Made by a program: the position numbers and the translations under genes. The notes beneath the pieces were generated by a model. It was not told the origin of the DNA. It saw nothing but the letters and a program-made list of their open reading frames with translations, and ran no database searches. Below, in pieces: positions 1 to 64,000 of a DNA stretch of 64,000 nt. Positions within the stretch are counted from its first letter, which is position 1. The number at the start of each line of letters is the position of its first letter. This DNA is from Candidatus Amesbacteria bacterium GW2011_GWB1_47_19 (GTDB taxonomy: Bacteria > Patescibacteriota > Microgenomatia > CAZETR01 > Amesbacteraceae): contig LCNZ01000002.1 in NCBI GenBank assembly GCA_001002325.1, positions 7,093 to 71,092 of the forward strand, read 5' to 3'.

Positions 1-423
1 ACCGATCATTCCCGCCACAGTCAACGCTTCAGGCAGATGAAACTGGGACAAATACCACAGCCATGGGTTGGTTGTGGCTATCCATACCGGCCACCAACTC
101 CTTACGGCTTCGCCTCGGCTCAATCGGTATATTCCCCATACCAAACCAACCTGAATCAGCCAACCCAGGATCCTCAGCTGCATCTCTCCGGTACCAAACG
201 ATTTAAACCAGACCGCCTCCACAGCCAGCGGTACCACAAATAAGCGGTAGCCGTTATCCCGGAGTACCATTTCCAGAGACGGACTGTCGGTTTTTCCCAA
301 TGAGTACGCTGCGTAGCCAAATTCGGCCTGTTCGACGCTCATCCCGATAGGATTCTTCAAGGCCAAAGCCAGATTCAGAAGTAGTATCAGGGCAACCCCG
401 GTTATTTCAATTTTTTTCTTCAT
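1..423 (-). CDS. N-terminal 141 aa of a membrane protein that runs off the 5' edge; divergent PMT_2/GT39-like paralog
   Basis: Reverse-complement of 1-423 is an open frame starting ATG at 423 (MKKKIEITGVALILLLNLALALKNPIGMSVEQAEFGYAAYSLGKT...), not in the supplied ORF track because it is edge-truncated. It has a TM helix then ..P.G....EQAEFGYAAYSL, matching the P.G...DEAALGYNAYSL loop-1 motif of the four downstream paralogs but with DE changed to EQ. Confidence 0.5.
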   Translation of the reverse strand, partial: MKKKIEITGVALILLLNLALALKNPIGMSVEQAEFGYAAYSLGKTDSPSLEMVLRDNGYRLFVVPLAVEAVWFKSFGTGEMQLRILGWLIQVGLVWGIYRLSRGEAVRSWWPVWIATTNPWLWYLSQFHLPEALTVAGMIG

Positions 424-449
424 GCTCCTGAATATAATATAATGAATTT

Positions 450-2051
450 GTGAAAACCGCGGTTTTGACGGGAATATTGCTCCTGGGACTGATTTTACGG
501 ACCGTTTGGTTGGATAAATATCCTCCGGGGCTGACTCCGGACGAGGCGGCATTTGGTTACAATGCCTACTCCGTCCTCCAAACCGGCAGTGACGAATGGG
601 GTACCCCCTGGTATAGGTTGGCTTTTACCAACCTCAGGTCCTTTGGTGATTATAAACTGCCTATGTATGTTTTTTTGGCCTTGTTCCCGGTCAAGATATT
701 CGGATTAAGCGAATTTGCCGTTCGATTGCCGAATGCTTTGATCGGTACCTTAGCCGTTGCCGCTGTCTATCTTCTGGGGAGTAAACTCTTTTCTGCAAAA
801 ACCGCCCTCTGGGCAGCATTTTTATTAGCTGTCTCCCCCTGGCATATCCAGCTGTCCCGTGGTGCCTTCGAAGCCAATCTGGTCACTTTTTTTCTCCCGC
901 TGGGGATATATCTGTTTCTGACCGGATCCGCTGTCTGGTCGGCGCTGGTACTGGGCCTTAATTTTTATTCATATCATTCTGCCCGGCTGCTGACCCCTTT
1001 GATTGTGATAATTCTTTTGATGTTTAAACTACCGGGGAAAATTAATCGCTTAATTTTCATAGCCGCCCTTTTTATCGTGACCGTCCCCGGCCTTGTGTCA
1101 ATGACTTCCGGAAGCATAGCCCGCGTTTCCGATATTGGCATAACCGGCCCTACCGATAATTGGCGATCTGTTGCCGACAGACGTTTTACCGCCCGCCAAT
1201 CCGGCCTACCGGATGGACTGGCCCGGCTGATATCCAACAAAGTCCAAACAGTGACTTCGCTTTATATACATAATTATCTGACGTATTTTTCTGGACAATT
1301 CCTGTTTACATCCGGTGCGAGTGAAGGGACTTATGGCATGCTACCGGGTAGGGGAGTACTTTATATAATTGAATTACCATTGTTGCTATATTTCCTGGTA
1401 CTACTTATTCGCAAACCGTCCCCGCAAATGTATTTGCTACTGTTGCTGCTTCTTATCTCCCCTATACCCGCCGCTCTGACAAAGGGACCGGGTTATGCCG
1501 CCAACCGGGCAGTTGTAATGCTTCCGTTTTTAATTCTCGCCATCTCATTCGGACTAACTCACCTTATAAAAAACAAACTCCTTACACTAATTACAATAAC
1601 TGTTTACTCCCTTTGTCTTCTCTTTTTCCTGGCTAATTATCTCTATCTCTCTCCCTCTCAAATTGCCCCGGCCATGCTTTATGGACGCCGGGAGGCACTG
1701 ACGAGAGTCGCCTCAATATCAGGTGGATTGGAGGAAGTACGAATCAGCCGATCCTTGTCAGAACCGCACATTTATCTGGCATTTTTCTCTCGTTTCTCGC
1801 CGGCGGAATATCAAATGTATTCTCGGAACTGGCCGGACCCGACGACTTTGGGTCTGAAATTTCTGGATCAGGTGGACGGGTACTCTTTAGATAAATATCG
1901 TTTCGGGAACCTGAATTTTGAGGCTCCGGTAGACCATTCGGTTCTTTATGTCGGCTTACCTTCAGACTTTCCCCCGGACTACCCCGGACTTTTCCGTATT
2001 GATTATCCGGACGGTCGCCCGGCGGTGACCGTAGCCGCAAAAAATCCATGA
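450..2051 (+). CDS. PMT_2/ArnT-like GT-C membrane glycosyltransferase (GT39/GT83 type), paralog 1
   Basis: GTG start. N-terminal TM, then LDKYPPGLTPDEAAFGYNAYSVLQTGSDEWG...FGDYKLP...GLSEFAVRLP, the diagnostic DE loop of protein-O-mannosyltransferase/ArnT family; about 11 predicted TM segments; C-terminal soluble domain. Confidence 0.8.
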   Translation: MKTAVLTGILLLGLILRTVWLDKYPPGLTPDEAAFGYNAYSVLQTGSDEWGTPWYRLAFTNLRSFGDYKLPMYVFLALFPVKIFGLSEFAVRLPNALIGTLAVAAVYLLGSKLFSAKTALWAAFLLAVSPWHIQLSRGAFEANLVTFFLPLGIYLFLTGSAVWSALVLGLNFYSYHSARLLTPLIVIILLMFKLPGKINRLIFIAALFIVTVPGLVSMTSGSIARVSDIGITGPTDNWRSVADRRFTARQSGLPDGLARLISNKVQTVTSLYIHNYLTYFSGQFLFTSGASEGTYGMLPGRGVLYIIELPLLLYFLVLLIRKPSPQMYLLLLLLLISPIPAALTKGPGYAANRAVVMLPFLILAISFGLTHLIKNKLLTLITITVYSLCLLFFLANYLYLSPSQIAPAMLYGRREALTRVASISGGLEEVRISRSLSEPHIYLAFFSRFSPAEYQMYSRNWPDPTTLGLKFLDQVDGYSLDKYRFGNLNFEAPVDHSVLYVGLPSDFPPDYPGLFRIDYPDGRPAVTVAAKNP

Positions 2052-3688
2052 AATATTTTCTCTTAATCTTACTACTTTGTCTCCCTGCGTTCGTGCAGAT
2101 GCTGAGGTTTGGTTTATATACTACCCACGACTTTCATTTCTTCCGTCAGTACGAATTTGATAAGTGTATATCCGATCATGTTTTCCCCTGCCGCTGGTCA
2201 GCGAATGCCGGTATGGGTTACGGAGAGCCGGTTTTCAATTTTTACGGCCAACTGCCTTATGTTTTCGGCCAGATATTCAAATATTTAGGTTTTTCAGTGA
2301 TTGATTCGGTAAAAACGGTTTTCATTCTCTCGCTGGTTCTTTCTTCTGTATTCATGTATCTGCTGTCCCGGCGGTTCTGGGGTCATTTGGGGGGTCTGAT
2401 ATCGGCTTTATTTTATGTTTTTGCTCCCTACCGGGCAATAGATGTCTGGGTTCGCGGTGCTCTGCCGGAAAGTCTGGCATTTGTGTTTTTCCCCCTCATC
2501 CTTCTGTCTCTGGAAAAGTATTTACATCGTCCCCGCCTATTACCGCTTTTAGAGTTCTCGTTATCCTGGGCGGGTTTAGTACTGGTCCACAATCTGTCCG
2601 CCTTTATGTTTTTTCCTTTTGTGATTATCTGGTGGCTATGGCGATCCCGGCAGTCGCGGGGTATCATGTCGGGAATTCCGCTTCTGGCCGCCTTCATCTT
2701 TTCGCTCTTTCTTTCGGCTTTTTACCTGCTCCCGGTCATATTTGAAAGCCGCTTAACGACTGTCAACGACACCACCCGGATTTATTACGAGTACGGTTTG
2801 CACTTTACTTCTTTAAAACAGTTGTTCGTTTCCCGTTTCTGGGGCTATGGCGGGTCAGTTTGGGGACTGAATGATACTATGAGCTTTTCCGCCGGCCACC
2901 TTCACTGGATACTTGCAGTCATTATCGGTTTATATTTGCTCATGAAACGTCAAATCAAATCACCATTAACTAATAACTATTTACTGTTCACCGGTCTCGG
3001 TATCTTCGCCCTTTTTTTAACTCACGGCAAATCCGATTTCATCTGGCGCCTGGTTCCTTATATCCGTTTCGTCCAGTTTCCCTGGCGATTTTTAACCATC
3101 ACTGCCCTTTTCCTCGCCCTTGCCAGCGGGAGTATCGCCCGCATCCTTCCCAATAAATTTATCCCCTATATACTACTACTGTTACTGTTGACCAATTTTA
3201 TGTTCTTCCGTCCGGATATCTGGCGTCCGATTTCTGATTCAGTCCAATTTTCCGGTGTTTTGTGGGACGAGCAGCGAGCCTCATCTCTCCAGGATTACTG
3301 GCCGAAATCGGCTCCGCTGAAGCCTCGGGAATTTGCCCCCTCTCTGCCGGAGTTCACAACGGGGCAGGGTCAGGTGGCAGTATTTCATAAATCTTCCCAC
3401 TCAGCTCAGGCGCAGATTACCGTTTCTTCCCCCCGGGCGGAAGTCCTTTTTCCCATTGTCTATTTTCCGGGATGGACAGCCCAAATTTCCGGCCGCAGGT
3501 TTCGGGTCATACCCTCGGGAGATTTAGGCAGGATTACCGTTCTTTTACCTGCCGGTAGTTACCTGGTACAGCTGAGGTTTACCGATACCCCCGTTCGGCG
3601 TATCGGCAATTTAGTAAGTCTGGTCTCCGGAATATTATTGCTGTCCGCCTTGCTGATTATCAAAAAACCGTCTTATGCAAAAAGTTAA
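2048..3688 (+). CDS. Polytopic membrane protein with C-terminal beta-rich extracytoplasmic domain (GT-C-like; YfhO/PTPS-related-like, family uncertain)
   Basis: ATGA overlap with the upstream gene. Many hydrophobic helices; N-terminal loop YTTHDFHFFRQYEF...AGMGYGEPVFNFYGQLPY; C-terminal about 120 aa hydrophilic domain followed by a final TM. No WWDYG OST motif. Confidence 0.55.
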   Translation: MKYFLLILLLCLPAFVQMLRFGLYTTHDFHFFRQYEFDKCISDHVFPCRWSANAGMGYGEPVFNFYGQLPYVFGQIFKYLGFSVIDSVKTVFILSLVLSSVFMYLLSRRFWGHLGGLISALFYVFAPYRAIDVWVRGALPESLAFVFFPLILLSLEKYLHRPRLLPLLEFSLSWAGLVLVHNLSAFMFFPFVIIWWLWRSRQSRGIMSGIPLLAAFIFSLFLSAFYLLPVIFESRLTTVNDTTRIYYEYGLHFTSLKQLFVSRFWGYGGSVWGLNDTMSFSAGHLHWILAVIIGLYLLMKRQIKSPLTNNYLLFTGLGIFALFLTHGKSDFIWRLVPYIRFVQFPWRFLTITALFLALASGSIARILPNKFIPYILLLLLLTNFMFFRPDIWRPISDSVQFSGVLWDEQRASSLQDYWPKSAPLKPREFAPSLPEFTTGQGQVAVFHKSSHSAQAQITVSSPRAEVLFPIVYFPGWTAQISGRRFRVIPSGDLGRITVLLPAGSYLVQLRFTDTPVRRIGNLVSLVSGILLLSALLIIKKPSYAKS

Positions 3689-5279
3689 AAATTGGCCATA
3701 TCTGCTTCTGTTATTGGTCATTTCCGGTCTTTTTTTACGCCTGGTCAGGCTTCCGGATTTCCCGCCCGGTCTTAATTGGGACGAAGCCAGTCTGGGATAT
3801 TCCGCCTATTCACTGTTAAAAACCGGTCATGACGAATGGGGATCTGCATCCCCTTTAATTTTTCGCGCTTTCGGGGATTACAAACTCCCCAGCTACATCT
3901 ACCTGGATGTTGTCCCCGTCGCATTTTTGGGATTAAATCCGTCGGGAGTGAGATTGCCGTCGGTTCTGGCAGGTACCTGCTTGATTCTCATGTCTTTCCT
4001 GTTGGCTCGGCAAATTTTTAAAGACGATCGGATAGCCTTGCTGACGGCACTGCTGGTGGCCATCGAACCGTGGTCGCTGTTTCTTTCCCGGGTGGGCCTT
4101 GAAGCCAATCTGGCAGCATTTCTTATTTGTGCCGGGATTGTTTTTCTGTTGCGGCACAAAATCACACCTGGCCTGTTGTTTTTGGGTTTATCTGTCTGGA
4201 CATACAACAGCGCCCGTCTCTTCACCCCTCTGTTTCTGTTGGCATACTGGGTCATCCGCCGTCCCAAACTATCAACGGTAAACTATTTACTATTAACTGT
4301 ATTTTTCGTACCCATGCTTCTTCAGCTTTTTTCCCCGTCCGGCCAAGCCCGGTACAAATGGGTGTCCTTAATCGACCAGGGGGCAATCAACCGCATCAAT
4401 GAACTTCGTCTGAATTCGGATTTGCCCGAGACCCTTTCCCGAATTTTCTTTAATAAAGTATCCTATTCACTATTCACTTTTACTGTTAATTACCTAAAAC
4501 ATTTCTCCCCGGATTTTCTCTTTTTTTCCGGCGGTAGCAACTACCAGTTTAATATCCCCGGATATGGGTTACTTTCGTTAATAAACCTCCCCTTCTTTTA
4601 TCTGGGCCTCCTGCACTTACCCGGATTTCACGATCGTAAAAATCGCGTCATTTTTCCCCTCTTAGCCTGGCTATTCCTGGCTCCCATTCCCGCCAGTTTG
4701 ACTCGGGACGCTCCTCATACCCTGCGGGCTATTACCCTGCTGCCTTTACCAATGCTTATATCGGCTTTCGGTGCAGTTAAGATTTGGGATAGATTAAAAA
4801 CTCATTTGCCGAATTATTTTCCCATTGTCTGGCTTGTCTGTTTAATCCTAAGTCTGGAATACTACACGACTACTGTCACTCCGGCTTACCGTACTGCTTA
4901 TTCCTGGTCCTGGCAATACGGCTATCGGGACATTGTTGCATATGTCAGAAACCATTATTCCGAATACGACCGGGTCATAGTTAGCAAAAGATATGGAGAA
5001 CCGCATATCTTTTTCCTGTTTTATTGGCCCTGGGACCCGGTTGCCTACCGGACAGATCCTGATCTGATCCGATATTTTAAGAGCGATTGGTATTGGGTGG
5101 ATAGTTTTGCCAAATTCAGGTTCGTCAACGATTGGGATTTGGTGGAATACGTAAGTCAGCCCCATCCAGGTCAAAAGTATTTAACCGTTTCCTCGCCGGA
5201 CAACGCCGCCCCCGGTACACCCCTCGGTCAAATTAATTTCCTCGACGGTCAGCCGGCTTTCATAATTAAAGAAAACTGA
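3675..5279 (+). CDS. PMT_2/ArnT-like GT-C glycosyltransferase, paralog 2
   Basis: LPDFPPGLNWDEASLGYSAYSLLKTGHDEWG...FGDYKLP motif; same architecture as 450-2051; overlaps the upstream gene by 14 bp. Confidence 0.8.
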   Translation: MQKVKNWPYLLLLLVISGLFLRLVRLPDFPPGLNWDEASLGYSAYSLLKTGHDEWGSASPLIFRAFGDYKLPSYIYLDVVPVAFLGLNPSGVRLPSVLAGTCLILMSFLLARQIFKDDRIALLTALLVAIEPWSLFLSRVGLEANLAAFLICAGIVFLLRHKITPGLLFLGLSVWTYNSARLFTPLFLLAYWVIRRPKLSTVNYLLLTVFFVPMLLQLFSPSGQARYKWVSLIDQGAINRINELRLNSDLPETLSRIFFNKVSYSLFTFTVNYLKHFSPDFLFFSGGSNYQFNIPGYGLLSLINLPFFYLGLLHLPGFHDRKNRVIFPLLAWLFLAPIPASLTRDAPHTLRAITLLPLPMLISAFGAVKIWDRLKTHLPNYFPIVWLVCLILSLEYYTTTVTPAYRTAYSWSWQYGYRDIVAYVRNHYSEYDRVIVSKRYGEPHIFFLFYWPWDPVAYRTDPDLIRYFKSDWYWVDSFAKFRFVNDWDLVEYVSQPHPGQKYLTVSSPDNAAPGTPLGQINFLDGQPAFIIKEN

Positions 5280-5280
5280 A

Positions 5281-6918
5281 ATGGGTAGAAAAATATTATT
5301 AATTTCGGTTCTTATTCTTGGACTTGGCCTCAGGCTGATTCGGCTGGATAACCGTCCGGCAGGATTCACTTGGGACGAAGCGGCCTTGGGTTACAACGCT
5401 TATTCGCTTTTATTCACCGGCAAGGACGAACACGCGGCATTAATGCCCCTGGTTTTTAAATCCTTCGGTGATTACAAACCCGGTTTATATATTTATTTCT
5501 CAGTTCCCGCGGTAGCCATCTTTGGCCTTAACGAATTTGCCACCCGTCTGCCCTCCGCTATCTTCGGCACCCTGCTTGTCCTCGTTGTTTATTTGATAAG
5601 TAAAGAATTAGAAAGTTTATTGAAAATTGAAAATTGTAAATTGAAAATTGCACCAGCAGCAGCCTTGCTGATGGCGGTAAACCCCTGGGCTATCCACTTC
5701 TCCCGCGGGGCCTGGGAAGCCAACCTTGCGCTGTTTCTTACCACTTTGGGTGTCACGTTTTTTATCCGGGGAATCAAAAATAATTCTCATTTCCCCTATC
5801 TCATTTCTGCTTTCTTCCTCGGTCTGACACTCTGGTCCTACCAGGGGGCCAAACTTTTCACTCCGCTGCTACTTTTATCCCTGATCGTCGTTTACCGGCC
5901 TGTTATTAGTATAAAAAAAATGCTCTTACCATTGGGACTATTTCTTGTATTACTATTTCCGATTCTGGCAGGATTCGGAAACCAATCCGGCCGACTCAAA
6001 GTCTTCAGCGTATTTTCCTATACCCGCACCCGGGAATATGTATCCCAAATACTTACCCAGGATCAAACAACCCGTCCCGGGTGGGCTTATTACCTGTATC
6101 ACACTGAACTGCTGGATCAGTTACGCGGCATCGCCCAAAGATATCTTAACCATCTGTCACCCCGATTTTTGTTCGTGGACGGCGACTGGTCTTCGCTTCG
6201 CCACTCCACTCCCTACCAGGGATATCTTTTTTACCCCCAACTATTAATTCTTTTGATGGGTTTATACCTGCTGATAAAAAACTTTTCCCATCCATTGTCA
6301 AAGTTTGTCATCATATGGTTGTTTTTGGCACCGGTCCCGGCCGCCCTTTCCCGGGATATTGTTTCCGGCGTCAGATCTCTGCCTTTGATCATTCCCTTAA
6401 CAATCATTTCCGGCATCGGCTTAGCCAAAATTTCCCGTTATTCAACTCTGTTACTCTGTTTCTCTGTAACTCTGTTACTTTTCTTTATCTATTTCCTGGA
6501 TCTCTATTTCATCCATTCGCCTCAGTTTACCGCCCGGGACTGGCTATACCCTTATCGCCCTGCATTTTCGCTCATCAGGCCCTATCTCTCATCATACCGC
6601 CGCATTTATTTCACCGATCAACTCGGCCAGCCCTATATTTTCTATCTTTTTTACAACCAGGTATCCCCCGCATACTACCAGTCCCAAAATGCCTTCATCC
6701 CCAATCCCTCAGGAGACGTCGGTCGGGTCGACCGGGTTGATAATCTGGTATTTGCCCCGGTTTACTGGCCTTCTTTGCGTTACGAAAGTTCTGCGTTGTT
6801 CATCGGAGGCCAGTATGAATTACCTGAATCAGACCTAAACCAGCCCGGCCTGGAGCGGATTGCCGAGATTACTTACCCCAACGGAGATCCGGCACTCAGG
6901 ATTGTCGGTATACCATGA
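5281..6918 (+). CDS. PMT_2/ArnT-like GT-C glycosyltransferase, paralog 3
   Basis: LDNRPAGFTWDEAALGYNAYSLLFTGKDEH...FGDYKP motif; carries an in-frame AT-rich heptamer repeat insert (ESLLKIENCKLKIA) in the loop after TM3. Confidence 0.8.
   Translation: MGRKILLISVLILGLGLRLIRLDNRPAGFTWDEAALGYNAYSLLFTGKDEHAALMPLVFKSFGDYKPGLYIYFSVPAVAIFGLNEFATRLPSAIFGTLLVLVVYLISKELESLLKIENCKLKIAPAAALLMAVNPWAIHFSRGAWEANLALFLTTLGVTFFIRGIKNNSHFPYLISAFFLGLTLWSYQGAKLFTPLLLLSLIVVYRPVISIKKMLLPLGLFLVLLFPILAGFGNQSGRLKVFSVFSYTRTREYVSQILTQDQTTRPGWAYYLYHTELLDQLRGIAQRYLNHLSPRFLFVDGDWSSLRHSTPYQGYLFYPQLLILLMGLYLLIKNFSHPLSKFVIIWLFLAPVPAALSRDIVSGVRSLPLIIPLTIISGIGLAKISRYSTLLLCFSVTLLLFFIYFLDLYFIHSPQFTARDWLYPYRPAFSLIRPYLSSYRRIYFTDQLGQPYIFYLFYNQVSPAYYQSQNAFIPNPSGDVGRVDRVDNLVFAPVYWPSLRYESSALFIGGQYELPESDLNQPGLERIAEITYPNGDPALRIVGIP
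5620..5650. repeat. In-frame AT-rich heptamer tandem repeat (TTGAAAA/GAAAATT, about 4.4 copies) inside PMT_2 paralog 3
   Basis: ttgaaaattgaaaattgtaaattgaaaattg read directly; encodes LKIENCKLKI, which is absent from paralogs 1 and 2. Confidence 0.8.
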
Positions 6919-8570
6919 AACGATACTTGCTTATCCTGATTTTGTTATTGGCTGCTGTTTTACGTCTGACAGCCTTGTCCCGCTATCCGGTCGGATTCAA
7001 TGCCGACGAAGCCGCCTTGGGATACAACGCCTATTCTCTATTAACCACCGGTAGGGATGAGCATGGCCACCTCTGGCCAATAAACCTCGAATCGTTTGGT
7101 GATTTCAAACCTGCCCTCTATGCGTATCTTTTAATCCCGTTCATCAAAGTATTCGGTTTGAGTGAATTTGCCGTCCGTCTCCCATCCGCCCTGGCCGGGA
7201 TATTTTCAGTTTGGCTGATATATCTGTTAACTAAGGAGTTATTTACCTCTCCCTCGTCTCCCCCTCCTGAATCAGGAGGGGGATGGGGGGTGGTACAGAA
7301 GATACCGGTTATTGCAGCATTTATGCTGGCGATATCGCCGTGGCATCTTCATTTTTCCCGGGGAGCCTGGGAAGTCAACCTGGCCACCACCTTCATTTTG
7401 TCCGGAGTTTATTTTTTTATTCTATATCAGAAAAATCACAAATTTTTGAATTTTGAATTTTGTGTTTTGAGTTTTGCTCTGTCCATGTACACCTACCAGT
7501 CTACCCGCATTATTGCTCCGCTCTTGGGTCTGGGCTTGGCTTTGATGTATTTCAAATCTCTGATCCGGTATCCCAAACAGTTGCTTCTGGCTTTTCTCAC
7601 CCTGGTTTTTATACTTTCCCCCTTAATGCTGTCTATTATCCGTTCTGATGCTTCCTCCCGCTTATCCGGCGTCGGCCTTCTGGCAGATGACGGGCCCGTG
7701 AACCGCGTAAACCAGCTACGCGGTCAGCATTCAGCCTTAAATTCACTTTTATCCCGTGAGCTGCACAACCGTCCCGTTATCTACACTATTCAATTTATGA
7801 AAAATTATCTAGACCATTTCAACGGGGATTTTCTGTTTATAACCGGCGACCTGATACCCCGTAATCGTATTCCGGAAACAGGACTTCTGTATCTGACCGA
7901 TTTTCTACTTCTGGTTTTGGGAGTTTTTTATCTCTTCCGCCGGTCCAGACCACACACCCGCATCATTTGGTTGTGGCTGGCTGTCGCCCCGGTGGCTTCC
8001 GCTCTGACTTTTCAGACCCCCCACGCTCTCCGGGCCCAAAATCTGGTCATCCCGCTAACTATAATTTCCACCGCTGGAATTTATTTCATAATTTCTAAAG
8101 CACGTTACTCAAAAGCCCTGTTACTCTTACTATTTACTATTTACACATTTCAATTCACCCGTTACCTCCACCAGTATTATATCCACTATCCCCAAACTTA
8201 TCCTTATGCCTGGGAATACGGTTTTAAAGAACTTGTAAGCTATGTGGAATCGGTTAAGGACGGGTATGATCAGATCCTGGTTACCGACAAATACGATCAG
8301 CCCTACATCCTTTTTCTGTGGTATTCCCGTTACCCTCCAGCCAGATTTCAGGGTACACATCAACTGACTATTCGTGATAAGTTTAACTTTTCCACCGTCA
8401 GGGCTTATGACAAATACAAATTTACGGATACTTCCTGGGACAAAGTTCGGGATATCCACGGCACCCTTATCGTTGCCGCTCCGGATGACATTCCGGAAGT
8501 CGGGGTGCATGTGGTAAAAACTATTTATTTCCCCGGCGGTTCACCAGCATTTAAAATTGTTTCAAATTAA
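6915..8570 (+). CDS. PMT_2/ArnT-like GT-C glycosyltransferase, paralog 4
   Basis: LSRYPVGFNADEAALGYNAYSLLTTGRDEHG...FGDFKP motif; ATGA overlap with the upstream gene; in-frame insert SPSSPPPESGGGWGVV at the same loop as paralog 3. Confidence 0.8.
   Translation: MKRYLLILILLLAAVLRLTALSRYPVGFNADEAALGYNAYSLLTTGRDEHGHLWPINLESFGDFKPALYAYLLIPFIKVFGLSEFAVRLPSALAGIFSVWLIYLLTKELFTSPSSPPPESGGGWGVVQKIPVIAAFMLAISPWHLHFSRGAWEVNLATTFILSGVYFFILYQKNHKFLNFEFCVLSFALSMYTYQSTRIIAPLLGLGLALMYFKSLIRYPKQLLLAFLTLVFILSPLMLSIIRSDASSRLSGVGLLADDGPVNRVNQLRGQHSALNSLLSRELHNRPVIYTIQFMKNYLDHFNGDFLFITGDLIPRNRIPETGLLYLTDFLLLVLGVFYLFRRSRPHTRIIWLWLAVAPVASALTFQTPHALRAQNLVIPLTIISTAGIYFIISKARYSKALLLLLFTIYTFQFTRYLHQYYIHYPQTYPYAWEYGFKELVSYVESVKDGYDQILVTDKYDQPYILFLWYSRYPPARFQGTHQLTIRDKFNFSTVRAYDKYKFTDTSWDKVRDIHGTLIVAAPDDIPEVGVHVVKTIYFPGGSPAFKIVSN
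7259..7283. repeat. Perfect 10-bp GC-rich hairpin (tccccctcct GAATC aggaggggga) inside the paralog-4-specific insert
   Basis: Inverted repeat read directly; lies in the codons for PPPESGGG, a segment absent from paralogs 1 and 2. Confidence 0.8.
7443..7476. repeat. In-frame heptamer tandem repeat (TTTTGAA-like, about 4.5 copies) inside PMT_2 paralog 4
   Basis: tttttgaattttgaattttgtgttttgagttttg read directly. Confidence 0.8.
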
Positions 8571-8571
8571 T

Positions 8572-8991
8572 ATGAATCTAGTTGAATTAGCCAAAGTGAT
8601 ATTTACTGGCGATAAAGGGACTATAATTATTCAGGATCGTACAGGACATAGCAAGATAGGGGAAAAATTGGGATTCTTTGGTGGTGGTATTAAACAGGAT
8701 GAAACTCCGGAACAGGCACTCCGTCGCGAATTACTCGAAGAATTAAGATATTCCCCTGAAATATTAAATTTCTTCATTAAGCAAAATACTATCTGCAAAA
8801 TTACCGGGAAATTTTACGGTTGGAAAGTCATTGAGCATATATTTTTATCTCCCATAACTCCAGAACTATTGGGATCACCATGTCTTGAAGGAGGAGGTAT
8901 TAAAGAATTATTACTTGCAGATGCACTCAAACTTCCGGATTTTTGGGAAGGGGACCATAAAATCTTAGAAATTTTGTATGAAAAAGATTAA
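8572..8991 (+). CDS. Nudix hydrolase (possibly NDP-sugar hydrolase)
   Basis: Nudix box G-x5-E-x7-REuxEEx: GGGIKQDETPEQALRRELLEELRY. The track ORF starts at a TTG at 8557; the in-frame ATG at 8572 (MNLVELAK) is preferred. Confidence 0.7.
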   Translation: MNLVELAKVIFTGDKGTIIIQDRTGHSKIGEKLGFFGGGIKQDETPEQALRRELLEELRYSPEILNFFIKQNTICKITGKFYGWKVIEHIFLSPITPELLGSPCLEGGGIKELLLADALKLPDFWEGDHKILEILYEKD

Positions 8992-9778
8992 ACTTTCCGT
9001 CGTCCTGGCTGTTTATAACGAGGAGGCAAATCTTGCCCGGTGCCTGGAATCCGTAAAAGACATCGCCGGAGAGATAGTTATTGTTGACGGGGGCTCAACG
9101 GATAAAACCGTGGAAATAGCCAAACGGTTCAAAGCCAAAATTATCCGGACAGACAATCCTCCCAACTTCCACATCAACAAAAACAAAGCCATCGATGCTG
9201 CGGCAGGGGAGTGGATTTTGCAGTTGGACGCCGACGAAGTCGTTTCTCCTGAATTATCCCGGGAAATAAAATCTATAACCTATAACCTAAAACCTAATCA
9301 CTATGCAGGATACTGGCTAAATCGCAAAAACTGGTTTCTGGATCGCTTTCTGACCAAAGGCGGCCAGTACCCTGATCCCACCCTGCGCCTGTACCGGCGG
9401 GGTATGGGTCGTCTTCCTGCCATAGATGTCCATGAGCAGGCCCGGGTTAATGGTCCTACCAGTCATCTCAAATCCGACCTGCTGCATTACCGGGATACCG
9501 ATTTTGCCAGATATCTTTCGGGCTTTAACCTCTATACCACTTTTATAGCAGAACAACTCAGACAGCAGGAAATACATTTTAATTTGTCAAACGTATTTCT
9601 CTATCTCTGTTTCAAACCTCTGTCGACTTTCTTAAAGATTTATTTCAGGCACCGGGGATACGTTGACGGTTTCCCGGGGCTTGTCTTTGCTCTATATTCC
9701 GGCCTGGTCCATCCGGTTTCCTTTATTAAATTCTGGCAAAAAACCTTTTATCCGGACCAGTATTCGAAAAAATTATGA
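8978..9778 (+). CDS. GT2-family glycosyltransferase (WaaE/KdtX-like, soluble about 260 aa type)
   Basis: LSVVLAVYNEEANL...IVIVDGGSTDKTVEIA...QLDADE (DxD); typical GT-A N-terminal half. Confidence 0.8.
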   Translation: MKKIKLSVVLAVYNEEANLARCLESVKDIAGEIVIVDGGSTDKTVEIAKRFKAKIIRTDNPPNFHINKNKAIDAAAGEWILQLDADEVVSPELSREIKSITYNLKPNHYAGYWLNRKNWFLDRFLTKGGQYPDPTLRLYRRGMGRLPAIDVHEQARVNGPTSHLKSDLLHYRDTDFARYLSGFNLYTTFIAEQLRQQEIHFNLSNVFLYLCFKPLSTFLKIYFRHRGYVDGFPGLVFALYSGLVHPVSFIKFWQKTFYPDQYSKKL

Positions 9779-10845
9779 TCCGTATCGGTTTCATCACCCC
9801 ATCTTCATCTTCAGGACACCCCGCCCGGGGAATCGGATTTTATTCTCGCCAGTTGTTATCAGCTCTCAAACTCCGGGCAGGAACGTACGGGATGCAAGTC
9901 GAATCCGTAGAAAATTTCGATAATGTCATCGGCAGATACAATCTGATTCATCAGCCTTATTTTGATCTCTTTTCCCCCTCCCTGCCTCTGGTTCCCCCTG
10001 TCAAAACCATTGTCACCATCCATGACGTCATTCCGCTGGAATACCCCTTACATTATCCTCCCGGTATCAAAGGGCGGTTAGGATTGGTTTGGGAAAAAAC
10101 CGCCATCCGGTCGGTATCTCGGATTATTACCGATTCCTATGCTTCGGTAAAAGCCCTGGTTAAATATCTGCACCTTCCCCATGCCAAAATAAAACTGGTT
10201 TATCTGGCTCCCGGCGACCAATTCCGACGTATTACGGATAAAATCCGTTTGTCGTCTGTCCGCAATAAGTACCATCTACCCCGAAAATTTGTACTTTTTA
10301 TGGGAGATATCAATTGGAATAAAAATCTCCCCGGATTGGTAGAAACCTGCCTCAATCTAAAAATCCCCCTTGTGGTGATAGGTAAAAGTGCCGCCGAAAT
10401 TGAAAAATTGAATTTATCCCACAAAGAGCTTTCTCATCTCTCACCTCTCATTTCTCACCTCTCAGATCCCAACTTGATCCGTCTGGGATTTGTTCCCGAT
10501 GAGGATCTGGCGGCGATATTCAGTCTGGCCGGAATTTACTGCCAACCTTCGTTTGCCGAAGGCTTCGGTTTGCCGGTTGTCCAGGCCATGGCCTGTGGCA
10601 CACCGGTGGTCTGCAGCCGGACCCATTCCTTACCTGAATTTGCAGGTGAAGCTGCTGTCTATTTTGACCCTTTTTCAGTCCCGGATATGACTCAAAAAAT
10701 CAAATCCGTGATGACCGATTCTGGTTTACGAAAGACGCTATCCGAAGCCGGAATAATACAATCATCCCGTTTTACCTGGGAGCAAAGTGCCGACCACACC
10801 TTGCAAGTTTACCGGGAGGTAATAAAATCAGGTTTGTTGCCATGA
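9775..10845 (+). CDS. GT4-family (GT-B) glycosyltransferase
   Basis: C-terminal EGFGLPVVQAMACGTPVVCS motif of group-1 glycosyltransferases; contains internal short tandem repeats (EIEKLNLSHKELSHLSPLISHLS). Confidence 0.8.
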   Translation: MIRIGFITPSSSSGHPARGIGFYSRQLLSALKLRAGTYGMQVESVENFDNVIGRYNLIHQPYFDLFSPSLPLVPPVKTIVTIHDVIPLEYPLHYPPGIKGRLGLVWEKTAIRSVSRIITDSYASVKALVKYLHLPHAKIKLVYLAPGDQFRRITDKIRLSSVRNKYHLPRKFVLFMGDINWNKNLPGLVETCLNLKIPLVVIGKSAAEIEKLNLSHKELSHLSPLISHLSDPNLIRLGFVPDEDLAAIFSLAGIYCQPSFAEGFGLPVVQAMACGTPVVCSRTHSLPEFAGEAAVYFDPFSVPDMTQKIKSVMTDSGLRKTLSEAGIIQSSRFTWEQSADHTLQVYREVIKSGLLP

Positions 10846-11993
10846 ATTTTGCCCGAATAGTCAGGTTATTCGTCGCCTGGCAGTTGCTGATTGTTATCAT
10901 CACCGCCGCATCGTTTAGTTGGTTGCCCCTGCGTGCTACTTTTATCGGCGGTTCCGACCAAGCCAGTCTGGCAAACCCCCAGCCATATATCCGGAATCCT
11001 CTGCTATACTCACGGGCAAATTTTGACGGTATCCACTATGTGGACATCGCCCGTAAAGGTTATGGTTATGCCCAACAGGCGTTTTTCCCCCTATACCCCA
11101 AACTTATAACTCTGCTTTCACCTTACGTCCACCCACCCGCGTTAGCCGGAATTTTGGTCTCTCTGGCTGGTTTCCTAGCAGGTTTGGTCTTTCTTTCCCG
11201 ACTCATGACCCTGGACCATCGTCCTAAAATTGTTTTTTGGACTATTTTGGCTCTGCTGGTTTTCCCAACCAGTTTCTTTTTCGGGTCGGTCTATACCGAA
11301 GGCCTGTTCTTCTTTTTTAGCGTCAGTGCCTTTTATTTTGCCCGTTCCCGGCGCTGGTGGGTTGCCGGTATTATAGGATTATTGGCTTCGTATACACGTT
11401 TTATTGGGGTCTTCTTATTGCCTGCCCTGCTCATAGAATGGTGGACGGCCTACTCCGGTTCCGAAAAGGGTCCCAAACCAGCAATCGCCGACCTCATGAT
11501 CCTGTTTTTTATTCCCGTGGGACTGGTAATTTTTATGCACTATTTAATCCACACCACCGGTGATCCTCTGGCCTTTTTGCATGTTCAGAAACTTTTCGGA
11601 CAGGGCAGGAGCGACGAAATAATCCTGATCTATCAGGTGTTCTGGCGTTATCTGAAAATGATTTTTACGGTCAACCGGGCGGATCCGTTGTATCTGACTA
11701 TCTGGCTGGAACTAATCACCGGTATTCTTGGTACTGTATCTTCAGTTATTTTATTTTTCCGTTCCCGTCCGTCGTACGCTTTCTTTAATCTGGCTTCATT
11801 TCTCACCCCCACTCTCTCCGGCACTTTCACTTCAGTCCCCCGCTATTTGTTATTGTGTTTCCCTAGCTTCATTCTTTTAGGCGAATGGTTGGGAAAGACC
11901 GACACAGTATGGCGTCGGTCATATCTGTTCTTCAGCTTAATTCTATTGGTGTTATTTACATCCCTCTTCGTTCGGGGTTACTGGGTCTCTTGA
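10842..11993 (+). CDS. GT-C membrane glycosyltransferase, PIG-V/GPI-mannosyltransferase-2-like
   Basis: Multi-TM; FDGIHYVDIARKGYGYAQQAFFPLYP resembles the conserved luminal-loop motif of Mannosyl_trans2 family proteins. Family assignment from memory, not searched. Confidence 0.55.
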   Translation: MNFARIVRLFVAWQLLIVIITAASFSWLPLRATFIGGSDQASLANPQPYIRNPLLYSRANFDGIHYVDIARKGYGYAQQAFFPLYPKLITLLSPYVHPPALAGILVSLAGFLAGLVFLSRLMTLDHRPKIVFWTILALLVFPTSFFFGSVYTEGLFFFFSVSAFYFARSRRWWVAGIIGLLASYTRFIGVFLLPALLIEWWTAYSGSEKGPKPAIADLMILFFIPVGLVIFMHYLIHTTGDPLAFLHVQKLFGQGRSDEIILIYQVFWRYLKMIFTVNRADPLYLTIWLELITGILGTVSSVILFFRSRPSYAFFNLASFLTPTLSGTFTSVPRYLLLCFPSFILLGEWLGKTDTVWRRSYLFFSLILLVLFTSLFVRGYWVS

Positions 11994-12017
11994 TGGTATT
12001 TACATGTATTATAAACT

Positions 12018-12899
12018 ATGTCTATGACTAAAAACCCTTGCGAAAACATCATTATTGGAGGAAATGGATTTATAGGAACATACATCACAGAACTATTAAC
12101 AAAATCGGGTAACAGTTCGAGGATTATAGATTCCCATGCTCATGCGGATTCACAAGCAGAACAGGTCGCTATTACTATCGGACCTGAATGTAACGATCAG
12201 GAATTAAAAAGCGCAATAGCCGGGAAAAGAATATTCATTCTCGTAGGTCAGATAAAACCTGATTTTAATGAAGATTATGAACTAGCCGCATTAAAGAAAC
12301 TATTCAGTTGCGTCGACTTCAAAATGACCAGACAAATTATCTACACATCTTCAGCCTTAATATACGGGGACACCAAAAAACCTGCAGTGGAAACAGACCC
12401 CATCAATCCGGTCGATTCATATAGTAGATTTAAATCAAAAAGTGAGGATTTATGTAAAATGTATTTTAATCAAAAAACCGGAATCAATTTGCTTATAACC
12501 AGATTAAGTAATGTCTATGGGGGTGTTAAAAACAGGGGATTTATCGGTTTAATAATAAATAAATCCAAGAATGAGATTAAGCCAACAATAGATATTAACG
12601 GAGATGGTAAACAAACCAGAGACTATATTCATGTAATTGATGTCGCAAACGCTATTTTATCAATTGCCGGAAACGAAGTGAATGACATTGTAAATGTGAG
12701 CTTCGGGATTAGCTGGTCACTCCTCGAAATAATTGATAAGTTTAATAATTTATCACCGAATAATATTCATACAAATATAAAAGGCAATTTATTAAATGAA
12801 GTGAAACAGAGCCGGATTTCCAATCAAAAATTGAGAGATATTTACGGATACACTCCTGCAATATCCCTGGATAGGGGGCTCGAGCTTAGTTTGCTTTAG
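12018..12899 (+). CDS. NAD-dependent epimerase/dehydratase (extended SDR)
   Basis: IIIGGNGFIGTYI Rossmann motif; YSRFK (YxxxK) catalytic dyad; first gene of the AT-rich block. Confidence 0.75.
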   Translation: MSMTKNPCENIIIGGNGFIGTYITELLTKSGNSSRIIDSHAHADSQAEQVAITIGPECNDQELKSAIAGKRIFILVGQIKPDFNEDYELAALKKLFSCVDFKMTRQIIYTSSALIYGDTKKPAVETDPINPVDSYSRFKSKSEDLCKMYFNQKTGINLLITRLSNVYGGVKNRGFIGLIINKSKNEIKPTIDINGDGKQTRDYIHVIDVANAILSIAGNEVNDIVNVSFGISWSLLEIIDKFNNLSPNNIHTNIKGNLLNEVKQSRISNQKLRDIYGYTPAISLDRGLELSLL

Positions 12900-12904
12900 C
12901 GTAT

Positions 12905-14326
12905 ATGATGAGAGACAAAATAAAAAAAGTAATAATCGTCGGTTGCGGTGCAGCAGGCCGTCTTTTATTACACGATATAGTACAAAATCATAAAACTATT
13001 TCATGTCTGGGTTATGTGGATGATCTGAAAAAAAGCAATAGTGTTCGTATTTTAGGTCCGATCAGGAATCTGGTTGAATTAGTGGAGAATTACCGGGTTG
13101 ATGAAATCTTAATAGCGGTACCTTCAAGTAATGGCAAACTGGTAAGGCGTGTTTTGCTGCAATTAATTTCAACTCGAATTCCTATAAAAATTGTTCCCAG
13201 AACCCAGATGGTTATTAAGACTGGTCTGGTCAGATATGCAGATTTAAGAGAGGCTGAGGCGCAGGACTTTTTGGGTCGTCCGTTTATTAAACATAATATT
13301 GAAAAACTTTCCGCCTGGTACAAGGATAAAGTGGTGCTTATAACCGGTGGAGCAGGTTCTATCGGTTCTGAAATAGTCAGACAGTTGATGGAGTTAGGTA
13401 CAAAAAAAGTTATAGTATACGACTTTTCTGAATATCTGATGTTTAATCTGGATCAGATGTTAAAAGACGTAGGAATGCGAGACAAGTGCGAATTGATCAT
13501 AGGAAACATTTTAAATGCAAATAAAGTATCCCAGATCTTTAAAAAAGATAAGCCCAATATTGTAATTCATGCAGCAGCATATAAACATGTCTATTTAATG
13601 GAAGACAATTTGGATGAGGCGATAATAAACAACATTCAGGGTACTAAAACAATCACGGATCTGGTAATTCAGAATCAAATTTCTAATTTTGTATTTATTT
13701 CGACAGACAAAGTAGTTAATGCCTCCAGCATCATGGGAGCTACCAAGAACTTATGCGAGCTTTATATCAGACATTCATACCACGGTCAAAAAAAGCTGAT
13801 ATTTAATATTGTTAGGTTTGGAAACGTGATAAATTCAAATGGATCAGTTTTACCGCTCTTCGAAAAGCAGATAAAGGAAAGGAGCGAAATCACTGTAACT
13901 GATAGAAAAGTAAAAAGGTTTTTTATGTCAACTAGAGAAGCTTCACAGCTGGTGATAGAAAGCACTGCTTGGGGGATAAAAAATTCAATACATGTTTTAG
14001 ATATGGGTGAATTATTAAGCATTTATGAAATTGCCTTATGCACTATCAGAAGCAGAAACCTAATTCCGGAGGTAGATGTCAAAATTAAGTTTATCGGTCT
14101 TCGGAAGGGAGAGAAAATGATCGAGGAGCTGTATACTAACCGGGAAAGAGGTAATTTAATTGACACAAAAATACCGCGTGTATTTGGGTTAGAGAAACTG
14201 GTGCTTCACAACAACAAAATCATTGCACTGGAAGAAGAACTGATAAATTTAGCCAGGAAATGCAACATTAAAGGAATAAAGCGAATATTGAATGAAGAAT
14301 TTCCCACACTTTCAAAGGCCCACTAG
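12905..14326 (+). CDS. Polysaccharide biosynthesis protein CapD/PglF/WbpM-like UDP-sugar 4,6-dehydratase (soluble form)
   Basis: N-terminal CoA-binding-like domain (KKVIIVGCGAAG...ILIAVPS), then VLITGGAGSIGSEI and HAAAYKHVYLMEDNLDEAIINNIQGT, characteristic of CapD/FlaA1/PglF. Confidence 0.8.
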   Translation: MMRDKIKKVIIVGCGAAGRLLLHDIVQNHKTISCLGYVDDLKKSNSVRILGPIRNLVELVENYRVDEILIAVPSSNGKLVRRVLLQLISTRIPIKIVPRTQMVIKTGLVRYADLREAEAQDFLGRPFIKHNIEKLSAWYKDKVVLITGGAGSIGSEIVRQLMELGTKKVIVYDFSEYLMFNLDQMLKDVGMRDKCELIIGNILNANKVSQIFKKDKPNIVIHAAAYKHVYLMEDNLDEAIINNIQGTKTITDLVIQNQISNFVFISTDKVVNASSIMGATKNLCELYIRHSYHGQKKLIFNIVRFGNVINSNGSVLPLFEKQIKERSEITVTDRKVKRFFMSTREASQLVIESTAWGIKNSIHVLDMGELLSIYEIALCTIRSRNLIPEVDVKIKFIGLRKGEKMIEELYTNRERGNLIDTKIPRVFGLEKLVLHNNKIIALEEELINLARKCNIKGIKRILNEEFPTLSKAH

Positions 14327-15793
14327 CTTAATAAGAATCGTTCCCCGATATTCCTGATTATCGTAGTTTTCGGTAGCCGGAATGACAAATATTTTCAACA
14401 CCCGGTAATTATTCATTAAATACGGATTTTTGATATTTTCTGGTGAATAAACCACCTCTTTCCAGTCACCTAATGAAAAATTGGCGTCATTTTCAAGATA
14501 ATTCGTTATAACTATATATTCAACATTATTAATCTTACCTGGATAAGGTTTTATCATTTCCGGCGCCAATGGAAACCACATTGTTGTTAAACCGTGATAC
14601 CAGGCAGCCCATGCATCAAGATTTGTGATGGTCAATTTTCCACGAGGAATATTTTGTGCCATTACGTCTGCAATTGCTTTATAGGCTGGAGGCTGATTTG
14701 TATTAAACTGTTGGCGACGATATCTTGAATCCAGTGTGATGTAACCGATCATTGGCAATGACACGATGAATATCAACAGACCAGCAAATAGATACTTTAA
14801 ACGTAGGTTTTTTGCCAATTCGACCAAGGATATTGCCGCACATATAAAAATCAATGGTAAAACGGGATGGACATACCTGGCAATGGGTAGGGTTAGGGAG
14901 GCGGCAATAATTAAAAGCAGACCACTTATTAAAGTATATATATAAAAACCCCGTAACTCTCGTTGTTTTATTAAGGCAAACACCCCGTACAAGAATAAAG
15001 CCAATATTATCGGATTAACGATTCGATCCGGAAATTTAAGAAAATTATACAAGTTGTATACTGTTTTAGCCGCTAGTTTCCTGGTAGTAATCCGGTCAGA
15101 TGGAGCGCCACGCATATAAGCTCCGTTGTTATCGCTGGGTGTGGAATAGATGGAATTAAAATAGAATGCAGGGGAAACGAATGGATATCTGCTGGAAAAT
15201 GGTATACCTGTCAGAATAATAATTCCGGCTACAGCCAGTACTAATAAGCGTCGGCGGGAAAATATTAATACCAGTATAAAAAGAGAAACCGCAATAACTA
15301 TGGATTGAGCTCTGGTAAAAAACATTAACGTTACCGGAACCAATGACAACCATTTTCGTTTTGGATTATAAAGATACAGAATAACCGCGAGTATTATTTC
15401 CAATGACAAGAATATTTCACTTGTGCTGTTTCTAGCATAATCCAGGAAGTACATATTTCCCAACAGAAAAACAACCGCAGTTATCCCTGCTTGGATAGAA
15501 TGTAGCTTTTTACCGATTAAATAGACCAAAACAGCTATCAACAACCAAACACCAACTCCAAAAATGACAACTGTAGAATCACTTAATGGAAATATCCGAA
15601 AAACTATCGACAACACCCAAGAGGTCAAAGGATGAAAACCGGGAGAAAACGCATCACCCGGAGTATACTTTGACAGAAGAACCGGATTGAAGAGACTATG
15701 GTGTATGACCAAACCGCGGCCGTAATTAAAATTTATTGCTGCTTCCGCATATTTTACCGAGTCTGAAAAACTTAACCAAAAATTAAACGTCAT
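14312..15793 (-). CDS. Polytopic membrane protein, putative GT-C glycosyltransferase
   Basis: About 12 hydrophobic helices over the N-terminal 360 aa; C-terminal about 120 aa soluble domain; no WWDYG. Convergent 15-bp overlap with the PglF-like gene. Confidence 0.5.
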   Translation of the reverse strand: MTFNFWLSFSDSVKYAEAAINFNYGRGLVIHHSLFNPVLLSKYTPGDAFSPGFHPLTSWVLSIVFRIFPLSDSTVVIFGVGVWLLIAVLVYLIGKKLHSIQAGITAVVFLLGNMYFLDYARNSTSEIFLSLEIILAVILYLYNPKRKWLSLVPVTLMFFTRAQSIVIAVSLFILVLIFSRRRLLVLAVAGIIILTGIPFSSRYPFVSPAFYFNSIYSTPSDNNGAYMRGAPSDRITTRKLAAKTVYNLYNFLKFPDRIVNPIILALFLYGVFALIKQRELRGFYIYTLISGLLLIIAASLTLPIARYVHPVLPLIFICAAISLVELAKNLRLKYLFAGLLIFIVSLPMIGYITLDSRYRRQQFNTNQPPAYKAIADVMAQNIPRGKLTITNLDAWAAWYHGLTTMWFPLAPEMIKPYPGKINNVEYIVITNYLENDANFSLGDWKEVVYSPENIKNPYLMNNYRVLKIFVIPATENYDNQEYRGTILIKLVGL

Positions 15794-15805
15794 AAAAAAA
15801 TCGAA

Positions 15806-17290
15806 ATGATAGCTTCAAAATACTTGATGATAACCTGTATCTGCCTAACTATAGTTTATTCTTTTTATTTTCTCAATAAAATTAAGTTGGATAATACGGC
15901 CTACTGGAGCGGGGATACTATAGTTTACCAGTCTATTGCAGTAAATTTAGCCACAGGTCATGGTTATAAATATGGAATCATAGAACCATTCGAGAAATAT
16001 AAGTTTGGAAAAGGTCTCTTCAATCCAAAAGCAGACTTAAAAGAGGAACTTACTGACTGGGGTAAAGAAGGTGGACATGATTATTTTTTTACTACCCCGG
16101 GTTACATTTTATTTCTGGGATCAATTTACAAAATATTCGGTATTAGCCCGTTTATAGCCAAAGTAATACAAAATATCTTCATGATCACCATAGGTTCTTT
16201 TTTACCCTTCATTGGCTATATTTTTTGGAAAAGATCAGGACTCGTAAGTGGGATCATATCCGGTTTTATCTATCTCAATCACTTTTTTAGCCTTGAGGCT
16301 CCAGGCTCGCTTGCTGTTGCTAATGAAATACTCACCGAGCCTTTGATCTCTTTTTATCTTTTCTTAATGATCATTGTGTTTATGTATTGGTCAATCAAAA
16401 AGTCTTTTATAACGACGTTTAGTTTTGGAGTCTTGCTTGGTATCGGTGTACTGGTCAAGGGATCAAATATATTTATTCCCCTTCTGTTCTTAACCTATTT
16501 CTTTATTCTTATTTTTATAAAAAGGAGTTTAAGTTTGGCACATCTTTCTGTATTATTGTCGGGAATTATTATTTCTATTTTGCCATGGTCTATATATGCC
16601 ACCAAATCTTCAGATCAATTAATCTTAATTTCCACCCAAAGCAAACCGGCACTATTTGACGGAAATAATGAATACACAGTTATCGACGGAGCTTGGCACC
16701 CGGAGGGATACATTGACAATCCAAATAGTTTTTATCGGCAACCATGGCTGCAAAAATATCCGGATTTAATAAAGGTTGCCATATTTTATTATTATCATCC
16801 CAGAATATTTTTGCCTGTATTTCTTAAAAAGTTATTTTATGCATACCGATTATTTCCTTTTTTTAAAATTTCATTGACTCTGATAATTAGTTCAATCCTA
16901 ATTAATTATTTCTTGAATAAAAAGTTCAAAATAGTCATGTTGATGATAACTTTGCTTTGTTTGATAAATATATTCATTTTTCCCTATCCGGTAACTGGCA
17001 TGCCATTTATGAGCCAAATCTCTACTAGTGGTTCCTTATTAACCGTTTTACTTACAGTAGCCATGCTATTAGCGTATCGCAAAAAAATTATTCACACCAT
17101 AGACATACCTGCACCTATGATAATAATATTCGTGAATTATTTACTGATTACCCTGATGATTTTCGGTTACCCTAGATATATTCAGGTTATGAATTTTGTA
17201 TTTATTCTTGTATCGGTTAAACTCCTCATGGATTTTATAAAAGAATTCTTTTCTACCTTTTATTCTGTTTTCTTTACATCAGATGGTTAA
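15806..17290 (+). CDS. Polytopic membrane protein, putative ArnT/PMT_2-like GT-C glycosyltransferase
   Basis: N-terminal TM then loop DTIVYQSIAVNLATGHGY (D..Y...A..L..G.GY pattern of PMT_2); many TM helices. Confidence 0.5.
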   Translation: MIASKYLMITCICLTIVYSFYFLNKIKLDNTAYWSGDTIVYQSIAVNLATGHGYKYGIIEPFEKYKFGKGLFNPKADLKEELTDWGKEGGHDYFFTTPGYILFLGSIYKIFGISPFIAKVIQNIFMITIGSFLPFIGYIFWKRSGLVSGIISGFIYLNHFFSLEAPGSLAVANEILTEPLISFYLFLMIIVFMYWSIKKSFITTFSFGVLLGIGVLVKGSNIFIPLLFLTYFFILIFIKRSLSLAHLSVLLSGIIISILPWSIYATKSSDQLILISTQSKPALFDGNNEYTVIDGAWHPEGYIDNPNSFYRQPWLQKYPDLIKVAIFYYYHPRIFLPVFLKKLFYAYRLFPFFKISLTLIISSILINYFLNKKFKIVMLMITLLCLINIFIFPYPVTGMPFMSQISTSGSLLTVLLTVAMLLAYRKKIIHTIDIPAPMIIIFVNYLLITLMIFGYPRYIQVMNFVFILVSVKLLMDFIKEFFSTFYSVFFTSDG

Positions 17291-18587
17291 ACCGAATAAA
17301 GAGCTGAAGAACTGGTACTACCACCGGGATTTAATAAATTATTATGCGTTTAACTTAACACCCCAATGTAGTATTTTAAACATTCACCATGGTAATGATA
17401 TTTTCCGCGATTCATTAAAATATAAGAATTATAAATCAGTTAACATTTCAAAAAAGTCAATATTTCCTGATAAAAAATTTGACTTTATTTTTATTTCTGA
17501 TTCTTTAAGTGTTGTCAGAGATATTCAGTCTTTGTTTCACAAGCTAAAGAAATGTTCTAGTCCCAACACCAGACTCATAGTCAATTATCATAATTATTTC
17601 TGGTTACCCTTTCTGAAAATAGCTGTGAAGCTTGGAATTAAAGACCCGCAAAAATATACGAATTGGTTAAATACTGACGACGTGATTAATTTGCTGTCTA
17701 TTGAGAATTATCAAATCATAAAAGTCGGGCAACGGTTATTGATACCGGTTTATATCCCGGTAATTTCTTATTTCATAAACAGGTATATTGCATATTTTCC
17801 GGTTATTAATAAATTATGTTTTACAAACTACCTTATTTCCCGGCCTGTAAATGATAATAAAATCTATGATCAAACCGTAAGCGTGATCATACCCGTCAGA
17901 AATGAGAGTGGGAATATTGAAAATACTATTAAGCGGCTTCCAAAGCTAGGTAAACACACAGAAATAATCTTTATAGAGGGTTATTCCTCTGACAATACCT
18001 GGGATAAAATTATCCGTGTTCAGAATAAGTACAAGAAATTGGATATAAAAGTCTTTAAACAGCAGGGTATAGGTAAGGCGGATGCTGTTCGACTTGGATT
18101 TATTAAAGCCAGAGGTAATATTCTAATGATTCTTGATGCAGATTTAACCGTACCTCCGGAAGAATTGACCAAATTTTATGAAGCTATTAATAAAGACAAA
18201 GGCGAATTCATTAATGGCTGTCGGTTGGTATATCCGGTGCAAAAAGAAGCAATGCAATTTCTTAACACAGTTGCCAACCACCTCTTCTCCACCATATTAT
18301 CATGGATATTGAATATAAAAATAAAAGATACACTATGTGGTACAAAAGTTATCTCAAAGAAGAACTATCTTCATATTGCCCGTAACCGTAAGTACTTTGG
18401 GGATTTTGATCCGTTCGGTGATTTTGATTTGATATTCGGAGCCGCGAAATTAAATCTGAAATATACTGAAATACCCATTCATTACCAATCACGTAAATAT
18501 GGACATACCAACATCTCCCGCTTCAAACATGGCTGGTTGTTACTGAAGATGACTATATTTGCACTATTCAAGTTAAAATTTGTCTAA
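17283..18587 (+). CDS. Dpm1/GtrB-like GT2 polyprenol-phosphate glycosyltransferase with about 190-aa N-terminal extra domain
   Basis: C-terminal half: VSVIIPVRNESGNI...IIFIEGYSSDNTWD...ILMILDADLTVPPEEL (GT2 DxD). N-terminal domain of unknown function (FDFIFISDSL...NTRLIV). Confidence 0.7.
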   Translation: MVKPNKELKNWYYHRDLINYYAFNLTPQCSILNIHHGNDIFRDSLKYKNYKSVNISKKSIFPDKKFDFIFISDSLSVVRDIQSLFHKLKKCSSPNTRLIVNYHNYFWLPFLKIAVKLGIKDPQKYTNWLNTDDVINLLSIENYQIIKVGQRLLIPVYIPVISYFINRYIAYFPVINKLCFTNYLISRPVNDNKIYDQTVSVIIPVRNESGNIENTIKRLPKLGKHTEIIFIEGYSSDNTWDKIIRVQNKYKKLDIKVFKQQGIGKADAVRLGFIKARGNILMILDADLTVPPEELTKFYEAINKDKGEFINGCRLVYPVQKEAMQFLNTVANHLFSTILSWILNIKIKDTLCGTKVISKKNYLHIARNRKYFGDFDPFGDFDLIFGAAKLNLKYTEIPIHYQSRKYGHTNISRFKHGWLLLKMTIFALFKLKFV

Positions 18588-19120
18588 TGCTGATCAATTT
18601 CTTAAAAAGATATTCATACAAACAAATCCTTCTTCTATTCATAGAAGACCACCTTCAGTTTCTCCTGGGTCCGTTACCGTCGTACGAAGGTATTATTGCC
18701 AGAAGACTCATGTACAAAATATTTCTCAAATTAGGTAAGGGGAGCATTATTTACCACCACGTAATATTCACTCACGGTTTTAATATCAAAATAGGTAATT
18801 ATTTTTCACCAAACTGCGGCACCCATATTGATGGTAGAGGAGGTGTGGAAATTGGCGATTATGTCCTGATCGGACCAAATGTTTTTATTGCTTCATCAAA
18901 CCATGTAGTCCGCACGAGAGAGCCCCGTATAAATTTTCCTCATATTCCCAAACCCACGTATATAGGTTCAAATGTCTGGATTGGGGCCAACACGGTTGTA
19001 TGTCCTGGGGTTAAGATTGGTGACAACAGTATTGTGGCCGCCGGTAGCATAGTAACAAAGGATGTAGCACACAACGTTATTGTTGCTGGAAATCCTGCCA
19101 GGGTAACACGGACTTTTTAG
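18587..19120 (+). CDS. Hexapeptide-repeat (left-handed beta-helix) sugar O-acetyltransferase
   Basis: Repeated [LIV]G..x..[LIV] hexapeptides: IGDYVLIGPNVFI...IGSNVWIGANTVVCPGVKIGDNSIVAAGSIV. Confidence 0.8.
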   Translation: MLINFLKRYSYKQILLLFIEDHLQFLLGPLPSYEGIIARRLMYKIFLKLGKGSIIYHHVIFTHGFNIKIGNYFSPNCGTHIDGRGGVEIGDYVLIGPNVFIASSNHVVRTREPRINFPHIPKPTYIGSNVWIGANTVVCPGVKIGDNSIVAAGSIVTKDVAHNVIVAGNPARVTRTF

Positions 19121-19121
19121 T

Positions 19122-20441
19122 ATGATAAATGGATTCAAAAATATTTTATTAAACAAGACGGATGATCTTCATAAACTGATATTTAGTCAACCCATGGGAA
19201 AAGAAATGACAAGTTTTACCAGGAATCTAACATGGACAGTTTTTGGCCTGGGTACATCCTCAGCTATTATCTTCGCGATTAACCTCCTTGCCGGAAGATT
19301 ATTAGCACCCGTTGAGTACGGAAAATACAATCTGGTTCTCAGTTTGTCACAAATTATTATGGTGTTTTCAGTATTTGGTATAGATATGGCTGCTGTAAAT
19401 TTCATTGCCAAATCAAAGAGTGAAACGGATAAGAAAGTTGTCGTATCAACTTCTCTTATGTTAATAACACTTAACTTAATCATGGTTGTTATCGGGACAA
19501 CTCTGTTTTTGAAACTGACCGATATTGCTGATTATTTTGAAATTAGTATGGTGATTTCGATTTTGATATATACAGCTCTATACTCATTTAGAAATGTTAC
19601 TGACGGAATCATGAGAGGATTACATAAATTTAAAGCTCAGTCGCTCTTGAGAATGGTTGAAGTTGGGGTTACCTTATTAACATTCTATTTAATGTTCTTT
19701 ATTGTCAAAAAATATGTATACACCGCTAATCTATTTGCTACACTCACGGGTGTTTTTGCCCTCGTTATCATCTATATCATCTATATAAAACACTATTTAT
19801 TCAAGTTTGACAGAATAATATTAATAGACTTAATGAAATACGGTGGGTTATTTTTCACTAGTGGAGTCGCCGGGGTCGTCTTTGGTCAATTAGACAAAAT
19901 TATTGTAACCACGAGTCTGGGAATTAGCTCATTTGGTTTGTACAGTGCATATTTCACAGCCTCAGGATTGGTTTCAATCAATTTGGCCGGGGTTGTAATC
20001 AACGTCTTTTTCCCAGCTGTATCAAAAGAGCCTAATAAATTACCGATTTACCATAAGTTAAATAGATTAACTGCTTACACAATCTTACCCTTGTTTATGT
20101 TAATGGTAATAATTGTCAGTGTGGCAATGAAAATATTTGGATCAAAATATCAATTTAATTTGGAATATATTCTGCTTTTCAGTATTTTGTCGGTACTTCA
20201 GTTCTTTTATTCCATCAATAATTCATTAATTACCACAATTTCGAGAAATTTATTTATCAAGTCAATTGTGTTTTCAATCCTGATTAGCACGTTCTATTTA
20301 TGTGGATATCTGATATTTATATGTTTATCTTTAATAACTATCACGACCGTAGTAACTTTAATGATCTCTTATGTCATATGCTTGATGTGGATGCAGCGGA
20401 TTATATTAAGGAATTACTTCGGATCTGGTCTGATAAAATGA
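19122..20441 (+). CDS. Wzx-like oligosaccharide flippase (MOP superfamily polysaccharide biosynthesis protein)
   Basis: About 12-14 TM helices, about 440 aa, typical PST-family organisation; sits within the sugar cluster. Confidence 0.65.
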   Translation: MINGFKNILLNKTDDLHKLIFSQPMGKEMTSFTRNLTWTVFGLGTSSAIIFAINLLAGRLLAPVEYGKYNLVLSLSQIIMVFSVFGIDMAAVNFIAKSKSETDKKVVVSTSLMLITLNLIMVVIGTTLFLKLTDIADYFEISMVISILIYTALYSFRNVTDGIMRGLHKFKAQSLLRMVEVGVTLLTFYLMFFIVKKYVYTANLFATLTGVFALVIIYIIYIKHYLFKFDRIILIDLMKYGGLFFTSGVAGVVFGQLDKIIVTTSLGISSFGLYSAYFTASGLVSINLAGVVINVFFPAVSKEPNKLPIYHKLNRLTAYTILPLFMLMVIIVSVAMKIFGSKYQFNLEYILLFSILSVLQFFYSINNSLITTISRNLFIKSIVFSILISTFYLCGYLIFICLSLITITTVVTLMISYVICLMWMQRIILRNYFGSGLIK

Positions 20442-20489
20442 CATCTTCTTAATATATAATGCAGCGTTAAAGAGAGCTTAATCAAAAAA

Positions 20490-21320
20490 ATGAAATTGTC
20501 ACCCGAAGCTAAAACAGTAGTTGAATTAGTTAGAGAATGTGGATTGATTGCCCGACAACAAAGATTGGGGGATTTATCAGTGGAGGATGTGGCTGGTAAA
20601 GGTTTGATCTCAAAGGGGGATCTAAAAGTAGATGGATGGATAAAACATAGAGTTGGTTCGCTATTCCCCGGCTACGTTACTCTTTCTGAAGAATCAGAAA
20701 ATGAATTATCTTTTTCACAGTTACAGATGGAAAACGTAATCGTAGCTGACCCCATCGATGGAACGAGGTGGTACAAAGACGGTGGAAACTTATGGACGAT
20801 TTCCCTGGCATTAGTTGTCCACGGAGTTATTAATATCGGTGTAATCCATCAACCCGACACAAACACTCTTTGGTTGGCCGAAAAAGGCCAAGGTGCCTAT
20901 AGAAAGCGCAACGGGAAACGACCCGAACCAATTAAAACTCTAAATGAGACAAAACTTTCTAGAGTGAAAATTGGGGTTGGGAGTAATATGTCAACTGTTG
21001 AAACCAGACGAACGATGTTAGGATTGTTAAATTACCTAATAGAAGACAGTCGTGGGCCATATATTATGGCAAGTACAGCATTGGAATTAGCTCTGGTCGC
21101 CTCAGGTATCGTATTGGCCGGAGATATCCATCCCCAGGCTAAACCCTGGGACAAAGCTGCTGGCATGCTTATAATTGAAGAAGCGGGTGGTGCGGTTGGT
21201 GGATGGCCGGGCAGGGAAACAGTATTCGAAAATGGTTTAGTTGCCGCCGCTAACTTAATGTTATATAATCAGCTCGTTGAATTAGTAAAAGCGGCAGAAT
21301 GTTATGACAAAGGAAAATAA
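20490..21320 (+). CDS. Inositol monophosphatase-family phosphatase
   Basis: VADPIDGTRWY (DPIDGT) and WDKAAGMLIIEEAGG motifs of the IMPase/FBPase/CysQ fold. Confidence 0.75.
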   Translation: MKLSPEAKTVVELVRECGLIARQQRLGDLSVEDVAGKGLISKGDLKVDGWIKHRVGSLFPGYVTLSEESENELSFSQLQMENVIVADPIDGTRWYKDGGNLWTISLALVVHGVINIGVIHQPDTNTLWLAEKGQGAYRKRNGKRPEPIKTLNETKLSRVKIGVGSNMSTVETRRTMLGLLNYLIEDSRGPYIMASTALELALVASGIVLAGDIHPQAKPWDKAAGMLIIEEAGGAVGGWPGRETVFENGLVAAANLMLYNQLVELVKAAECYDKGK

Positions 21321-21519
21321 ATCATTTGAAAGAAAATTAATGGATAGGTTTGACTTTGAAATCGATGGTGGATCTACTTTGATAATTCCCGATGACACAA
21401 GTTTCGTAGGTTTGATGTTTGCACGAATAATTGCAAATAGATTTATGGTAGATTTTGTTGAAAAAAAGAACGGAACAAGGCTGAGTTTTAATGGTTGGAA
21501 AATATGGCACAGGGGATAA
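21304..21519 (+). CDS. Small hypothetical protein (71 aa)
   Basis: Fills the gap between flanking genes with short overlaps; no recognisable motif. Confidence 0.3.
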   Translation: MTKENKSFERKLMDRFDFEIDGGSTLIIPDDTSFVGLMFARIIANRFMVDFVEKKNGTRLSFNGWKIWHRG

Positions 21520-22112
21520 ATAAATCTCCTGCTTTTATTATTGATAGGGATGGGGTTATTAACCGAATGGTGAATTATTCGGGTCAGTGGGATTCACCCC
21601 AAAAACCCAAAGATGTCCGGTTGGTCGATGGTATAGTAGACATTTTGCACTGGTTAAATGAGAGACATATTCCGATAATCGAAATTTCCAACCAGCCTGG
21701 GATAGCCAAGGGTAAAATGACACAAGAAACCTCAGACGCAATTGAAAACAGGGTCCACCAGCTGTTGGCATCCCGGGGTGTCAGAATTGATAAAACATAC
21801 ATTTGCCCCCATCATCCCAAGGGTGTAGTGCCGGAATTGACACGTGAGTGCGATTGCCGTAAACCCAAAGCGGGCTTATTTATTAAAGCGGCTAAAGATT
21901 TAGGTATAAACTTCTCAGAAAGTGTAATGCTTGGCGATAAAGCCTCTGATATTCAAGCGGGAGATGCTGTGGGCTGTAAAACCGTACTGTATCTTCACAA
22001 TGAAGACCAACCGGAAAAAATCGAACAGACCAAAAGGGCCCGTGCTGACCATCAAGTCACCCGAGTTCAAGAAGTACTTGAAATATTACCTAAAATTTTT
22101 AAATTAGTTTAA
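21495..22112 (+). CDS. gmhB: HAD-IIIA D,D-heptose 1,7-bisphosphate phosphatase (GmhB-like)
   Basis: FIIDRDGVINR, CPHHP...CDCRKPKAGLF, MLGDKASDIQAG: the GmhB/HisB-N signature including the Zn-binding Cys/His cluster. Confidence 0.8.
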   Translation: MENMAQGINKSPAFIIDRDGVINRMVNYSGQWDSPQKPKDVRLVDGIVDILHWLNERHIPIIEISNQPGIAKGKMTQETSDAIENRVHQLLASRGVRIDKTYICPHHPKGVVPELTRECDCRKPKAGLFIKAAKDLGINFSESVMLGDKASDIQAGDAVGCKTVLYLHNEDQPEKIEQTKRARADHQVTRVQEVLEILPKIFKLV

Positions 22113-22851
22113 AACTCCTATCTTTCTTCGCATCAAGGTAAGCTTGATCGAATTGGTTAAGTGTCTCAGTCAGCCTCTTTGACTCCAGCGATTTCTGCAA
22201 TACTTCAGATGTAACGGTTACAATATGAGCCCCTAATGAAAAGGCGATTCTAATTTGTTCTGAAGACCTGACGCTTCCAATAATCACTCTAACATTATTC
22301 AAATTTTGGTTTCTAATATAATTTAATAGAGAAATCAATGTCTCTTGTGCTCCAGGACCTTCCTGATATTTAGACTTGCTTTCTTCAGATCTTCCCCAGA
22401 ATAAGCTTATATATTGAGCACCTGCTTCTGCAGCTAGAGCCAGCTGGGCGAAGCTAATACCAACCGTGGCGTTAACTGTAATTCCTTTTTTAATCATGTT
22501 TCGGATCATCCCAAAACTCCTTCCATCGGGTAATATGGGGATTTTAATAACTGCATTGCTAGGATATTTTGCATGGTATTTGTCAGCCAGCGAGTACATA
22601 TCGGAATCAGACATTTTGGAATAGGGAATCTCGACAGATACCGGGAAGTTATCACCCACCAGAAAGCATATTTTATGAAGATGCTCTGGAATATTAACCA
22701 CGCCATCTTTCTGAAGTATCATAGGATTTGTGGTAATTCCTTTGATTACGGAACTCCATTTTTTTATCTCCTCTAGCTTACTAGAATCAAGAAAAAAACC
22801 TGAAATTCCGGAAAGCCGGTTACTTTTTTCCATTCGCTTTTCCATTATCAA
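22099..22851 (-). CDS. Transaldolase / fructose-6-phosphate aldolase family (TalC/FSA type)
   Basis: FFLDSSKLEEIKKWSSVIKGITTNPMIL aligns with YLDTSDV...GVTTNPSI of FSA/short transaldolases; about 220-aa TIM-barrel size. Start may be an internal Met (22845 or 22833). Confidence 0.75.
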   Translation of the reverse strand: MIMEKRMEKSNRLSGISGFFLDSSKLEEIKKWSSVIKGITTNPMILQKDGVVNIPEHLHKICFLVGDNFPVSVEIPYSKMSDSDMYSLADKYHAKYPSNAVIKIPILPDGRSFGMIRNMIKKGITVNATVGISFAQLALAAEAGAQYISLFWGRSEESKSKYQEGPGAQETLISLLNYIRNQNLNNVRVIIGSVRSSEQIRIAFSLGAHIVTVTSEVLQKSLESKRLTETLNQFDQAYLDAKKDRSFKLI

Positions 22852-23461
22852 AATCCTTAATCATCTGTCGTAATGTAAATATTATTCCATGTGTGAGTAC
22901 GACATGAAATGCTTCTATAGCCGGTGTGCCGTAGACTTCATTTATGACTGGAACTACCAGGCAGACATTAGCCATTTGTTTCATAGCTCCTCCATCAAAT
23001 CCGGAAAATCCCAGGATTTTTGCACCTCGCGATTTTGCTAATTTCATTGCTGCTACCATATTCTGAGACCAGGGACCGGCATCTCCCATACCACTTCCTC
23101 CGTGTACCGAGAATCCCACTAAAACATCGTTCTTTGCCAACCAAGGTTCCAGTTGTTCGGCAAAAACTGTTCCCCAACCGCTATCATTCGTCCAGGCGCT
23201 AACCAATGGAATATTATCTACCAGCGACATGGCCTTGAACCGTTTCTTGTGAGGGATGATTGTGGTTTTTGCTAAATCAGATGCAAAATGGGTAGCTGTC
23301 GATGCGGAACCACCGCACCCCATCACAAATATTGTTCCGGAATTCTTCCAAGTCTCAAATAGAATATCTATTGCTTTATCCAATTCTTTTCCGCTTCCCA
23401 AAAATGTTGCGGACTTGATGATTTCAAAAAAATATTCTTTAAAAGTGAATTGTTGATTCAT
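22820..23461 (-). CDS. gmhA: SIS-domain D-sedoheptulose 7-phosphate isomerase (GmhA)
   Basis: IFVMGCGGSASTATHFASDL...VLVGFSVHGGSG...ILGFSGFDGGAMKQMANVCLVVP...IEAFHVVLTH: GmhA-specific pattern. Confidence 0.8.
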   Translation of the reverse strand: MNQQFTFKEYFFEIIKSATFLGSGKELDKAIDILFETWKNSGTIFVMGCGGSASTATHFASDLAKTTIIPHKKRFKAMSLVDNIPLVSAWTNDSGWGTVFAEQLEPWLAKNDVLVGFSVHGGSGMGDAGPWSQNMVAAMKLAKSRGAKILGFSGFDGGAMKQMANVCLVVPVINEVYGTPAIEAFHVVLTHGIIFTLRQMIKDFDNGKANGKK

Positions 23462-23481
23462 AAAGAAGTATCCCTATAATA

Positions 23482-24492
23482 TCACACCCTTTTAACATTC
23501 TCAGTTCTTTCAACTTGCCTGTAAATGTTTTCAATTATTTTCATCGTTTCCAATCCGTCAGATCCGGTTCCCAACAATTTTTCTTTCCCTGAAATAGCAT
23601 TCTTAAAATTAATCCACTCTCTTTTCCACGAAGGATCAGGTTCGGAAAACTTCCAAACCCGTTCCTTTGGAGCCATACCGGGTGTTCTGAGACCTAATAC
23701 CAGGGTCTCAGTACCATAAGACCCACCCAAGCCGTTTACTTTTAAATAAGCTTCCGTTCCATAGACTTCGAAAATAAATCTATTTTTCCATTCTGTCCAA
23801 CTTGCATGGAGTTCGGCAATACCGTTTTCTCCCCTAAGCAATAAAAAGGCATTGTCTTCGACTCGCACCGGCCAATATGAAGTCGTCAATTCTGCCTTAA
23901 TTGATGAAAACGTTCCCATAAACCACAATACCAAGTCAATTAGATGTGATCCCTGGTCTATTAATTCTCCGCCACCGGATAACATTGGATTCATCCGCCA
24001 CTCTTTTTCATATCCTGGCCTCCCCCCGATACCGTATGTAGATTTTATATACATTATATTGCCGATCTTACCTTTCACAAAAATCTTATAAGCTTTAAAT
24101 ATCGCCGGATGAAATCGGTGGTTATAGCCAGTTTTGTAAATCAAACCTCTTTTTCTTGCCTCATTCACACAATTCGTTATTTCTTTGACATTCAACCCTA
24201 AAGGTTTTTCGCATAGCACATGTTTTCCGGATATTAAAGCAGATTTGGAAATTTCTGCCAAACGGTTATGAGTAGTAGAAACTATAACTGCATTAATATG
24301 TAGATCAGAGACAACATCTTGCCAATTGTCTGAATATTTACAATTGTTCAATCTATTGGACAAGGATTCGGCTTTGGATATGTCAGTATCAGCCACCCGG
24401 AATACAGTATCCCTTCCCAGCAGCTTTATAACTTCAGCTCTTTTTGTTCCAATTATACCTGCCCCGATAATACCAATTTTCATTATATTCAA
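23482..24492 (-). CDS. Gfo/Idh/MocA-family NAD(P)-dependent sugar oxidoreductase
   Basis: MKIGIIGAGIIGTKRA Rossmann N-terminus; EKPLGLNVKE motif; C-terminal alpha/beta domain. Confidence 0.75.
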   Translation of the reverse strand: MNIMKIGIIGAGIIGTKRAEVIKLLGRDTVFRVADTDISKAESLSNRLNNCKYSDNWQDVVSDLHINAVIVSTTHNRLAEISKSALISGKHVLCEKPLGLNVKEITNCVNEARKRGLIYKTGYNHRFHPAIFKAYKIFVKGKIGNIMYIKSTYGIGGRPGYEKEWRMNPMLSGGGELIDQGSHLIDLVLWFMGTFSSIKAELTTSYWPVRVEDNAFLLLRGENGIAELHASWTEWKNRFIFEVYGTEAYLKVNGLGGSYGTETLVLGLRTPGMAPKERVWKFSEPDPSWKREWINFKNAISGKEKLLGTGSDGLETMKIIENIYRQVERTENVKRV

Positions 24493-25475
24493 AAATTTAC
24501 TAAGGTTTTGACCCCTTCATTATCAAAATGTATCAGCATTTCTGTTAAACCGGCCTTTGACATGGATTTTCTTAATTTTGATTTATCTCCTGGACAACAA
24601 AATAATAAAAATCCTCCCCCCCCCGCTCCGATTATCTTACCCCCGAGAGCACCGGCATCTTTTGCCTGTTCGTACCAATTATCTATTTTCACACTGCTTA
24701 TCGCCTTTGATAATTTTCTTTTATATTGCCAATGTACATCCAACAATTTTCCGAATTGCTCTATTTTGCCATTTTCCAAAGCTTTAAAAATTTCATCACC
24801 TAATTCTTTTATAAAATGCAGATTATTTATTACCTGAGAATCATTTTTAGTAGTAGATCGATTTTGTTTGGAAAGAATCTTCCCGCTGGCCCGGCTGATT
24901 CCGGTAAAAAAAAGTACAAAACTATTTTCTAGATCTCTTAAAGCGTGGGGAGACACGTCAGGTTTAATAACCTCCACCTGCCCTTTTTTATTAATTTCCA
25001 TCCTGGTCAATCCGCCAAAAGCAGCCATATACTGATCCTGTTTTCCCACCGGTTTTTTTAGAATCTCAATTTCAATTTTGCATGCATCTTCAGCCAATCG
25101 TCTGGAACTTACTACTTCCCCCTTTAAATCATAAAGAGCTTTCAAAGTAGATACCAGGAAACTTCCCGATGAACCCATTCCAGTGCCATGAGGTAGATCA
25201 GCCACCCATGCCAATTCAACATTTTTGGTCACGCCCGTCAATTTCAAAGCTTCCTTAGCCAAGTCATGATTTACCTCGTTAACAGAGTCAACGGTTTCCG
25301 AATCGGAATATTTTAACCGGATTAATTTATCACTTACCGGTCGATTGGCAGTAGTATAAATATACTTATTGATGGATACTGATATTAATCTACCCCCGAA
25401 TTTTGTGTAGTAAGAAGGAAGATCGGTACCCCCACCTCCGAGGGGTATTCTGAATGGAGCGCGTACCATAATCAT
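24489..25475 (-). CDS. hddA: GHMP kinase, D-glycero-alpha-D-manno-heptose 7-phosphate kinase (HddA-like)
   Basis: RAPFRIPLGGGGTDLPSY and PHGTGMGSSGSFLV (GHMP motif II); the context with GmhA/GmhB/HddC supports heptose kinase. Confidence 0.75.
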   Translation of the reverse strand: MIMVRAPFRIPLGGGGTDLPSYYTKFGGRLISVSINKYIYTTANRPVSDKLIRLKYSDSETVDSVNEVNHDLAKEALKLTGVTKNVELAWVADLPHGTGMGSSGSFLVSTLKALYDLKGEVVSSRRLAEDACKIEIEILKKPVGKQDQYMAAFGGLTRMEINKKGQVEVIKPDVSPHALRDLENSFVLFFTGISRASGKILSKQNRSTTKNDSQVINNLHFIKELGDEIFKALENGKIEQFGKLLDVHWQYKRKLSKAISSVKIDNWYEQAKDAGALGGKIIGAGGGGFLLFCCPGDKSKLRKSMSKAGLTEMLIHFDNEGVKTLVNF

Positions 25476-26185
25476 AAATTCTTTCTCCTGATGTGTTCAC
25501 TGGTCTTTAACAGGGAATCAAATGTTCCCATATCTGACCAATAGTCATTTTTCTTCAACAATATTAACTGTCCAATTTTAAGATATTCATTATTTAGATC
25601 CGTTATTTCTAATTCTCCCCGGGTTGACGGTCTAATTTTATCTATCATATCAAATACCCGGTTATCATAAAAATGTGGCCCCGTCACTACCAGGTTAGAA
25701 TTAGCCTTTTGCGCTTTTTCTTCAATCGATATTAATTTACCCCGACTGTCATATTTCGGAATTGCAAAACGATTGAATTCGGATGTTTTCCGTAAAAAAG
25801 ACATGGCGCCTGTGGCGAAAGCAGACACTTCGGATTTAAAATCATTTTCGTAATAATTATCACCCGCACAAACCATTATTGATTGATTTTGTGTAAATTT
25901 TCGGCATCTCAAAATAGCGTCGGACATTCCTGCTGGTGTCGGTTGTTCAACGTAGGTCAGCCGGACATCCCATTTCGCCGGTATATGATTCATCAACATT
26001 CTTATCTGGTTTCCGTGTGGTGGACCGCTAATAACCGCAATATCTTTTATTCCGGAGGAAAATATTGTGTGCAAGGGATAAAAAAACATCGGCAGGTTCC
26101 AAACCAGTAAAGCGTGTTTATTTACAGCCTTCGTAACTGGATTCAATCTGGTGCCTGTTCCCCCGGTCAGAACAATACCTTTCAT
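25472..26185 (-). CDS. hddC: Sugar-1-phosphate nucleotidyltransferase (HddC-like GDP-heptose pyrophosphorylase)
   Basis: MKGIVLTGGTGTRLNPVT (G-x-G-T-R-L) N-terminal signature of RmlA/GlmU-type NTP transferases; about 237 aa. Confidence 0.75.
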   Translation of the reverse strand: MKGIVLTGGTGTRLNPVTKAVNKHALLVWNLPMFFYPLHTIFSSGIKDIAVISGPPHGNQIRMLMNHIPAKWDVRLTYVEQPTPAGMSDAILRCRKFTQNQSIMVCAGDNYYENDFKSEVSAFATGAMSFLRKTSEFNRFAIPKYDSRGKLISIEEKAQKANSNLVVTGPHFYDNRVFDMIDKIRPSTRGELEITDLNNEYLKIGQLILLKKNDYWSDMGTFDSLLKTSEHIRRKNL

Positions 26186-26187
26186 TT

Positions 26188-27309
26188 CTAGATATTTTTG
26201 ACTTTTCTGATAACTTTTTGTCGAATCATATTTTTCATTGCTTCATTTGAAACATCCTCTATCCTGCCTTGGGTAAGTAACCAATCCCGATATGCCGCCA
26301 GTGATTTTTCCAGACTAACCTTTGGAATCCAACCCAATTTATTTAATCGGGATATATCAGATACCGTAGAGCGGGTATCACCAACACGAAATATTCCTGG
26401 AATTTGTGGTTCAAGCTTGCTATTAAATACTTTTAACATAGTCCGGGCAAACTCAATAGCGCTATATGCTTTACCGCCACCTACGAAGAATATCTCATTA
26501 TTTGCTCTGGGATCTTCAAGCACAATCAAATTAGCCCGGGCGACGTCAGCACAATTAACATAATCCCTTAATCCCATTCCGTCTTCAACCAATATTGGAG
26601 GTTTATTATTAAGAATTCTCATAGCAAACACTCTTAAGATTCCGGAATAGGCGTTGTAGATTGAATTGCGTGGTCCCTGAACATAAGTATATCTCAAACA
26701 TACCGTGGGTATTAAATATTTTTTTCCTAATGTTTGAGCTAATAACTCAACTGCATACTTGGATATACCATATGTCGTAATAGGCCGACATATATCTTCG
26801 GTCATTAGTACATTTTTGCATTCCCGCTTACATGTCGGACATCTAATTTCCCATTGCCCCGTTTCCAATTGTTCAATCGGTCTGGGTTCAGCCCAGAATT
26901 CTCCATGATTTTTACAATTCCATTTTCCGTCTCCCGCCACTGCTTGCGAGGAGGCAAAAACAATCTTTTTTATTGGTAACCTATTAGCTAATATAAGCTC
27001 AAACATTAGAGCCGTGCTTTCGGTATTTGTGTGGATAAAATGGCCAAAATCTGGCATGTAATCCTGATATGCCGCCATATGAAAAACGGCATCGACACCC
27101 CTCAAACTTCGGTATAAATCTTTGGGGCTACTGACATCACCGAGAATAAATTCAGCTTCTGGGGGGATATAACCGGGCTTGCCTTTAGGATGAACTCTTC
27201 TTTGCAGAGAATCCAGAATTCTTACCTTATACCCTTTCGATATCAGCAAGTCGACAGTATGAGATCCGATAAAACCTGCGCCTCCGGTAACTAAAACATG
27301 CTTATACAC
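26188..27309 (-). CDS. NAD-dependent epimerase/dehydratase (extended SDR) with an inserted Cys-rich zinc-ribbon-like segment
   Basis: VLVTGGAGFIGSH; YGISK (YxxxK). Insert KWNCKNHGEFW...IRCPTCKRECK (C-x2-H ... C-x2-C-x3-C). The track ORF extends to 27447, but the N-terminal 46 aa look non-SDR; GTG at 27309 giving MYKHVLVTGGAG is preferred. Start uncertain. Confidence 0.7.
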   Translation of the reverse strand: MYKHVLVTGGAGFIGSHTVDLLISKGYKVRILDSLQRRVHPKGKPGYIPPEAEFILGDVSSPKDLYRSLRGVDAVFHMAAYQDYMPDFGHFIHTNTESTALMFELILANRLPIKKIVFASSQAVAGDGKWNCKNHGEFWAEPRPIEQLETGQWEIRCPTCKRECKNVLMTEDICRPITTYGISKYAVELLAQTLGKKYLIPTVCLRYTYVQGPRNSIYNAYSGILRVFAMRILNNKPPILVEDGMGLRDYVNCADVARANLIVLEDPRANNEIFFVGGGKAYSAIEFARTMLKVFNSKLEPQIPGIFRVGDTRSTVSDISRLNKLGWIPKVSLEKSLAAYRDWLLTQGRIEDVSNEAMKNMIRQKVIRKVKNI

Positions 27310-27336
27310 AGCGCATATTATATAATAATTTTCCGG

Positions 27337-28182
27337 ATGAAAAAAAAGATCGCTATCGTCACTGGTGGTGCGAGAGGTATAGGGGCAGCCATAGCTCAGA
27401 GGATTGCCGGAGAAAATTACCACGTGGTCATATGTTCCAGATCTCAACAGGAAATTGATGATTTTATTAAGACTATGTCCCGATTGAAGTTACAATTATC
27501 CGGATTAGTAACTGACATCTCGAAATTTGGCCAATGTCAGAGATTATTTAACTTTATTCAGGGATTAAATGGAGAACTGGAAATATTGGTTAACAATGCC
27601 GGGATTTACGGACCTATAGGTAAGCTGGAAGAAAATTCGTATTTGGAATGGGAAGATACTATCAGGATTAATTTGCTCGGTACAGTTTACTGTACTCAAC
27701 TGGCAATTCCCATTATGCAGAAAAGAAAATCGGGGAAAATCATCAACATCTGCGGTGGGGGAGTGGGAGGAAAGGATCCTCTGGCTCGATTTTCAGCTTA
27801 TTATACATCCAAAACCGCCATAGCAGGATTTACTGAGGTAACAGCGGCTGAATTGGCCGAATACAATATTCAGGTTAATTGTATCGCTCCGGGTGCTGTA
27901 AATAGTCGTTTTACAGTCTACTTAATTTCTCAGGGGCGAAACAAAGCCGGAGATGAAATGTACACCAAAGCCATAAAGCAAAAAAAGACTGGAGGAGATT
28001 CTCCGGAATTAGCGGCAAGACTTGTATCATTTTTAATTTCAAATAAAGCAAACCATATCTCAGGCTGCTTACTAAGTGCTAAATGGGATAAGAAGGGGGA
28101 ACTGTCGGACTCTCGCACTTTCACTCCAAATCTATACAAATTAAGAAGAATTGACAACCGGAACTTCTGGGATCATGAATAA
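27337..28182 (+). CDS. Classical SDR oxidoreductase
   Basis: MKKKIAIVTGGARGIGAAIA; NNAG; YYTSK (YxxxK). ATG at 27337 is preceded by TATAAT at 27319-27324; the track ORF starts earlier (27298). Confidence 0.75.
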   Translation: MKKKIAIVTGGARGIGAAIAQRIAGENYHVVICSRSQQEIDDFIKTMSRLKLQLSGLVTDISKFGQCQRLFNFIQGLNGELEILVNNAGIYGPIGKLEENSYLEWEDTIRINLLGTVYCTQLAIPIMQKRKSGKIINICGGGVGGKDPLARFSAYYTSKTAIAGFTEVTAAELAEYNIQVNCIAPGAVNSRFTVYLISQGRNKAGDEMYTKAIKQKKTGGDSPELAARLVSFLISNKANHISGCLLSAKWDKKGELSDSRTFTPNLYKLRRIDNRNFWDHE

Positions 28183-28195
28183 ACATAATGAGGAT

Positions 28196-29476
28196 ATGGA
28201 GATCGGAATTTTAGGACTTTGGCACCTGGGATGTGTTTACTCTACGGGACTGGCAAAATATGGTTATAAAGTTACGGGGTTCGATACAGATCAGCAAATT
28301 GTAGCCAGGCTCAATAAATCAACCCCACCGGTTTTTGAGCCCAATTTGGTTGAAGAAATTAATAATCATTTAAACAAAAACCTTACCTTCACCAGTGATC
28401 CAATTAAAGCCATAAAGCATAAAAAATATGTTTTCATCACTTTGGATGTTCCGGTAGATAATCATGACAAGTTAATAATTCGACCATTAAATAACCTAAT
28501 CAGATTAGTATTGCTCCATTGTTCTCCTGGTACCGCCGTTGTGGTTTCCAGCCAAGTCCCGGTGGGAACCATGCGAAATTTACATCAAAAACTTATGCAA
28601 AAAAACGGTTCCCTTGGTATATGCTTTCCTGAAAATGTTAGGTTGGGTCAGGCTTTTAAGACATTTCTAAAACCCGATAGGATTGTACTGGGAATCGACG
28701 CAAAATCTTCATTGATTAATTTCAAGAAAGATTTTCCCATATTTAATTGCCCGGCTCTGGATATGAGTTTTGAATCAGCTGAAATGGTAAAACACACTTT
28801 AAATTCTTATTTAGCAGTGATGATCAGCTTTGCCAGCGAAGTATGTGATATTTGCGAATTGATCGGTGCGGATTATTCAAAAGTTCTTTCCGCCCTCAGG
28901 TCGGATTCCCGTGTTAGTCCGTCAGCTCCTTTAAACCCCGGCATCGGTTTTGCCGGAGGCACTATTGGCAGGGATATTCAGGTCTTGAAAAGCATCACGG
29001 CCAAGCTGGATTATTCACCCAAATTAATCAAAACTGCATATCAGGTTAATCAGGATAGACTGGATAAGTTGATAAACAAGACACAATTCTTATTAGGAAA
29101 TATTAAAGGTAAAAATATCGGCCTTTTAGGTCTGACTTACAAACCGGGTACTGACACTCTTCGGCGGTCAAAATCTCTTGAACTTGCGCATAGGCTGATC
29201 AGCAAGGGCGCAGCGGTTAGGGGATACGATCCGGCTATCAAACCGGCAGTAAAATTACCGGTAAAAATTGATGTAGCCGAAAACTTAGCGTCATTTTTCA
29301 ATCAGCTGGACCTGGCGATCACTATGACCCCATGGCTGGAATTTAAAAATATAACTGCAGATGATCTCAAACCTATGAAAAAATATTTGGTGTTGGACGC
29401 CCTAAATATTCTCAGTCCGGACTTGAAAAAACAACTACCCTCTTTAAAATACCTTCGTACCGGAGTAAGTCAATAA
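28196..29476 (+). CDS. Nucleotide-sugar dehydrogenase (UDP-glucose 6-dehydrogenase / UDP-ManNAc dehydrogenase family)
   Basis: MEIGILGLWHLGCVYSTGLA N-terminal Rossmann; central catalytic domain; C-terminal GLTYKPGTDTLRRSKSLEL UDP-binding motif. Start trimmed to the ATG after the upstream stop. Confidence 0.75.
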   Translation: MEIGILGLWHLGCVYSTGLAKYGYKVTGFDTDQQIVARLNKSTPPVFEPNLVEEINNHLNKNLTFTSDPIKAIKHKKYVFITLDVPVDNHDKLIIRPLNNLIRLVLLHCSPGTAVVVSSQVPVGTMRNLHQKLMQKNGSLGICFPENVRLGQAFKTFLKPDRIVLGIDAKSSLINFKKDFPIFNCPALDMSFESAEMVKHTLNSYLAVMISFASEVCDICELIGADYSKVLSALRSDSRVSPSAPLNPGIGFAGGTIGRDIQVLKSITAKLDYSPKLIKTAYQVNQDRLDKLINKTQFLLGNIKGKNIGLLGLTYKPGTDTLRRSKSLELAHRLISKGAAVRGYDPAIKPAVKLPVKIDVAENLASFFNQLDLAITMTPWLEFKNITADDLKPMKKYLVLDALNILSPDLKKQLPSLKYLRTGVSQ

Positions 29477-29481
29477 TTCAA

Positions 29482-30198
29482 TTATTTATCTGATGAATAG
29501 TGATCCCGGGTAAAATTCAAATTGGCTAAATTTCCAGTGTCGTACCATTTCTTAAGTTCGATAGCTTTGAATTTAATTCCCTTATTCACCATTAATTGCA
29601 TTGCTGCACAATCATTTAGCGACGAGTCGTTTGGATTTGCATTATACAATTTTCCCAAAGCGGACCAAAAATCCTTATAATCCTTTAGACCTACTAGTCC
29701 GATGTGAAATAAGTCCCATTCCGATGCCCCCTTGCGATTCATTTGCTTCATATATCCGTCTTTAATGGTAAAAGAACTCAAGTATTTAGTGTTAAATAAC
29801 TCGGGATCCAATCCTTTCGACCCCCCGTTCCAGTTGAATTTTTCCGGTGAAGGAAGGGAACCTTTTATTATCGTGTCGTTGCAGTGGAATATAAAAGGGC
29901 ATTGGAGTTTGTCTTTTGCCCTGAGCATTGAGTAACCTAAACTACTTCCGTCTCCCTGGTATTTATCTACCCATACAAACGTAAATTTCCTTCCCGGATA
30001 GGCTTTTATTAAATAGTCCCTGATCTTATATCCAAAATACCCCAGAGTGATTACAGATTCAATATCTGGAGAATATAGGTCGACTATATAATTTATTACG
30101 GGTCGCTTATTTAATAGAACCAACGATTTGTTGGTTTTGGCTGTCAATTCACCCAATCTGGATCCGGTGCCGGAAGTGGTAATTAATATTTTATACAT
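29482..30198 (-). CDS. Stand-alone nucleotidyltransferase (paralog of the N-terminal domain of 34355-35923)
   Basis: MYKILITTSGTGSRLGELT...LGYFGYKIRDYL...FVWVDKYQGDGSSLGYS...LQCPFIFHCNDTII is colinear with MKYKVLITTSGTGFRMGSL...LGYYGQYVKDFL...FIWVDKYTGRGSSLVYS...LQCPFIYHAGDTLV. Confidence 0.7.
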   Translation of the reverse strand: MYKILITTSGTGSRLGELTAKTNKSLVLLNKRPVINYIVDLYSPDIESVITLGYFGYKIRDYLIKAYPGRKFTFVWVDKYQGDGSSLGYSMLRAKDKLQCPFIFHCNDTIIKGSLPSPEKFNWNGGSKGLDPELFNTKYLSSFTIKDGYMKQMNRKGASEWDLFHIGLVGLKDYKDFWSALGKLYNANPNDSSLNDCAAMQLMVNKGIKFKAIELKKWYDTGNLANLNFTRDHYSSDK

Positions 30199-30332
30199 AA
30201 CAACATAACCTTTATTAGTTTAACACCTGCTCTTAAAGTTGAAGAGGTGATACTGGAAAGGTCTGTCAAAATTATATAAGAGATGCTAATAACAAACCAG
30301 CATTTTACAGACGTCAGCTTGAATCTTATAGC

Positions 30333-30566
30333 ATGACCATAACACAGATTACTGGAGTCGGATCGAATGTTGTCCAGGCAGCTTATGAATTAACGACAAG
30401 ATATTATTCCCAGGGATTAAGAGGTTATGAGCTTTTAGGCACAGTAAAAAGTAATATATTACGTCAACAGATAAAACGTCGCGGTAATCACAATTTAGAC
30501 CCTGACACAAATGATGTTATCCGACAGATTTTTGACGAGGTTTTAGATCAGGCACGGGGTAAATAA
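30333..30566 (+). CDS. Small hypothetical protein (77 aa)
   Basis: Isolated ORF preceded by a 134-bp AT-rich intergenic region; no recognisable motif. Confidence 0.35.
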   Translation: MTITQITGVGSNVVQAAYELTTRYYSQGLRGYELLGTVKSNILRQQIKRRGNHNLDPDTNDVIRQIFDEVLDQARGK

Positions 30567-30574
30567 TTTTGTCT

Positions 30575-31258
30575 TTATATTCGATTCAAAAAATTCCAGG
30601 TGTTTTCGGCATTTACAGACCCGACCGTCATTTGTAAAGGTTTAAAGCGCAAGGCAGGACGAATTCCGCTCATTTTGTAATATTGGGTCATATTACTCTC
30701 GTCTGGTAATTTTGTAAGTCTGGCAACAGAAATATGCAGAATATTAGTCAAGGGCAAGGGAGAGAATCCTTCTCGTATACCATCACTAGATACGGTTTCC
30801 CTAGCACTTAATATCACTTGCGGAATATTTGTGGCCGCTATAACAGTATTCCCGCCTTTATCCACGAACATATAGTCAAAACTAAGGGTTAACCCTGGAA
30901 GACGCCTTATATTGTTTTCACCCAAAATTATTTTTCTCATCTTCTCTTCCTTCTCGGGTATTACTGCATCCTCCCTTTTTATCTCAAGCACGGTTGAGTG
31001 TAATGGGAAGTCTATACCAGCCATAAACAATTCTGCCCCCGTTGACTCTGCCACCTTTTGCAAAGGTTCAGTAATCCGCTTTAAAAACTCCTGCTGAGAA
31101 CTCTCATCAAAAGTAAGAGTGATACCAAATCTTTTTCTCAACTCTTCTTCTGGAAAAGATTTAAATTCCACAAACTCGCCCTGCAATGCACCCTGGTAGC
31201 CGAGTCTTGCATTTCCAATATATTTTACAATTGTCGGTAATCTAGTAATTGTTTCCAT
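30575..31258 (-). CDS. 2H-phosphoesterase-superfamily protein (LigT/cyclic phosphodiesterase-like)
   Basis: Two H-x-[TS]-x motifs about 90 aa apart: FPLHSTVL and ILHISVAR. The track start is a TTG at 31294; internal ATG (METITRL) at 31258 is preferred. Confidence 0.5.
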   Translation of the reverse strand: METITRLPTIVKYIGNARLGYQGALQGEFVEFKSFPEEELRKRFGITLTFDESSQQEFLKRITEPLQKVAESTGAELFMAGIDFPLHSTVLEIKREDAVIPEKEEKMRKIILGENNIRRLPGLTLSFDYMFVDKGGNTVIAATNIPQVILSARETVSSDGIREGFSPLPLTNILHISVARLTKLPDESNMTQYYKMSGIRPALRFKPLQMTVGSVNAENTWNFLNRI

Positions 31259-31265
31259 CGGCCGT

Positions 31266-31294
31266 ATTGTACTAAGCAATTTAATAAAATGCAA
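31266..31294 (-). promoter_or_regulatory. Sigma70-like promoter candidate TTGCAT-17-TACAAT (minus strand) for the 2H-phosphoesterase gene
   Basis: The -35 abuts the repeat copy; the -10 lies only about 7 nt from the ATG, so the transcript would be near-leaderless. Confidence 0.35.
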
Positions 31295-31363
31295 ACTTAC
31301 GTTGTATTTTCCTTTAATACCAAACTTCCAAAAAGAATAAAATATGGAAGTGAATTAGGCTTG
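31294..31363. repeat. Copy 1 of about 70-bp direct repeat containing a 7-bp inverted repeat (ACTTCCA N13 TGGAAGT)
   Basis: aacttacgttgtattttcctttaataccaaacttccaaaaagaataaaatatggaagtgaattaggcttg; about 85% identical to 31766-31837. Confidence 0.8.
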
Positions 31364-31444
31364 AAGTGGATAGGGATACAGTTCACCTTTGAACCCTTGG
31401 GATAATGTGCTACCCCTTAGGTTTAATTGGCATGATTTTTTTAG

Positions 31445-31726
31445 CTAATCCAGATGATGTTTATACGCTCTCATGTCACGGGTTTTGACACCTCTAACCG
31501 CTGCTTTCCTGATTTGACGGTTGCGTTCACTAAAGTTCTCATCAATCCCGTCTTTTATTGCACCTCGTTCGACGATTTCTTCCATCGGACCGTCCGAGTC
31601 ACCATATGCACTCCGGGCAACTAAATTCGCTAACATATTTCCAAAAATCCGAAGCGTAGCATCAACCATGATTAACGGAATCATCAACATACAACCACTC
31701 TTCTCTGGGTTTTCTCGGCTAGCCAT
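31445..31726 (-). CDS. Small hypothetical protein (93 aa), basic C-terminus
   Basis: ATG start; flanked on both sides by the two copies of the about 70-bp repeat; no recognisable motif. Confidence 0.35.
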   Translation of the reverse strand: MASRENPEKSGCMLMIPLIMVDATLRIFGNMLANLVARSAYGDSDGPMEEIVERGAIKDGIDENFSERNRQIRKAAVRGVKTRDMRAYKHHLD

Positions 31727-31738
31727 ATTACTAAATGG

Positions 31739-31767
31739 ATTTTATCACATTATAAGACTATATACAA
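31739..31767 (-). promoter_or_regulatory. Sigma70-like promoter candidate TTGTAT-17-TAAAAT (minus strand) for the 93-aa ORF
   Basis: Same geometry as the site upstream of 30575-31258: the -35 overlaps the first 2 nt of repeat copy 2, and the -10 is 12 nt from the ATG. Confidence 0.35.
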
Positions 31768-31837
31768 CTTACGTTGTATTTTCCTATAATACCCGACTTC
31801 CGAAAAAAGAATATAATCTGGAAGTGAATTAAGCTTG
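31766..31837. repeat. Copy 2 of the about 70-bp direct repeat
   Basis: aacttacgttgtattttcctataatacccgacttccgaaaaaagaatataatctggaagtgaattaagcttg. Confidence 0.8.
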
Positions 31838-32074
31838 GCCGGAGTCGATTACCCCGCTCACTCTACAGTATTAGAATTTCAAGATTCCGACCAGTCGGTT
31901 TCACCCCAAACCTCAGAAGCCTTAAAAAAAGCTACTTCTTCCACCAGGCTTTCATTAGAGAGAATACCCTTGAGCCGTTTCCAGCATCCCTGAAGAAATT
32001 ACTCGGGCCGGCGACAACCTGGTTGCCATTGGAAATACTCAACAATTAGATCCTCTCCGTAACCTGGGACTTCC

Positions 32075-32992
32075 TCACCGGACCCCAACCCTGAAATCAA
32101 CATATCCGCGATAACACTCCTGAGCTAGAGTTAAAAGCTTCCCATGTATATCCGGATTGCAGGCACCGATAGCCACAGACTTCGTCTCCGCGGTGACCGG
32201 GTTATCTTCTAAATCTGTAGCCACTCCGCCGGCCTGTTCAGTCGCAAAGGCCCCGCATCTCACATCCCACTCACCTCCGATTGCGTGCGTAATCCAAGCG
32301 TGTCCTCTGGTAATAGCCTGACGTTGATTATTCACATTGCTGCCGGCCGACAATAAACTAATATCCGCGTCTAAAATATCCGGCAATCTGGCAATCATCG
32401 CCGAGTAGGGCCCGGCTGTAGTCGTTCGCAAAGTAGTATCCATAAATACGGTCGCCCTTTTTTTGTCCGGTTGCGGCATATGAACTTTCTCAATATGTTC
32501 CCCAGTGGGTATTAGTTTTTCATCTAGACCTACCTGGTATACCAAGCCTGTTTGACAAACTAATAACTCGCGCGAAAAAGGATCACAAATTGCACCCGCC
32601 AGAGGGCAGCCGTTTTCTTCTACAATCACTGTAGTTGTAGAGCCGGCAAGCCCGCCCTTATAAATACCGGTTCCATCCAGCGGATCAAAGATCCACCTTC
32701 GCCTACTTTCGCTTTTGCCTGAAGTACCTGATTCTTCTCCGGTAATTAAATCATGAGGGTATTTGTTAGTAATAATGTTTGCAATAACCGCCTCTGAAAT
32801 TCGATCTGCCTTTGTTTGCCACGTATTATCATGAGTCTTCAAAATCGCCACTAAATCTCCTGACCGGTGAAAACGCACTAATTTACGGCCACCCAAGATA
32901 GCCGCTTCAGCACAGACGATCGCATCTTTAGAAAATCCTAAATTCGTCAGTAACTCAGTTGGTCTGGCTTCTTCTTCCCTTAAGTTTCGCAC
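32075..32992 (-). CDS. Inositol monophosphatase-family phosphatase (second copy)
   Basis: WIFDPLDGTGIYKGG and GEWDVRCGAFATEQAGGVATDLEDNP motifs. Confidence 0.75.
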   Translation of the reverse strand: MRNLREEEARPTELLTNLGFSKDAIVCAEAAILGGRKLVRFHRSGDLVAILKTHDNTWQTKADRISEAVIANIITNKYPHDLITGEESGTSGKSESRRRWIFDPLDGTGIYKGGLAGSTTTVIVEENGCPLAGAICDPFSRELLVCQTGLVYQVGLDEKLIPTGEHIEKVHMPQPDKKRATVFMDTTLRTTTAGPYSAMIARLPDILDADISLLSAGSNVNNQRQAITRGHAWITHAIGGEWDVRCGAFATEQAGGVATDLEDNPVTAETKSVAIGACNPDIHGKLLTLAQECYRGYVDFRVGVR

Positions 32993-32993
32993 A

Positions 32994-33629
32994 GTGGAAA
33001 GGATTATATCACACTATAAGTTTAGTATACTTATTATTTATACCCCGGAAAGTAATCGTGATACAATCGATTCTATGGTCAAACCCCGGACCAGATTAAT
33101 ACTCAAAGAGATTAAACAGGTCCTAGATCACGTCGATGAGAAACAAGCCATAGATTTTATTAATGTCATTTTAAGTGCCAGGAGAATCGTTGTTTGTGGC
33201 GCGGGCAGAGTCGGAATTGCAACCAGTGCATTCGGTATGCGCTTATCACAATTAGGTTTGTCCGCCTTTAGTATAGGAGACAGTAATGTGCCCAGTATCG
33301 GTAAGCGGGATGTCTTACTAACCGCATCAGGTTCGGGAGAAACACAAACCATAATCGATATCACCTCAAGAGCAAAACAAAATGAGGTAAAAATCGCCTT
33401 AATAACAGCTAGCCCCAAATCAAGACTTGCCCAGATGGCTGATTGCATACTCATACTCAACTCCCCGACAAAATATAGCGATCATAAAAGTATTGAAACC
33501 AAACAGCCAATGACTGCACTAAATGAACAATGTCTCTGGATATTTTATGATTCTTTAGTTCTAGAACTCATGGAAATTATGGGTGAAACTAGTCAAAGTA
33601 TGTGGGCTAGACACTCGACTTTAGAATAA
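32994..33629 (+). CDS. SIS-domain sugar-phosphate isomerase (PHI/HxlB-like or SIS-only arabinose-5-P isomerase)
   Basis: RIVVCGAGRVGIATSAFGMRL...DVLLTASGSGETQ...KIALITASPKS, a single SIS domain with no CBS pair. Confidence 0.7.
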   Translation: MERIISHYKFSILIIYTPESNRDTIDSMVKPRTRLILKEIKQVLDHVDEKQAIDFINVILSARRIVVCGAGRVGIATSAFGMRLSQLGLSAFSIGDSNVPSIGKRDVLLTASGSGETQTIIDITSRAKQNEVKIALITASPKSRLAQMADCILILNSPTKYSDHKSIETKQPMTALNEQCLWIFYDSLVLELMEIMGETSQSMWARHSTLE

Positions 33630-33656
33630 AAAATTATTGTTATAATTATTAAACAA

Positions 33657-34358
33657 ATGAATAAATCATTAAAAGTAAAAACTTCGGACAGGAATTATTG
33701 GCTATCTGCTTCTTTGATTTGCGCAGATGTCAACAATCTTGCGGATGATGTAAGAATATTGGAACTATCGGGTATGGACTTTTTACACATTGACGTTATG
33801 GATGGCATGTTCGTTCCCCGATTCGGCATGTTTCCCGAACAGGTCGCCGGTATCAGGAAAATCTCTTCACTTCCGATGGATCTTCATTTAATGGTAGAAA
33901 ATCCGGAGCCTTACTTTGAAACGTTTCGTGATGCCGGCGTTGATTATATAAGTGTGCATGTTGAAGTTTGTAGGCATTTAAATCGCACGGTTTCTCTCAT
34001 CAAAAAGTTAGGCTGCAAAGCCGGATTAGCAATTAACCCTGCTACTCCAATTGAATTTCTGCCATATGTCCTGGATGATATCAAAATGATTAATCTTATG
34101 GGTATAAATCCTGGCATAGTAGGTCATAAGTTAATCGGGTTTACTTATGAAAAAATTCGTAGATTAAAATCAATTGTCGGCGAGCGGGATATTTTCATCG
34201 AGATTGATGGAGGTGTTACAACCGAATCCGCTTCCGAGATGATTCAAGCCGGTGCGAACATGTTAGTGTGTGGTTCGTCAACTGTCTTTAGAAAAGAAAT
34301 GTCTATCACCAAGGCAATTGAATCATTAAGGGTAAATATCGAAAAGTCCATTAAATGA
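33657..34358 (+). CDS. Ribulose-phosphate 3-epimerase-family protein (Rpe-like)
   Basis: LHIDVMDGMFVPRFG, DLHLMV, INPG..G, EIDGGV, VCGSS: the Rpe catalytic His/Asp pattern on a ribulose-phosphate-binding barrel. Confidence 0.75.
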   Translation: MNKSLKVKTSDRNYWLSASLICADVNNLADDVRILELSGMDFLHIDVMDGMFVPRFGMFPEQVAGIRKISSLPMDLHLMVENPEPYFETFRDAGVDYISVHVEVCRHLNRTVSLIKKLGCKAGLAINPATPIEFLPYVLDDIKMINLMGINPGIVGHKLIGFTYEKIRRLKSIVGERDIFIEIDGGVTTESASEMIQAGANMLVCGSSTVFRKEMSITKAIESLRVNIEKSIK

Positions 34359-35923
34359 AATATAAAGTTTTGATAACCACTTCTGGTACGGGGTTTAGGA
34401 TGGGTAGTTTGGTCGAAGATACAAACCAAACCCTTATAAAAGTCGGCGAAAAACCTATTTTGTCCCGCATAGTTGAATCCTACCCCCAAAATATTACTTT
34501 GGTGATCACACTGGGCTATTACGGTCAATACGTCAAGGACTTCTTGGAAATTGCGTATCCGGATAGAAAGTTTGAATTTATATGGGTTGATAAATACACC
34601 GGTAGGGGTAGCAGTTTAGTCTATTCAATATCAAAAGCTTCTGCCAAGCTTCAATGCCCGTTTATTTATCACGCGGGTGATACATTAGTCAAAGAAACGA
34701 TTCCGCCACCAAATGCTAACTGGAATGGGGGAATGCTTAATTTAAATCTTTCACAATATCGCTCTTTCGACATCCTTAAAGATAAGGTAGTTAAGTTTTA
34801 CGATAAAGGTGTGGATGATACAGATTATGTTCACATCGGTCTATTAGGTATCAAAGATTATGAATTATTTTGGAAAAGTTTGAGATCAATTCTAAAAGCA
34901 AGCAATCCTGATATCACTTACTTAAGTGATGTTCATGTTTTAGCAAAAATGCTGGAGTTAGGTACCGAGTTTAAATTAGAGAAATATGAAACCTGGCACG
35001 ATGTTGGTTATCCTGAAGGATTATATAAAGCCAGAGTTGATTATAGAGATAAATATACCGTCCTAGACAAAAAGAGTGAAGCCATATATTTCGTCGGTAA
35101 TAAAGTTATAAAATTTTTTTCAGAATCAAATGTAGTCAGTGATCGGATAAAACGGGCAGAGTTATTATCTGGTTTAGTACCTAAAATTGTTAACGAGAGA
35201 TCTAACTTCTATGCATATTCATATGTAAAAGGTGATTTATTTGCAAATATTGTAAACAAAAATAATTTTTTGGATTTATTAAAATGGGCGTCTAAATATT
35301 TATGGCAGCCGCTGAAAGATTTAGACAAAAATGAATTCGTAAAAGCTTGTATCAAATTCTACAAAGAAAAAACATATGAGCGGGTAAAAATGTATCTTAA
35401 AAAGAAAATAATTAACGATAAAGCAGATAGAATTAACGGATTAGACACTCCATCAATTTCGGATGTTTTATCAAAAGTGGATTTTATTGAAATATGTCAG
35501 ACCGAACCATACAGATTTCATGGAGACTTTATTCTGGATAATATATTAAAAACTGAAAATGGATTTTGTCTACTGGATTGGAGACAGGATTTCGGTGGTA
35601 GAATCGATATGGGAGATCGCTATTATGATTTGAGTAAGTTGAGCCATAATTTATTAGTCAATCATCGAAAAGTAAATGGACATCAATTCAAAATAATAGA
35701 ACAGGATCGTGATATTACCTGTGAGGTTGAAAGAGAACAGAGATTTATAGATTGTGAAAATATACTTTTTGACTTCATTAATCAAAATAATTACAATGCT
35801 CGGCGGGTTAAAGTATTAAGAGGTATAATTTGGTTGAATATGTCACCTTTACATGAACCTCCTCTCGATGACTTTTTATATTATTTTGGTAAATATCATC
35901 TTTGGAAGAGCCTGAATGAATAA
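34355..35923 (+). CDS. Bifunctional nucleotidyltransferase (N-terminal) / APH-ChoK-type kinase (C-terminal) fusion
   Basis: N-terminal VLITTSGTGFRMG NTP-transferase fold (paralog of 29482-30198). C-terminal FHGDFILDNIL (Brenner HxDxxxxN catalytic loop) and LLDWRQDFGGRIDMGDRYYDL (DFG-like Mg-binding D) of aminoglycoside/choline/sugar-1-kinase family. Confidence 0.7.
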   Translation: MKYKVLITTSGTGFRMGSLVEDTNQTLIKVGEKPILSRIVESYPQNITLVITLGYYGQYVKDFLEIAYPDRKFEFIWVDKYTGRGSSLVYSISKASAKLQCPFIYHAGDTLVKETIPPPNANWNGGMLNLNLSQYRSFDILKDKVVKFYDKGVDDTDYVHIGLLGIKDYELFWKSLRSILKASNPDITYLSDVHVLAKMLELGTEFKLEKYETWHDVGYPEGLYKARVDYRDKYTVLDKKSEAIYFVGNKVIKFFSESNVVSDRIKRAELLSGLVPKIVNERSNFYAYSYVKGDLFANIVNKNNFLDLLKWASKYLWQPLKDLDKNEFVKACIKFYKEKTYERVKMYLKKKIINDKADRINGLDTPSISDVLSKVDFIEICQTEPYRFHGDFILDNILKTENGFCLLDWRQDFGGRIDMGDRYYDLSKLSHNLLVNHRKVNGHQFKIIEQDRDITCEVEREQRFIDCENILFDFINQNNYNARRVKVLRGIIWLNMSPLHEPPLDDFLYYFGKYHLWKSLNE

Positions 35924-36443
35924 AATGAAAAACTTTATTATCGATGTCGACGGAGTGTTGACTGACGGCCAGTTCCATTACTCAGCAGAAGGAAAAATAA
36001 TGAAAGTATTTGGTCCAGACGACGCCGACGCTTTAGCCCTACTTAAAGAAAAAATGTATATCCATATGATATCCGGCGATAAAAGAGGCTTTCCCATAAC
36101 CAAAAAAAGGGTAGCCGAAGACATGAAATTCCCACTGAATCTGGTAAGTACCTTTGAGAGGATAGAATGGATAAAAAATAAATTTAATCCCAGCGAGACC
36201 ATCTATATTGGAGACGGTATTTACGACGCCTTAGTTTTTAAAGAGGTAGGCTACTCAATAGCTGTTGCCAACGCTTGTGACATTGCCAAAAAATATGCTG
36301 ACTTCGTTACGGTTAGAAAAGGCGCGGAAGGGGCGGTAGCTGAAGCGGCCTTACATATTATGGACAAGTTCTTTGAACCGATAGATTTAAATAATTTGAA
36401 ACCAAAACACGGTTCAGGCGTCTGGAAATCTGGCAAACAGTAA
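35916..36443 (+). CDS. HAD-IIIA KdsC-family sugar-phosphate phosphatase
   Basis: FIIDVDGVLTDG, ISGDKR, YIGDGIYD, VRKGAEGAVAEA align with the E. coli KdsC motifs LDVDGVLSDG / ITGRK / YVGDDLID / GGRGAVRE. Confidence 0.75.
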   Translation: MNKMKNFIIDVDGVLTDGQFHYSAEGKIMKVFGPDDADALALLKEKMYIHMISGDKRGFPITKKRVAEDMKFPLNLVSTFERIEWIKNKFNPSETIYIGDGIYDALVFKEVGYSIAVANACDIAKKYADFVTVRKGAEGAVAEAALHIMDKFFEPIDLNNLKPKHGSGVWKSGKQ

Positions 36444-36459
36444 ATCACGGGAAACGGTT

Positions 36460-37320
36460 ATGTCTAAATTACTTACAAAACTTTGGCAGATCTTTGAACA
36501 GGTAGTGTTTCATTATTCTTACCCCAGATACAATTACCCCTTATATTTCGTAGCCAAGCGCTATTGTAAATTCTACGAAAACAACGAAAATGGGAACCTC
36601 TCTACTAACGGCGAATTATTCTTTATTACCAGTATACTAAAACAAATTGACCCAGAGGTTTTATTTGATATCGGTGCCAATAAAGGAGAGTATTCGCAAT
36701 TAATATTAGATCAATTCCCTGATTGTATTATTCACTGTTTCGAACCCGATAGCAGGGTATTTTCCATACTTAAGACCAAATATAAAAATATTAACAATAT
36801 TAAGTTAAATCACTTGGCAGTATCCGATCACAACGGTAAAGCAAAATTCTATCTAAACAAGGACCCTGGACTGAATTCTTTATTTGACATGAATAATATC
36901 GGTTATCATTATGACAATATGCTTTCAACGGTAAGTCTTGAAACTATAGATAATTACTGTAAAACTCATTATATTAAAACTATCGATTTTGTAAAAATCG
37001 ATGTTGAAGGAGCTGAGCTGTCGGTTTTAATGGGAGGACCAAGAATGTTATCGGGTAATAGAATAAAAATGATTCAGTTTGAATACGGACATGCAGCCAT
37101 ATCTTCCAAGACCTTCTTAAAAGATATATATGATTTACTGTTAGGTTACAACTATACTATTTATAAAATTATGCCCCTGGGTTTGCTTCATCAGCCTTAT
37201 TCACCCTATAATGAGCACATCGCTTTTGCCAATTACCTGGCTGTAAATTCGAAAGTCAAAATCAATTCTGAATATTTAATAAATCGACCAGATATTTATC
37301 GTCAAGTTCCCATAATATGA
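36460..37320 (+). CDS. FkbM-family methyltransferase
   Basis: LFDIGANKGEYS...CFEPDSRVF...IDFVKIDVEGAELSVL, the defining FkbM pattern. Confidence 0.8.
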   Translation: MSKLLTKLWQIFEQVVFHYSYPRYNYPLYFVAKRYCKFYENNENGNLSTNGELFFITSILKQIDPEVLFDIGANKGEYSQLILDQFPDCIIHCFEPDSRVFSILKTKYKNINNIKLNHLAVSDHNGKAKFYLNKDPGLNSLFDMNNIGYHYDNMLSTVSLETIDNYCKTHYIKTIDFVKIDVEGAELSVLMGGPRMLSGNRIKMIQFEYGHAAISSKTFLKDIYDLLLGYNYTIYKIMPLGLLHQPYSPYNEHIAFANYLAVNSKVKINSEYLINRPDIYRQVPII

Positions 37321-38447
37321 TTACCGTTTTCTGCAACGTATATATAAATTCTCTGGAAAAGCTATCACTTTTTAAAGATACATTCAAAAATGTATTTCCT
37401 ATCAGCGATAACTGGCTTATCAATATCCGCGGTAAGTATAAAGACCAAGTAATTAAACAAATAAAAAAGATTCCGGGTAACAATCGCCAATGCACTTTTT
37501 TTCAAAATCTTAACGATGACGATTGGGCAGAAAGCGCTAGAGAAATGATAAAGGATGCAAAATATGACCACATCTATATATATCTGGAAGATCATTTTTT
37601 ACAGCAACCACTTTCACATTTCCGAAATGTAATAAATGATGCTATAAGGATACAAACGGACTTCATCCCCTACTCCTTTTTTGATATTGGAATGAGTACT
37701 AAGAGCGTTGAAATCTATAATCCGACAACCAGCCGGTATTTCGAAACATTTATATTGACACCCGAACTATTACCCCTGATACGCTCCTTCAACCCAAATT
37801 TCTATCCAATCTCTCTGGTAGGAATATATTCCAAGACATTATTAATTAAAGTCCTGAAAGCTGAAGATAAGAAAAAGTTGTTAGTTCATCCTTATATACA
37901 ATTATTCATGCAAAATGTTTTATTCACATATCCACGAAACCGTCGTTTAATTTTCTTTTTGAACAAAGTATTACAGATTTATAGGCTAGTGCTAAATACC
38001 CCAAAAAGCCCAATGAATATCGAAAGATCAATTCATGATATCGAGTTAAGTTTACTGCCAATAAAAATAAGTATTTTAAAGCAGGAATTGTTTGCAAACT
38101 GGGATGATGATAACGGTAGTTTAAACCTCAGTTTAATTAAGAGAGGTCTGTATCCAAAAAAACTTTTATGTACAGATAAGAACAACAACAACTCCGGTGC
38201 TAAATTATCCCGAGTTTTGAATTTGTCTAAAGGTGGTTGTTACTCCGCTCAGTACCATCCTGAAATAGGTCGAATAGTAAATATTCCTAAAAAGGAGATA
38301 TCAGTTATTCAAGGAAGTCTGATTATAGAGGGGATGGGAGAAAGGTATATTGCGAATTCTGGTAAAAAGATGAATATTTACGCAAATATACCGCATAAAA
38401 TAACAGCTCGAAAAATTACGAAATATCGGTCTTCAATCTACTTCTGA
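37317..38447 (+). CDS. Hypothetical protein (376 aa), no recognisable family
   Basis: Soluble, AT-rich; contains HIYIYLEDHF (possible acidic DxD-like site). ATGA-coupled to the FkbM gene upstream and followed directly by a GT2. Confidence 0.5.
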   Translation: MITVFCNVYINSLEKLSLFKDTFKNVFPISDNWLINIRGKYKDQVIKQIKKIPGNNRQCTFFQNLNDDDWAESAREMIKDAKYDHIYIYLEDHFLQQPLSHFRNVINDAIRIQTDFIPYSFFDIGMSTKSVEIYNPTTSRYFETFILTPELLPLIRSFNPNFYPISLVGIYSKTLLIKVLKAEDKKKLLVHPYIQLFMQNVLFTYPRNRRLIFFLNKVLQIYRLVLNTPKSPMNIERSIHDIELSLLPIKISILKQELFANWDDDNGSLNLSLIKRGLYPKKLLCTDKNNNNSGAKLSRVLNLSKGGCYSAQYHPEIGRIVNIPKKEISVIQGSLIIEGMGERYIANSGKKMNIYANIPHKITARKITKYRSSIYF

Positions 38448-38450
38448 TAT

Positions 38451-39254
38451 ATGACAGCTCCGTTGGTCTCGGTAGTCTTGGCATCATATAATAACGCCGG
38501 ATTAATTTCGGAATCCATTCGAAGTATACTCAATCAAACTTACTCCAACTTCGAGGTAATAATTGCTGATGACGGATCTGATGACGATAGTCAAAGTATT
38601 ATTAATAAGTTTGCTTCCGCATATCCCAGAATTAAAACCATTTTAAGCAAACAAAACGAAGGTATTTCAAATAATCGGAATAAGGCAATCAGAAAAGCTA
38701 CAGGTACATACATAGCAATTGTTGACTCAGATGACATCTGTTTACCAACTAGGTTATCAGAACAAGTCAAATATTTGGAGAATCACGCGAACGTGGGAGT
38801 CTTGGGTACCAAATGGTACGTTTTTACAGATAATCCGGATAACTTTGTTAAAGGTAATTTAAGCATTAATGATATTAACGCTGGAAAAGTACCTGTTCAT
38901 AATCCCACAACTATGATTAGAAAACAGATTTTTGATAATTATGGACTATTCGATTCCCGCATCCGCTACTGTGAGGACGTTGAATTGTACTACCGCTGGT
39001 ATAGTCAGGGTGTAGTTTTCAGAAATTTGAATAGATATTTAACAAAGTACAGGGTAGCTCATGGAAACAATACAGGTGAAAACATCAATGCTCTTTTGTA
39101 TTGGCAACTTTTCAAATTAAATATGATGGCGATTACAAAATATAAAATAAGATTTTCTTTATCTGGATATTTATTTACTCTAAAATTATTTTTATATTGC
39201 CTGTATCGTTCCTTACGATTAAATCATATATATTCTGTGACTAGAGATATATGA
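38451..39254 (+). CDS. GT2-family glycosyltransferase
   Basis: VSVVLASYNNAGLI...EVIIADDGSDDDS...AIVDSDD (DxD). Confidence 0.8.
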   Translation: MTAPLVSVVLASYNNAGLISESIRSILNQTYSNFEVIIADDGSDDDSQSIINKFASAYPRIKTILSKQNEGISNNRNKAIRKATGTYIAIVDSDDICLPTRLSEQVKYLENHANVGVLGTKWYVFTDNPDNFVKGNLSINDINAGKVPVHNPTTMIRKQIFDNYGLFDSRIRYCEDVELYYRWYSQGVVFRNLNRYLTKYRVAHGNNTGENINALLYWQLFKLNMMAITKYKIRFSLSGYLFTLKLFLYCLYRSLRLNHIYSVTRDI

Positions 39255-40345
39255 TTACGAAAACAATCTGCTTAGTCAATTTAAACGCTTACTGTTTGTT
39301 TAATCAGAAAAGCGAAGCCCCTATGGGAGGTGCAGAACTGGACATGTATACCTTGGCTCAGGGTCTTAAAAAAAAATATAACGTTACATTTATCACAGGC
39401 GATTGGGGTCAGAACCCTGAAGAAACCGTCCATGAAATCAGACTTATCAGATCAGTCAACTTAAAAGGTAACTATTTGTCAGGCTTACTGAAATTTATTA
39501 TCGCCCTTATCAAAGCAGATTCAGAGATATATATTTCTTCAGGAGCAGGACCGGAGGCAGGTCTGATTTGTTTATATAGTAGATTGTTCGGAAGAAAATA
39601 TATTTATCGGTCTGTCTCATCATTTGATTGTGATAACAGCTATATTAAAGGACACAGGCTATTGGGGTTAATATATTTATTTGCGGTAAACAATTGTAAT
39701 AAATTTGTAACCACCGTTAAAAATCAAAAAAAGCTATTATCTATAAGTCACCCGGGGGTCATACCCCGTGTTACCCATATTAATCAGGGACTAAAGATTT
39801 TCAAACGTAAAAATAATAAAAAGGCCGGTGTACTATGGGTTTCTCGCTGTGTCCCGTCTAAACATCCGGAATTGTTTATTGATTTAGCTAAGAGATATAA
39901 GAATTTAAAGTTTACCATGATTTGCCCCAAACAAGGAGGATTAGACAGCTTTTACGAAGACGTTAAATCACAGGCCATGCTGGTACCTAATTTAAAATTT
40001 ATCAATTACGTACCTTTTAAACAAATTCAGAAGTTCTATGACCGGTCATATATTTTTATTAATACATCCGACTTTGAAGGTTTTACATATACATTAATCC
40101 AATGCGGACAGGCTGGAACCCCGGTAGTTTATTATAGGGTAAACCCGGATGGAGTAATTACTAAACACGATTTAGGATATTTCTCTAACGGGAATTATCG
40201 ATTAATGTGCAGCCAAATCAGCACTCTATCCCGTAAAAATACTTTATGGAGGAATAAATCAGAAGCGATATCGAAGTATTTCCTTAAATTTCATGATATA
40301 GACAGCTTGATACCGAAGTGGACGAAAATATTTAACTCTCTGTAA
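39251..40345 (+). CDS. GT4-family (GT-B) glycosyltransferase
   Basis: N-terminal GGAE; C-terminal FINTSDFEGFTYTLIQCGQAGTPVV (E-x7-E region). Confidence 0.65.
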   Translation: MITKTICLVNLNAYCLFNQKSEAPMGGAELDMYTLAQGLKKKYNVTFITGDWGQNPEETVHEIRLIRSVNLKGNYLSGLLKFIIALIKADSEIYISSGAGPEAGLICLYSRLFGRKYIYRSVSSFDCDNSYIKGHRLLGLIYLFAVNNCNKFVTTVKNQKKLLSISHPGVIPRVTHINQGLKIFKRKNNKKAGVLWVSRCVPSKHPELFIDLAKRYKNLKFTMICPKQGGLDSFYEDVKSQAMLVPNLKFINYVPFKQIQKFYDRSYIFINTSDFEGFTYTLIQCGQAGTPVVYYRVNPDGVITKHDLGYFSNGNYRLMCSQISTLSRKNTLWRNKSEAISKYFLKFHDIDSLIPKWTKIFNSL

Positions 40346-40352
40346 AATTAAT

Positions 40353-41195
40353 ATGAGTCTGGATTTACATACATATGAGCTTACCTACTCAACCGGAAAT
40401 CACTTTAGTTTTGGAAAAAATTGGCAGAATTTCCTTAACTCTATTGATAACCTGCGAATTAATAAGTCTAAGATATCCCTATCTGAGTTTCTTGGAGGTG
40501 AGAAAAATATTAAAGGTAAATCGTTTATTGACTTCGGCAGCGGAAGCGGATTGTTTTCTTTGGCTGCATATCTATTAGGGGCATCAAGAATCGTTAGTGT
40601 AGATATCGATAATGCATCTTTAGAGTGTACTGAAACATTGAGAAGTAATTATGGCAGACCAACAAATTGGTCAATTACTAAGGGTTCGGCTTTGGATAAA
40701 CAGTTTATCAAATCTCTTGGAAAATTTGATATTGTATATTCATGGGGAGTACTTCACCACACCGGGGACATGTATCAAGCGTTAAATAATGTATCAAGCT
40801 TAATCGCACCAAGAGGTATATTTTATGTTTCTATTTATAATAAAACTACCAGTTGGCTTCAGGGTGGTCCTTCCTGGCAGTGGTTACGGATCAAAGCTAT
40901 TTATAATTCTTCAAATTCGGTTATTAAACAATTGATGCTATCGTGTTACACCTTGGTTCAGATTATAGGTTTAATATGTATCGCTCGAATAAACCCTGTT
41001 TCCTATATTTATAATTACAAAAACAACCGGGGTATGAGTTGGAAACACGATCTGATTGACTGGTTGGGTGGCTATCCTTACGAATATGCTACGCCGGACG
41101 AGATCATTAAACATCTGAAAATTTTACACTTATCGTGTATAAAGGTAGTTCCTACAAAAAATACCGGCTGCAATGAATTCTTATTTGTTCGGTGA
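40353..41195 (+). CDS. Class I SAM-dependent methyltransferase
   Basis: FIDFGSGSGLFSL (motif I), VSVDID (motif II acidic). Confidence 0.75.
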   Translation: MSLDLHTYELTYSTGNHFSFGKNWQNFLNSIDNLRINKSKISLSEFLGGEKNIKGKSFIDFGSGSGLFSLAAYLLGASRIVSVDIDNASLECTETLRSNYGRPTNWSITKGSALDKQFIKSLGKFDIVYSWGVLHHTGDMYQALNNVSSLIAPRGIFYVSIYNKTTSWLQGGPSWQWLRIKAIYNSSNSVIKQLMLSCYTLVQIIGLICIARINPVSYIYNYKNNRGMSWKHDLIDWLGGYPYEYATPDEIIKHLKILHLSCIKVVPTKNTGCNEFLFVR

Positions 41196-43190
41196 ATCGA
41201 TATATCTGTAAATACTTACATCATTATTGTCAAATACTTTTTCAAAATATGGCGATCTTTCGAACTTATCAAGTTTGGCTGGAATAAAGTTCATTCCATA
41301 CCACCAATCATACCTACTAAAAAAACTTTTCTGTTTAACTTTTGAATAAAGTATGTAAATGTTTACCTGTTTATGATTCTTGCCTTTGAATAAATAATTA
41401 TAATTATTTATTTCTTGATCAAGCGTTTCAAATCTTTTTAAGTAGTTTTTGCACAAGTCATTATAAGCAAGTGCTAATTGTTTAATATTAAAGTTGTTAT
41501 TTTGATCGACCGTTAAAGATACCAATTTATTTCTTTCTTTAATCAGAGACTCATCATAATTTTTATAATTGCTGAATATTTTTATCAATTGTGGATTTAA
41601 TGTATCTTCATTGAAATATTTAACTAGATTTTCGTCTAATAAATCAATTACCCAAAAATTACCGTATTCATTAATAGCAGGAAAGTTGCCGAATTGGGTA
41701 ACAACAAGACTTACCCCCTGTTGGTTATTAATATATTTTATAGCTTCAATTTCCTTGTGATTAATAGTATAAAAAGTGGGAAGGAAATTTACATATATGG
41801 TTGCTGCAATGGATCCAATCCATAAAAATATACCTACCTTTAACAGTTTTGGATATTTTTGTATGTTTCCAATGACAACCGGGGTCAAGAGTATCAAACC
41901 GATCGATAAAAGAGGAAATGCGCGAGATGGTAAAAAAAGAAATCCTAAACGGGGTAGTATCTCTAAAATCAATATATATATAAAACAAAAAGATAAGACT
42001 AAGATAATGTAATAATCAATCAATATCTTTTTTAGGATATAAAAATATACGAATAAAATGGATAAATATGGGAGTAGAAAAGCGATATTCGCGGCATAAG
42101 TCACAACCCCGAAATAATTCCTGAAAGGATTGAATCCTGCATAACTTTTTCGAAAGAATCCAAACAGGAAATTAATATGTATCCAAAAATTTGTATCTAA
42201 GTAAGGAATTATGGCTACAGTAGATAAAAGTGTCATTACCAGAAAAATCTTCTTATTACTTCTTGAAAGCAATCTGTACTTTATAATTAATCCCAAAACC
42301 AATAGCGGTAAGAACACCAGAATTGTATAGTGCAATTTCCAGCCGGTGGCGATTGTAATCAACAGAACAATTAACCATTCATACCAGTACTTGGTCTTAA
42401 TTAGCTTATAGAGTAAAAATATTACAAATGGCGATAAGACATAAATAAAAGTTTGTGGTCTGACAAAGCTCATTTCCATTATCAGCATGGGGACAGAGAA
42501 TAATGTTAATAAAGACAATTGAGACCTTGCATCGTCGGAGTAAGTATTAATGACATTATAAAAGCCGATTATTAGACCGATTCCGAATATCCAAACCATT
42601 CCAAAACGAAACAAGAATGTTAAATCAATTCCGGTTAAAAGATTTAGAAAAATAATTTGTGATTGCATCATAGGCTGATAACCTTCAGCTACCAGTGGAA
42701 ACAAGTTTGCTCTCCATTCAGGGTATTTAGAAGAATTTAGAGCCTCTTTAACAGCACTGAAGAAATATGAAGCATCAGGAGAAATAATATTACCCTGTCT
42801 ATTTATTATAAAAAAAATAAGTAAACAGTATACAAATACAGAGGATATTAAAAGGAAAGTCTTATGATTAAATACCCATAAATAATTAACCTCGTTTTGT
42901 CGGTAAAAGACTTTGCTCATTACGGCGTCAACTATTGCCAGGATTATAATCACTACGGTATACAACAACAAAGCGGTTAAACTATTCAGAGGAAATAATA
43001 GGGGATTTATCTTATGAATAAAAAAACCTATCAATGGAACTGTTATCATTGACAAAATAACTGCAATCCACCCATGCTCAACTGCGTTTAATCGGTTTCT
43101 ACGGAATATTATTCTGACTAGGTATATACCCGGCAACCAAAAAAATACAAACGATCCTATAATGATTCTTAATATCGATATTGGAAACAT
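41181..43190 (-). CDS. Large polytopic membrane protein (669 aa) with about 220-aa C-terminal soluble domain; candidate polymerase/GT-C-like
   Basis: About 14 TM helices; very AT-rich; no WWDYG; convergent 15-bp overlap with the methyltransferase. Confidence 0.5.
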   Translation of the reverse strand: MFPISILRIIIGSFVFFWLPGIYLVRIIFRRNRLNAVEHGWIAVILSMITVPLIGFFIHKINPLLFPLNSLTALLLYTVVIIILAIVDAVMSKVFYRQNEVNYLWVFNHKTFLLISSVFVYCLLIFFIINRQGNIISPDASYFFSAVKEALNSSKYPEWRANLFPLVAEGYQPMMQSQIIFLNLLTGIDLTFLFRFGMVWIFGIGLIIGFYNVINTYSDDARSQLSLLTLFSVPMLIMEMSFVRPQTFIYVLSPFVIFLLYKLIKTKYWYEWLIVLLITIATGWKLHYTILVFLPLLVLGLIIKYRLLSRSNKKIFLVMTLLSTVAIIPYLDTNFWIHINFLFGFFRKSYAGFNPFRNYFGVVTYAANIAFLLPYLSILFVYFYILKKILIDYYIILVLSFCFIYILILEILPRLGFLFLPSRAFPLLSIGLILLTPVVIGNIQKYPKLLKVGIFLWIGSIAATIYVNFLPTFYTINHKEIEAIKYINNQQGVSLVVTQFGNFPAINEYGNFWVIDLLDENLVKYFNEDTLNPQLIKIFSNYKNYDESLIKERNKLVSLTVDQNNNFNIKQLALAYNDLCKNYLKRFETLDQEINNYNYLFKGKNHKQVNIYILYSKVKQKSFFSRYDWWYGMNFIPAKLDKFERSPYFEKVFDNNDVSIYRYIDSPNK

Positions 43191-44284
43191 CAGATACAGG
43201 ATAATAAATAGAAGGTTAATTTATTACTCAAAAGATGAATATTATATTTGGAACTCATCAGAGCTTTTCCCATGGACCCCGCTTTCTTGGCTATATCGAT
43301 GTTAGAGATCAGATAAAGTAACTGTTGTTTTAAGATCAAAGCGTCCTGAGATCGAACTAAATATCCGTTATAGTTGTTAACTATAAGTTCCCGGTTTTCA
43401 GGAATATCTGTAGTAATTACCGGTATACTGCTGGCCATTGCTTCCATAATAGCATTGCTCATACCTTCGAAGAGTGTAGGTAAGACAAATATATCCGATG
43501 CGGATAATATGCTCGAAACGTCAATCCGGTCTCCCATGAATAATACTCTTGAACGGGAAGGATAATTCGCAATCTGTTTTTCTAAGGTGGTATGCATTTC
43601 CCCATCACCCACTAGAAACAGCCATACACCGGGGTGTTTTTTATATACTTCATCAAATGCCTGCAATAAATATTTATGTCCTTTATTTGGTAACAAGTTT
43701 GCAACACAAACTATAACTTTATCTGTATTTGTTATATGAAAGTGATTCCGATATCTGCTGCGAATGATATTTGACTTTCGATATTTTTTAAGATCTATCC
43801 CGTTGGGAATAACGGTAATCTTATCGGCTTTTACTCCCAATTTGGTGACATAAAATTTTTTAACGGACTCTGAATTAGCTAAATAGTTCTTTACAAAAAA
43901 AGAAGTTAATCTTTCGAATATCCTTATAGGTAGATATCTTGGATAATTATATGTGGTTCGTAAAAAAGGTATTATTCTGCAATTAGTCAAATTGCCAAGC
44001 AGTATTCTTCCCCAAAAATCCGCATGGAATAAGTAGGTAATCACCAAACTCGGATGAATTTTATTTACCGTCGGTAATAAATCAAAAATTGAATTAAGAT
44101 TAGTGACTTTAATCCCTTCAATTCGAAAACTGGAGGCTAATATACCCTCTGACTTGAGCGTAATTATTTCATGATCAAATAGATTTACAAGAGGTAAGGT
44201 GCGTAATAGCATATTTTCACAGCCTCCGTTGCTTAGTGATTGAATAAGGTGCAGTACTCGGGGTTTGTTATCCATGTGTACCAA
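43190..44284 (-). CDS. GT4-family glycosyltransferase
   Basis: VLPTLFEGMSNAIMEAMASSIPVITTD C-terminal GT-B motif. Confidence 0.8.
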   Translation of the reverse strand: MVHMDNKPRVLHLIQSLSNGGCENMLLRTLPLVNLFDHEIITLKSEGILASSFRIEGIKVTNLNSIFDLLPTVNKIHPSLVITYLFHADFWGRILLGNLTNCRIIPFLRTTYNYPRYLPIRIFERLTSFFVKNYLANSESVKKFYVTKLGVKADKITVIPNGIDLKKYRKSNIIRSRYRNHFHITNTDKVIVCVANLLPNKGHKYLLQAFDEVYKKHPGVWLFLVGDGEMHTTLEKQIANYPSRSRVLFMGDRIDVSSILSASDIFVLPTLFEGMSNAIMEAMASSIPVITTDIPENRELIVNNYNGYLVRSQDALILKQQLLYLISNIDIAKKAGSMGKALMSSKYNIHLLSNKLTFYLLSCI

Positions 44285-45335
44285 TGCAAGTTATACCGGC
44301 TTCTGGATGCTCATATGCTTTTATTTTTTTTAACCCGACCCTTTTATACCACCCGATTACCTCCTCCACTAAAAAATAATTGCATTTCGGTGTGGCAAAA
44401 ACATCGAAAGTATCATTTAACTTCATATTAAAAGGAAAATTTCGATAATATCCGAATGGGGGATTCTTAAAGTGTTCGGTCAATAAATTTATCATGTGCA
44501 CACCAAAGGCGGGGATATAGCAGATATAATACAGCAACTCTTTAGGGAGTCGGCTGGTTATTTTTCTGACGGGTTCATAGAAATACAAAGCCCGATTATT
44601 GTGTCTTCGATTATAGACCCAAACTATTAATTGCCCCTCTTTTTTTAGTAGCTTTGGCAATTTACTGAAACCCATATAAGGATCCGATAAATGATGTATT
44701 ACTCCTATAGAGTGTGCCAAATCAAAAACCCTCCCGAATGGTAAATTATAGATATCGCATTGAACAATGGCTACATTTGTCAAATTACGGGTAAGTTGAT
44801 AAGCGACCTCCACGGTATCTCCCAGATCTACACCAAATACCACCTTAGCCCCGATCAATGCTGGTTGTTTGGTAAATCGTCCAGATCCACAACCTACATC
44901 GATAATTGTTTTATTAGAAATCAATTTCTCATCGACAAATGGACCCGTAAAATGTAAGTAATTTTTTTGCTCAAAACTGTTTTCCCGATAGATATTTTTC
45001 CATTCAAAGGTAAAACTTTCTGCTGTCTTTCGTTGGTGAATGGAAAATTTATCTGAATCAGCTACACTCAGTAACACCTGCTTCCATTGTTTCGATACCG
45101 GAGTGGGTAATTTTCGGCGATATGTTTCAAAAAAATTGAAGTATCGTCGAAGCAGATCCGATTTAGCACCATTAACCAAAAGTCTGGGCACCCCGTTGAT
45201 TATTGGATACCACCAAGATGAAAAAAACAGAAGTCCATCTATTATTTCATTGTCGATTTGTTTAAATACCAGCTTTTGGGATATATTTTCACCTGTTAAT
45301 GGATCAACAAGATATTTTAAGAATTTATTTTTCAT
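44268..45335 (-). CDS. Class I SAM methyltransferase with N-terminal Cys-less Trm112-like domain
   Basis: YLVDPLTGENI...YPIINGVPRLL (Trm112/zinc-ribbon-like fold lacking Cys), then IIDVGCGSGRFT motif I. Confidence 0.7.
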   Translation of the reverse strand: MKNKFLKYLVDPLTGENISQKLVFKQIDNEIIDGLLFFSSWWYPIINGVPRLLVNGAKSDLLRRYFNFFETYRRKLPTPVSKQWKQVLLSVADSDKFSIHQRKTAESFTFEWKNIYRENSFEQKNYLHFTGPFVDEKLISNKTIIDVGCGSGRFTKQPALIGAKVVFGVDLGDTVEVAYQLTRNLTNVAIVQCDIYNLPFGRVFDLAHSIGVIHHLSDPYMGFSKLPKLLKKEGQLIVWVYNRRHNNRALYFYEPVRKITSRLPKELLYYICYIPAFGVHMINLLTEHFKNPPFGYYRNFPFNMKLNDTFDVFATPKCNYFLVEEVIGWYKRVGLKKIKAYEHPEAGITCIGTHG

Positions 45336-47218
45336 TAAAAGAAGGATCTAAACCAAAGCTCCAATGTTAATAATGCCCAAATTCTGTAAGAGAAATTCAA
45401 TTGAGTATGTTTATGTTGTACCAGTAGCTGTTTTATATAATCACGGTTAAATAAACCACGATTTGTAGTTTTTTTTGATAACAATACATCATTAGTATAG
45501 TCGTAGAGATCGGACTTAAACCACCTATTAACCGGCACGCCAAACCCCATCTTGGGTCTAAACATAACTTTATCCGGGATTATCCCCCTCAACGCCTCTT
45601 TAAGAATATATTTCTTATTATTCCAAAACCTCAGTTTTAAATTGAAAGGCATTTTTGCTGTTAGTTCCAGCATTTCATGGTCGAGAAAAGGAGACCGCCC
45701 TTCCAAAGCTACGGACATACCGGCAATATCAACTTTTACCATCAAATCGTCCGGCAAATAAGTATTTATGTCTGCATATAATGTTTGATCTAATTTACTA
45801 ATGTTTTTTACTTCATCAAATTTACTTTCAATCAGATCAAAGCTGTCATGGTTTTTGGTTAATGATTTAAATTTAGATAAATATAGTTTATCTTTCGATT
45901 CATTATCAAAATAACACATAAACAACAGGACGCGTTTCCTGTAATCCTCATCCATCGCCGAGGTAAAACGCCTCACCCGGTCAAGGTAGGCTGTTTTTAT
46001 AAATGATGATAGACTTCTGCTCATGGGTGAGAGTACCTTATTTAGAAGTGAAAAATGTTCGTACCACAAGCCTAAGGTTTGATAATGATATCCGGGATAT
46101 CCGGCAAAATTTTCATCTCCTCCATCACCGTTTAATGCCACCGTAACGTGCTCTCGGGTAAGTTTGGATACAAAATAAGTGGGTAGCGCGCTACTGTCGG
46201 CAAAAGGCTCTTCGTACTGTTTGACTAAATATGGAAGGATCTCTATGGTATCCGGTTTGACAATGTACTCAGTATGATCAGTCTTGAATAGTTGAGCAAT
46301 TATTTTGGCGTAAGGCAACTCATCAAATTTCTTTTCATTAAATCCGATGGAAAATGTTTTTACCGGTCGGTTGCTATATTTAGCCATCATGGCGACAACA
46401 GCGCTGCTATCTATCCCGCCGGAGAGAAATGCTCCTAAAGGCACATCGGATATCATCCGTAATTTTGTTGACTCTTCCAGCTTAGATAATATTATTTTTT
46501 TCCATTCATTTTCAGTAAAGTTCATTTTTTTTGAATAATCCAGCTTCCAGTAACGTTTATTCACCAACTTACCGGTCTTTATGTCCAGTAACAGGTAATG
46601 ACCCGATTCCAGTTTACTGATTCCTTTGAATCCGGTGAGAGGAGATGGACAATATTGATAGGTTAAATAATGATGGATTGCGATATAGTCCGGTTCCCTT
46701 ATGTATTCCGGTTGTGTCAGGATTGCCTTAAGCTCGGATGCAAAGATGAAAACCTTACCGTCTATATAATACTTAAAAGGTTTCTTGCCAACGCGGTCAC
46801 GGGTACAGAATAAAGTATCGTTTTTTTGATCATAAATTACAAAAGCGAACATCCCTCTCAAATGACTGAGGCATTCAATTCCGTATTTATCGTATAATGC
46901 CATAATAACTTCGGTATCTGTGTGTGATTTAAATCGGTACCCTTCTCTAATCATCTCTCGTCTTTTCTCCAGAAAGTTATATATCTCACCGTTAAATACG
47001 ATCTGGTATCTGTTTATATAACTCATCGGCTGATGGCCAAGGGCCGATAGATCTATGATGGACAAGCGGCGATGTCCTAAACCCACCTTACGGTCATTCG
47101 ATATAAAAGCTCCCTCATCATCTGGCCCCCTATGCTTTATGGCTTTTGTCATTTGAGCAATTTCCCGCGCGGAGACTGACTTTCCTGTAAAACTGACCTT
47201 TCCTGCTATCCCGCACAT
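45335..47218 (-). CDS. Asparagine synthase (glutamine-hydrolysing) homolog; WbpS-like amidotransferase
   Basis: MCGIAG (Ntn Cys2) glutaminase domain; LSGGIDSSAVVAMM PP-loop of the synthetase domain. Confidence 0.85.
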   Translation of the reverse strand: MCGIAGKVSFTGKSVSAREIAQMTKAIKHRGPDDEGAFISNDRKVGLGHRRLSIIDLSALGHQPMSYINRYQIVFNGEIYNFLEKRREMIREGYRFKSHTDTEVIMALYDKYGIECLSHLRGMFAFVIYDQKNDTLFCTRDRVGKKPFKYYIDGKVFIFASELKAILTQPEYIREPDYIAIHHYLTYQYCPSPLTGFKGISKLESGHYLLLDIKTGKLVNKRYWKLDYSKKMNFTENEWKKIILSKLEESTKLRMISDVPLGAFLSGGIDSSAVVAMMAKYSNRPVKTFSIGFNEKKFDELPYAKIIAQLFKTDHTEYIVKPDTIEILPYLVKQYEEPFADSSALPTYFVSKLTREHVTVALNGDGGDENFAGYPGYHYQTLGLWYEHFSLLNKVLSPMSRSLSSFIKTAYLDRVRRFTSAMDEDYRKRVLLFMCYFDNESKDKLYLSKFKSLTKNHDSFDLIESKFDEVKNISKLDQTLYADINTYLPDDLMVKVDIAGMSVALEGRSPFLDHEMLELTAKMPFNLKLRFWNNKKYILKEALRGIIPDKVMFRPKMGFGVPVNRWFKSDLYDYTNDVLLSKKTTNRGLFNRDYIKQLLVQHKHTQLNFSYRIWALLTLELWFRSFF

Positions 47219-47248
47219 ATCAAACAGAGTAAATTATATATTAAATTA

Positions 47249-48016
47249 ATGAACAAAAACTTTTACAGGGTTAAATTGAGTTTACTTCAAAGATATCTTA
47301 TGGATTATGCGGTCAGCATATCAGATAAAAACGATGCAGTTCTTGATTATGGATGCGGGGGTGGTGAGATGGTAGGTGATGGCTTAAATAAAAAACTTAA
47401 TATCTTTGGAACGGATACGTTCTATGAAGGAGGTAAGTCAAAAGAACTGGCAATCAGTTTGGGTTTACTGGGAAAAAAAGTGTTTAGTATGAAAAGGAAC
47501 AGGATACCGTTTCCGGATCGCAGTTTCGATCTGGTGATCTGTAATCAAGTGTTTGAGCATGTAAAAGAACTAAACGTCGTGCTGAAGGAAATCAACAGAA
47601 TTTTAAAAACAGGGGGTATCTTATTGAGCGCTTTTCCCACGAAAGAATGTGTCTACGAAGGGCACTGCGGCATACCCATGATACACTGGTTTAATAAAGA
47701 ATCGAGGTTGAGATTTGGTTATGCTCTATTATTAAGAAAAATAGGTTTTGGATATTTTAAGGAAAATAAAAAACCTGAGCGATGGGTAATGGATTTCTTA
47801 AATTGGTTGGATAAATATACAACTTACAGAACCCGTAAGGAAATATTTAGCTTGTTACGACGATACTTTAGTCAAAACGTCTTAATAAAAGACCAGTTTT
47901 ATAAATCAGTCCTTAGGAGTAAAAACATCCACATATTTGACTTTATGTTTGAGTACAAGTTTTGTAAATGGTTAATTAATAATTGTGAGGAGTGTGTAGT
48001 CTTATCAAAGAAGTAA
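47249..48016 (+). CDS. Class I SAM-dependent methyltransferase
   Basis: VLDYGCGGGEMV motif I; DLVICNQVFEHV motif; about 255 aa. Confidence 0.7.
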   Translation: MNKNFYRVKLSLLQRYLMDYAVSISDKNDAVLDYGCGGGEMVGDGLNKKLNIFGTDTFYEGGKSKELAISLGLLGKKVFSMKRNRIPFPDRSFDLVICNQVFEHVKELNVVLKEINRILKTGGILLSAFPTKECVYEGHCGIPMIHWFNKESRLRFGYALLLRKIGFGYFKENKKPERWVMDFLNWLDKYTTYRTRKEIFSLLRRYFSQNVLIKDQFYKSVLRSKNIHIFDFMFEYKFCKWLINNCEECVVLSKK

Positions 48017-48039
48017 ATCTATGGAATTTAAAATAATTA

Positions 48040-48801
48040 TTATTTTCTGAGTACAACGTTAAAAGACAATATTGTTAAATCATCCCGGGTGTACGTGTTT
48101 AACAGATTATTATCTAAATCACCTTTATATCTCATAATACTACCCATCTTAATTATTTCCAGTCGATGATTGTCAAACAGGGACAGATAATTGCTATACC
48201 TTTTACGGTTTACGTAGACCCCCGTTTTTCCGCAAAGTAATTTAAACAAAAACTCAGGAAACTTCAAGAACATCAGGTTTTCATTGTCAATCAGATGATC
48301 TCTCAAATCAACTTGATGATTCATAAACCCCCCCTTTTTTAAAACCCTCATCATTTCCCTGAAACACAGTTCCAGATCGTGTACATGCTCAAGCACTGCA
48401 CAGGAATAGATTATATCAATAGAATCGTCCTTTAATGGATAGCCCGAATTTTGTCCTATCGATATAAACTCTATTTTTTCTTTGTGTTGATCGCCTGTTA
48501 CCCCCAAATGGTCTCCTTCATCCACAGCATAATACTTTTTCGCACCGTCTTTTATACAAAGCTGCCCAAATCCGATTGATCCACCAGGCCCCAATTCGAG
48601 GATGGTCTTATTTTCAATATTTGTGAATTTATTTATCACACTCCTGAAGGCGATATATTGCTTTTGGTTATACTCCACATGAGAAGATCCGAACCAGTAA
48701 GAATTGGTTATATATTTCTCGACAATAGTTCTCATCCCCGGGAAGAGTGAATAAGTGAGATTTTGGACCAATGTTAAGGGTATCTTAAGATAGATATTCA
48801 T
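48040..48801 (-). CDS. Class I SAM-dependent methyltransferase
   Basis: ILELGPGGSIGFG motif I; AVDEGD motif II; CAVLEHV. Confidence 0.7.
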   Translation of the reverse strand: MNIYLKIPLTLVQNLTYSLFPGMRTIVEKYITNSYWFGSSHVEYNQKQYIAFRSVINKFTNIENKTILELGPGGSIGFGQLCIKDGAKKYYAVDEGDHLGVTGDQHKEKIEFISIGQNSGYPLKDDSIDIIYSCAVLEHVHDLELCFREMMRVLKKGGFMNHQVDLRDHLIDNENLMFLKFPEFLFKLLCGKTGVYVNRKRYSNYLSLFDNHRLEIIKMGSIMRYKGDLDNNLLNTYTRDDLTILSFNVVLRK

Positions 48802-49943
48802 ACTAACGTTTTAATTAATAGGTTGTATTTATCGATACTATTCTGCCAGTTAAAATTAGCTTCGACAAATTTTTGTTGATCTTTTGAACTTGATAATTCT
48901 TTAATATTTTCACACATATCAACAATACCGGCTTTGATGGCAGCGGAACTGGACTCCTTAATTAGTATCCCAAAATTATTATCATTCAAAATTTCTTTTG
49001 CACCCTCACCGGGAGTTGCTACTATTCTGCATCCGCAATATATGGCTTCTAAAAGCGAAGTAGACAACCCCCCTCCACTAAAAGAGGAATGAATATAAAC
49101 GTCACTTATTTTTAGGAAAGAGATCACTTCTTGTCTGGTGATCTTACCTGTGAATAATACATAATTATCTGCAATATTTTTAAGCCGGTCCAAATCTTCC
49201 CCATCTCCCATTATTATAAAAATTATCCTCCTTTTTAATGGTTCTGACATTCCTTTTATAGCCTTAATGGTATTTTCGACTCCTTTCCATTTGTATAACC
49301 TCCCTGAAAATGAAAGAAGAATTTTTCCTTTATATTTTCTTCTGAAATAAATTCTCGGTTTAACTTTATTGATAAAACCAAAATTGATACCCCGATATAT
49401 CAGTGGGCTGGCTCTTTTATCAAACCGTTTAATAAAACTTTGAACCGCTTGAGATATTGAGACATTAATATCTGATGACGAAATCATTAATCTGCCCAAT
49501 GTTTCATCATATATTCTGGCTAATAAAGTACTGAATTGACTGCTTAACCTCACAAAATCCGACCCGTGTTCAATATGCATCCACTTGGTATTTTTAAGTT
49601 TCGAAAATAAGAAAGCCATGGGCGTAGTCACAAAAAACCTTGTTCTGGAAATTACTACATCGAATTTTTGTTGAAATAAAGTCATGAACAATTGCCAAAA
49701 CCTCAACGACCATAATTTGGGTAAAGGATAGTTCGGAATAATTTCAAAAGCCGGAAACCTGAATACTTTTACATTTTTATACCTGTTCTCGATCTCCTTA
49801 GCATCAATAGGTATCCGTGGTGTGAAGACGCTAATTTCGTATCCCAATCGCGCTAAATGATAATTAAATTCGTCTGCATGATTTTCTAATCCGCCAATAT
49901 GAGGCGGATAGTAAGGAGAGAAAACTAAAATTTTCATACCCAA
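48798..49943 (-). CDS. GT4-family glycosyltransferase
   Basis: MKILVFSPYYPPHIGGLENH N-terminus; C-terminal E-x7-E region. Confidence 0.8.
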   Translation of the reverse strand: MGMKILVFSPYYPPHIGGLENHADEFNYHLARLGYEISVFTPRIPIDAKEIENRYKNVKVFRFPAFEIIPNYPLPKLWSLRFWQLFMTLFQQKFDVVISRTRFFVTTPMAFLFSKLKNTKWMHIEHGSDFVRLSSQFSTLLARIYDETLGRLMISSSDINVSISQAVQSFIKRFDKRASPLIYRGINFGFINKVKPRIYFRRKYKGKILLSFSGRLYKWKGVENTIKAIKGMSEPLKRRIIFIIMGDGEDLDRLKNIADNYVLFTGKITRQEVISFLKISDVYIHSSFSGGGLSTSLLEAIYCGCRIVATPGEGAKEILNDNNFGILIKESSSAAIKAGIVDMCENIKELSSSKDQQKFVEANFNWQNSIDKYNLLIKTLV

Positions 49944-49945
49944 CT

Positions 49946-50290
49946 TTATCGCCGATGAGTCTTTTTATCTGATCCTTTGATAGCTTCCTGTCGAACAAAG
50001 TCTGAAAATTTCTTCTTAATCTGTTGATTATCTACGTAATTTTTATAAGAGGTTATCCAAAGCGCAACGAATGACAAAACCATTATCAAATCCATTACTC
50101 TGACAACCCCCAAACGATACGTAATCTTTTCTAATAAATCTGGAAATAGTATTGACGCTAGAAAGAAAAGCCATATTAATGACCACACAATCAACTCGTT
50201 CACAAAAATTATTCTCTTCTTATATACAAGAAATACCCAAAACAACATGTACAGTCCAAAACAAAACAACCCCAACTGAAAAATTACCAT
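49946..50290 (-). CDS. Small 3-TM membrane protein (DUF2304-like partner of Dpm1-type GT2)
   Basis: 114 aa, three hydrophobic helices; immediately downstream of and overlapping the Dpm1-like GT2 at 50284-50958. Confidence 0.55.
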   Translation of the reverse strand: MVIFQLGLFCFGLYMLFWVFLVYKKRIIFVNELIVWSLIWLFFLASILFPDLLEKITYRLGVVRVMDLIMVLSFVALWITSYKNYVDNQQIKKKFSDFVRQEAIKGSDKKTHRR

Positions 50291-50958
50291 TTTAATCTAA
50301 GTTTCCACAAAAATAACTCACCGACCAATTTTATGCCGTCTTGAATCGTAATTCCAGTTGCAGAACGTTTATCAAGATATATCGCATCTATTAGCAGCTC
50401 CTGACATCGTAATTTATTAATACCTGCATGAACGACCATTTCAATATCCGAAGAGTAATCTGAAGCCTTCCAACTTATCTTAGAATACACTTTTGATTGA
50501 AATGCCTTATAACCGCACGCCACATCTCTCAGTCTCAAACCAAACAAGCCGCTGGTGAATCTGCTTAAAACTCGATTAAAAATTAGCCGGCCGAATGGCA
50601 TTCCTTTATGCATTCTCCTGGCGCCGAAAATCATTTGATTACCTTGATCCAGCAAGCGAATAAATTGGGGGATTTCTTTAGGATCATGCTGGCCGTCCGC
50701 ATCCATCAGAATAATTGACTTAGCACCGGATTTAATGGCCAATTCGCACCCCGTTTTTAAAGCCATTCCCTTTCCTAAATTAACCCGGTGCCGGGCAACC
50801 ATAATGGCAGGTGGTAAAAATTTTTCGATAGGAAATTTGGAACCGTCATCAACCACAATCACCCGATTCAGTGGGTGATATGATTTTAATTTTCGTATCG
50901 TTAGCGGTAGATGCCGTTCTTCGTTATATGCCGGAATAACTATGTAAATATTTTTCAT
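50284..50958 (-). CDS. Dpm1-like GT2 polyprenol-phosphate glycosyltransferase
   Basis: IYIVIPAYNEERHL...VIVVDDGSKF...IILMDADGQHDP, about 224 aa with no TM. Confidence 0.8.
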   Translation of the reverse strand: MKNIYIVIPAYNEERHLPLTIRKLKSYHPLNRVIVVDDGSKFPIEKFLPPAIMVARHRVNLGKGMALKTGCELAIKSGAKSIILMDADGQHDPKEIPQFIRLLDQGNQMIFGARRMHKGMPFGRLIFNRVLSRFTSGLFGLRLRDVACGYKAFQSKVYSKISWKASDYSSDIEMVVHAGINKLRCQELLIDAIYLDKRSATGITIQDGIKLVGELFLWKLRLKW

Positions 50959-51037
50959 TTCGAGCCTCGATAATATTGTATTATAGTAATAGTTTATTAA
51001 AAAAGCAGACTCAATAAATAAAGACTATCATTTAATT

Positions 51038-51643
51038 ATGACCCCTAGCTCGTTTACAAAAAAATACTTCGATGATATCAGCCTCATATTATCTCAAATA
51101 GACAAATCTGTACTGGACAAACTGGTTGATCTATTGTGGGAAATTTACATTGAGCGAAAACACATGTTTTTTATCGGAAATGGCGGTAGTGCCAGTCTGT
51201 CTTCCCACTTAGCTGCTGATCTGGGTAAAAACACCATCTCTCATTCATCAACCGTTCCCCGATTCCAAACGCAGTCATTAACAGACAATGTTGCATGGAT
51301 TACAGCATTGGCCAATGATTTAAAATACCGGGATATTTTTGTCGAACAATTGAAAAACTTAAGCAATCCCGGCGATTTATTATTCGTTATCAGCGGCAGC
51401 GGAAACAGCCCTAACTTGGTACAGGCTGTAAAATGGGCGCGATTAAACAAAATTAAGACCGTTGGTTTATTGGGTTTTGATGGAGGTAAACTTAAAAATC
51501 TGGTTAAGTTTATGGTATTAGTGCCATCATTGAGTTATGAGTATGTGGAAGGTGTCCACGCAGTGATTGCCCACTACTTGGTTGCTTCATTAAAGTTTAG
51601 ATTTAACCGGCGTCTTTCCACTATTACCTCCAATAAGATCTGA
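51038..51643 (+). CDS. SIS-domain phosphoheptose isomerase-like protein (second GmhA-like copy)
   Basis: MFFIGNGGSASLSSHLAADL...LLFVISGSGNS...VGLLGFDGGKLK...VEGVHAVIAHYL. Confidence 0.7.
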   Translation: MTPSSFTKKYFDDISLILSQIDKSVLDKLVDLLWEIYIERKHMFFIGNGGSASLSSHLAADLGKNTISHSSTVPRFQTQSLTDNVAWITALANDLKYRDIFVEQLKNLSNPGDLLFVISGSGNSPNLVQAVKWARLNKIKTVGLLGFDGGKLKNLVKFMVLVPSLSYEYVEGVHAVIAHYLVASLKFRFNRRLSTITSNKI

Positions 51644-52566
51644 TCAATAGGAGTCTCCGGGACAAAACCGATTGATTTAATAAGTTTTTTGACACTCGGA
51701 ACTCTCCTCGACATATCATTGAATCCTTTCTCAAATACTTTGGCAAAAGGGACAAGCTTAATCCTGGATCGGGAACCGGTTAGGTGTTTGATCTTTTTAG
51801 CCAGTGTCAGAATGGATATTTCCTGAGTTGATCCGATGTTAAATACTTTTCCGATAGCATATTCATTTTCAGTCAGAGCAGAGAGCGCGTTAACCGCATC
51901 CTTAACAAAAGCAAAACACCGGGTCTGAGAGCCATCTCCATACACTGTCAATGGTTTACCGGATAATGCCTGTTCCACCAGTCTGGGAATTACCATTCCG
52001 TACGTCCCAACTTGTCGCGGACCGACGGTATTAAATATTCTGGCAATTATCACCGGTAGTTTCTTTTCCTGGAAATATCCCATCGTAAGAAATTCATCAA
52101 CAATTTTCGTAGCGGCATATCCCCACCTTCTGATGTGTGTCGGACCGATTATTCGGTTATCATCCTCTTCAAACGGGACCTTATTGCTCATGCCGTAAGT
52201 TTCCGAAGTCGAAGCCACCATCACCCTGATATTCTTAAGCTTCGCAGCTTCTTCCAGTACATTTCCTGTACCTTCCACATTTACCACAATTGATTCAATC
52301 GGTTTGTCCACCACCAGTTGTGCTCCTACCACTGCGGCCAGATGGATTACCCAGTCGGCTCCTCTCATTGCACTTACTAAGTCCGGCCGTTTCAGAATAT
52401 CCCCCTTAAAAAACTTGAACCTGTTTTTATTCGCCAGAGTTGATAAATTACTCAGTCTTCCGGTTGATAAATTATCCAGGATTGTTACGTAGTGACCTTT
52501 TTCGTGTAATAATTCTGCCAGATGACTTCCGATAAATCCGGCACCTCCGGTAATCAGGTAATGCAT
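51574..52566 (-). CDS. NAD-dependent epimerase/dehydratase (extended SDR)
   Basis: MHYLITGGAGFIGSHLA; YAATK (YxxxK). Start trimmed to Met47 of the track ORF, whose N-terminal 46 aa are low-complexity and overlap the divergent gene. Confidence 0.7.
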   Translation of the reverse strand: MHYLITGGAGFIGSHLAELLHEKGHYVTILDNLSTGRLSNLSTLANKNRFKFFKGDILKRPDLVSAMRGADWVIHLAAVVGAQLVVDKPIESIVVNVEGTGNVLEEAAKLKNIRVMVASTSETYGMSNKVPFEEDDNRIIGPTHIRRWGYAATKIVDEFLTMGYFQEKKLPVIIARIFNTVGPRQVGTYGMVIPRLVEQALSGKPLTVYGDGSQTRCFAFVKDAVNALSALTENEYAIGKVFNIGSTQEISILTLAKKIKHLTGSRSRIKLVPFAKVFEKGFNDMSRRVPSVKKLIKSIGFVPETPIDQILLEVIVERRRLNLNFNEATK

Positions 52567-53700
52567 ACGATTTCCAAGATTAGCATAATTTTTCCCAAAA
52601 TTCTGAACTGGCTGATTCTGGGATTGATCGGAATTTCCTTGATCATTTTTATTATCTCCCATAGGAGAGTATATTCCACGGTTTACGATACCCGTTTTTG
52701 GCAAAATGAATTCCCAAAAACCCAGCTGGTGATCGGTGATAAAGCGGACAGATTTTATTCCGATACAGAGTTATACGCGATTTTAGGATACAAATACGCT
52801 CTGGGCCAGAATCCCGTAACCATGCATCCCGAAGTTCCTCCCTTGGGTAAGCAAATTATCGGCGCCGGAATTATTCTTTTTAGAAATCAAAATCTGGCCA
52901 GCCTGCTTTTGGGTTTGGGGGGACTGTCTTTGTTGTATTTGATCGGCCTTAAAGTTTCGCCCTCCCGGACTGTAGTCTTACTGACCGTCCTGCTGGTATC
53001 CTTGGACCGGGTATTTCACACTTTGATATCCGACTCTTATATTGATACTCCCCAGTTATTCCTTTTTCTGCTCTCTTTGTATCTATTCTTGAGCTCACTA
53101 ACCAATCAGCGACGGTTTATCTTGGCAAGTCTATCGCTGGGATTGATGATGGCTACAAAGTTTTATTTTAACGGTTTACTGTTGCTGGCTGTTTATCTGA
53201 TCTATCTCACATTGCAAAGGAATTTTCGGATTTTTATGGGCTTCACACTTTCGCTGCCGGCTGTCGCTATAGGATATCTGCTACCCTACACGTATTCTTT
53301 CATTACCGGTTTCGGACTTACGGACTGGATTCGGCTCCAGCGCTGGATGACTTCCTGGTGGGCGGGTAATGCCCGCGTTCCCTGGGGAGGTATTTTTTCT
53401 ATCATCTTTACCGGTAATTGGCATACCTGGTGGGGTAATCGGGATATTATTGCGGTAGGGGAGTGGACCCCCCTCTGGCCTCTGGCTGCTGTTCTCGGTT
53501 TCATTTCAATTTTTCAGATTATTAAAAACAGAAATTACCCCGGTTTATTGTTATGGCTCTGGTGTATTTTTTACCTGCTGTTTCTCTCCGTCACCTCACC
53601 CTTCCCCCGTTATCTGATTCTTCTTATGCCTTTTCTGTATCTGCTCACTCTGGATTTTATCCGGCAGCTATTTTCTAGGCTGAATAAAACAAAGACATGA
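52561..53700 (+). CDS. Polytopic membrane protein, putative GT-C glycosyltransferase
   Basis: About 10 TM helices; loop DTELYAILGYKYALGQNP. The ATG at 52561 sits back-to-back with the minus-strand ATG of the epimerase (ATGCAT); the start could be further upstream. Confidence 0.55.
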   Translation: MHTISKISIIFPKILNWLILGLIGISLIIFIISHRRVYSTVYDTRFWQNEFPKTQLVIGDKADRFYSDTELYAILGYKYALGQNPVTMHPEVPPLGKQIIGAGIILFRNQNLASLLLGLGGLSLLYLIGLKVSPSRTVVLLTVLLVSLDRVFHTLISDSYIDTPQLFLFLLSLYLFLSSLTNQRRFILASLSLGLMMATKFYFNGLLLLAVYLIYLTLQRNFRIFMGFTLSLPAVAIGYLLPYTYSFITGFGLTDWIRLQRWMTSWWAGNARVPWGGIFSIIFTGNWHTWWGNRDIIAVGEWTPLWPLAAVLGFISIFQIIKNRNYPGLLLWLWCIFYLLFLSVTSPFPRYLILLMPFLYLLTLDFIRQLFSRLNKTKT

Positions 53701-54971
53701 AGCAGATATTATCCCGCGGCTGGTATCTTGCCCGCTCGGCAACCGCCCGCTCCGCCTACACCCTATTGGCCGGTAACCTCACCGACTCAATTTTGGCCTT
53801 TTTGTTCACCCTTATCAGTTTCCGCTTGTTGTCCACGGCGGATTTCGGAATATTTTCAGCCGTTAATAACTTCGTATTTACCTGTGTTCTGGTCCTGGAT
53901 TTGGGGATTGGTGGATCGCTTTTGCATTTTATTCCCTATTGGCAAAGCCACCGCCTCCGGGAAAAGGAAGCATCATATATATGGTCGGGAATAATCTTCA
54001 GGGTAGGCGCTGCGGTCGCAGCGGGCACATTCCTGTTGGTTTTCTCCCATCAGATAGCGGGATTTTTCCGGACGCCGGATGTACTGGTCCCGGTTATCGC
54101 CGGGATGTCACTGATCACTATTTCAATTCTCGACGTGTTGGTATTTGCCCTCCAGGGATATAGAAAATTTTTTCACTCTGTCCTTGCCGCCAATATTTTT
54201 TCTTGTCTACGGTTTCTGTTTGTGGCTGTGGTTTGGATTACTCTTCTGCCGTACAGTGTAGTCCTGGCCACCCTAATATCGGCCGTCTCACCGGTTTTGA
54301 GCATTTTCCTTTCCCGTCGTTGGCTCAGACTTCCCTCCTTTACTCTGCCCCGGCCCGGAGTTTTTCGCTCCCTTCTGGGTTTCAGCGGCTGGATGGCCCT
54401 CTCTAAAATTAGCTCTACTATCGCTACCCGCATGGATATCCAGATTATTATTCTGTTTTTAGGACCGGCTCTTGCGGGAGTCTACTCGGTAGCTGCCCGT
54501 CTGGCGAACTTTTACCCGGTCATGTTTGTCAGTATTACCTCAATCCTGGCTGCCAGACTAATTCGGATTTCGGATCGCCGGCATGCGAAAACTTTTTTGG
54601 GTAAAACATTAGTGGCTTTTTGTCTAATCGGCTGCGCCATGTTAATCGGAGCAGCCGTAGCCAGTCCCTTGATCGGTTTACTTTTCGGCCGGTCCGCTCT
54701 GCCTGCAGCCCCGTTCTTCCGGGGATTAACTTTAGCCTATTTGCCTATGCTATTTTCTGTTTTACCTCTGGGAATGGTTATTTATTATTTCAAACTTCCC
54801 CGATTGGCAGGTTGGCTGGGATTAACTCAACTAATGATCACTTTGACAGGGAATTTGCTGCTGACTCCGGTGTGGGGGCCTTTCGGTCCTGTAATATCCA
54901 TTGGTGTGGCCAATGCCCTTGTTCTTTTGATGGGTTTAGTTATAGTTTATAGACTATGGAAATCGGCATAA
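53697..54971 (+). CDS. Wzx/MOP-family polysaccharide flippase-like membrane protein (second)
   Basis: 424 aa, 12-14 TM helices, ATGA-coupled to the upstream gene. Confidence 0.6.
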   Translation: MKQILSRGWYLARSATARSAYTLLAGNLTDSILAFLFTLISFRLLSTADFGIFSAVNNFVFTCVLVLDLGIGGSLLHFIPYWQSHRLREKEASYIWSGIIFRVGAAVAAGTFLLVFSHQIAGFFRTPDVLVPVIAGMSLITISILDVLVFALQGYRKFFHSVLAANIFSCLRFLFVAVVWITLLPYSVVLATLISAVSPVLSIFLSRRWLRLPSFTLPRPGVFRSLLGFSGWMALSKISSTIATRMDIQIIILFLGPALAGVYSVAARLANFYPVMFVSITSILAARLIRISDRRHAKTFLGKTLVAFCLIGCAMLIGAAVASPLIGLLFGRSALPAAPFFRGLTLAYLPMLFSVLPLGMVIYYFKLPRLAGWLGLTQLMITLTGNLLLTPVWGPFGPVISIGVANALVLLMGLVIVYRLWKSA

Positions 54972-56230
54972 TCGGGGCAGGTTTTGTCGGACTAAGTGCG
55001 GCATATCATCTCGCGAAATCAGGTCATCAGGTTACAGTGTTTGAAAAAGAAGCTCAATCCGCCGGCTTGGCTATGGGTTTCAAAGAACCCGAATGGCAAT
55101 GGAGTTTAGAAAAGCACTATCACCATTTTTTTGTCTCCGACCACCATATCCGGAACCTGGCGGCTAAAATCGGCCACCGCGTAAATTTTGTCAGACCAAT
55201 AACCTCCACCTATCTCGACGGCGAAATATTCCAGCTCGATTCCCCCTTAAGCTTACTCCGTTTCCCCAAATTGACGCTTTCCGGGAGGCTGCGTATGGGC
55301 GCGGTTTTGGCCTATTTAAAATTATCCCCAGATTGGCAATCACTCAAAAATATCCCTGCTTCAGTATTTATTCCCAAATTCATGGGTCAAAAAGCTTGGG
55401 ACATAGTCTGGAAGCCGTTATTCAAAGGTAAATTCGGCAAATATTATAAACAAATCAATTCCGCCTGGTTTTGGGCTCGTATTCATCCCCGTTCCTCGTC
55501 GCTGGGTTATCCCGAAGGCGGCTTCCAGGCTTTGGCTCTGCATTTACAAAACGTTGCTCAGGCCGCCGGAGCTGAATTTGTTTTTTCCACCGGCATCAGT
55601 CGCGTTTCCCCGGCTGGTAAAAACCGGCTGCGCATTTCTACCGATACCCAAAAGTATTTTGACTTTGACAAAGTTATTTGTTCCCTGACCACGCCGTTTT
55701 TTACCCGGATAGTTGATTTGCCGGCCGACTACCTGGCCCGACTCAAACCTCTTATAGGATTGGGTGCAGTGAATCTGATCTTATCTTTAAAACAGAAATT
55801 CCTCCCGGGCGTCTATTGGTTAAACATCAACGAACCGGGCTTCCCCTTTTTGGCCGTTGTCGAACACACCAATTATATGAGCCCCGAATATTACAACGGC
55901 GATCGGTTGGTTTATATCGGTAATTACCTGCCGCCTGAACACCCCTATTTCCAAAAAGACAGCCCGGCGTTATTGAAAGTATTTACTCCTTATCTTAAAC
56001 AAATCAATCCGGATTTTTCCCAGAATTGGGTCAAAAAATCCTGGGTTTGGAAAGCCTCTTTTGCCCAACCGATCGTGACCAGCGGTTATTATCACCAAAT
56101 ACCTCCCATGATTACTCCGGTTAAAAATCTCTTTTTAGCCAATATGCAGCAGATTTATCCGTGGGACCGGGGAACAAACTATGCGGTAGAATTGGGGGAG
56201 AAAGCCGCTCGCCATGCATCATCAGCTTAA
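54956..56230 (+). CDS. FAD-dependent oxidoreductase (amine-oxidase/protoporphyrinogen-oxidase-like fold)
   Basis: MEIGIIGAGFVGLSAAYHLAKSGHQVTVFEKEAQSAGLA (GxGxxG plus acidic residue of the FAD beta-alpha-beta fold). Confidence 0.65.
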   Translation: MEIGIIGAGFVGLSAAYHLAKSGHQVTVFEKEAQSAGLAMGFKEPEWQWSLEKHYHHFFVSDHHIRNLAAKIGHRVNFVRPITSTYLDGEIFQLDSPLSLLRFPKLTLSGRLRMGAVLAYLKLSPDWQSLKNIPASVFIPKFMGQKAWDIVWKPLFKGKFGKYYKQINSAWFWARIHPRSSSLGYPEGGFQALALHLQNVAQAAGAEFVFSTGISRVSPAGKNRLRISTDTQKYFDFDKVICSLTTPFFTRIVDLPADYLARLKPLIGLGAVNLILSLKQKFLPGVYWLNINEPGFPFLAVVEHTNYMSPEYYNGDRLVYIGNYLPPEHPYFQKDSPALLKVFTPYLKQINPDFSQNWVKKSWVWKASFAQPIVTSGYYHQIPPMITPVKNLFLANMQQIYPWDRGTNYAVELGEKAARHASSA

Positions 56231-57479
56231 ATCTCTGATTCAAACCGCCACTTTCCGTCAATCGGTCATTACCCTGGGCAGTACCGTTACCAGCGGAGGC
56301 TTGGGAGCCCTGTTTTTCTTTATCCTCGCCCGGTTTTTGGGTAGTCAGCAATACGGTGCCTTCTCCACCGCCTGTGTTTTGATTATTATGCTGTCTTCCG
56401 TTATGGATCTGGGAACCAGCCAGGGATTGGTAAAATTTTCCCGCAAGTATGCCGGGGATCCCGAAAAAAGCGAGGCGGTCATCAAATCAACTTTACTCAT
56501 TAAACTCGTCTCGGGATCAGTTATTTCAATGATTCTCTTGTTTTTTGCAGTTCCCCTGGCCGGCAATATTTTTCACCATCCGGAATTGGCCCCCTATTTT
56601 TCCGTCTCCGGTCTGGGGATTATGGGATCATTGCTGTTTTCTTTCGCTTATTCCCTGGCCCAGTCCCGGGGTTTATATATTCTCTGGGGAAGCATTTTTG
56701 TCTGGCCGAATTTTCTCAGGTTGTTGGCACTTCTGGTTCTCATCCGGTTCGGATGGCTTACGGGGATATCCGCACTCTGGCTCTATATAATCACCCCTTT
56801 TGTCGCCTTCATCGGCAGCCTGTTTTTTACGGACCGGAAATTCATTTCCGTATCGTTTCAGCCGGGGTTAATCGGCGAATTTTTCAGTTTTAACAAGTGG
56901 ATTACTCTGACATCAGTCATATCCACCGTCGGCTCCAGGGTGGAAGCATTATTAACCGCCGGTTTTTTGACCCTTTCAGCCACCGGCAATTACGCTCTGG
57001 CCGTGCAGATGGTTACCCTGGTTCCCCAGCTTAGCTCCGCTTTCGGGGCGGTTACTACACCAAAATTTGCCTCATTTACCAATATCCGGGATAACCGCCG
57101 TTATCTTGTCAAAACCACTCTGCTCACCATGCTGGCTGCCGCCGGTGTGATCCTATGCCTTATCCCCGCCGCCTGGATTTTAATCAGATTGATCGGAAGC
57201 CAATATCAACAGGCTTTTACTCCCTTTTTACTACTTTTAGGGGGTATGGCTTTATTTCTGGCCTCGTCTCCCTTACGGGACAGTCTTACCTATTATTTCG
57301 GCAGACCCGGATTTTTTGCTCTTTGGAGTTTGATTGCCCTGCTTATTACCGTCTGTCTTTCGCTCTGGTTGATCCCGGCGCTGGGTATTATCGGATCGGG
57401 CGCGGTGGTTCTGATAATTCAGATTCTGGGGGTGTTAGCCGCCTGGATTTATTACCGCTGGATTTCCCGACACCAATGA
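56214..57479 (+). CDS. Wzx/MOP-family polysaccharide flippase-like membrane protein (third)
   Basis: 421 aa, 12-14 TM helices. Confidence 0.6.
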   Translation: MHHQLKSLIQTATFRQSVITLGSTVTSGGLGALFFFILARFLGSQQYGAFSTACVLIIMLSSVMDLGTSQGLVKFSRKYAGDPEKSEAVIKSTLLIKLVSGSVISMILLFFAVPLAGNIFHHPELAPYFSVSGLGIMGSLLFSFAYSLAQSRGLYILWGSIFVWPNFLRLLALLVLIRFGWLTGISALWLYIITPFVAFIGSLFFTDRKFISVSFQPGLIGEFFSFNKWITLTSVISTVGSRVEALLTAGFLTLSATGNYALAVQMVTLVPQLSSAFGAVTTPKFASFTNIRDNRRYLVKTTLLTMLAAAGVILCLIPAAWILIRLIGSQYQQAFTPFLLLLGGMALFLASSPLRDSLTYYFGRPGFFALWSLIALLITVCLSLWLIPALGIIGSGAVVLIIQILGVLAAWIYYRWISRHQ

Positions 57480-58309
57480 CCGGACCTTCGCTGACCGTCC
57501 ATTGTCTGGTAAAAAACGAACAGCGCTGGATCTGGTTTGCCCTCAAGTCAATATTAGATTATGCGGACGAGATATTGGTTTGGGACACAGGCTCCACGGA
57601 CCGGACTGTGGAAACAGTGAATGGTTTAAACTCTCCCAAAATTAAATTTAAACAGATGGCCGTATCATCCCCGGAAGAACACACAGCTCTCCGCCAGCAG
57701 ATGTTAAAGGCTACACATTCGGATTGGTTTTTTATTCTGGACGGGGATGAAGTCTGGTGGAGAGAATCGGTTAGACAGGTCAGGGAAGCCATTAAAAATA
57801 ATCCCGGTATGGCGGGAATTATCACCCCTTTTTATAACGCAGTCGGTGATGTGTTTCACCATCAAACTCCTGACGCAATTCATTATCGCATCCACGAGTT
57901 TTTCGGGGGTTTCACCATCCGGGCCATCAACCGCCGCCTTCCGGGTTTGCACCTGGCCAATCCCCACGGCCGCCAGGAATACCGCACCCGCGGGATTGCC
58001 CTGCAGAATCTACCCCGGCACCGCTTGTTGTTTGTTGATGCTCCGTATCTTCATCTGACTCATTTGCACCGGTCCGTGGGCAGGTCCCACGATAGGTCAA
58101 CCTTAAAGAGGGTAATGAAGTATCGTTATGAATTGGGGACAAACTTCCCCCATGATTTTGTATTCCCTGACGTTTTTTATCTTACCCGGTCGGATACTGC
58201 CCCTTCCCCTTTCATCCGCCGTTCGGTATTCTACACTACAATTGCCGCTGCCATCACCCCTCTCAGATGGATAAAATCCCGGGTTACTCCTCACCGCGAA
58301 AGCTATTGA
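57476..58309 (+). CDS. GT2-family glycosyltransferase (WaaE/KdtX-like)
   Basis: LTVHCLVKNEQRWIW...ILVWDTGSTDRTVE...FILDGDE; resembles 8978-9778 and 60707-61477. The track ORF (57155) overlaps the flippase; trimmed to the ATG in the ATGA overlap. Confidence 0.7.
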   Translation: MTGPSLTVHCLVKNEQRWIWFALKSILDYADEILVWDTGSTDRTVETVNGLNSPKIKFKQMAVSSPEEHTALRQQMLKATHSDWFFILDGDEVWWRESVRQVREAIKNNPGMAGIITPFYNAVGDVFHHQTPDAIHYRIHEFFGGFTIRAINRRLPGLHLANPHGRQEYRTRGIALQNLPRHRLLFVDAPYLHLTHLHRSVGRSHDRSTLKRVMKYRYELGTNFPHDFVFPDVFYLTRSDTAPSPFIRRSVFYTTIAAAITPLRWIKSRVTPHRESY

Positions 58310-58313
58310 CCTT

Positions 58314-59057
58314 GTGAATACTCAGTCTCAGTATCCCGGACACCATATTTTGGATGATGCCGGACCCATGGCGGGTTACTCCCGCTGGGTTATGAATATG
58401 TTCAAAGATTATTGGGGGAAAGATATTTTGGAAATCGGCAGCGGCATCGGTACCATGTCCGCCCTGTTGCCTGCCGGCGCATCCGTTACCCTTACCGAAA
58501 CAGATCCGGCTTATATTTCCGTACTCAGGAAAAAATTTGATTTTCCGGTCTATCGCTGGGATGCCCAAAATCCTCCTCCGCGGCCATTGTCGTCATCCGG
58601 TTTTGACGTGGTTTTTACAGCCAACGTTTTAGAACACATTCCCGACCACCGGGCGGTACTAAAAAGTATTTTTAAACTGTTACGCCCCGGTGGCCGGCTT
58701 TTAATTTACGTCCCGGCCAAACAAATAATTTTCGGCACCCTGGACCAAGCATTAGGTCATTGCCGGCGATATGAAAAAGATGAGTTTATCAAATTGCTTT
58801 CGGATCTTAAATTTAGCATCATTACAGCCCGCTACTGCAATCTGCCGGGATTTTTCGGTTGGTGGGTGGTAGGGAAAATTTTGCGATTACACCGCTCACG
58901 GTTACTCGCCAAAGTATTTGATATTATTTTTACCCCATGGCTGTACTTTGAAGAACGGCTCAGCCTGCCATTCGGTCAGAACCTGATAGTTGTGGCTGCC
59001 AAACCAGACCATACTTCATCACACACCCCAGGGCTGTCATACCATCCTTCCAGTTGA
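58314..59057 (+). CDS. Class I SAM-dependent methyltransferase
   Basis: ILEIGSGIGTMSALL motif I; VVFTANVLEHIPD; LLRPGGRLLIYVP. GTG start; an internal Met start is possible. Confidence 0.7.
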   Translation: MNTQSQYPGHHILDDAGPMAGYSRWVMNMFKDYWGKDILEIGSGIGTMSALLPAGASVTLTETDPAYISVLRKKFDFPVYRWDAQNPPPRPLSSSGFDVVFTANVLEHIPDHRAVLKSIFKLLRPGGRLLIYVPAKQIIFGTLDQALGHCRRYEKDEFIKLLSDLKFSIITARYCNLPGFFGWWVVGKILRLHRSRLLAKVFDIIFTPWLYFEERLSLPFGQNLIVVAAKPDHTSSHTPGLSYHPSS

Positions 59058-59697
59058 TTTTCTTGCCCTCATCATATCCCCTGCCGGAATAACTGATACC
59101 CACTTCATAAATTTTATAACCCATTCTGGAGACTTTAATGGTAAATTCCGGCTCAAATCCGAAACGGTTTTCCGCTATGGTAATGTTTTTAGCCACTTCT
59201 CTGGTAAAGGCTTTATAACAGGTTTCCATATCCGTGAAATTCATGTTGGTGACGGCATTGACCAGCAGTGTCAGCAGTTTATTTCCCACCATATGCCAGA
59301 AATACAATACTCGGTGCGGCCGGAAAGAAATGAATCTCGAGCCGAATACGACATCCGCTTTTCCCTCCTTGATAGGCTCAACTAATAGTTTATATTCATT
59401 CGGGTCGTATTCCAGGTCTGCGTCCTGAATGACGACTATGTCTCCCGTGATTAATTTCAACCCGTCTCTGATTGCCGCCCCCTTACCCTGATTTTTGGCT
59501 TTAGTTATCAGTTTTATTTTTTTGTCCCGCAGCTTTTTCAATTCTCTGTCAGTACCGTCGGTTGAAGCATCATCTACAATAATCACCTCCTTCAGTATCC
59601 CGTCGACTTTAGCCCTCAGCACCCGGTTTACCAGTTCTATCACCGTGCCGACTTCATTGTATACTGGAATTATTACCGACAGCTTCATTGCAGGCAA
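58960..59697 (-). CDS. Dpm1-like GT2 polyprenol-phosphate glycosyltransferase
   Basis: MKLSVIIPVYNEVGTV...VIIVDDASTDGT...IVVIQDADLEYDPNEY; convergent overlap with the upstream methyltransferase. Confidence 0.8.
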   Translation of the reverse strand: MPAMKLSVIIPVYNEVGTVIELVNRVLRAKVDGILKEVIIVDDASTDGTDRELKKLRDKKIKLITKAKNQGKGAAIRDGLKLITGDIVVIQDADLEYDPNEYKLLVEPIKEGKADVVFGSRFISFRPHRVLYFWHMVGNKLLTLLVNAVTNMNFTDMETCYKAFTREVAKNITIAENRFGFEPEFTIKVSRMGYKIYEVGISYSGRGYDEGKKINWKDGMTALGCVMKYGLVWQPQLSGSDRMAG

Positions 59698-59708
59698 TTA
59701 TATCTTAA

Positions 59709-60719
59709 ATGAAAATTTCTTTTTTAAGTGTTGGTAGCGGTCAGGTTAATCGTGGGGCTGAGTCGTTTGTTCATTATCTCGCCAACCACCTCTCGCGGCT
59801 CGATCATCAGATCACCGTACATCAGAACGGTGACCCCCTGATCAACTGTACTTATCGTACCGAATCGTACCACCTGGATTCATTTTCTATCCGCGATTTT
59901 ACCGCCCAAGTTCTCAAAAACATCGGTAGTCCGGACATTCTGATTCCCGTAAATGGTCGTTGGCAAAGCGGGCTTTGCCGCCTGTGGGCTTTCAGAAATA
60001 AAACTAAAATGGTTATATCTGGGCAATCCGGACTCGGTTTGGATGACCGGATAAATCTGTATACCTGTCCTGACGCTTTTGTTGCCCTCTCGAATTATCA
60101 ATTAAATTGGGCCAAAAGGATAAACCCCTTCGTCCGGGTGGTCAGAATTCCGAATGGAGTAGATCCGGAAATTTTTCATCCCTCTGCCGAAAAAGTGAAT
60201 ATTGAATTACCCCGACCTATAATCTTGTGTGTCAGCGCCTTGGAAGAAAATAAACGCCTGCATTTGGCTGTAAAGGCAGTAGCCGGTATGCGCCGGGGGT
60301 CACTGTTAATTATCGGTCGCGGCAGTCTGATAAATCCGCTTACGAGTTTGGGAATGCGTCTGCTGCCGGGTCGTTTTTCAATCATGTCATTGCCCCAACA
60401 TTTAATGCCCGGGGTGTTTACCGCGGCTGACTTATTTACTTATCCCACGGTAGCCTGGGAGTCATTTGGTATCGCTTTGTTGGAAGCCATGGCTTCCGGA
60501 TTGGCGATAGTAGCCAACAACGACCCAATCCGCAGGGAAATAGTTGGTGATGCCGGCTTGTTCGCCGATCCCTCGGATTCCGGAGCATACACCTCTACCC
60601 TGAACCAGGCGCTGTCTTATCGGTGGGGTAAAAAACCTCTTCTGCGGGCTCAAAAATATGCCTGGAGTAAAATTGTCCTGGATTACGATAAACTATTCAA
60701 AACTATATGCTATCGATAA
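59709..60719 (+). CDS. GT4-family (GT-B) glycosyltransferase
   Basis: C-terminal TYPTVAWESFGIALLEAMASGLAIVANN motif. Confidence 0.7.
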   Translation: MKISFLSVGSGQVNRGAESFVHYLANHLSRLDHQITVHQNGDPLINCTYRTESYHLDSFSIRDFTAQVLKNIGSPDILIPVNGRWQSGLCRLWAFRNKTKMVISGQSGLGLDDRINLYTCPDAFVALSNYQLNWAKRINPFVRVVRIPNGVDPEIFHPSAEKVNIELPRPIILCVSALEENKRLHLAVKAVAGMRRGSLLIIGRGSLINPLTSLGMRLLPGRFSIMSLPQHLMPGVFTAADLFTYPTVAWESFGIALLEAMASGLAIVANNDPIRREIVGDAGLFADPSDSGAYTSTLNQALSYRWGKKPLLRAQKYAWSKIVLDYDKLFKTICYR

Positions 60720-61477
60720 GTATCATCGCAAAAAACGCTTCCCGGACTCTGCCTGCATGTATTCAAAGCACCCGGGGATTGTGTGACGATGTGGTCGTGG
60801 TCGTAGACTCTTCAACTTGGGATGACACCGTCAAAACGGCTTCCGGTCTCGGCGCCAGGGTATATGTCAGGAAATTTGACAACTTTTCCTCCCAAAAAAA
60901 TTTCGCCGTTTCCAAATGCCGTTACCGCTGGATATTGGCGTTGGATGCAGATGAAACAGTCACGCCTCGGCTGGCGGAAGAAATAATGCAAGTGTTGCCC
61001 GGCACCCGGTACTCGGCATTTTCAATTCCCCGCATAAATTATATTTTTGGCCGGCCGATTTGTCATACAAATTGGTCTCCCGAAACAGACCGGCACATTT
61101 GGTTGTTTGACAAAACCAAAGCAGGTTGGTCCTCCGCTGTTCACGAACAGGTCCTGGTAACCGGTCCGGTGGGTCGGCTCAAAAATCCTAAAACCCACTT
61201 AAACTATCAGTCGGTGGAGCAATTCATCGCCAAAATGAACCAATATACCAGCCTCGAAATAAATTCCGGTAAACGCTCTTTGACTGCCCGCCTGATCCGC
61301 TCCCACTGGTTGAGAGTCTTTTTTCAGCCTAAGTGGAAATTTATCCGGCATTATTTTCTTTACTTGGGTTTTCTCGACGGCTGGCACGGTCTGTTCCTGA
61401 GTTATCTTATGGCCATCTACGGATTAACTTTAACCGTCAAGTCATGGCAAAAACAAACAGGTATTTACCGATCCTGA
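60707..61477 (+). CDS. GT2-family glycosyltransferase (WaaE/KdtX-like)
   Basis: LSISIIAKNASRTL...VVVVDSSTWDDTV...LALDADE. Confidence 0.75.
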   Translation: MLSISIIAKNASRTLPACIQSTRGLCDDVVVVVDSSTWDDTVKTASGLGARVYVRKFDNFSSQKNFAVSKCRYRWILALDADETVTPRLAEEIMQVLPGTRYSAFSIPRINYIFGRPICHTNWSPETDRHIWLFDKTKAGWSSAVHEQVLVTGPVGRLKNPKTHLNYQSVEQFIAKMNQYTSLEINSGKRSLTARLIRSHWLRVFFQPKWKFIRHYFLYLGFLDGWHGLFLSYLMAIYGLTLTVKSWQKQTGIYRS

Positions 61478-62832
61478 TCATCCTCCTTTTGGGATTGGGA
61501 CTGAGGCTGATCAACATCAATCAAAGCTTTTGGTTGGATGAAGCCAGCCAGGCTAATCTTTCCTCGCTGCCTCTGCATCAGATATGGTATGGAAGGGGAG
61601 GGGACTTCCATCCGCCCCTATTTTACTTTTTGGTCCATACCTGGCTTATATTTGGCCGTTCAGAAATTTGGCTCAGAACTTTACCCCTCACTTTCGGGAT
61701 AGCCAATATTTTCATTATTTACCTGTTGGCCAGGGATTTATTTCCTCAAATGGAATCAAAAATTAGATATCTGTCGGCATTATTGTTAGCCATATCACCG
61801 TTTCATATTTATTATTCCCAGGAATTACGGATGTATTCGTTGCTCTGTCTGTTGGGAACAATGTCTATGTACTTTTTCTTCCGCCGTCGCTATCTGCTCC
61901 TGAGCGTATTCAATACCCTGCTTTTATATACTCATTACTCAGCCATATTCCTTATCGCAACCCAGCTAATTTACGTAGTTATGTATTCCCGAAAAGAATT
62001 AAAATCATTCACTTTCTCATTTCTCCTTTCCGCTTTCTCGTATCTGCCTTGGTTGCCCCAATTCTATCGCCAGCTGAATTCGGGACTTAACATCGACACT
62101 TATTTGCCGGGGTGGCGTCAGGTACTCAGTATTTCTCCCCTCAAAGCTTTTCCGGTAATAGTATTCAAACTGGTCGCCGGGCGTATCAGTTTTATCTCCA
62201 GAATCGTATATGGGATATATATAGTTTTTGTCTTCACCGTCACCTTTCTGGCATTGGTCATATCACCCCGTCCCAAACGCCAGCTGGTTATCTGGGTCTT
62301 TTTTCCCGTGATACTGCTGCTTTTGACGTCACTGGCACTGCCTCAAAATCAGCCCTTCAGGGTAATTTATGTTTTACCGGGTTTTATCTTACTTTTTGCC
62401 CGGGCTTGCATCCGCTATCCCAAGTTGATTGTGACTCTTGTTTGTTACATTTTTATCGTGGGCGATATTGCTTACTTCACCCGTCCTCGTCTCCAGCGGG
62501 AAAACTGGCGTGATGCATCTGCTTTTTTATCCCGACAGCAGACAGCCGTCGTGGTAAAATTTTCGGATAGATTCGCTCCTCTGGCCTGGTATGCTCCGGA
62601 TTTACCCGTGGTTGGGCCGGTATCGACTTTTCCCGCTGCATACCAACCGGTTTTTGAGAAACTCGGTCCGGCGTTAGCCACCTCAACCCGGGTTTATCTG
62701 CTGCAATACTTGACAGATCTCACAGACCCCCACAGGGAAGTAGACCGGGTTATAGAAAACCTGGGTTTCAGCCAAACCAAAATTCATGATTTTTCGGGTG
62801 TTGGTTTTATTTACGAATATTCCCGGCAATGA
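61444..62832 (+). CDS. PMT_2/ArnT-like GT-C membrane glycosyltransferase (sixth family member in window)
   Basis: MAKTNRYLPILIILLLGLGLRLININQSFWLDEASQ...: TM then WLDEA loop-1 motif. The track ORF start (61333) overlaps the upstream GT2; trimmed to the internal ATG. Confidence 0.7.
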   Translation: MAKTNRYLPILIILLLGLGLRLININQSFWLDEASQANLSSLPLHQIWYGRGGDFHPPLFYFLVHTWLIFGRSEIWLRTLPLTFGIANIFIIYLLARDLFPQMESKIRYLSALLLAISPFHIYYSQELRMYSLLCLLGTMSMYFFFRRRYLLLSVFNTLLLYTHYSAIFLIATQLIYVVMYSRKELKSFTFSFLLSAFSYLPWLPQFYRQLNSGLNIDTYLPGWRQVLSISPLKAFPVIVFKLVAGRISFISRIVYGIYIVFVFTVTFLALVISPRPKRQLVIWVFFPVILLLLTSLALPQNQPFRVIYVLPGFILLFARACIRYPKLIVTLVCYIFIVGDIAYFTRPRLQRENWRDASAFLSRQQTAVVVKFSDRFAPLAWYAPDLPVVGPVSTFPAAYQPVFEKLGPALATSTRVYLLQYLTDLTDPHREVDRVIENLGFSQTKIHDFSGVGFIYEYSRQ

Positions 62833-64000
62833 TCTTCATCCTTCTGCAGCTTTTACATGCCGGTATTCTTCTTCGTCTCGAGTCCTTTATCTATCCCGAA
62901 TTCTTTGTCTATCCTTACCTGACGCTATCCGGATTGGTCCCGTACCGCCAGATAATAGATCAGCATTTTCCGGGTTTATTTTTCCTGCCCGTCAATTTCG
63001 CTTCGCTCGGATTCAACACGCCGGTATCCTTCCGGACACTTCTCATACTTATGGTGCTGTTTCAATCTGCCCTGATCGCTGTAATTGCCCGCAGAGTCTC
63101 CCGCAGCCGGTTGGCTGCCGTTTTCTCGGTAATTGCTTATACTGTCTGGCAGCCGGTTTTTTTCGGCAATCACTTGTGGTTGGAATCTTTTATTTCACCT
63201 CTTTCGTTGTCTGCATATTTTTTCTGGACGGGACATAATTTATTTTGGTCGGGCTTATTCCTCGGTCTGGCAGTTTTATTCAAACAATCACTTCTATTAC
63301 CGCTCGTTTGTCTGACTGCGTACCTGCTTTTCAGGCATCGTCTGGTGGAAGCAATCAGGTTTTTTTCAGGTGGTTTAGCGCCATTGTTTTTGATTTCTGT
63401 TTACTTCTCCGCCCGGGGATTGTTCCCCGATTTTTTCTTTTGGACGGTAATGTTTAATCTGGTTTATGCCGTCAGGTCTTTTTCGTTGCCTTCATTGTCT
63501 ATCATATTGCAGCTCGTCCTGCCTGTAGTGTTGGTTATTTCATCAATGATCCTGGTCAAACCCCGGCACCGCCTGATGGGATTGGCAGTCTGGGGACTGT
63601 TGCTCATCCCCGGAGGTCTGTCCCGTTTTGATTTTACCCGCATCCAGGCTGCCGTACCCTTTCTTTCATTACTGACGGGAATCCTCTTAGCCTATCTGAT
63701 TTCAAAAAGAAAATGGTCGGCACTCAGCCTGATCGCTCTTTGTCTTGGTTTTTATATCGGTTTATTTTATCTGCGCCAGGCTAATTGGGGGCAGTACCGG
63801 TTTTTTAATAATGAAACTTTGATTCTGGCGGAAAAAATAAAAACTTTGTCGCAGCCGGGAGATATAATTTTCCTGTTGGGAACCCAACCTCATTTATATT
63901 TTTTAACACGGACGCTACCCCCCGGTAATTTCTTTGCTTATCAGTTACCCTGGTACTTGCCTCTGACTACAAACCGGACTTTGTTTACTCTGGCTGACGA
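62829..64000 (+). CDS. Polytopic membrane protein running off the 3' edge (GT-C/DUF2029-like?)
   Basis: Open frame from the ATG in an ATGA overlap at 62829 to the window end (at least 390 aa, no stop), many hydrophobic helices; not in the supplied track because it is edge-truncated. Confidence 0.6.
   Translation, partial: MIFILLQLLHAGILLRLESFIYPEFFVYPYLTLSGLVPYRQIIDQHFPGLFFLPVNFASLGFNTPVSFRTLLILMVLFQSALIAVIARRVSRSRLAAVFSVIAYTVWQPVFFGNHLWLESFISPLSLSAYFFWTGHNLFWSGLFLGLAVLFKQSLLLPLVCLTAYLLFRHRLVEAIRFFSGGLAPLFLISVYFSARGLFPDFFFWTVMFNLVYAVRSFSLPSLSIILQLVLPVVLVISSMILVKPRHRLMGLAVWGLLLIPGGLSRFDFTRIQAAVPFLSLLTGILLAYLISKRKWSALSLIALCLGFYIGLFYLRQANWGQYRFFNNETLILAEKIKTLSQPGDIIFLLGTQPHLYFLTRTLPPGNFFAYQLPWYLPLTTNRTLFTLAD

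Follow-up and report, generated by a model that had tools for sequence, protein, structure and literature searches.

Among the extracytoplasmic glycosylation systems closest to the locus described here are those of streptococci and mycobacteria. In the streptococcal Gac system, GacI is stimulated by GacJ, GacK belongs to the Wzx family and GacL is a GT-C protein, and PpgS is stimulated by Rv3632 in the same way (bioRxiv 10.1101/180810). O-oligosaccharyltransferases (O-OTases) of the PglL type are members of the Wzy_C/WaaL family (PMC3643930). The components of the present locus can all be assigned to known families; its unusual feature is how many GT-C genes are packed into it, in an uncharacterised CPR lineage. 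We consider it probable that they form a PGT-initiated, Wzx/Wzy_C-type glycan super-locus with an outsized GT-C and polyprenyl-P-sugar elaboration arm.

The window, i.e. the whole 64-kb stretch of DNA that was analysed, is the central part of a cell-envelope glycan locus of ~87 kb (about -9.0 to +77.5 kb in window coordinates) from a groundwater population of Candidatus Amesbacteria (Microgenomates/CPR), and it matches scaffold_18 at 100% over the two overlaps tested (12,051 and 14,292 bases). The host is an uncultured, ultra-small bacterium, with a genome of probably ~1 Mb. Gene families were assigned by Pfam and NCBIfam scans, the former covering 60 window ORFs of at least 100 aa, all but one 103-aa ORF (31521-31832). 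The GC content steps sharply from 0.47 to 0.37 at ~12 kb and back to 0.47 at ~52 kb, and the resulting low-GC island of ~40 kb, which is retained in all of the 24 examined contigs with g40, may represent a separately acquired pathway with its own function. Strand switches split the locus into blocks, while overlapping start and stop codons along g13-g16, g51-g55 and g58-d1 indicate operon-like packing.

Three GT2 proteins identified by Pfam resemble polyprenyl-P-sugar synthases, namely g14 (17283-18587, + strand), g48 (50284-50958, -) and g57 (58960-59697, -). Their closest solved structures are the P. furiosus Dol-P-Man synthase 5mlz, ArnC and GtrB sll0501, their best NCBIfam matches are AglJ, PpgS, ArnC, PgfS and Dol-P-hexose transferase, and all three carry a DAD motif; the remaining four window GT2 genes match EpsE, TuaG or SunS types. 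In g14, a methyltransferase-like N-domain is fused to a Dpm1/ArnC-like GT2 (AglJ 83 bits; 5mlz at 3e-15), and the Dpm1/AglJ-like g57 scores 127 bits with AglJ and matches 5mlz at 5e-21 across residues 3-212. The GacI/PpgS-like g48 has PpgS as its top NCBIfam match, with 84 bits against a model cutoff of 370 bits, and PDB matches to ArnC, DPMS and GtrB. It overlaps by 7 nt, on a common strand, with g47 (49946..50290, -), which encodes a small DUF2304 membrane protein of the GacJ/Rv3632 type (PF10066, E=1.4e-16). Unlike GtrB, ArnC and archaeal DPMS, g14 and g57 show neither a predicted TM segment nor a partner gene, and all three synthases score below the NCBIfam equivalog cutoffs; both points count against our best explanation.

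Three ORFs pass the Pfam model Polysacc_synt and are Wzx/MOP-type flippases: g16 (19122..20441, +; 77.1 bits), g52 (53697..54971, +; also Polysacc_synt_3) and g54 (56214..57479, +; 71 bits), the latter two separated by the FAD-dependent oxidoreductase g53 (54956..56230, +; Amino_oxidase; NCBIfam PRK07233, 421 bits). A Wzx and a GT-C gene lie within 2-4 genes of every Dpm1-like synthase (3/3), giving triads A (with g14 and g16), B (g48, g52 and the GT-C g51) and C (g57, g54 and the GT-C g60). By analogy, these triads most likely resemble streptococcal GacI/J/K/L, but such closeness is partly expected by chance in a locus this dense. The window's Wzx genes occur in 0-2 of 29 related core loci, so a link between these flippases and the PGT block described below is not conserved.

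The window contains 11 complete polytopic GT-C candidates, nine solid and two probable (g13 and g40), and two more are truncated by its ends. The Pfam gathering score of PMT_2 or PMT is passed by seven ORFs (g01, g03, g04, g05, g12, g51 and g60), for PMT_2 by just 2-12 bits; these near-cutoff scores and the weak ties of g13 and g40 likewise count against the best explanation. At the upstream end lies an array with paralogy ranging from e-40 to e-87. It comprises the famA members g01 (450..2051, +; PMT_2 37.6, PMT 29.4 bits), g03 (3675..5279, +; PMT 30.7 bits; e-64 to e-70 to other members), g04 (5281..6918, +; PMT_2 27.9 bits; up to e-87) and g05 (6915..8570, +; PMT_2 31.5 bits, and paralogy). 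Between g01 and g03 lies g02 (2048..3688, +), a GT-C of the d7 (PMT_2) subfamily that has no Pfam or NCBIfam match. It is detected at E=3.4e-10 by a PMT_2-type profile derived from 73 orthologues of d7, a GT-C gene downstream of the window, and in the reverse direction the g02-family profile matches d7 at 1.8e-79. A DE motif follows TM1 of g01, and its D31-E32 is invariant across the family; a DE motif in loop 1 is also a feature of the PMT family. The AF2 model of g01 (pTM 0.71) has only GT-C enzymes among its best 31 Foldseek PDB matches and at E<0.1, including AglB, STT3, ArnT, Pmt4, AftB, AftA and EmbB, with transporters appearing at a probability of ~0.1. On this model, the g01-g05 array has the GT-C fold. 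A divergent famA paralogue (famA profile E=2.4e-15) begins at 1..423 (-), where the scaffold_18 gene call places the 5' part of a 529-aa protein whose remainder lies upstream of the window.

Further GT-C genes are the PIG-V-like g09 (10842..11993, +; Mannosyl_trans2, PF04188, 33.1 bits versus a cutoff of 22.4), g12 (14312..15793, -; PMT_2 37.8 bits), the short g51 (52522..53700, +; PMT_2 29.6 bits), whose start is 52729 or 52522 depending on the gene caller, and g60 (61333..62832 or 61444..62832, +; PMT_2 28.3 bits), which has a DE motif and is matched by the famA profile at 1.8e-16. Two polytopic proteins are probable GT-C members judging from profile comparisons. The first, g13 (15806..17290, +), has no Pfam, NCBIfam or PDB match and aligns by hhalign with the d7-family profile (probability 76%, E=2e-5) as against 1% for the Wzy_C family. 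The second, the 669-aa g40 (41181..43190, -), has no Pfam or NCBIfam match and belongs to a rare family (97 representatives at E<=1e-3 in 1.84e9 proteins) with members matching DUF6798 (10), PMT_2 (4) and TMEM260-like (1); its hhalign probability with famA is 52% (E=1.5e-4). The 440-aa polytopic d1 (62829..64000, +), cut by the window end according to the gene call, has no Pfam match and a weak GT-C link (famB profile E=7.6e-3; d1-family profile to u4 at 1.3e-5). Most of this inventory, i.e. three Dpm1/GtrB-like enzymes, one of them with a DUF2304-like partner, about ten GT-C proteins, three flippases and a synthase plus GT-C logic, had been noticed in an earlier note on this DNA, and our searches bear it out.

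Under-counted in that note, the window also carries nine cytoplasmic GT2/GT4 transferases and a nucleotide-sugar and modification block of ~24 genes. The GT2 g07, which is not Dpm1-like by NCBIfam, and the GT4 g08 (8978..10845, +; Glycos_transf_2 84.9, Glycos_transf_1 83.1 bits) precede the low-GC island, which begins at the epimerase g10 and the CapD/PseB-like 4,6-dehydratase g11 (12018..14326, +; NCBIfam PseB 152 bits). Behind the hexapeptide acetyltransferase g15 (18587..19120, +; Pfam Hexapep), a sugar-phosphate and nucleotide-sugar block, g17-g34 (20490..36443), encodes GmhA-, HddA- and GmhB-like heptose proteins, nucleotidyltransferases, a transaldolase, a Ru5P epimerase, HxlB, an NDP-sugar dehydrogenase, SDRs and a KdsC-like phosphatase. 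It is followed by g35-g39 (36460..41195, +), comprising an FkbM methyltransferase, an unknown protein of 376 aa, an EpsE/TuaG-like GT2, a GT4 and a methyltransferase, and by g41-g46 (43190..49943), comprising a GT4, a methyltransferase, an AsnB-type amidotransferase, two methyltransferases and a GT4. The island ends at the GmhA-like isomerase g49 and the SDR dehydratase/epimerase g50 (51038..52704), beyond which lie the GT2 g55 (277 aa as called) with the methyltransferase g56 (57476..59057, +) and the GT4 g58 with the GT2 g59 (59709..61477, +).

Among the 60 scanned window ORFs, none matches Glycos_transf_4, Bac_transf, Wzz or Wzy_C at E<=0.01, as the earlier note had stated for a PGT, Wzz and ligase. 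For the locus, this absence is a window-edge effect, since the PGT and Wzy_C genes lie just downstream on scaffold_18, where we read the out-of-window parts from the Pfam families recorded at positions 212,007-232,654. In extrapolated window coordinates, the Wzy_C protein d6 (67,391-68,698, +; no NCBIfam model match) starts 3.4 kb beyond the window end and is followed by the PMT_2 GT-C gene d7 (68,688-70,160, +), by GT4, GT2, GT4, GT4 and ManC genes (+), by a PglC/WbaP-type PGT of 215 aa (Bac_transf, 74,844-75,491, +) 10.8 kb beyond the window end, and by DUF4012 (75,494-77,482, +), after which come housekeeping genes and the dcw cluster. The PGT matches WbaP (3e-40) and PglC (1e-25) in the PDB and EPS_sugtrans in NCBIfam (236 bits), and in the ~105 kb examined it is the only PGT besides MraY of the dcw cluster. 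Beyond the window ends there are eight cytoplasmic GTs, two on the upstream side and six on the downstream side, the latter grouped around the Wzy_C gene and ahead of the PGT, and no Wzz was found there either. A Wzy_C-PMT_2 core that has PGT and DUF4012 no more than 10 kb away is present in 29/29 related loci and also in five further Amesbacteria-like genomes. It is unlikely that the scaffold was wrongly joined between the window and the PGT: the N-gap is bridged by a JGI contig that has no gaps and is 99-100% identical to scaffold_18 in this interval, and the gene order continues to the PGT on separate contigs. From the position of both genes on the same scaffold and strand we conclude that the locus is PGT-initiated and of the Wzx/Wzy_C type and, with a PGT ~11 kb past the window edge, that initiation of the pathway is conventional rather than PGT-independent. 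The earlier proposal that a missing PGT and ligase set the locus apart from Wzy-type systems is thus not supported, while the synthase/GT-C logic, the CPR-like lineage and the GT-C identity of the polytopic proteins stand; of a classical PGT/Wzy/Wzz set just outside the window, the PGT and a Wzy_C-family gene are there.

We propose that the central block would make nucleotide sugars, a heptose among them, and that the small PglC/WbaP-type PGT would prime undecaprenyl phosphate. The ~17 cytoplasmic GT2/GT4 enzymes could then assemble one or more lipid-PP-linked oligosaccharides, to be modified by methyl-, acetyl- and amido-transferases, exported via the Wzx-family flippases, and polymerised or passed to an acceptor by the Wzy_C-family protein. 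In parallel, the three Dpm1/GtrB/ArnC-class synthases would form polyprenyl-P-monosaccharides, one of them activated by its GacJ-type DUF2304 partner, and at least 11-13 GT-C enzymes, supplied with these donors, would branch or extend the glycan, or glycosylate proteins, outside the membrane. Our searches show the family membership and order of the genes, the place of the PGT and Wzy_C genes, the conserved core and the GT-C fold of the array, whereas donors and acceptors, the cargo of each Wzx and the choice between one polymer and several are inferred.

The locus could instead serve mainly protein O-glycosylation, with GT-C enzymes resembling actinobacterial or eukaryotic protein O-mannosyltransferases on a Ppm1-like feed and a PglL/PilO-type Wzy_C protein moving a PglC-initiated oligosaccharide to pilins or surface proteins. 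The PF02366 (PMT) matches of g01 and g03, the DE motif in loop 1, the small, PglC-size PGT, the shared family of PglL and Wzy_C, and the Foldseek matches to Pmt4 and to catalytic subunits of OST all agree with this. We nevertheless regard it as unlikely, given that AglB, STT3 and ArnT outrank Pmt4, that a heptose pathway and ~17 cytoplasmic GTs suggest a complex polymer rather than short O-glycans, and that the ~105 kb examined revealed no gene for an acceptor protein, a pilin or an S-layer; moreover, Wzy_C membership does not discriminate between polymerase, ligase and OTase.

Two or three independent pathways might also lie side by side, e.g. one for a PGT/Wzy_C polymer, conserved and of native GC, one for a heptose-containing glycan, low in GC, acquired laterally and equipped with a Wzx of its own, and a GT-C array directed at another substrate such as a lipoglycan or teichoic-acid-like polymer. 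Three Wzx genes, the sharp GC steps, the strand switches and relatives that keep the core module without the window's Wzx genes are in line with such a division, which differs from the single super-locus mostly by degree. Each pathway would need an initiator, however, and the single PGT of the ~105 kb (MraY aside) and the stability of the island in all 24 contigs make this reading quite improbable. Finally, the polytopic proteins might be transporters or other membrane proteins, in which case the locus would be a conventional O-antigen-like cluster next to unrelated genes, as the lack of Pfam and NCBIfam matches for g02, g13 and g40 and the near-threshold PMT_2 scores could suggest. This is largely refuted and very improbable: curated cutoffs are passed by seven ORFs for PMT_2/PMT and by one for PIG-V, the profile of a PMT_2 subfamily detects g02 (E=3e-10), the g01 model matches GT-C enzymes, and the acidic motif after TM1 is invariant.

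Compared with known systems, the PGT-initiated super-locus shares with ArnC/ArnT and GtrA/GtrB/GtrC the structural kinship of its synthases (ArnC and GtrB) and of g01 (ArnT among the top fold matches), but the C-terminal pair of TM helices found in ArnC and GtrB is missing from g14 and g57, GtrA-type and ArnE/F-type small flippases were not detected among ORFs of at least 100 aa, and the acceptors cannot be lipid A; an LPS acceptor is not known from CPR bacteria. With classical Wzx/Wzy O-antigen, capsule and EPS loci and the Neisseria and Campylobacter pgl loci it has in common a Bac_transf PGT, GT2/GT4 enzymes, Wzx, Wzy_C, a nucleotide-sugar block and a low-GC centre, and differs in its three flippases, the missing Wzz/PCP, the large additional GT-C and Dpm1-like arm, the terminal DUF4012 and the 165-aa partner protein d5. 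The mycobacterial LM/LAM, arabinogalactan and protein O-mannosylation systems (Ppm1/PpgS-Rv3632 with PimE, MptA-C, EmbA-C, AftA-D and Pmt) similarly rely on many GT-C enzymes that assemble and branch envelope glycans outside the membrane from polyprenyl-P-sugars; g48 has its best NCBIfam match in PpgS, which likewise comes with a DUF2304 partner, and AftB, AftA and EmbB are among the fold matches of g01. Their genes, however, are spread over a 4.4-Mb genome rather than one ~87-kb locus, which has no arabinose (DprE/UbiA) pathway and whose GT-C proteins of 390-670 aa lack large Emb-type C-terminal domains. As in the GacI/GacJ/GacK/GacL system of the group A carbohydrate (GAC), and in EpaI-type and lactococcal CWPS systems, the GT2 synthase g48 lies next to a DUF2304 protein (g47), the GT-C g51 and the Wzx-family g52 are nearby, and a PGT separately starts a backbone on undecaprenyl phosphate. 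The backbone is apparently of the Wzx/Wzy_C type with a PglC/WbaP-type PGT here, whereas GAC uses an ABC transporter and the WecA-type GacO; characterised members share little sequence identity with the present proteins (g48 to PpgS, as above), the lineage is CPR, and the counts are higher, with three synthase/Wzx/GT-C sets against one and 11 or more GT-C proteins against one or two.

Sixty-one main ORFs were defined in the window, 60 of which were scanned against Pfam and subsets of which were compared with NCBIfam. The flanks were read on scaffold_18 of ENA ERZ28564339 (276,202 bp), where the window occupies positions 147,164-211,163; the window is identical to this scaffold across both overlaps tested (12,051 and 14,292 bases), and to contig DNMO01000006.1 of GCA_003488165.1 across the 12,051-base overlap. 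Source names of the window proteins were Candidatus Amesbacteria bacterium GW2011_GWB1_47_19, GW2011_GWA1_44_24 and RIFOXYB1_FULL_47_13, and homologues carried the names Woese-, Davies-, Roizman- and Gottesmanbacteria as well as Microgenomates group. By these names, the guess of a CPR-like lineage in the earlier note, which was made from the sequence alone, was right. Scans of the entire window for tRNAs and Rfam families gave no match. The weakly coding stretch at 30198-32075 holds a 239-aa ORF without credible family, one 103-aa ORF and about 0.8 kb free of ORFs of at least 100 aa, with no Rfam match.

From the flanks we conclude that the missing initiating phosphoglycosyltransferase (PGT) is an artefact of the window edge. 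Downstream, a polytopic protein cut by the window end (d1, 440 aa, 62,829 onward) is followed by two GT4 genes, a WcaF-like acetyltransferase, a conserved 165-aa protein without known family (d5), a Wzy_C family protein (d6, 435 aa, 67,391-68,698), a PMT_2 GT-C protein (d7, 490 aa, 68,688-70,160), four further glycosyltransferases in the order GT4, GT2, GT4, GT4, a ManC-like mannose-1-P guanylyltransferase, a PGT of the Bac_transf family (215 aa, 74,844-75,491) and a DUF4012 protein with one TM segment (662 aa, 75,494-77,482), all of which are encoded on the window's own scaffold and strand. The PGT, which matches the solved structures of WbaP (3e-40) and PglC (1e-25), thus lies 10.8 kb past the window end and the Wzy_C gene 3.4 kb past it. 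Upstream, the locus extends to about -9.0 kb with two GT2 genes, three further members of the window's GT-C array and three unassigned polytopic proteins, beyond which follow unrelated DUF4430 and DUF6580 genes.

The PGT was first spotted in a syntenic sister species, then followed through its 90% cluster to the window's own scaffold and confirmed there directly. It was hard to see because scaffold_18 is interrupted by 100 Ns within the GT2 gene that comes after d7 and d8, where both NCBI contigs stop; a gap-free JGI contig crosses this gap and is 99-100% identical to the scaffold over that stretch, and further contigs carry the gene order onward to the PGT. Two contigs break inside ManC, and the RIFOXYB1_FULL_47_13 contig has no gene call for d2, a GT4 gene; such repeated assembly breaks past the window suggest strain-level variation in that part of the locus. 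Among the Pfam-scanned window ORFs, the PGT and Wzy_C/ligase families (Glycos_transf_4, Bac_transf, Wzy_C) had no match, and neither did Wzz/PCP, which was not on record between -9.5 and +85 kb around the window either. The earlier note had reported neither an initiating PGT nor a ligase nor a Wzz, which is accurate inside the window but does not extend to the locus, where a PGT and a Wzy_C family protein are encoded and Wzz stays absent. It had also argued against a conventional O-antigen locus, for which a classical PGT/Wzy/Wzz set just outside the window would speak, and with PGT and Wzy_C present and Wzz missing, this set is largely there.

In related metagenome loci with full flanks, the Wzy_C gene is located directly upstream of the d7 orthologue in 29 of 29 cases, with the PGT and DUF4012 at most 10 kb from this core (29/29), and the core gene order is also present in five further Amesbacteria-like genomes. 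The 165-aa d5 and the single-TM DUF4012 protein (662 aa) accompany Wzy_C, PMT_2 and PGT in 28-29 of the 29 related loci; neither resembled any solved structure or NCBIfam model, and DUF4012 has been noted only as a family enriched in CPR and Gram-positive bacteria (PMC6744442). Next to DUF4012 follow RecO, a class-II tRNA synthetase and then the dcw cluster (MraZ, RsmH, PBP, MraY, FtsW), and this adjacency of glycan locus and dcw cluster is common to the related genomes examined.

The window itself encodes the enzymes expected to supply lipid-P-sugar donors. Three GT2 enzymes, g14 (17283-18587), g48 (50284-50958) and g57 (58960-59697), match PF00535 with 71.6-120.4 bits and contain a DAD motif each. 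Their closest solved structures are the P. furiosus Dol-P-Man synthase (5mlz), ArnC and GtrB sll0501, and their top NCBIfam models are AglJ, PpgS, ArnC, PgfS and a Dol-P-hexose transferase, so the class of Dpm1/GtrB-like enzymes that had been proposed for all three holds. The window's four other GT2 enzymes (g07, g37, g55 and g59) instead resemble the EpsE, TuaG or SunS type according to NCBIfam. None of the three synthases reached an NCBIfam equivalog cutoff (best 83-127 bits vs 325-529), and therefore neither a sugar nor an enzyme name can be assigned to them. For g14 and g57, neither a TM segment nor a small membrane partner was predicted, which is compatible with peripheral enzymes like human DPM1 or Ppm1-D2. 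The GT2 domain of g14 is fused to an N-terminal domain of about 190 aa, which is weakly methyltransferase-like (Methyltransf_23, E=4e-4); we know of no description of such a fusion for polyprenyl-P-sugar synthases. Directly downstream of g48, co-oriented and with a 7-nt overlap, lies the DUF2304 gene g47 (49946-50290; PF10066, E=1.4e-16), so that one synthase indeed has the small membrane partner suspected from the sequence. GacJ and Rv3632 belong to the DUF2304 family as well; they bind to GacI, a GlcNAc-P-Und synthase, and PpgS, a GalNAc-P-polyprenol synthase, respectively, and increase their activity strongly (bioRxiv 10.1101/180810).

Candidate GT-C transferases, which would draw on these donors, are numerous, and public records annotate all of them as 'hypothetical protein'. 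Seven ORFs (g01, g03, g04, g05, g12, g51 and g60) passed the gathering scores of PMT_2/PMT (PF13231/PF02366) with 27.9-37.8 bits vs cutoffs of 26.1 and 22.7, and g09 passed that of PIG-V/Mannosyl_trans2 (PF04188; 33.1 bits vs 22.4) over profile positions 52-189 of 443 only. Three more (g02, g13 and g40) stayed below the PMT_2/PMT gathering scores and are linked to GT-C via custom profiles alone. For g02, which has no Pfam match, a profile from 73 orthologues of d7 matches at E=3e-10. hhalign placed g13 at 67-76% probability against PMT_2-type profiles, and its single-sequence AlphaFold model (pLDDT 44) was left out of the fold search; g40 aligned to the array with 52% probability (E=1.5e-4), and among 58 Pfam-scanned members of its family DUF6798 was found in ten, PMT_2 in four and a TMEM260-like match in one. 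From these profiles, g13 and g40 are probable GT-C relatives. Together, these assignments bear out the count of six PMT_2/ArnT-like and at least five other GT-C-like proteins made from the sequence. A crude hydropathy scan gave 6-13 TM segments for the candidates.

The g40 family is rare; in a search of 1.84 billion cluster representatives, only 97 matched at E<=1e-3. Its polytopic members are about 690 aa long, with invariant D139, R244, E410, R414, R423 and Q499, and the GC content of the g40 gene itself (41181-43190), 0.30, is the lowest of the window genes. A role of g13 or g40 as Wzy polymerase was rejected, as both show no likeness to the Wzy_C family profile (hhalign 1% for g13) and lean towards GT-C; one of them may still be a polymerase of a non-Wzy_C kind. 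Sequence searches of the PDB with g13, g40, the g40 family profile, d6 and DUF4012 returned nothing meaningful.

The array comprises g01, g03, g04 and g05 together with u3 and u7 upstream of the window, which share identities of 28-34% at phmmer E-values of e-40 to e-87 and, judged by sequence, are an old tandem paralogue family; u8, the 5' end of which is located at 1-423 on the minus strand, is a more divergent member. An Asp-Glu pair directly after TM1 (D31-E32 in g01) is invariant across the six members and also present in g60, which fits the conserved acidic motif of the first extracytoplasmic loop in GT-C enzymes; according to the positive-inside rule this loop is predicted to face outward. 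The structural evidence for the GT-C fold comes from one modelled paralogue, g01 (AlphaFold pLDDT 67, pTM 0.71, with an alignment of the seven window paralogues). Its best 31 Foldseek matches in the PDB are every one GT-C, including AglB, STT3, ArnT, ALG12, Pmt4, AftB and ALG9, and the significant matches (E<=0.001) have TM-scores of 0.37-0.48. Transporters, which the earlier note had named as the alternative identity of its candidates, appear only at a probability of about 0.1, and this identity was rejected for the array. On the basis of this model, the array proteins are predicted to be GT-C fold enzymes, which would use polyprenyl-phosphate-linked sugar donors.

The three proposed Wzx/MOP flippases (g16, g52 and g54) were likewise recovered, with 62-77 bits for Polysacc_synt/Polysacc_synt_3, above the Pfam cutoffs, and 9-11 TM segments in the crude scan. 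Each of the three synthases has a Wzx and a GT-C gene two to four genes away: g14 is accompanied by the GT-C candidates g12 and g13 and the flippase g16 (triad A), g48 with its partner g47 by g51 and g52 (triad B), and g57 by g60 and g54 (triad C). Between two of the Wzx genes, with overlapping stops and starts, lies a phytoene-desaturase-like FAD oxidoreductase (54956-56230; NCBIfam PRK07233, 421 bits), for which no known counterpart was identified in glycan loci; its substrate could be a lipid-linked sugar or the polyprenol.

How these parts would work together can be outlined as follows. The small PglC/WbaP-type PGT would start the pathway conventionally. Its presence alongside about 17 cytoplasmic GT2/GT4 enzymes, six methyltransferases, two hexapeptide acetyltransferases, an AsnB-type amidotransferase, Wzx and Wzy_C suggests that one or more undecaprenyl-PP-linked oligosaccharides would be built, flipped by Wzx and then polymerised or transferred. 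On top of this conventional arm, the three synthases would feed an unusually large extracytoplasmic GT-C arm; the other GT-C paralogues would be supplied from these donor pools as well and would branch or extend the glycan or glycosylate proteins; donor and acceptor identities as well as flippase assignments are here as we infer them.

Two other readings have to be weighed against this scheme. The region from about 12,000 to 52,500 (g10-g50, about 40 kb) is a low-GC island with a GC content of 0.368 and a GC3 of 0.36; the two locus flanks have 0.467 and 0.50, and the housekeeping genes downstream a GC content of 0.464. The island contains two of the three synthases, one Wzx, g12, g13, g40 and the heptose genes. 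This GC pattern points to DNA gained laterally or to a region that is variable in a serotype-like manner, and the island may constitute a laterally acquired, partly independent pathway, in line with the absence of the window's Wzx genes from most related core loci; however, the island is stable, as it is kept in 24 of the 24 contigs read that carry g40. The second reading is protein glycosylation, in which the DE-motif PMT-like enzymes may be O-mannosyltransferases. Since the Wzy_C family spans polymerases, WaaL ligases and PglL/PilO protein O-oligosaccharyltransferases (PMC3643930), d6 can be placed at the family level only as a putative polymerase, ligase or O-oligosaccharyltransferase, and protein glycosylation may therefore apply; yet no acceptor gene was seen in the roughly 105 kb examined. 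The two-arm scheme can be carried further, to the reading that in Amesbacteria, and perhaps in many Microgenomates, about a tenth of a genome of probably about 1 Mb may serve a mycobacteria-like extracytoplasmic glycan assembly line, in which a PGT-primed backbone would be extended and branched outside the membrane by at least 12 GT-Cs from three polyprenyl-P-sugar pools, each with its own Wzx. We regard this wider reading as tentative and rather unlikely.

In its GC pattern the island is similar to O-antigen and capsule loci, which have low-GC centres. The heptose genes are GmhA-, HddA- and GmhB-like and are accompanied by a nucleotidyltransferase, which suggests that this block makes NDP-heptose, with all scores below the NCBIfam equivalog cutoffs. 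The gene at 34355-35923 encodes a 522-aa protein in which a sugar-1-P nucleotidyltransferase-like domain (N-terminal) is joined to an APH/choline-kinase-like one (C-terminal). It adjoins a Ru5P 3-epimerase, HxlB and a KdsC-like phosphatase and could be part of an unusual pathway for activated sugars. Within the GT-C array (GC3 about 0.5), a NUDIX hydrolase (8557-8991) is a compositional outlier with a GC3 of 0.27 and may have been inserted separately.

Hardly any work exists on the cell envelope of CPR/Patescibacteria. A literature search found no papers pairing 'candidate phyla radiation' with 'GT-C', a recent perspective on Patescibacteria does not mention glycans, and we know of no description of such a system in this lineage. 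The locus suggests that reduced genomes invest heavily in surface glycans, which bears on episymbiotic attachment, phage receptors and immune or host recognition. If the assembly-line reading were true, it would imply a heteroglycan coat, complex and heavily methylated, by which CPR bacteria could attach to hosts, and the locus would provide direct genomic support for Wzx flipping lipid-P-monosaccharides. The triads also lend themselves naturally to testing whether flipping of polyprenyl-P-monosaccharides is a function of Wzx-family proteins such as GacK.

Judged by sequence similarity, every component comes from a known family; what is unusual, besides the lineage, is how many parts are packed together: three synthases, three flippases and at least 13 well-supported GT-C genes share one locus of about 87 kb and 80 genes. 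The arrangement of the triads matches that of streptococcal GacI/J, GacK (Wzx family) and GacL (GT-C) (bioRxiv 10.1101/180810), and the logic of the locus would be that of a Wzx/Wzy-type assembly combined with a GacIJKL-like or mycobacterial-like lipid-P-sugar/GT-C arm, both of which are known schemes.

Follow-up and report, generated by a model that had tools for sequence, protein, structure and literature searches.

A tandem array of GT-C-fold glycosyltransferase genes in an Amesbacteria glycan locus and its conservation among Microgenomates

Introduction

Why does a bacterium with a tiny genome (roughly of the 1-Mb class) carry a row of paralogous membrane glycosyltransferases? The question is raised by a locus of Candidatus Amesbacteria (Microgenomates, CPR), a groundwater bacterium, of which a stretch of 64,000 nucleotides (the window) was analysed. 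A sequence-only reading of this DNA had described a tandem paralog array and explained it as the expansion of a protein-O-mannosyltransferase-type enzyme. The array itself is confirmed here, and the first interpretation is partly supported.

Results

Four open reading frames on the + strand exceed the Pfam gathering score for PMT_2 or PMT (PF02366): A (450–2051, 533 aa, GTG start; PMT_2 37.6 bits, PMT 29.4 bits), B (3675–5279, 534 aa; PMT 30.7 bits), C (5281–6918, 545 aa; PMT_2 27.9 bits) and D (6915–8570, 551 aa; PMT_2 31.5 bits). The PMT model is passed by A and B, and C and D fall short of it. Pairwise, the proteins are 31.5–34.3% identical over about 530–545 residues, essentially their whole length (BLASTP, E-values of 1e-54 to 1e-81); they are full-length paralogs with a similarity far beyond chance. 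The translational coupling that had been proposed for these genes is evident from the junctions: A and the next gene (X), and likewise C and D, overlap by ATGA, X and B overlap by 14 nt, and a 1-nt spacer separates B from C. Beyond D, equally tight spacing continues on the same strand through a NUDIX hydrolase (8572–8991, 139 aa; Pfam NUDIX 44 bits), the GT2 glycosyltransferase GT2a (8978–9778, 266 aa; Glycos_transf_2 84.9 bits), the GT4 glycosyltransferase GT4a (9775–10845, 356 aa, a cytoplasmic enzyme of GT-B fold; Glycos_transf_1 83 bits) and a PIG-V-like GT-C gene that ends the coupled run (10842–11993, 383 aa; precomputed Pfam match to Mannosyl_trans2, PF04188). The region 450–11993 is thus a single translationally coupled operon with gaps of at most 1 nt.

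Gene X (2048–3688, + strand, 546 aa) had been regarded as an unrelated membrane protein, and sequence profiles indeed gave no link to A–D (hhalign probability 4.6%). Its AF2 model (pLDDT 89.4) leads to a different assignment. All Foldseek matches with a probability of at least 0.77 are GT-C enzymes (STT3, Emb, AftA/B/D, ArnT, PglB, ALG9/12 and Pmt4), and weak, low-probability rows to unrelated folds come after these. The model has a C-terminal beta-sandwich followed by the last TM helix. Among the listed orthologs of X, many have a precomputed match to PF10131 (PTPS_related) and some also to YfhO, DUF6541 or PMT_2. X resembles the PF10131/YfhO-type GT-C membrane proteins in these ortholog matches and in its fold; unlike PF10131 proper, it scores below the gathering threshold of that family (13 versus 26.4 bits). 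On the basis of the model, X is predicted to belong to the PF10131 lineage and to be a glycosyltransferase of GT-C fold; for no member of that family do we know of a demonstrated activity. Since X also has the GT-C fold, the consecutive run A, X, B, C, D counts five GT-C-fold integral-membrane glycosyltransferases, followed by the NUDIX, GT2, GT4 and PIG-V-like GT-C genes.

Conservation was determined over 265 sequences of the orthogroups A, B, C and D (residue numbers follow copy C). At least 85% conserved within each of the four orthogroups were D32, E33, G37, Y38, A40, Y41, S42, T46, G47, D49, D64 and R89, and likewise R142, R238 and R365. The Pfam profiles PMT and PMT_2 align to a stretch that includes the residues of the N-terminal motif, and the D-E motif of the first outside loop is kept by all four orthogroups; judged from these alignments, the shared motif is the family-specific acidic first-loop motif of GT-C enzymes. 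The C-terminal domains had been described as diverged, which holds in so far as the N-terminal part is 38–46% identical between paralogs versus 23–32% for the remainder and 23–31% for the C-terminal domains. Yet these domains align up to the final residues, with P451, F457, P463 and F491 universal, and are homologous, though more diverged. Residues conserved within one orthogroup only cluster in two places, the C-terminal domain and a flexible outside loop at about 239–300; both regions may be the seat of specificity, and the diversification of specificity suggested earlier for the paralogs is very probable.

The structural relationships of A–D were assessed with an AF2 model of copy C (pLDDT 91.7, pTM 0.91). 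Foldseek matches with a probability of at least 0.98 were all GT-C-type membrane enzymes (STT3, AglB, ArnT, PglB, ALG9, Pmt4 and EmbA/B/C) or the GT-C-like GPI transamidase subunit; unrelated transporters appeared at low probability (≤0.06) only. The highest whole-chain TM-score was obtained with ArnT (0.54/0.55, with a structure-based identity of about 12–13%); searched with the family profile, the PDB likewise yielded a single sequence, that of ArnT (E 8e-4). ArnT and STT3 align to copy C over the whole length (TM 0.46–0.54), whereas PMT structures align over about 260–290 columns (TM about 0.3). Similarity to solved GT-C enzymes is modest, with TM-scores of at most about 0.54 for the copy compared. 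Common to A–D are a polytopic core of GT-C type, a small soluble domain at the C-terminus and, in the loop following TM1, an Asp-Glu pair that is invariant. A Pfam search found no PMT_4TMC or MIR domain in A–D, and NCBIfam gave no match to ArnT or any other equivalog model (no ArnT model at E ≤ 1); no NCBIfam match of a GT-C or GT2 protein reached its curated cut-off. A–D are uncharacterised subfamilies of a known kind of enzyme.

Synteny, which the sequence-only reading had proposed as a check, was compared in 80 Microgenomates loci from GTDB species representatives. All 80 keep the glycosyltransferase run in the same order, A-(X)-B-C-D, which spans Amesbacteria, Woesebacteria, Shapirobacteria and Daviesbacteria; in this set the run is continued by GT2-GT4-PIG-V-like GT-C. 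Positional 1:1 orthologs are 42–64% identical, versus about 31–34% between paralogs. Identities to the positional ortholog in another Amesbacteria locus (L001) were 53% for A, 42% for B, 64% for D and 51% for the PIG-V-like GT-C; orthologs of copy C are 48–59% identical. Neighbour-joining (NJ) clades contained 55 of 55 A, 76 of 77 B, 54 of 54 C and 72 of 79 D sequences, the seven D-group sequences outside their clade being extra upstream copies in other loci, which differ from genome to genome. By these comparisons A, B, C and D are four separate, anciently diverged orthogroups, and the paralog expansion is old, neither recent nor lineage-specific. In almost every related locus long enough to show it, GT2a adjoins D downstream, and GT2a, GT4a, the PIG-V-like GT-C and a DPM1-like GT2 (see below) come after D in most loci. 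In several, including Woesebacteria, the FAD oxidoreductase that lies elsewhere in the window (see below) stands between D and GT2a. The NUDIX gene has no counterpart in L001 and was the best match of nothing in the 80 related loci.

The glycan locus that contains the window is very large and includes a 40-kb block that differs in composition and appears to be variable. A divergent family copy had been reported on the opposite strand, and an open reading frame cut by the window start is present there (up1, 1–423, − strand; its N-terminal 141 codons, 529 aa in locus L004). Its match to the family profile is weak (42 bits), and it reads VEQAEFGY where the family has DEAAxGY. The acidic first-loop motif is missing in all up1 orthologs, themselves only 23–34% identical to up1; because this motif is lost, up1 is probably not catalytic. 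The further family member reported at 61444–62832 (+ strand, 462 aa; PMT_2 28.5 bits) was recovered. It retains WLDEAS and is about 28–32% identical to A–D over only 107–150 residues, and it is coupled to GT2b (60707–61477, + strand), a GT2a paralog at 27% identity. Four GT-C genes had been overlooked: the PIG-V-like gene at 10842–11993, a PMT_2 gene just upstream of the window (up2; L004 2013–3575, − strand), one of 493 aa within a low-GC block (14312–15793, − strand; PMT_2 37.8 bits), which had no BLASTP link to A–D at E ≤ 1e-3, and a short PMT_2-like gene of 323 aa (52729–53700, + strand; 29.6 bits). Only the peripheral copies (up1, up2 and the genes starting at 14312, 52729 and 61444) look variable.

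Three GT2 enzymes in the window resemble polyprenyl-phosphate-sugar synthases. One candidate is a DPM1/ArnC/GtrB-like protein of 245 aa (58960–59697, − strand), whose PDB sequence matches are Pyrococcus Dol-P-Man synthase (5mlz, E 5e-21), ArnC (E about 1e-15) and GtrB (E 4e-10). It has sub-threshold NCBIfam matches to AglJ, ArnC, PgfS and PpgS, and a homolog of it comes after the PIG-V-like gene in most related loci. The C-terminal half of a second GT2 (17283–18587, + strand, 434 aa) shows the same resemblance; it is 28% identical to the former over 228 aa, and its best NCBIfam matches are AglJ, ArnC and PgfS, sub-threshold. The third (50284–50958, 224 aa; best NCBIfam match PpgS, 84 bits, sub-threshold) forms a GacI/GacJ- or PpgS/Rv3632-like pair (49946–50958, − strand) with a small DUF2304 membrane protein (49946–50290, precomputed Pfam). 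GacJ is a DUF2304 member that stimulates GacI, an Und-P-GlcNAc synthase (10.1101/180810). GT2a has its best PDB sequence matches in GmaR and SunS, for the N-terminal part only, and GT4a has sub-threshold NCBIfam matches only, including MshA and lipid-glycosylating GT4 enzymes. Of the three Wzx-like genes in the window, two (53697–54971 and 56214–57479, + strand; precomputed Pfam Polysacc_synt) flank an FAD oxidoreductase (54956–56230, + strand; precomputed Pfam DAO, NCBIfam PRK07233 421 bits). Within the window we saw no initiating phosphoglycosyl transferase, and no GtrA-family flippase next to the Wzx-like genes.

Discussion

With a probability of roughly 0.6, we propose that A–D, which share one operon with X, are non-redundant extracytoplasmic glycosyltransferases that use lipid-phosphate-sugar donors for distinct steps on one conserved envelope glycan or lipoglycan. 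The first loop with its Asp-Glu pair would face outside, as suggested by the N-terminal positive charges and by the family. The DPM1/ArnC/GtrB/PpgS-like GT2 enzymes in the window would supply the donors from the cytoplasm, and Wzx-like proteins would flip these across the membrane; each GT-C enzyme would then transfer a single sugar from a polyprenyl-phosphate-sugar, on the outer face of the membrane, to an envelope glycoconjugate that is either still growing or complete. A synthase-flippase-GT-C scheme of this type has been described (PMC11127046). A–D may differ in acceptor position, linkage or sugar. They most likely act at different, non-redundant steps, because they form separate orthogroups in a fixed order and carry group-specific residues in the outside loop and C-terminal domain. 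The steps may be sequential or may run in parallel on different acceptors. The reading of donor sugar, acceptor and acceptor class (polysaccharide, lipoglycan or protein) comes from gene context, and a hetero-oligomeric complex would also fit the tight coupling and strict co-occurrence. The enzyme types that make up the operon are already known; the old five-gene GT-C arrangement, carried here by a small-genome bacterium and kept in the 80 Microgenomates loci examined, probably serves to build or decorate a cell-surface sugar polymer outside the membrane.

A reading in line with the original suggestion, in which A–D are PMT/GT39-like protein O-glycosyltransferases and the Ser/Thr residues of proteins that are secreted or belong to the S-layer or pili receive mannose or another hexose from polyprenyl-phosphate-sugar, is unlikely. 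The paralogs would then either act on different protein substrates or, like yeast Pmt1-Pmt2, form obligate heteromeric pairs; yeast PMT paralog families work as heteromers, and translational coupling with strict co-occurrence fits equal-stoichiometry complexes. A and B share with the protein O-mannosyltransferases (GT39; yeast Pmt1/2/4 and actinobacterial Pmt) a PMT score above gathering, all four have in common with them the D-E motif of the first loop on the luminal or extracytoplasmic side, and the Foldseek matches include structures of Pmt4 and Pmt1/2. PgfS, a GT2 enzyme entered in NCBIfam from Streptococcus and found among the sub-threshold matches of the GT2 synthases, works with GT-C partners in protein glycosylation. 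However, the PMT model is passed by A and B only, the PMT_4TMC and MIR domains were not found by Pfam, and PMT structures overlap with copy C only in part, in contrast to ArnT and STT3. Moreover, the conserved partners (GT2, GT4 and PIG-V-like GT-C) build glycans and none points to proteins. The match of the array to PMT_2/PMT stands, but a specific GT39 label goes further than these results support.

More doubtful still is that A–D are interchangeable or variable decorating enzymes, Gtr-like serotype converters that put optional side-chain sugars on a surface polysaccharide and provide a reserve of surface variation against phages or hosts. The classical example of GT-C diversification is that of Gtr-type enzymes, which place glucose on different positions of one backbone (PMC11127046), and the apparently variable 40-kb block of this large locus and the upstream copies that vary between genomes agree with such a role. 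Against it, A, B, C and D are each kept as their own orthogroup in fixed order in the 80 loci examined, and paralogs only about 31–34% identical have long diverged and therefore show no sign of recent duplication or gene conversion; together, this indicates core, non-optional functions. As for the shared N-terminal pattern being a generic signal-anchor or low-complexity membrane pattern in genes that are not truly related enzymes, only the general hydrophobicity of the proteins speaks for it, and we consider it highly implausible. It was rejected, since full-length BLASTP alignments at the E-values given above, four Pfam matches above gathering, the charged or polar nature of conserved residues (D32, E33, D49, D64, R89, R142) and the Foldseek matches to GT-C enzymes all contradict it.

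The proposed set of distinct steps can be compared with known systems. ArnT (GT83, Pfam PMT_2; undecaprenyl-phosphate-L-Ara4N:lipid A transferase; 5EZM/5F15) likewise combines a GT-C core with a C-terminal soluble domain, but is one enzyme of the arn operon, whereas here four or more paralogs and other GT-C families share an operon; the missing NCBIfam match and the low structure-based identity also set A–D apart. To our knowledge the host, as a CPR bacterium, has no lipid A. The GtrA/GtrB/Gtr*, GacI/J/K/L, CsbB/GtcA/YfhO and GT136 systems combine a polyprenyl-phosphate-sugar synthase of the GT2 family with a flippase and a GT-C transferase (PMC11127046; 10.1101/180810), and the window holds candidates for all three parts. 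Such systems normally have one GT-C per donor for an optional side-chain; in the Microgenomates loci examined, four or five core GT-C enzymes are conserved jointly, which rather points to backbone assembly or obligatory decoration.

By analogy, the closest parallels would be found in mycobacteria, where Emb/Aft/Mpt/PimE enzymes act on arabinogalactan and LAM, and in the ER lumen with its ALG or GPI mannosyltransferases. In the former, GT-C paralogs (the embC-embA-embB tandem, AftA-D, MptA/B/C and PimE) carry out distinct extracytoplasmic steps on one envelope polymer with polyprenyl-phosphate-sugar donors. Emb, AftA, AftB and AftD are found among the Foldseek matches of C or X, and the PpgS/Rv3632-like synthase with its DUF2304 partner is a further likeness. 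In contrast to Emb, the proteins described here are half the size, are without the lectin-like CBM and have no detectable sequence orthology; and in contrast to the mycobacterial GT-C sets, five to seven GT-C genes are gathered in a single coupled operon of a CPR genome.

Organization of the operon

Four genes for PMT_2/PMT-type paralogs, A (450–2051, 533 aa), B (3675–5279, 534 aa), C (5281–6918, 545 aa) and D (6915–8570, 551 aa), are present as open reading frames on the + strand exactly where the sequence-only reading had placed them. Their paralogy was confirmed by all-against-all BLASTP of the window ORFs, in which the products aligned over about 530–545 residues with 31.5–34.3% identity (E 1e-54 to 1e-81), and each product exceeded the Pfam gathering score of PMT_2 or PMT. 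The proposed translational coupling was also found: ATGA overlaps occur at the A/X and C/D junctions, X being the gene between A and B (2048–3688), X and B overlap by 14 nt, and B and C are separated by a 1-nt spacer. The run continues past D through a NUDIX gene (8572–8991), a GT2 gene (GT2a, 8978–9778), a GT4 gene (GT4a, 9775–10845) and a Mannosyl_trans2 gene, and the largest gap between the nine genes of 450–11993 is 1 nt. A promoter/terminator scan of 1–12600 stayed at the level of shuffled sequence (19 versus 19.6 and 17 versus 16.1) and was uninformative on the operon limits; a tRNA scan found none.

Several other family members surround the operon. The divergent copy reported on the opposite strand corresponds to an ORF cut by the window start (up1, 1–423, minus), of which a full 529-aa form is present in locus L004. 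The copy at 61444–62832 (+) does belong to the family as claimed, as a distant member (PMT_2 28.5 bits, about 28–32% identity over 107–150 residues). Additional GT-C genes, absent from the sequence-only reading, are the PMT_2 genes at 14312–15793 (minus) and 52729–53700, the PIG-V-like Mannosyl_trans2 gene at 10842–11993, and a further PMT_2 gene just upstream of the window (up2; 2013–3575, minus, in L004). A residue-for-residue identical C protein is found in assembly GCA_001773795.1 (contig MEXT01000002.1) and in an ENA scaffold (276 kb) from that project. Its closest named relatives come from MAGs of Candidatus Amesbacteria and Microgenomates, which puts the window in a CPR/Patescibacteria genome.

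Between the start of up1 (ATG at 423, minus, with AGGAG in front of it) and the divergent start of A (a GTG at 450) there are only 26 bp (424–449). A TATAAT lies ∼12 nt upstream of the GTG of A, which has no visible Shine-Dalgarno sequence; transcription of A may give a leaderless mRNA or may begin within up1. In the Amesbacteria genome of the window, the coupled NUDIX hydrolase gene stands between D and GT2a; it has no counterpart in a second Amesbacteria genome (L001) and was the best match of nothing in 80 related loci. We presume that it may hydrolyze nucleotide sugars, as do the GDP-mannose mannosyl hydrolases of other glycan clusters.

Fold and family of the paralogs

The AlphaFold2 model of C (pLDDT 91.7, pTM 0.91, from a 42-sequence alignment) is a helical bundle, and hydropathy analysis gave 9–12 hydrophobic segments in A–D and X, in line with the ∼7–13 TM helices of the polytopic GT-C core. 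In the model, TM1 (residues 2–19) is followed by a first loop containing a short helix (31–46) and a beta-hairpin (58–67), then by the helical bundle, a less confident loop region (∼231–300) and a C-terminal soluble alpha/beta domain (∼436–545). Foldseek searches of the PDB with this model yielded 26 matches at E ≤ 1e-3, all of them to GT-C enzymes (STT3, AglB, ArnT, PglB, ALG9, Pmt4), with the Emb chains coming next (E 0.003–0.13). The TM-scores of C and X to solved GT-C enzymes were modest (0.4–0.54). The best for C, over the full length, was to ArnT 5EZM (0.54/0.55), which shares the TM core and the C-terminal periplasmic domain and is the only PDB sequence reached by the A–D family profile (E 8e-4).

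At the level of sequence families, A, C and D exceeded the gathering score of PMT_2, and PMT (PF02366) scored 29.4 bits for A and 30.7 bits for B (cut-off 22.7), while C and D had no PMT match at E ≤ 0.01. No copy matched PMT_4TMC, the four-TM domain at the C-terminus of PMTs, or MIR, a domain of their eukaryotic members, at E ≤ 0.01. None of the curated NCBIfam models captures A–D: no model reached its cut-off for the GT-C genes, and the best, TIGR03663 (Agl23), scored 24–51 bits (cut-off 126) and was not adopted as a family assignment, the others being trace matches. The fold matches, the sub-threshold NCBIfam scores and the lack of PMT_4TMC and MIR matches together place A–D in the GT-C superfamily, in the PMT_2 sense. 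Database labels on some members already read “glycosyltransferase family 39” or “ArnT-like”. The label of GT39 protein O-mannosyltransferase was not adopted for A–D, given the missing PMT_4TMC and MIR domains. Nor were they assigned as ArnT orthologs, since no ArnT model was matched in NCBIfam at E ≤ 1 by the GT-C genes and, unlike in an arn operon, the window and its flanks hold no arn-type genes except ArnC-like GT2 enzymes.

Gene X, previously described as an unrelated polytopic membrane protein, is unrelated at the level of sequence only. A profile-profile comparison of the A–D and X families by hhalign gave a probability of 4.6%, which is not significant, and X had no Pfam match at normal thresholds; the match to PF10131 (PTPS_related) had E = 0.035 over 318 aligned residues and 13 bits, below the cut-off of 26.4. 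Precomputed PF10131 matches are present on many of the listed orthologs of X (44–64% identical), some of which also carry YfhO, DUF6541 or PMT_2 matches. The AlphaFold2 model of X (pLDDT 89.4, 39 homologs used) is again a helical bundle. At a Foldseek probability of ≥ 0.77 it matched GT-C enzymes only (STT3, EmbA/B, AftA, AftB, AftD, ArnT, PglB, ALG9/12, Pmt4), and every match at E ≤ 0.02 was to a GT-C enzyme; weak, low-probability matches to unrelated folds came after this set. X also has an invariant D28 after TM1. As hhalign finds no sequence-level link, the kinship between X and A–D is one of fold, and by the structural matches of X the run consists of five GT-C glycosyltransferases at the fold level.

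Conserved and variable residues

Across the four orthogroups (n = 265 sequences), 31 positions hold the same residue in at least 85% of the sequences of every group. In the numbering of C, these include D32, E33, G37, Y38, A40, Y41, S42, T46, G47, D49, D64, R89, R142, R238 and R365, and, within the C-terminal domain, P451, F457, P463 and F491. The N-terminal motif seen in the sequence-only reading is thus specific to the family: it is the acidic first-loop motif of GT-C enzymes together with neighboring residues, and a generic signal anchor or chance as its source is excluded. The loop with D32 and E33 after TM1 is predicted, from the K/R residues at the N-terminus, to face outside.

Identity among A–D in the window is 38–46% for residues 1–230, 23–32% for residues 231–435 and 23–31% for residues 436–545. 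Residues conserved in one orthogroup only lie mainly in the loop at ∼239–300 and in the C-terminal domain; examples are L239, Y247, R249, G283, R287 and N290 for C, G287, Y290 and Q291 for B, and Y295, G296 and M297 for A. The suggestion that the C-terminal periplasmic part is the variable one holds insofar as this part is more diverged; it is nevertheless clearly homologous between the copies, and the central outside loop separates the groups no less well. With their group-specific residues mapped, the four naturally occurring groups of paralogs could serve to study acceptor choice in GT-C enzymes.

Age and conservation of the array

The positional orthologs in L001 are identical to the window proteins by 53% (A), 53% (X), 42% (B), 57% (C), 64% (D), 47% (up2) and 31% (up1), and for each of A–D the positional ortholog is far closer than any paralog (about 31–34%). 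Scanning GTDB with one genome per species yielded 277 relatives, of which the best 80 loci were analyzed. Synteny in related genomes was confirmed across these, with the order A-(X)-B-C-D, and classification by HMM and best hit showed that almost all loci carry between four and seven family members on the same strand. X is missing from many loci, including most of those titled Woesebacteria, and doubled in some lineages. Downstream of D, most loci again carry GT2a, GT4a, the PIG-V-like GT-C gene and a DPM1- or GacI-like GT2 gene. In a neighbor-joining tree of the 265 sequences, the orthogroups formed pure clades with 55/55 (A), 76/77 (B), 54/54 (C) and 72/79 (D) members, the eight sequences outside the B and D clades being extra upstream copies. 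Recent tandem duplication or gene conversion was rejected on the identities of paralogs (about 31–34%) versus orthologs (42–64%). Judged by these sequence comparisons, the A-(X)-B-C-D array is an old, conserved operon that has not expanded recently.

Among the best 80 loci, the titles that name a lineage are of Microgenomates (Amesbacteria, Woesebacteria, Shapirobacteria, Daviesbacteria, Microgenomatus). The title “uncultured Gammaproteobacteria” is borne by many further records (e.g. L010, L015–L017, L022, L024, L025); their gene content and the 40–57% identity to Amesbacteria/Woesebacteria proteins indicate that these MAGs are mislabelled Patescibacteria.

The opposite-strand copy up1 behaves differently from A–D. 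Up1 and all of its detected orthologs have lost both the D-E pair and the acidic motifs downstream of it; at the D-E site they read VEQ, VLQ, VEL, VEM, IDE and so on. The orthologs are 23–34% identical, and the group evolves much faster than A–D. Up1 (L004 3554–5143 in its full form) is probably non-catalytic, and is likely a pseudo-enzyme kept beside the array in some genomes.

Possible donor supply

Candidate donor synthases and flippases are encoded near the operon. The product of 58960–59697 (minus) matched dolichol-phosphate-mannose synthase of Pyrococcus in the PDB (5mlz, E 5e-21, residues 3–212), and also ArnC and GtrB. For this protein, for that of 50284–50958 and for the C-terminal half of that of 17283–18587, the best NCBIfam models were AglJ, ArnC, PgfS, PpgS and dolichyl-phosphate hexose transferase; all scores were below the cut-offs, so that the assignment as GT2 polyprenyl-phosphate-sugar synthases near the array is a putative one. 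The GT2 gene at 50284–50958 adjoins a GacJ-like DUF2304 gene (49946–50290). GacJ and Rv3632 are members of the DUF2304 family; they stimulate the Und-P-GlcNAc synthase GacI and the polyprenyl-P-GalNAc synthase PpgS, respectively, and flipping of Und-P-GlcNAc in the Gac system is proposed to be done by a Wzx protein, GacK (10.1101/180810). Three Polysacc_synt (Wzx-like) genes are present in the window, and no match to a GtrA-family flippase was seen there. Synthase, flippase and GT-C enzyme form a general scheme (PMC11127046). The candidate GT2 synthases liken the window to the three-component Gtr and Gac systems, and the Wzx-like genes may provide the flippase; DPM1/ArnC/GtrB/PpgS-like GT2 genes and Wzx-like genes occur both in the window and in the conserved synteny. 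The remaining window genes encode NDP-sugar enzymes, GT2/GT4 transferases and methyltransferases.

Possible function of the array

The window thus holds a coupled operon of five GT-C-fold enzymes, four of which represent ancient orthogroups that keep the acidic motif intact and carry surfaces specific to each group. Each of A–D and X would transfer one sugar from a polyprenyl-phosphate-sugar at the outer face of the membrane, donor use being judged from the genomic context, and the acceptor would be a particular site on an envelope glycan or lipoglycan that is itself conserved. An analogous scheme is that of Emb/Aft/Mpt/PimE in mycobacteria, or of the ALG and GPI mannosyltransferases. The main alternative is that A–D are PMT-like enzymes of protein O-glycosylation, possibly acting as heteromers; the PMT matches and the translational coupling of the genes would suit such a role, but the PMT_4TMC domain is missing, the structural overlap with PMTs is partial and the partner genes are of the glycan type. 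If A–D were instead optional, Gtr-like decoration enzymes for surface variation, 1:1 orthology across 80 loci would not be expected, and this reading is contradicted by it.

CPR genomes are ∼1 Mb in size and lack many biosynthetic pathways. The genome of the window nevertheless devotes ∼8 kb to a row of five GT-C enzymes, and over 64 kb to genes for surface glycans. This pattern, with the gene order of the core operon fixed in all 80 loci examined, points to a conserved, undescribed envelope glycoconjugate, which may be central to surface building and to host and phage contact in these episymbiont-like cells. Going further, we tentatively propose, at a chance of roughly one in three, that Microgenomates share a lineage-wide envelope lipoglycan or heteropolysaccharide that is built outside the membrane by a fixed series of six or more GT-C enzymes (A, X, B, C, D and the PIG-V-like protein) supplied by DPM1-like synthases, as an independent bacterial counterpart of mycobacterial LM/LAM/arabinogalactan or of the ER-lumen ALG/GPI series. 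With such a glycan, up1 could serve as a non-catalytic scaffold, and the polymer would be a candidate determinant of host attachment and phage recognition. A defined set for heterologous reconstitution would be A, X, B, C, D, GT2a and GT4a, together with the PIG-V-like and the DPM1-like proteins. The kind of enzyme and the synthase-flippase-GT-C logic are already known; new is the fixed-order multi-GT-C operon kept across Microgenomates of very small genome. No paper on these arrays in CPR/Patescibacteria/Microgenomates was found in the full-text literature searched, which lies mostly outside the subscription journals.

Neighboring glycan genes

The GC content is ∼0.32–0.40 in a ∼40-kb block (12000–52000) and 0.44–0.49 in the flanks (1–12000 and 52000–64000); the lower values set in directly after the end of the PIG-V-like gene (stop at 11993). 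The PIG-V-like, DPM1-like GT2 and FAD-dependent oxidoreductase genes flank the block but adjoin the array in most relatives, so that 12000–52000 looks like a variable or acquired island of glycan genes that was inserted into a conserved cluster. By Pfam, 21504–27447 in the low-GC block encodes a HAD phosphatase, TAL_FSA, an SIS isomerase, GFO_IDH_MocA, a GHMP kinase, an NTP_transferase and an epimerase, a set that we take to resemble a nucleotide-sugar pathway of the GDP-glycero-manno-heptose type. A second SIS gene (51038–51643) is 35% identical to the one at 22820–23461.

The oxidoreductase (54956–56230) matched NCBIfam PRK07233 (“hypothetical protein”) with 421 bits (cut-off 252), and its FAD-binding end is distantly similar to phytoene desaturases and UDP-galactopyranose mutase. 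Its gene lies between two Wzx-like flippase genes, whereas several loci, those of Woesebacteria among them, have it directly between D and GT2a; one may speculate that it modifies the lipid-linked sugar or the polyprenol carrier. A 238-aa ORF (29482–30198, minus) shares 45% identity with the first ∼220 residues of a 522-aa protein encoded 4 kb away (34355–35923), which has a weak APH (phosphotransferase) match in its C-terminal part.

Three large proteins, from 15806–17290 (∼15 hydrophobic segments), 41181–43190 (minus) and 62829–64000 and beyond (following the PMT_2 gene at 61444–62832), matched no Pfam family and may be further glycan polymerases or GT-C-like enzymes. Just past the right end of the window, after downstream GT4 and hexapeptide-transferase genes, lies a gene for a 435-aa Wzy_C protein of the O-antigen ligase/polymerase/O-oligosaccharyltransferase type (L009 21178–21266), and the locus bearing it may also carry out en-bloc transfer of a lipid-linked glycan.

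Follow-up and report, generated by a model that had tools for sequence, protein, structure and literature searches.

Between two conserved glycan modules of Candidatus Amesbacteria GW2011_GWB1_47_19, a groundwater Microgenomates (CPR) bin, lies a block of about 40 kb that is rich in AT and carries sugar-activation, glycosyltransferase (GT) and tailoring genes, raising the question of how such a block came to sit there. The 64-kb stretch that we analyzed, called the window, lies wholly within a single glycan supercluster of at least 80 kb, which extends past it by ~9 kb on the left and 6.7 kb on the right. The AT-rich block, called the island, looks like species-specific cargo that was horizontally assembled.

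Base composition changes at both edges of the island

The initial annotation had proposed from inspection by eye that GC content steps at ~12.0 and ~52.5 kb, and computed profiles confirmed that the block is real, with change points at ~11,925 and ~51,875. Mean GC was 46.75% over positions 1-11993, 36.95% over 12018-52600 and 46.91% over 52600-64000, and in 1-kb intervals the flanks ran at 0.40-0.50 and the interior at 0.30-0.48; the ranges read by eye (22-45% against 47-52%) were qualitatively right but slightly overstated the contrast. A two-change-point likelihood fit placed the boundaries at 11,920 and 51,869, gaining ~308 nats over a homogeneous model. Independent recursive segmentation divided the window into 1-11925 (GC 0.468), 11926-20550 (0.350), 20551-34775 (0.402), 34776-51875 (0.349) and 51876-64000 (0.468).

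The left boundary is sharp and falls less than 100 bp from the gene junction at 11993/12018, where the annotation had put it. The right boundary, put at 52,560-52,600, does exist as a step, but it is more gradual and lies ~700 bp further left, with the change point (~51,870) inside a gene on the - strand (51574-52662) for a short-chain (SDR) dehydratase/epimerase resembling LegB and UDP-xylose synthase. At a transitional GC of 0.42, this gene marks the island's gradual right edge, and the corresponding gene junction lies at 52,662/52,729. The flanks match the genome's GC (~47%, estimated from bin names and ~39 kb of flanking sequence): bins of the same species are tagged '47' for GC in their names, Amesbacteria bins are tagged 42-48, and a GC of 0.45-0.51 persists past both window ends, for ~9 kb on the left and ~6.7 kb on the right.

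Codon usage and tetranucleotides, which the annotation had proposed as further checks, also separated the island from its surroundings. Per-gene GC3 values did not overlap, spanning 0.29-0.43 in the listed island genes and 0.48-0.55 in the 18 real flank genes (Mann-Whitney p = 3.6e-8). All three codon positions were shifted (GC1/GC2/GC3: flanks 0.50/0.40/0.49, island 0.42/0.34/0.36), the share of FYMINK amino acids rose from 0.28 to 0.36, and the deficit held within the GT2, GT4, methyltransferase, Wzx and PMT families. Since the three positions move together and the family-matched comparisons hold, the deficit is not an artefact of protein type. In GC-normalized tetranucleotide signatures, the two flanks correlate at 0.845 across the 40-kb gap, whereas chunks of the island correlate with one another at only 0.68.

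Because the sequence comes from metagenome-assembled genomes, a contig of a 37%-GC organism might have been joined into a 47%-GC scaffold during assembly or binning. This we consider practically negligible: both junctions recur with at least 99.97% identity in assemblies that were produced independently, from different samples and with different assemblers (ENA scaffolds, two NCBI MAGs, megahit k141 contigs, Logan contigs and JGI), and both flanks share one composition and signature. The exact 669-aa protein of the island occurs in 45 collection blocks, compared with 36 and 34 for flank proteins, and the exact island kinase occurs in 21 contigs.

Conserved glycosyltransferase modules frame the island

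Module A (450-11993, GC 0.468, per-gene GC3 0.48-0.53), defined by Pfam matches, has all of its genes on the + strand: five tandem GT-C paralogues of the PMT/PMT_2 type (450-8570), a NUDIX gene (8572-8991), a GT2 (8978-9778), a GT4 (9775-10845) and a PIG-V/Gpi18-like GT-C (10842-11993). Its gene order is kept at 40-73% amino acid identity in sister Amesbacteria and other Microgenomates, with synteny in 43 of the 43 Microgenomates species compared. Module B (52729-63238), likewise defined by Pfam matches and also at the genome's GC (0.468), lies on the + strand except for one GT2, and reads PMT_2, Wzx, an amine-oxidase-family flavoprotein, a second Wzx, GT2, methyltransferase, GT2 (- strand), GT4, GT2 and PMT_2. 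Past the window end it continues with two GT4 genes, a hexapeptide transferase, Wzy_C and PMT_2. The order of module B recurs at 38-65% amino acid identity in Amesbacteria clean1528 (L109) and in L111. Genes change strand 11 times within the island, compared with 0 and 2 times in its flanks.

The island is a mosaic of glycan genes

Three GC segments, 11 strand switches, mixed tetranucleotide signatures and an internal scar that contains a gene fragment and repeats show the island to be a mosaic, made up of at least three segments and not one acquired unit. Every assignable gene is glycan-related. Nucleotide-sugar and tailoring genes, by which the annotation had characterized the content, are present but share the block with seven genes of the GT2/GT4 families, one for a GT-C, one for a Wzx flippase and two for polytopic membrane proteins without a family. 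Segments were delimited by composition and their genes assigned by Pfam and NCBIfam matches.

Segment 1 (11926-20550, GC 0.350) encodes an SDR epimerase (12018-12899), a UDP-sugar 4,6-dehydratase resembling PglF and PseB (12905-14326), a PMT_2-type GT-C (14312-15793, - strand), a protein without a family and with an estimated 8 transmembrane segments (TM; 15806-17290), a methyltransferase-GT2 fusion (17283-18587), a hexapeptide acyltransferase (18587-19120) and a Wzx flippase (19122-20441).

Segment 2 (20551-34775, GC 0.402) holds nucleotide-sugar pathway genes. Following an IMPase-family gene (20490-21320), a heptose-type activation cassette recognized by NCBIfam matches (21495-27447) has a GmhB-like phosphatase on the + strand and, on the - strand, an FSA/transaldolase, a GmhA-like SIS isomerase, a GFO/IDH/MocA oxidoreductase, an HddA-like GHMP kinase, an RmlA/HddC-like nucleotidyltransferase and an SDR epimerase. 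The best NCBIfam matches are of the right families for the GDP-D-glycero-alpha-D-manno-heptose pathway, and the product is a putative heptose-type sugar: scores fall below the equivalog cut-offs for GmhA (88 vs 209), HddA (151 vs 600) and GmhB (PRK08942, 126 vs 178), the nucleotidyltransferase matches RmlA best (198 vs 361) and HddC at only 41 vs 300, and only HAD-IIIA and histidinol-phosphatase-domain models pass. Beyond the cassette, an SDR gene at 27298-28182 is followed by one for an NDP-sugar dehydrogenase at 28151-29476 and by a degenerate NTP-transferase-like ORF (29482-30198, - strand); further on lie another IMPase-family gene (32075-32992, - strand, GC 0.475), HxlB (32994-33629) and Rpe (33657-34358); the dehydrogenase, HxlB and Rpe score above the curated NCBIfam cut-offs.

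Within this segment, a scar zone (29482-32074) contains two ORFs without a confident family and non-coding gaps of 376 bp and 780 bp. It carries a direct repeat of ~72 nt (31294-31363 and 31766-31837, 89-91% identical). Positions 31817-31969 (+ strand) hold an inverted and diverged piece of the ORF at 30575-31294 (239 aa, - strand), which they match by tblastn with 39% identity over 51 aa (E = 1e-9).

Segment 3 (34776-51875, GC 0.349) opens with a nucleotidyltransferase-kinase fusion (34355-35923) and a KdsC-like phosphatase (35916-36443), and continues with an FkbM methyltransferase, a 376-aa protein without a family, GT2, GT4 and a methyltransferase. Next come a 669-aa protein without a family and with an estimated 13 TM (41181-43190, - strand, GC 0.305), and a sub-cassette on the - strand (43190-49943) in the order GT4, methyltransferase, AsnB (an EPS-type amidotransferase), methyltransferase and GT4, into which a methyltransferase gene on the + strand (47249-48016) is inserted. 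The order of the sub-cassette recurs in metagenome locus L105 at 40-58% amino acid identity, there at a GC of 0.41-0.47 beside neighbors of 0.51-0.55, and in part in L107 (GT4 53%, AsnB 64%) on a contig of 32% GC. The segment closes with a pair on the - strand assigned by Pfam (49946-50958), a GT2 (224 aa, GC 0.40) and a DUF2304 protein (114 aa, 3 TM, GC 0.33), and with a GmhA-like SIS gene (51038-51643) ahead of the SDR gene at the right edge.

The GT2-DUF2304 pair is inverted and relocated relative to sister species, in which it lies on the + strand directly 3' of the PIG-V-like gene. Its two proteins share only 39-42% and 29-38% identity with those of the sister pairs, compared with 55-73% for module A.

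Different genes occupy the position in related species

Sister loci were read as sequence spanning 10 kb on each side of anchor genes, so that island genes could lie elsewhere in those genomes. The annotation had proposed a check for presence/absence polymorphism among sister genomes, and we found conserved, syntenic flanks with cargo absent or different in the relatives examined, where gene content past the PIG-V-like gene varies. In Amesbacteria L037 and L047, module B genes begin 0.3-1.5 kb past module A and thus leave no island between them; L047 has its own block of 0.30-0.36 GC, with other genes, a few kb beyond. In Amesbacteria clean1528 the modules are ~32 kb apart with different genes between, and both sampled edges of the intervening stretch have a GC of 0.38-0.47 vs 0.51-0.57 in the modules. 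Counting clean1528 (L109), the cargo is different in L019, L021, L031 and L040/L109, and it is non-glycan in L023.

Within the sampled population, by contrast with the differences between species, the island is fixed. Eight independent assemblies covering 14.4-35.5 kb of the window, some in part, were 99.5-100% identical, both junctions were present in every assembly examined, and no strain polymorphism of the serotype kind appeared among these eight, which sample a single aquifer population. The idea of a horizontally acquired variable region is therefore supported between species, but the annotation's further suggestion of a rapidly exchanging, serotype-determining locus finds no support in these near-identical assemblies of one population.

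We infer, with a probability of roughly 0.7, that the island is variable cargo, specific to this species, of a cell-envelope glycan locus that is very large (at least 80 kb), and that this cargo was assembled piecemeal from a low-GC pool. Modules A and B would have been inherited vertically at the genome's GC and would frame the cargo, with different relatives carrying different gene sets at or beside the A/B junction. The pool would consist of lower-GC glycan cassettes common to CPR and other bacteria, and assembly would have proceeded by homologous or illegitimate recombination rather than by a self-mobile element. The cargo would supply activated rare sugars (heptose-type, HxlB/Rpe keto-sugar-phosphate, and the products of the NDP-sugar dehydrogenase and the PglF/PseB-like 4,6-dehydratase), along with seven GT2/GT4 enzymes, a GT-C and a Wzx flippase. 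Tailoring would fall to six methyltransferases that stand alone, a methyltransferase-like domain in the GT2 fusion, an acyltransferase and an EPS-type amidotransferase. The cargo could thereby set the composition and decoration of a glycan that the conserved GT-C machinery would install outside the membrane.

Homologues of island genes also appear to be distributed non-vertically. The heptose cassette recurs in the distant Microgenomates locus L043 at 57-75% amino acid identity vs 29-48% for the module A genes there, although the higher identity could reflect slower evolution of soluble enzymes than of polytopic GT-Cs. Database matches to the PIG-V-like gene of the flank formed a graded series (69, 58, 55 ... 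45%), its named members being Amesbacteria or other Patescibacteria. The PglF-like gene, the one island enzyme covered by the closest-relative search, gave a self-match followed by a drop to a plateau of 53-61%; its named matches are Moranbacteria, Saccharimonadales and Patescibacteria, with no Amesbacteria among the named best matches, a contrast that rests on few labels since ~10% of database matches carry organism names. The best non-self relatives are only 53-64% identical, indicating that any transfer is old.

The island could instead be ancestral to Amesbacteria, with sister species having lost or replaced it. In several relatives a GT2-DUF2304-epimerase trio and a methyltransferase-GT2 fusion akin to island genes lie just past module A, suggesting that the ancestor had a variable region at that position. 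We regard differential loss as improbable: a block resident since antiquity would be expected to have reached 47% GC by amelioration, identity in the shared genes is only 27-52% where module A of those sister species has 55-73%, and none of the named best matches of the PglF-like gene is from Amesbacteria.

A somewhat stronger competitor, though still unlikely, holds that native genes were driven to low GC in place, by relaxed selection with AT-biased mutation or by selection for AT-rich, poorly translated or silenced genes; composition would then say nothing about origin. Of the 43 species, 32 have a lower GC on the downstream side of the PIG-V-like gene than on its upstream side, and 10 have a higher one (Wilcoxon p = 3e-4), with a drop of at least 0.05 in 7 species and a rise of that size in none. 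This recurrent dip beside module A could have a common selective or mutational cause in place of low-GC donors, and, like the below-neighbor GC of the AsnB cassette in L105, it suggests a systematic bias of the gene class. In Salmonella the lowest GC content, that of wzx and wzy, likewise 'needs explanation' (PMC3715488). The island's GC3 of 0.36 is also above the expectation for a genome of ~35% GC. Against change in place, the GT2, GT4, methyltransferase, Wzx and PMT_2 genes in the flanks of the same locus sit at the genome's GC, the cargo is missing from the syntenic position in sister species, which have other genes there, and the shift extends to GC1, GC2 and amino acid composition in an island of heterogeneous signature.

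The sharp left boundary and atypical composition would also fit the insertion of a self-mobile element (an integrative element, a prophage or an island borne on a transposon) into the glycan locus, but we consider this very improbable, as all genes that could be assigned are glycan-related. Pfam detected no integrase, transposase, relaxase or phage domain in any ORF of at least 150 aa (unknown ORFs at E <= 1), the 64-kb window has no tRNA, no direct or inverted repeat pair brackets 11.9 kb and 51.9-52.7 kb, and the boundaries show no recombination scar. This lack of marks at the boundaries also counts against the acquisition proposed above. Scans of viral contigs returned only a 43% match to the kinase and none to the 669-aa protein. 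The absence of integrase or transposase, tRNA and flanking direct repeats rules against a classical mobile genomic island. What the island shares with tRNA-associated islands, ICEs and prophages is a sharp compositional step and foreign-looking codon usage; unlike them, it has no att-like repeats or transfer genes, and it continues the function of the surrounding locus.

The island resembles variable O-antigen and capsule loci

The island looks like the CPR counterpart of variable O-antigen and capsule loci, a familiar kind of locus in an unfamiliar organism. Like the variable regions of surface-polysaccharide loci that are low in GC and exchanged laterally, it has a GC below that of the genome and a fixed position that holds unrelated cargo. 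In Salmonella O-antigen clusters, GC is lowest in GT, wzx and wzy genes and takes intermediate values in those of the sugar pathways (PMC3715488). The island shares with enterobacterial rfb clusters (between galF and gnd) a below-genome GC in segments of differing GC, this same ranking of GT and wzx genes below nucleotide-sugar genes, and a content of NDP-sugar genes, GTs and a flippase bordered by conserved genes, where related taxa have unrelated cargo. Like the island, rfb clusters carry no mobility genes of their own, and they are read as lateral acquisitions from low-GC sources (PMC3715488). The island differs in its size (40 kb vs ~10-20 kb, within a locus of at least 80 kb), in flanks of GT-C arrays (PMT_2 or PIG-V-like) where rfb has housekeeping genes, and in the lack of intraspecies serotype polymorphism in the sampled population. 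To our knowledge, LPS has not been demonstrated in a CPR host. Pfam and NCBIfam scans detected no Wzy or Wzz domain in the island, and module B carries a Wzy_C gene outside the window; the 8-TM and 13-TM proteins are candidates for a Wzy/Wzz-type role.

Capsule loci, including Streptococcus pneumoniae cps (dexB-aliA), Klebsiella K loci and Campylobacter jejuni CPS (kps modules), combine conserved modules with a serotype-specific, variable, low-GC center, and that of C. jejuni carries cassettes for GDP-heptose (GmhA/HddA/GmhB/HddC) alongside methyltransferases and tailoring genes of the amidotransferase type. The window has the same arrangement of conserved module, variable low-GC cargo and conserved module, and its cargo resembles that of C. 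jejuni. Capsule loci, however, vary between strains of one species, whereas variation of the island is documented between species, and their ABC/kps or Wzy-dependent export and assembly contrasts with the GT-C-rich machinery here. For this uncultured organism, the product is a putative exposed, antigenically variable surface glycan.

As a further lead only, the GT2 (~220 aa) and DUF2304 protein (~114 aa) beside many GT-Cs recall the logic of mycobacterial PpgS (Rv3631), Rv3632 and the GT-C Rv3779, which are a polyprenyl-phosphate-sugar synthase, its small membrane partner and an extracytoplasmic GT-C. The island pair is probably a polyprenyl-phosphate-sugar synthase with a small membrane partner, and the analogy suggests that lipid-phosphate-sugar donors may feed glycosylation outside the membrane.

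An AT-rich island between GC-richer flanks

GC content per 1 kb ran at 0.40-0.50 over window positions 1-12,000, 0.30-0.48 over 12,001-52,000 and 0.44-0.50 after ~52,000; the stretches 1-11993, 12018-52600 and 52600-64000 averaged 46.75%, 36.95% and 46.91%. With two change points, a likelihood search placed the steps at 11,920 and 51,869, gaining ~308 nats over a single composition, and recursive segmentation returned five segments: 1-11925 (GC 0.468), 11926-20550 (0.350), 20551-34775 (0.402), 34776-51875 (0.349) and 51876-64000 (0.468). Per-gene GC at third codon positions (GC3) was 0.29-0.43 in the AT-rich block, hereafter the island, versus 0.48-0.55 in 18 real flank genes (Mann-Whitney p = 3.6e-8). 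The GC profile, likelihood change points, segmentation and GC3 thus confirm the AT-rich island with a step change at both ends that the initial annotation had described. Its claim that the edges coincide with gene boundaries held on the left, where a sharp edge falls no more than 100 bp from the gene junction 11993/12018, but not on the right. There the edge is gradual, spread over a transitional dehydratase gene (51574-52662, GC 0.42), so that the statistical step falls inside this gene, ~700 bp left of the proposed 52,560-52,600.

We rejected the possibility that the island was joined in by assembly as a chimera, which we consider vanishingly improbable, because both junctions recur at identities of at least 99.97% in assemblies from different samples and assemblers. 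Collection blocks with island proteins were also as numerous as those with flank proteins. Exact window proteins were present on a 276-kb Rifle aquifer scaffold and in the MAGs GCA_001773795.1 and GCA_003488165.1 (lineage Patescibacteria, Microgenomates, Amesiibacteriota), and one island protein was 100% identical to a protein of bin RIFOXYB1_FULL_47_13. The protein at the left junction matched one of Candidatus Amesbacteria bacterium GW2011_GWB1_47_19 at 100% identity. The penultimate number in such bin names, which we take by convention to be the bin GC%, was 42-48 for Amesbacteria bins, and GC remained 0.45-0.51 past both window ends (~9 kb left, ~6.7 kb right). With genome GC inferred from bin names and ~39 kb of flanking sequence, the flanks match the genome, from which the island deviates. 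Genes past both window ends are still of glycan type (GT2, PMT_2, GT4, hexapeptide transferase, Wzy_C), and the contiguous glycan locus is therefore at least 79.7 kb long.

From flanks to island, GC at codon positions 1, 2 and 3 fell from 0.50/0.40/0.49 to 0.42/0.34/0.36, the share of FYMINK residues rose from 0.28 to 0.36, and codon preference flipped for Leu (CTG to TTA), Arg (CGG/CGC to AGA) and Ala (GCC to GCT/GCA). A family-matched comparison found the GC drop within the GT2, GT4, methyltransferase, Wzx and PMT families as well, so it is not an effect of protein class, and we rejected the explanation that low GC merely reflects membrane-protein or glycosyltransferase (GT) composition. GC-normalised tetranucleotide correlation was 0.84 among flank chunks (left versus right 0.845), 0.68 among island chunks and 0.715 between flank and island, indicating that both flanks belong together and that the island is internally heterogeneous. 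Codon-usage and tetranucleotide analysis, which the initial annotation had named as checks, both set the island apart from the flanks. The coding strand switches 11 times in the island, versus 0 and 2 times in the flanks. Within the island, GC was ~0.38-0.43 in sugar-pathway genes and 0.30-0.37 in genes for GTs, methyltransferases, Wzx and membrane proteins without a family, the same ordering of gene classes as in Salmonella O-antigen clusters (PMC3715488).

Two genes stood out from their surroundings. An IMPase-family gene (32075-32992) has a GC of 0.475 within the 37%-GC island and encodes a Gly/Ala/Arg-rich protein; its reading as a native gene dividing two islands was unsupported, as its GC3 of 0.42 is island-like and positions 1 and 2 of its codons account for the high GC. 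A NUDIX hydrolase gene (8572-8991, 139 aa) has an island-like GC of 0.357 inside the 47%-GC left flank. It is also found in Microgenomates Gr01-1014_16 (L023), is absent in the sister species at loci L019 and L021, and looks like a small independent insertion.

Gene content of the locus

All assignable ORFs of the 64 kb were glycan-related by Pfam and NCBIfam. The left flank, module A (450-11993, forward strand), carries five tandem GT-C (PMT/PMT_2-like) paralogues, the NUDIX gene, GT2, GT4 and a PIG-V/Gpi18-like GT-C (10842-11993) that forms the junction with the island. The right flank, module B (from 52729 past the window end), encodes PMT_2, Wzx, an amine-oxidase-family flavoprotein, a second Wzx, GT2, a methyltransferase, GT2, GT4, GT2 and PMT_2. 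The two Wzx-family flippases bracket the FAD flavoprotein (53697-57479 for the three genes together), and the flavoprotein had no match to the UDP-galactopyranose mutase (GLF) domain.

The first island genes encode an SDR epimerase, a PglF/PseB-like 4,6-dehydratase, a GT-C, an 8-TM protein without a family, a methyltransferase-GT2 fusion, a hexapeptide acyltransferase and Wzx. A heptose-type cassette follows (GmhB-like, FSA/transaldolase, GmhA-like, GFO oxidoreductase, HddA-like kinase, RmlA/HddC-like nucleotidyltransferase, epimerase), whose enzymes matched the expected NCBIfam families at scores below the equivalog cut-offs, and then an SDR and an NDP-sugar dehydrogenase. A second sugar-phosphate set (32075-36443) comprises the IMPase-family phosphatase, HxlB (6-phospho-3-hexuloisomerase), Rpe (ribulose-phosphate/allulose-6-P 3-epimerase), a 522-aa protein in which a nucleotidyltransferase (N-terminal) is fused to an APH-like kinase (C-terminal), and a KdsC-like phosphatase. 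HxlB and Rpe both scored above the NCBIfam cut-off, and the set may lead to an as yet uncharacterised keto-sugar or rare sugar in nucleotide-activated form. The last part holds GT2, GT4, methyltransferase and FkbM genes, a 13-TM protein without a family and an EPS-type AsnB amidotransferase, then a GT2-DUF2304 pair, a GmhA-like SIS protein and an SDR dehydratase. The nucleotide-sugar and tailoring genes originally ascribed to the island are thus both present, but that description is too narrow: the island also carries its own GTs and a flippase, making it a near-complete glycan unit.

The two proteins without a Pfam family (15806-17290 and 41181-43190, with ~8 and ~13 predicted TM segments) are candidates for Wzy-like polymerases or for novel enzymes of the GT-C type. 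The gene for the second, a 669-aa protein, is the most AT-rich of the window (GC 0.305).

Relatives carry other genes at the junction

Homologues of the junction gene showed graded identity (69, 58, 55 ... 45%), and the few named ones belonged to Amesbacteria or other Patescibacteria. In three sister genomes, whose loci were viewed in 10-kb stretches, module A was syntenic at 42-73% amino acid identity and synteny stopped directly after the PIG-V-like gene. What follows is GT2-DUF2304-epimerase-GT2s in the first (GC 0.43-0.46), GT2-DUF2304-GT2-methyltransferase and further genes in the second (0.40-0.44 versus 0.46-0.53 upstream), and non-glycan MFS and TPR genes in the third.

Scanning species-representative genomes by alignment of the junction gene gave 80 loci, 43 of which had enough flank to compare. 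Module A was present in all 43, and the downstream genes were unlike those of the window in the relatives examined. GC was lower downstream than upstream of the PIG-V-like gene in 32 of the 43 and higher in 10 (Wilcoxon p = 3e-4); drops of at least 0.05 occurred in seven loci and rises of that size in none. The Amesbacteria loci L037 and L047 have genes of module B (flavoprotein 47-51%, Wzx 39%) 0.3-1.5 kb after the PIG-V-like gene; module B directly follows module A, and the island is therefore absent. Locus L047 has its own abrupt block of GC 0.30-0.36 with other genes ~4 kb further on. In the Amesbacteria genome clean1528, one contig carries both the PIG-V-like gene (end at 60,554) and the flavoprotein gene (start at 92,632), leaving 32 kb between the modules; both sampled edges of this stretch have a GC of 0.38-0.47 versus 0.51-0.57 in the modules, and its genes are unlike those of the window. 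Module B gene order is kept in L109 and L111 at 38-65% identity. We regard L037/L047, clean1528, and module B in L109/L111 as the three decisive cases. The comparison with sister genomes that had been suggested initially thus finds the island missing from some and other genes in its place in another. That the island is ancestral and was lost in the sister species appears quite unlikely.

Further observations concern the modules themselves. The flavoprotein-Wzx pair is kept at 38-58% in L047, L109, L111 and partly L037, and the upstream Wzx is also found in L111. Sharp low-GC blocks with unrelated genes lie beside a conserved module in other species: L047 15000-21131 (GC 0.30-0.36 from 0.45-0.51), L051 14000-21107 (0.22-0.30 from 0.37-0.39) and L031 12000-21110 (0.31-0.39 from 0.44-0.48).

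Origin of the island genes

The island PglF-like enzyme had a self-match followed by a flat plateau at 53-61%, in which the few named homologues came from Moranbacteria, Saccharimonadales and generic Patescibacteria; no close Amesbacteria relative was found among database homologues. The distant locus L043 carries the heptose cassette downstream of module A at 57-75% identity, versus only 29-48% for module A genes. A GT4-methyltransferase-AsnB-methyltransferase-GT4 sub-cassette is syntenic in L105 (GC 0.41-0.47 versus 0.51-0.55 in its neighbours), with a 61.6% PglF-like gene nearby, and part of it occurs on contig L107, which has a GC of 32% (AsnB 64%). Judged by identity, every relative examined is too distant to have been a recent donor.

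We favor, at a probability of roughly 70%, a model in which the island is species-specific cargo of a conserved two-module glycan locus. Cassettes would have been gathered piecemeal from a lower-GC shared pool, and recombination at or near the A/B junction would insert or replace them. The cargo would provide activated forms of rare sugars together with GTs, a flippase and enzymes for decoration; the GT2-DUF2304 pair, a predicted lipid-phosphate-sugar synthase, may feed the conserved GT-C machinery; and the cargo enzymes would define the glycan that this machinery installs outside the membrane. AT enrichment in situ, or selection, is a considerably less probable source of the composition and would be compatible with the cargo model, since the shared cassette pool may itself be AT-rich for systematic reasons.

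A mobile element is very improbable and was rejected: no tRNA gene was found, no repeat pair brackets the island in a boundary repeat search, and no integrase, transposase or phage domain occurs anywhere in the window, including ORFs without a family scanned at E <= 1. Scans of viral contigs gave only a 43% kinase match and none for the 669-aa protein. The island failed every test for a classical tRNA/integrase island. Like variable polysaccharide loci, it has a low GC, glycan genes and a fixed position at which relatives carry unrelated cargo; no Wzy or Wzz domain was recognised within it, and intraspecies polymorphism was not seen in the available sample. Over 14.4-35.5 kb, eight assemblies (some with partial cover) were 99.5-100% identical to the window, and strain-level presence/absence was looked for but not found in the available assemblies, which represent one aquifer population. 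Apparent gene-call variants (L010, L014, L016, L017) came down to a few indels or SNPs, the sequence being otherwise 98.8-100% identical. The island is fixed in the sampled aquifer population, and rapid exchange is therefore not demonstrated; of the annotation's "horizontally acquired or rapidly exchanging", acquisition is the best-supported model.

Relation to known polysaccharide loci

Among known systems, the closest are the O-antigen clusters located between galF and gnd, along with capsule loci in which conserved modules surround a variable center. The C. jejuni CPS, which carries heptose cassettes, methyltransferases and amidotransferases, is a particularly close functional analogue; the island product is a putative surface antigen. 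The phenomenon itself is unsurprising, since polysaccharide clusters of low GC that are exchanged laterally are textbook knowledge in enterobacteria, streptococci and Campylobacter. The notable points are mainly the CPR host, the island size and a hot-spot architecture conserved across Microgenomates, and literature searches on Amesbacteria/Patescibacteria glycan islands found no prior description.

A reduced-genome CPR bacterium gives at least 80 kb to one glycan locus, built as a scaffold common to Microgenomates with a defined site for species-specific cargo. Tentatively, the A/B junction of a conserved two-module GT-C scaffold might be a recombination hot spot across Microgenomates, receiving species-specific AT-rich cargo from a pan-CPR cassette pool and allowing serotype-like surface diversification in ultra-small, probably host-attached bacteria. 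If so, the cargo would be a determinant of host or phage specificity, and the diversification system would take a sizeable share of a CPR genome, typically ~1 Mb. If surface glycans mediate CPR attachment to hosts or phage recognition, that specificity would evolve at this hot spot. Modules A and B are ready anchors for surveying cargo diversity in metagenomes, and the uncharacterised sugar-activation cassettes (HxlB, Rpe, kinase-nucleotidyltransferase fusion, KdsC-like phosphatase) may yield unusual activated sugars.

Additional features of the island and module A

A scar zone lies mid-island (29482-32074), with a degenerate NTP-transferase-like ORF, a 239-aa ORF without a known family and non-coding gaps of 376 bp and 780 bp. 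It contains a direct repeat of ~72 nt (31294-31363 and 31766-31837, ~89-91% identical) and an inverted fragment (31817-31969) with 39% identity to residues 85-133 of the 239-aa ORF (E = 1e-9). In L010, L014 and L016, from the same population, small indels (e.g. ~60-100 bp) break the TAL, HAD, IMPase and Wzx frames. Contigs carrying the exact HddA-like protein are mostly short, a hint that the island is micro-heterogeneous or was difficult to assemble at 20-30 kb.

In the module A operon (L019-L104), the tandem GT-C (PMT/PMT_2-like) paralogues, each of ~530-550 aa, number four to seven (window array 450-8570) and are followed by GT2, GT4 and the PIG-V-like GT-C; the operon is common to Amesbacteria, Woesebacteria, Shapirobacteria, Chisholmbacteria, Daviesbacteria, Collierbacteria and Blackburnbacteria. 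Each paralogue (a-e) has its own orthologue, indicating that the duplications are ancient. Many of loci L031-L104 come from TPA metagenome bins titled 'uncultured Gammaproteobacteria' or 'Pseudomonadales', one from 'Clostridia bacterium SMAG_U14141' and one from 'Bathyarchaeia archaeon SMAG_U14161'. Since every one of these has a GT-C array and PIG-V-like block of Microgenomates type, the titles are probably taxonomic mislabels.
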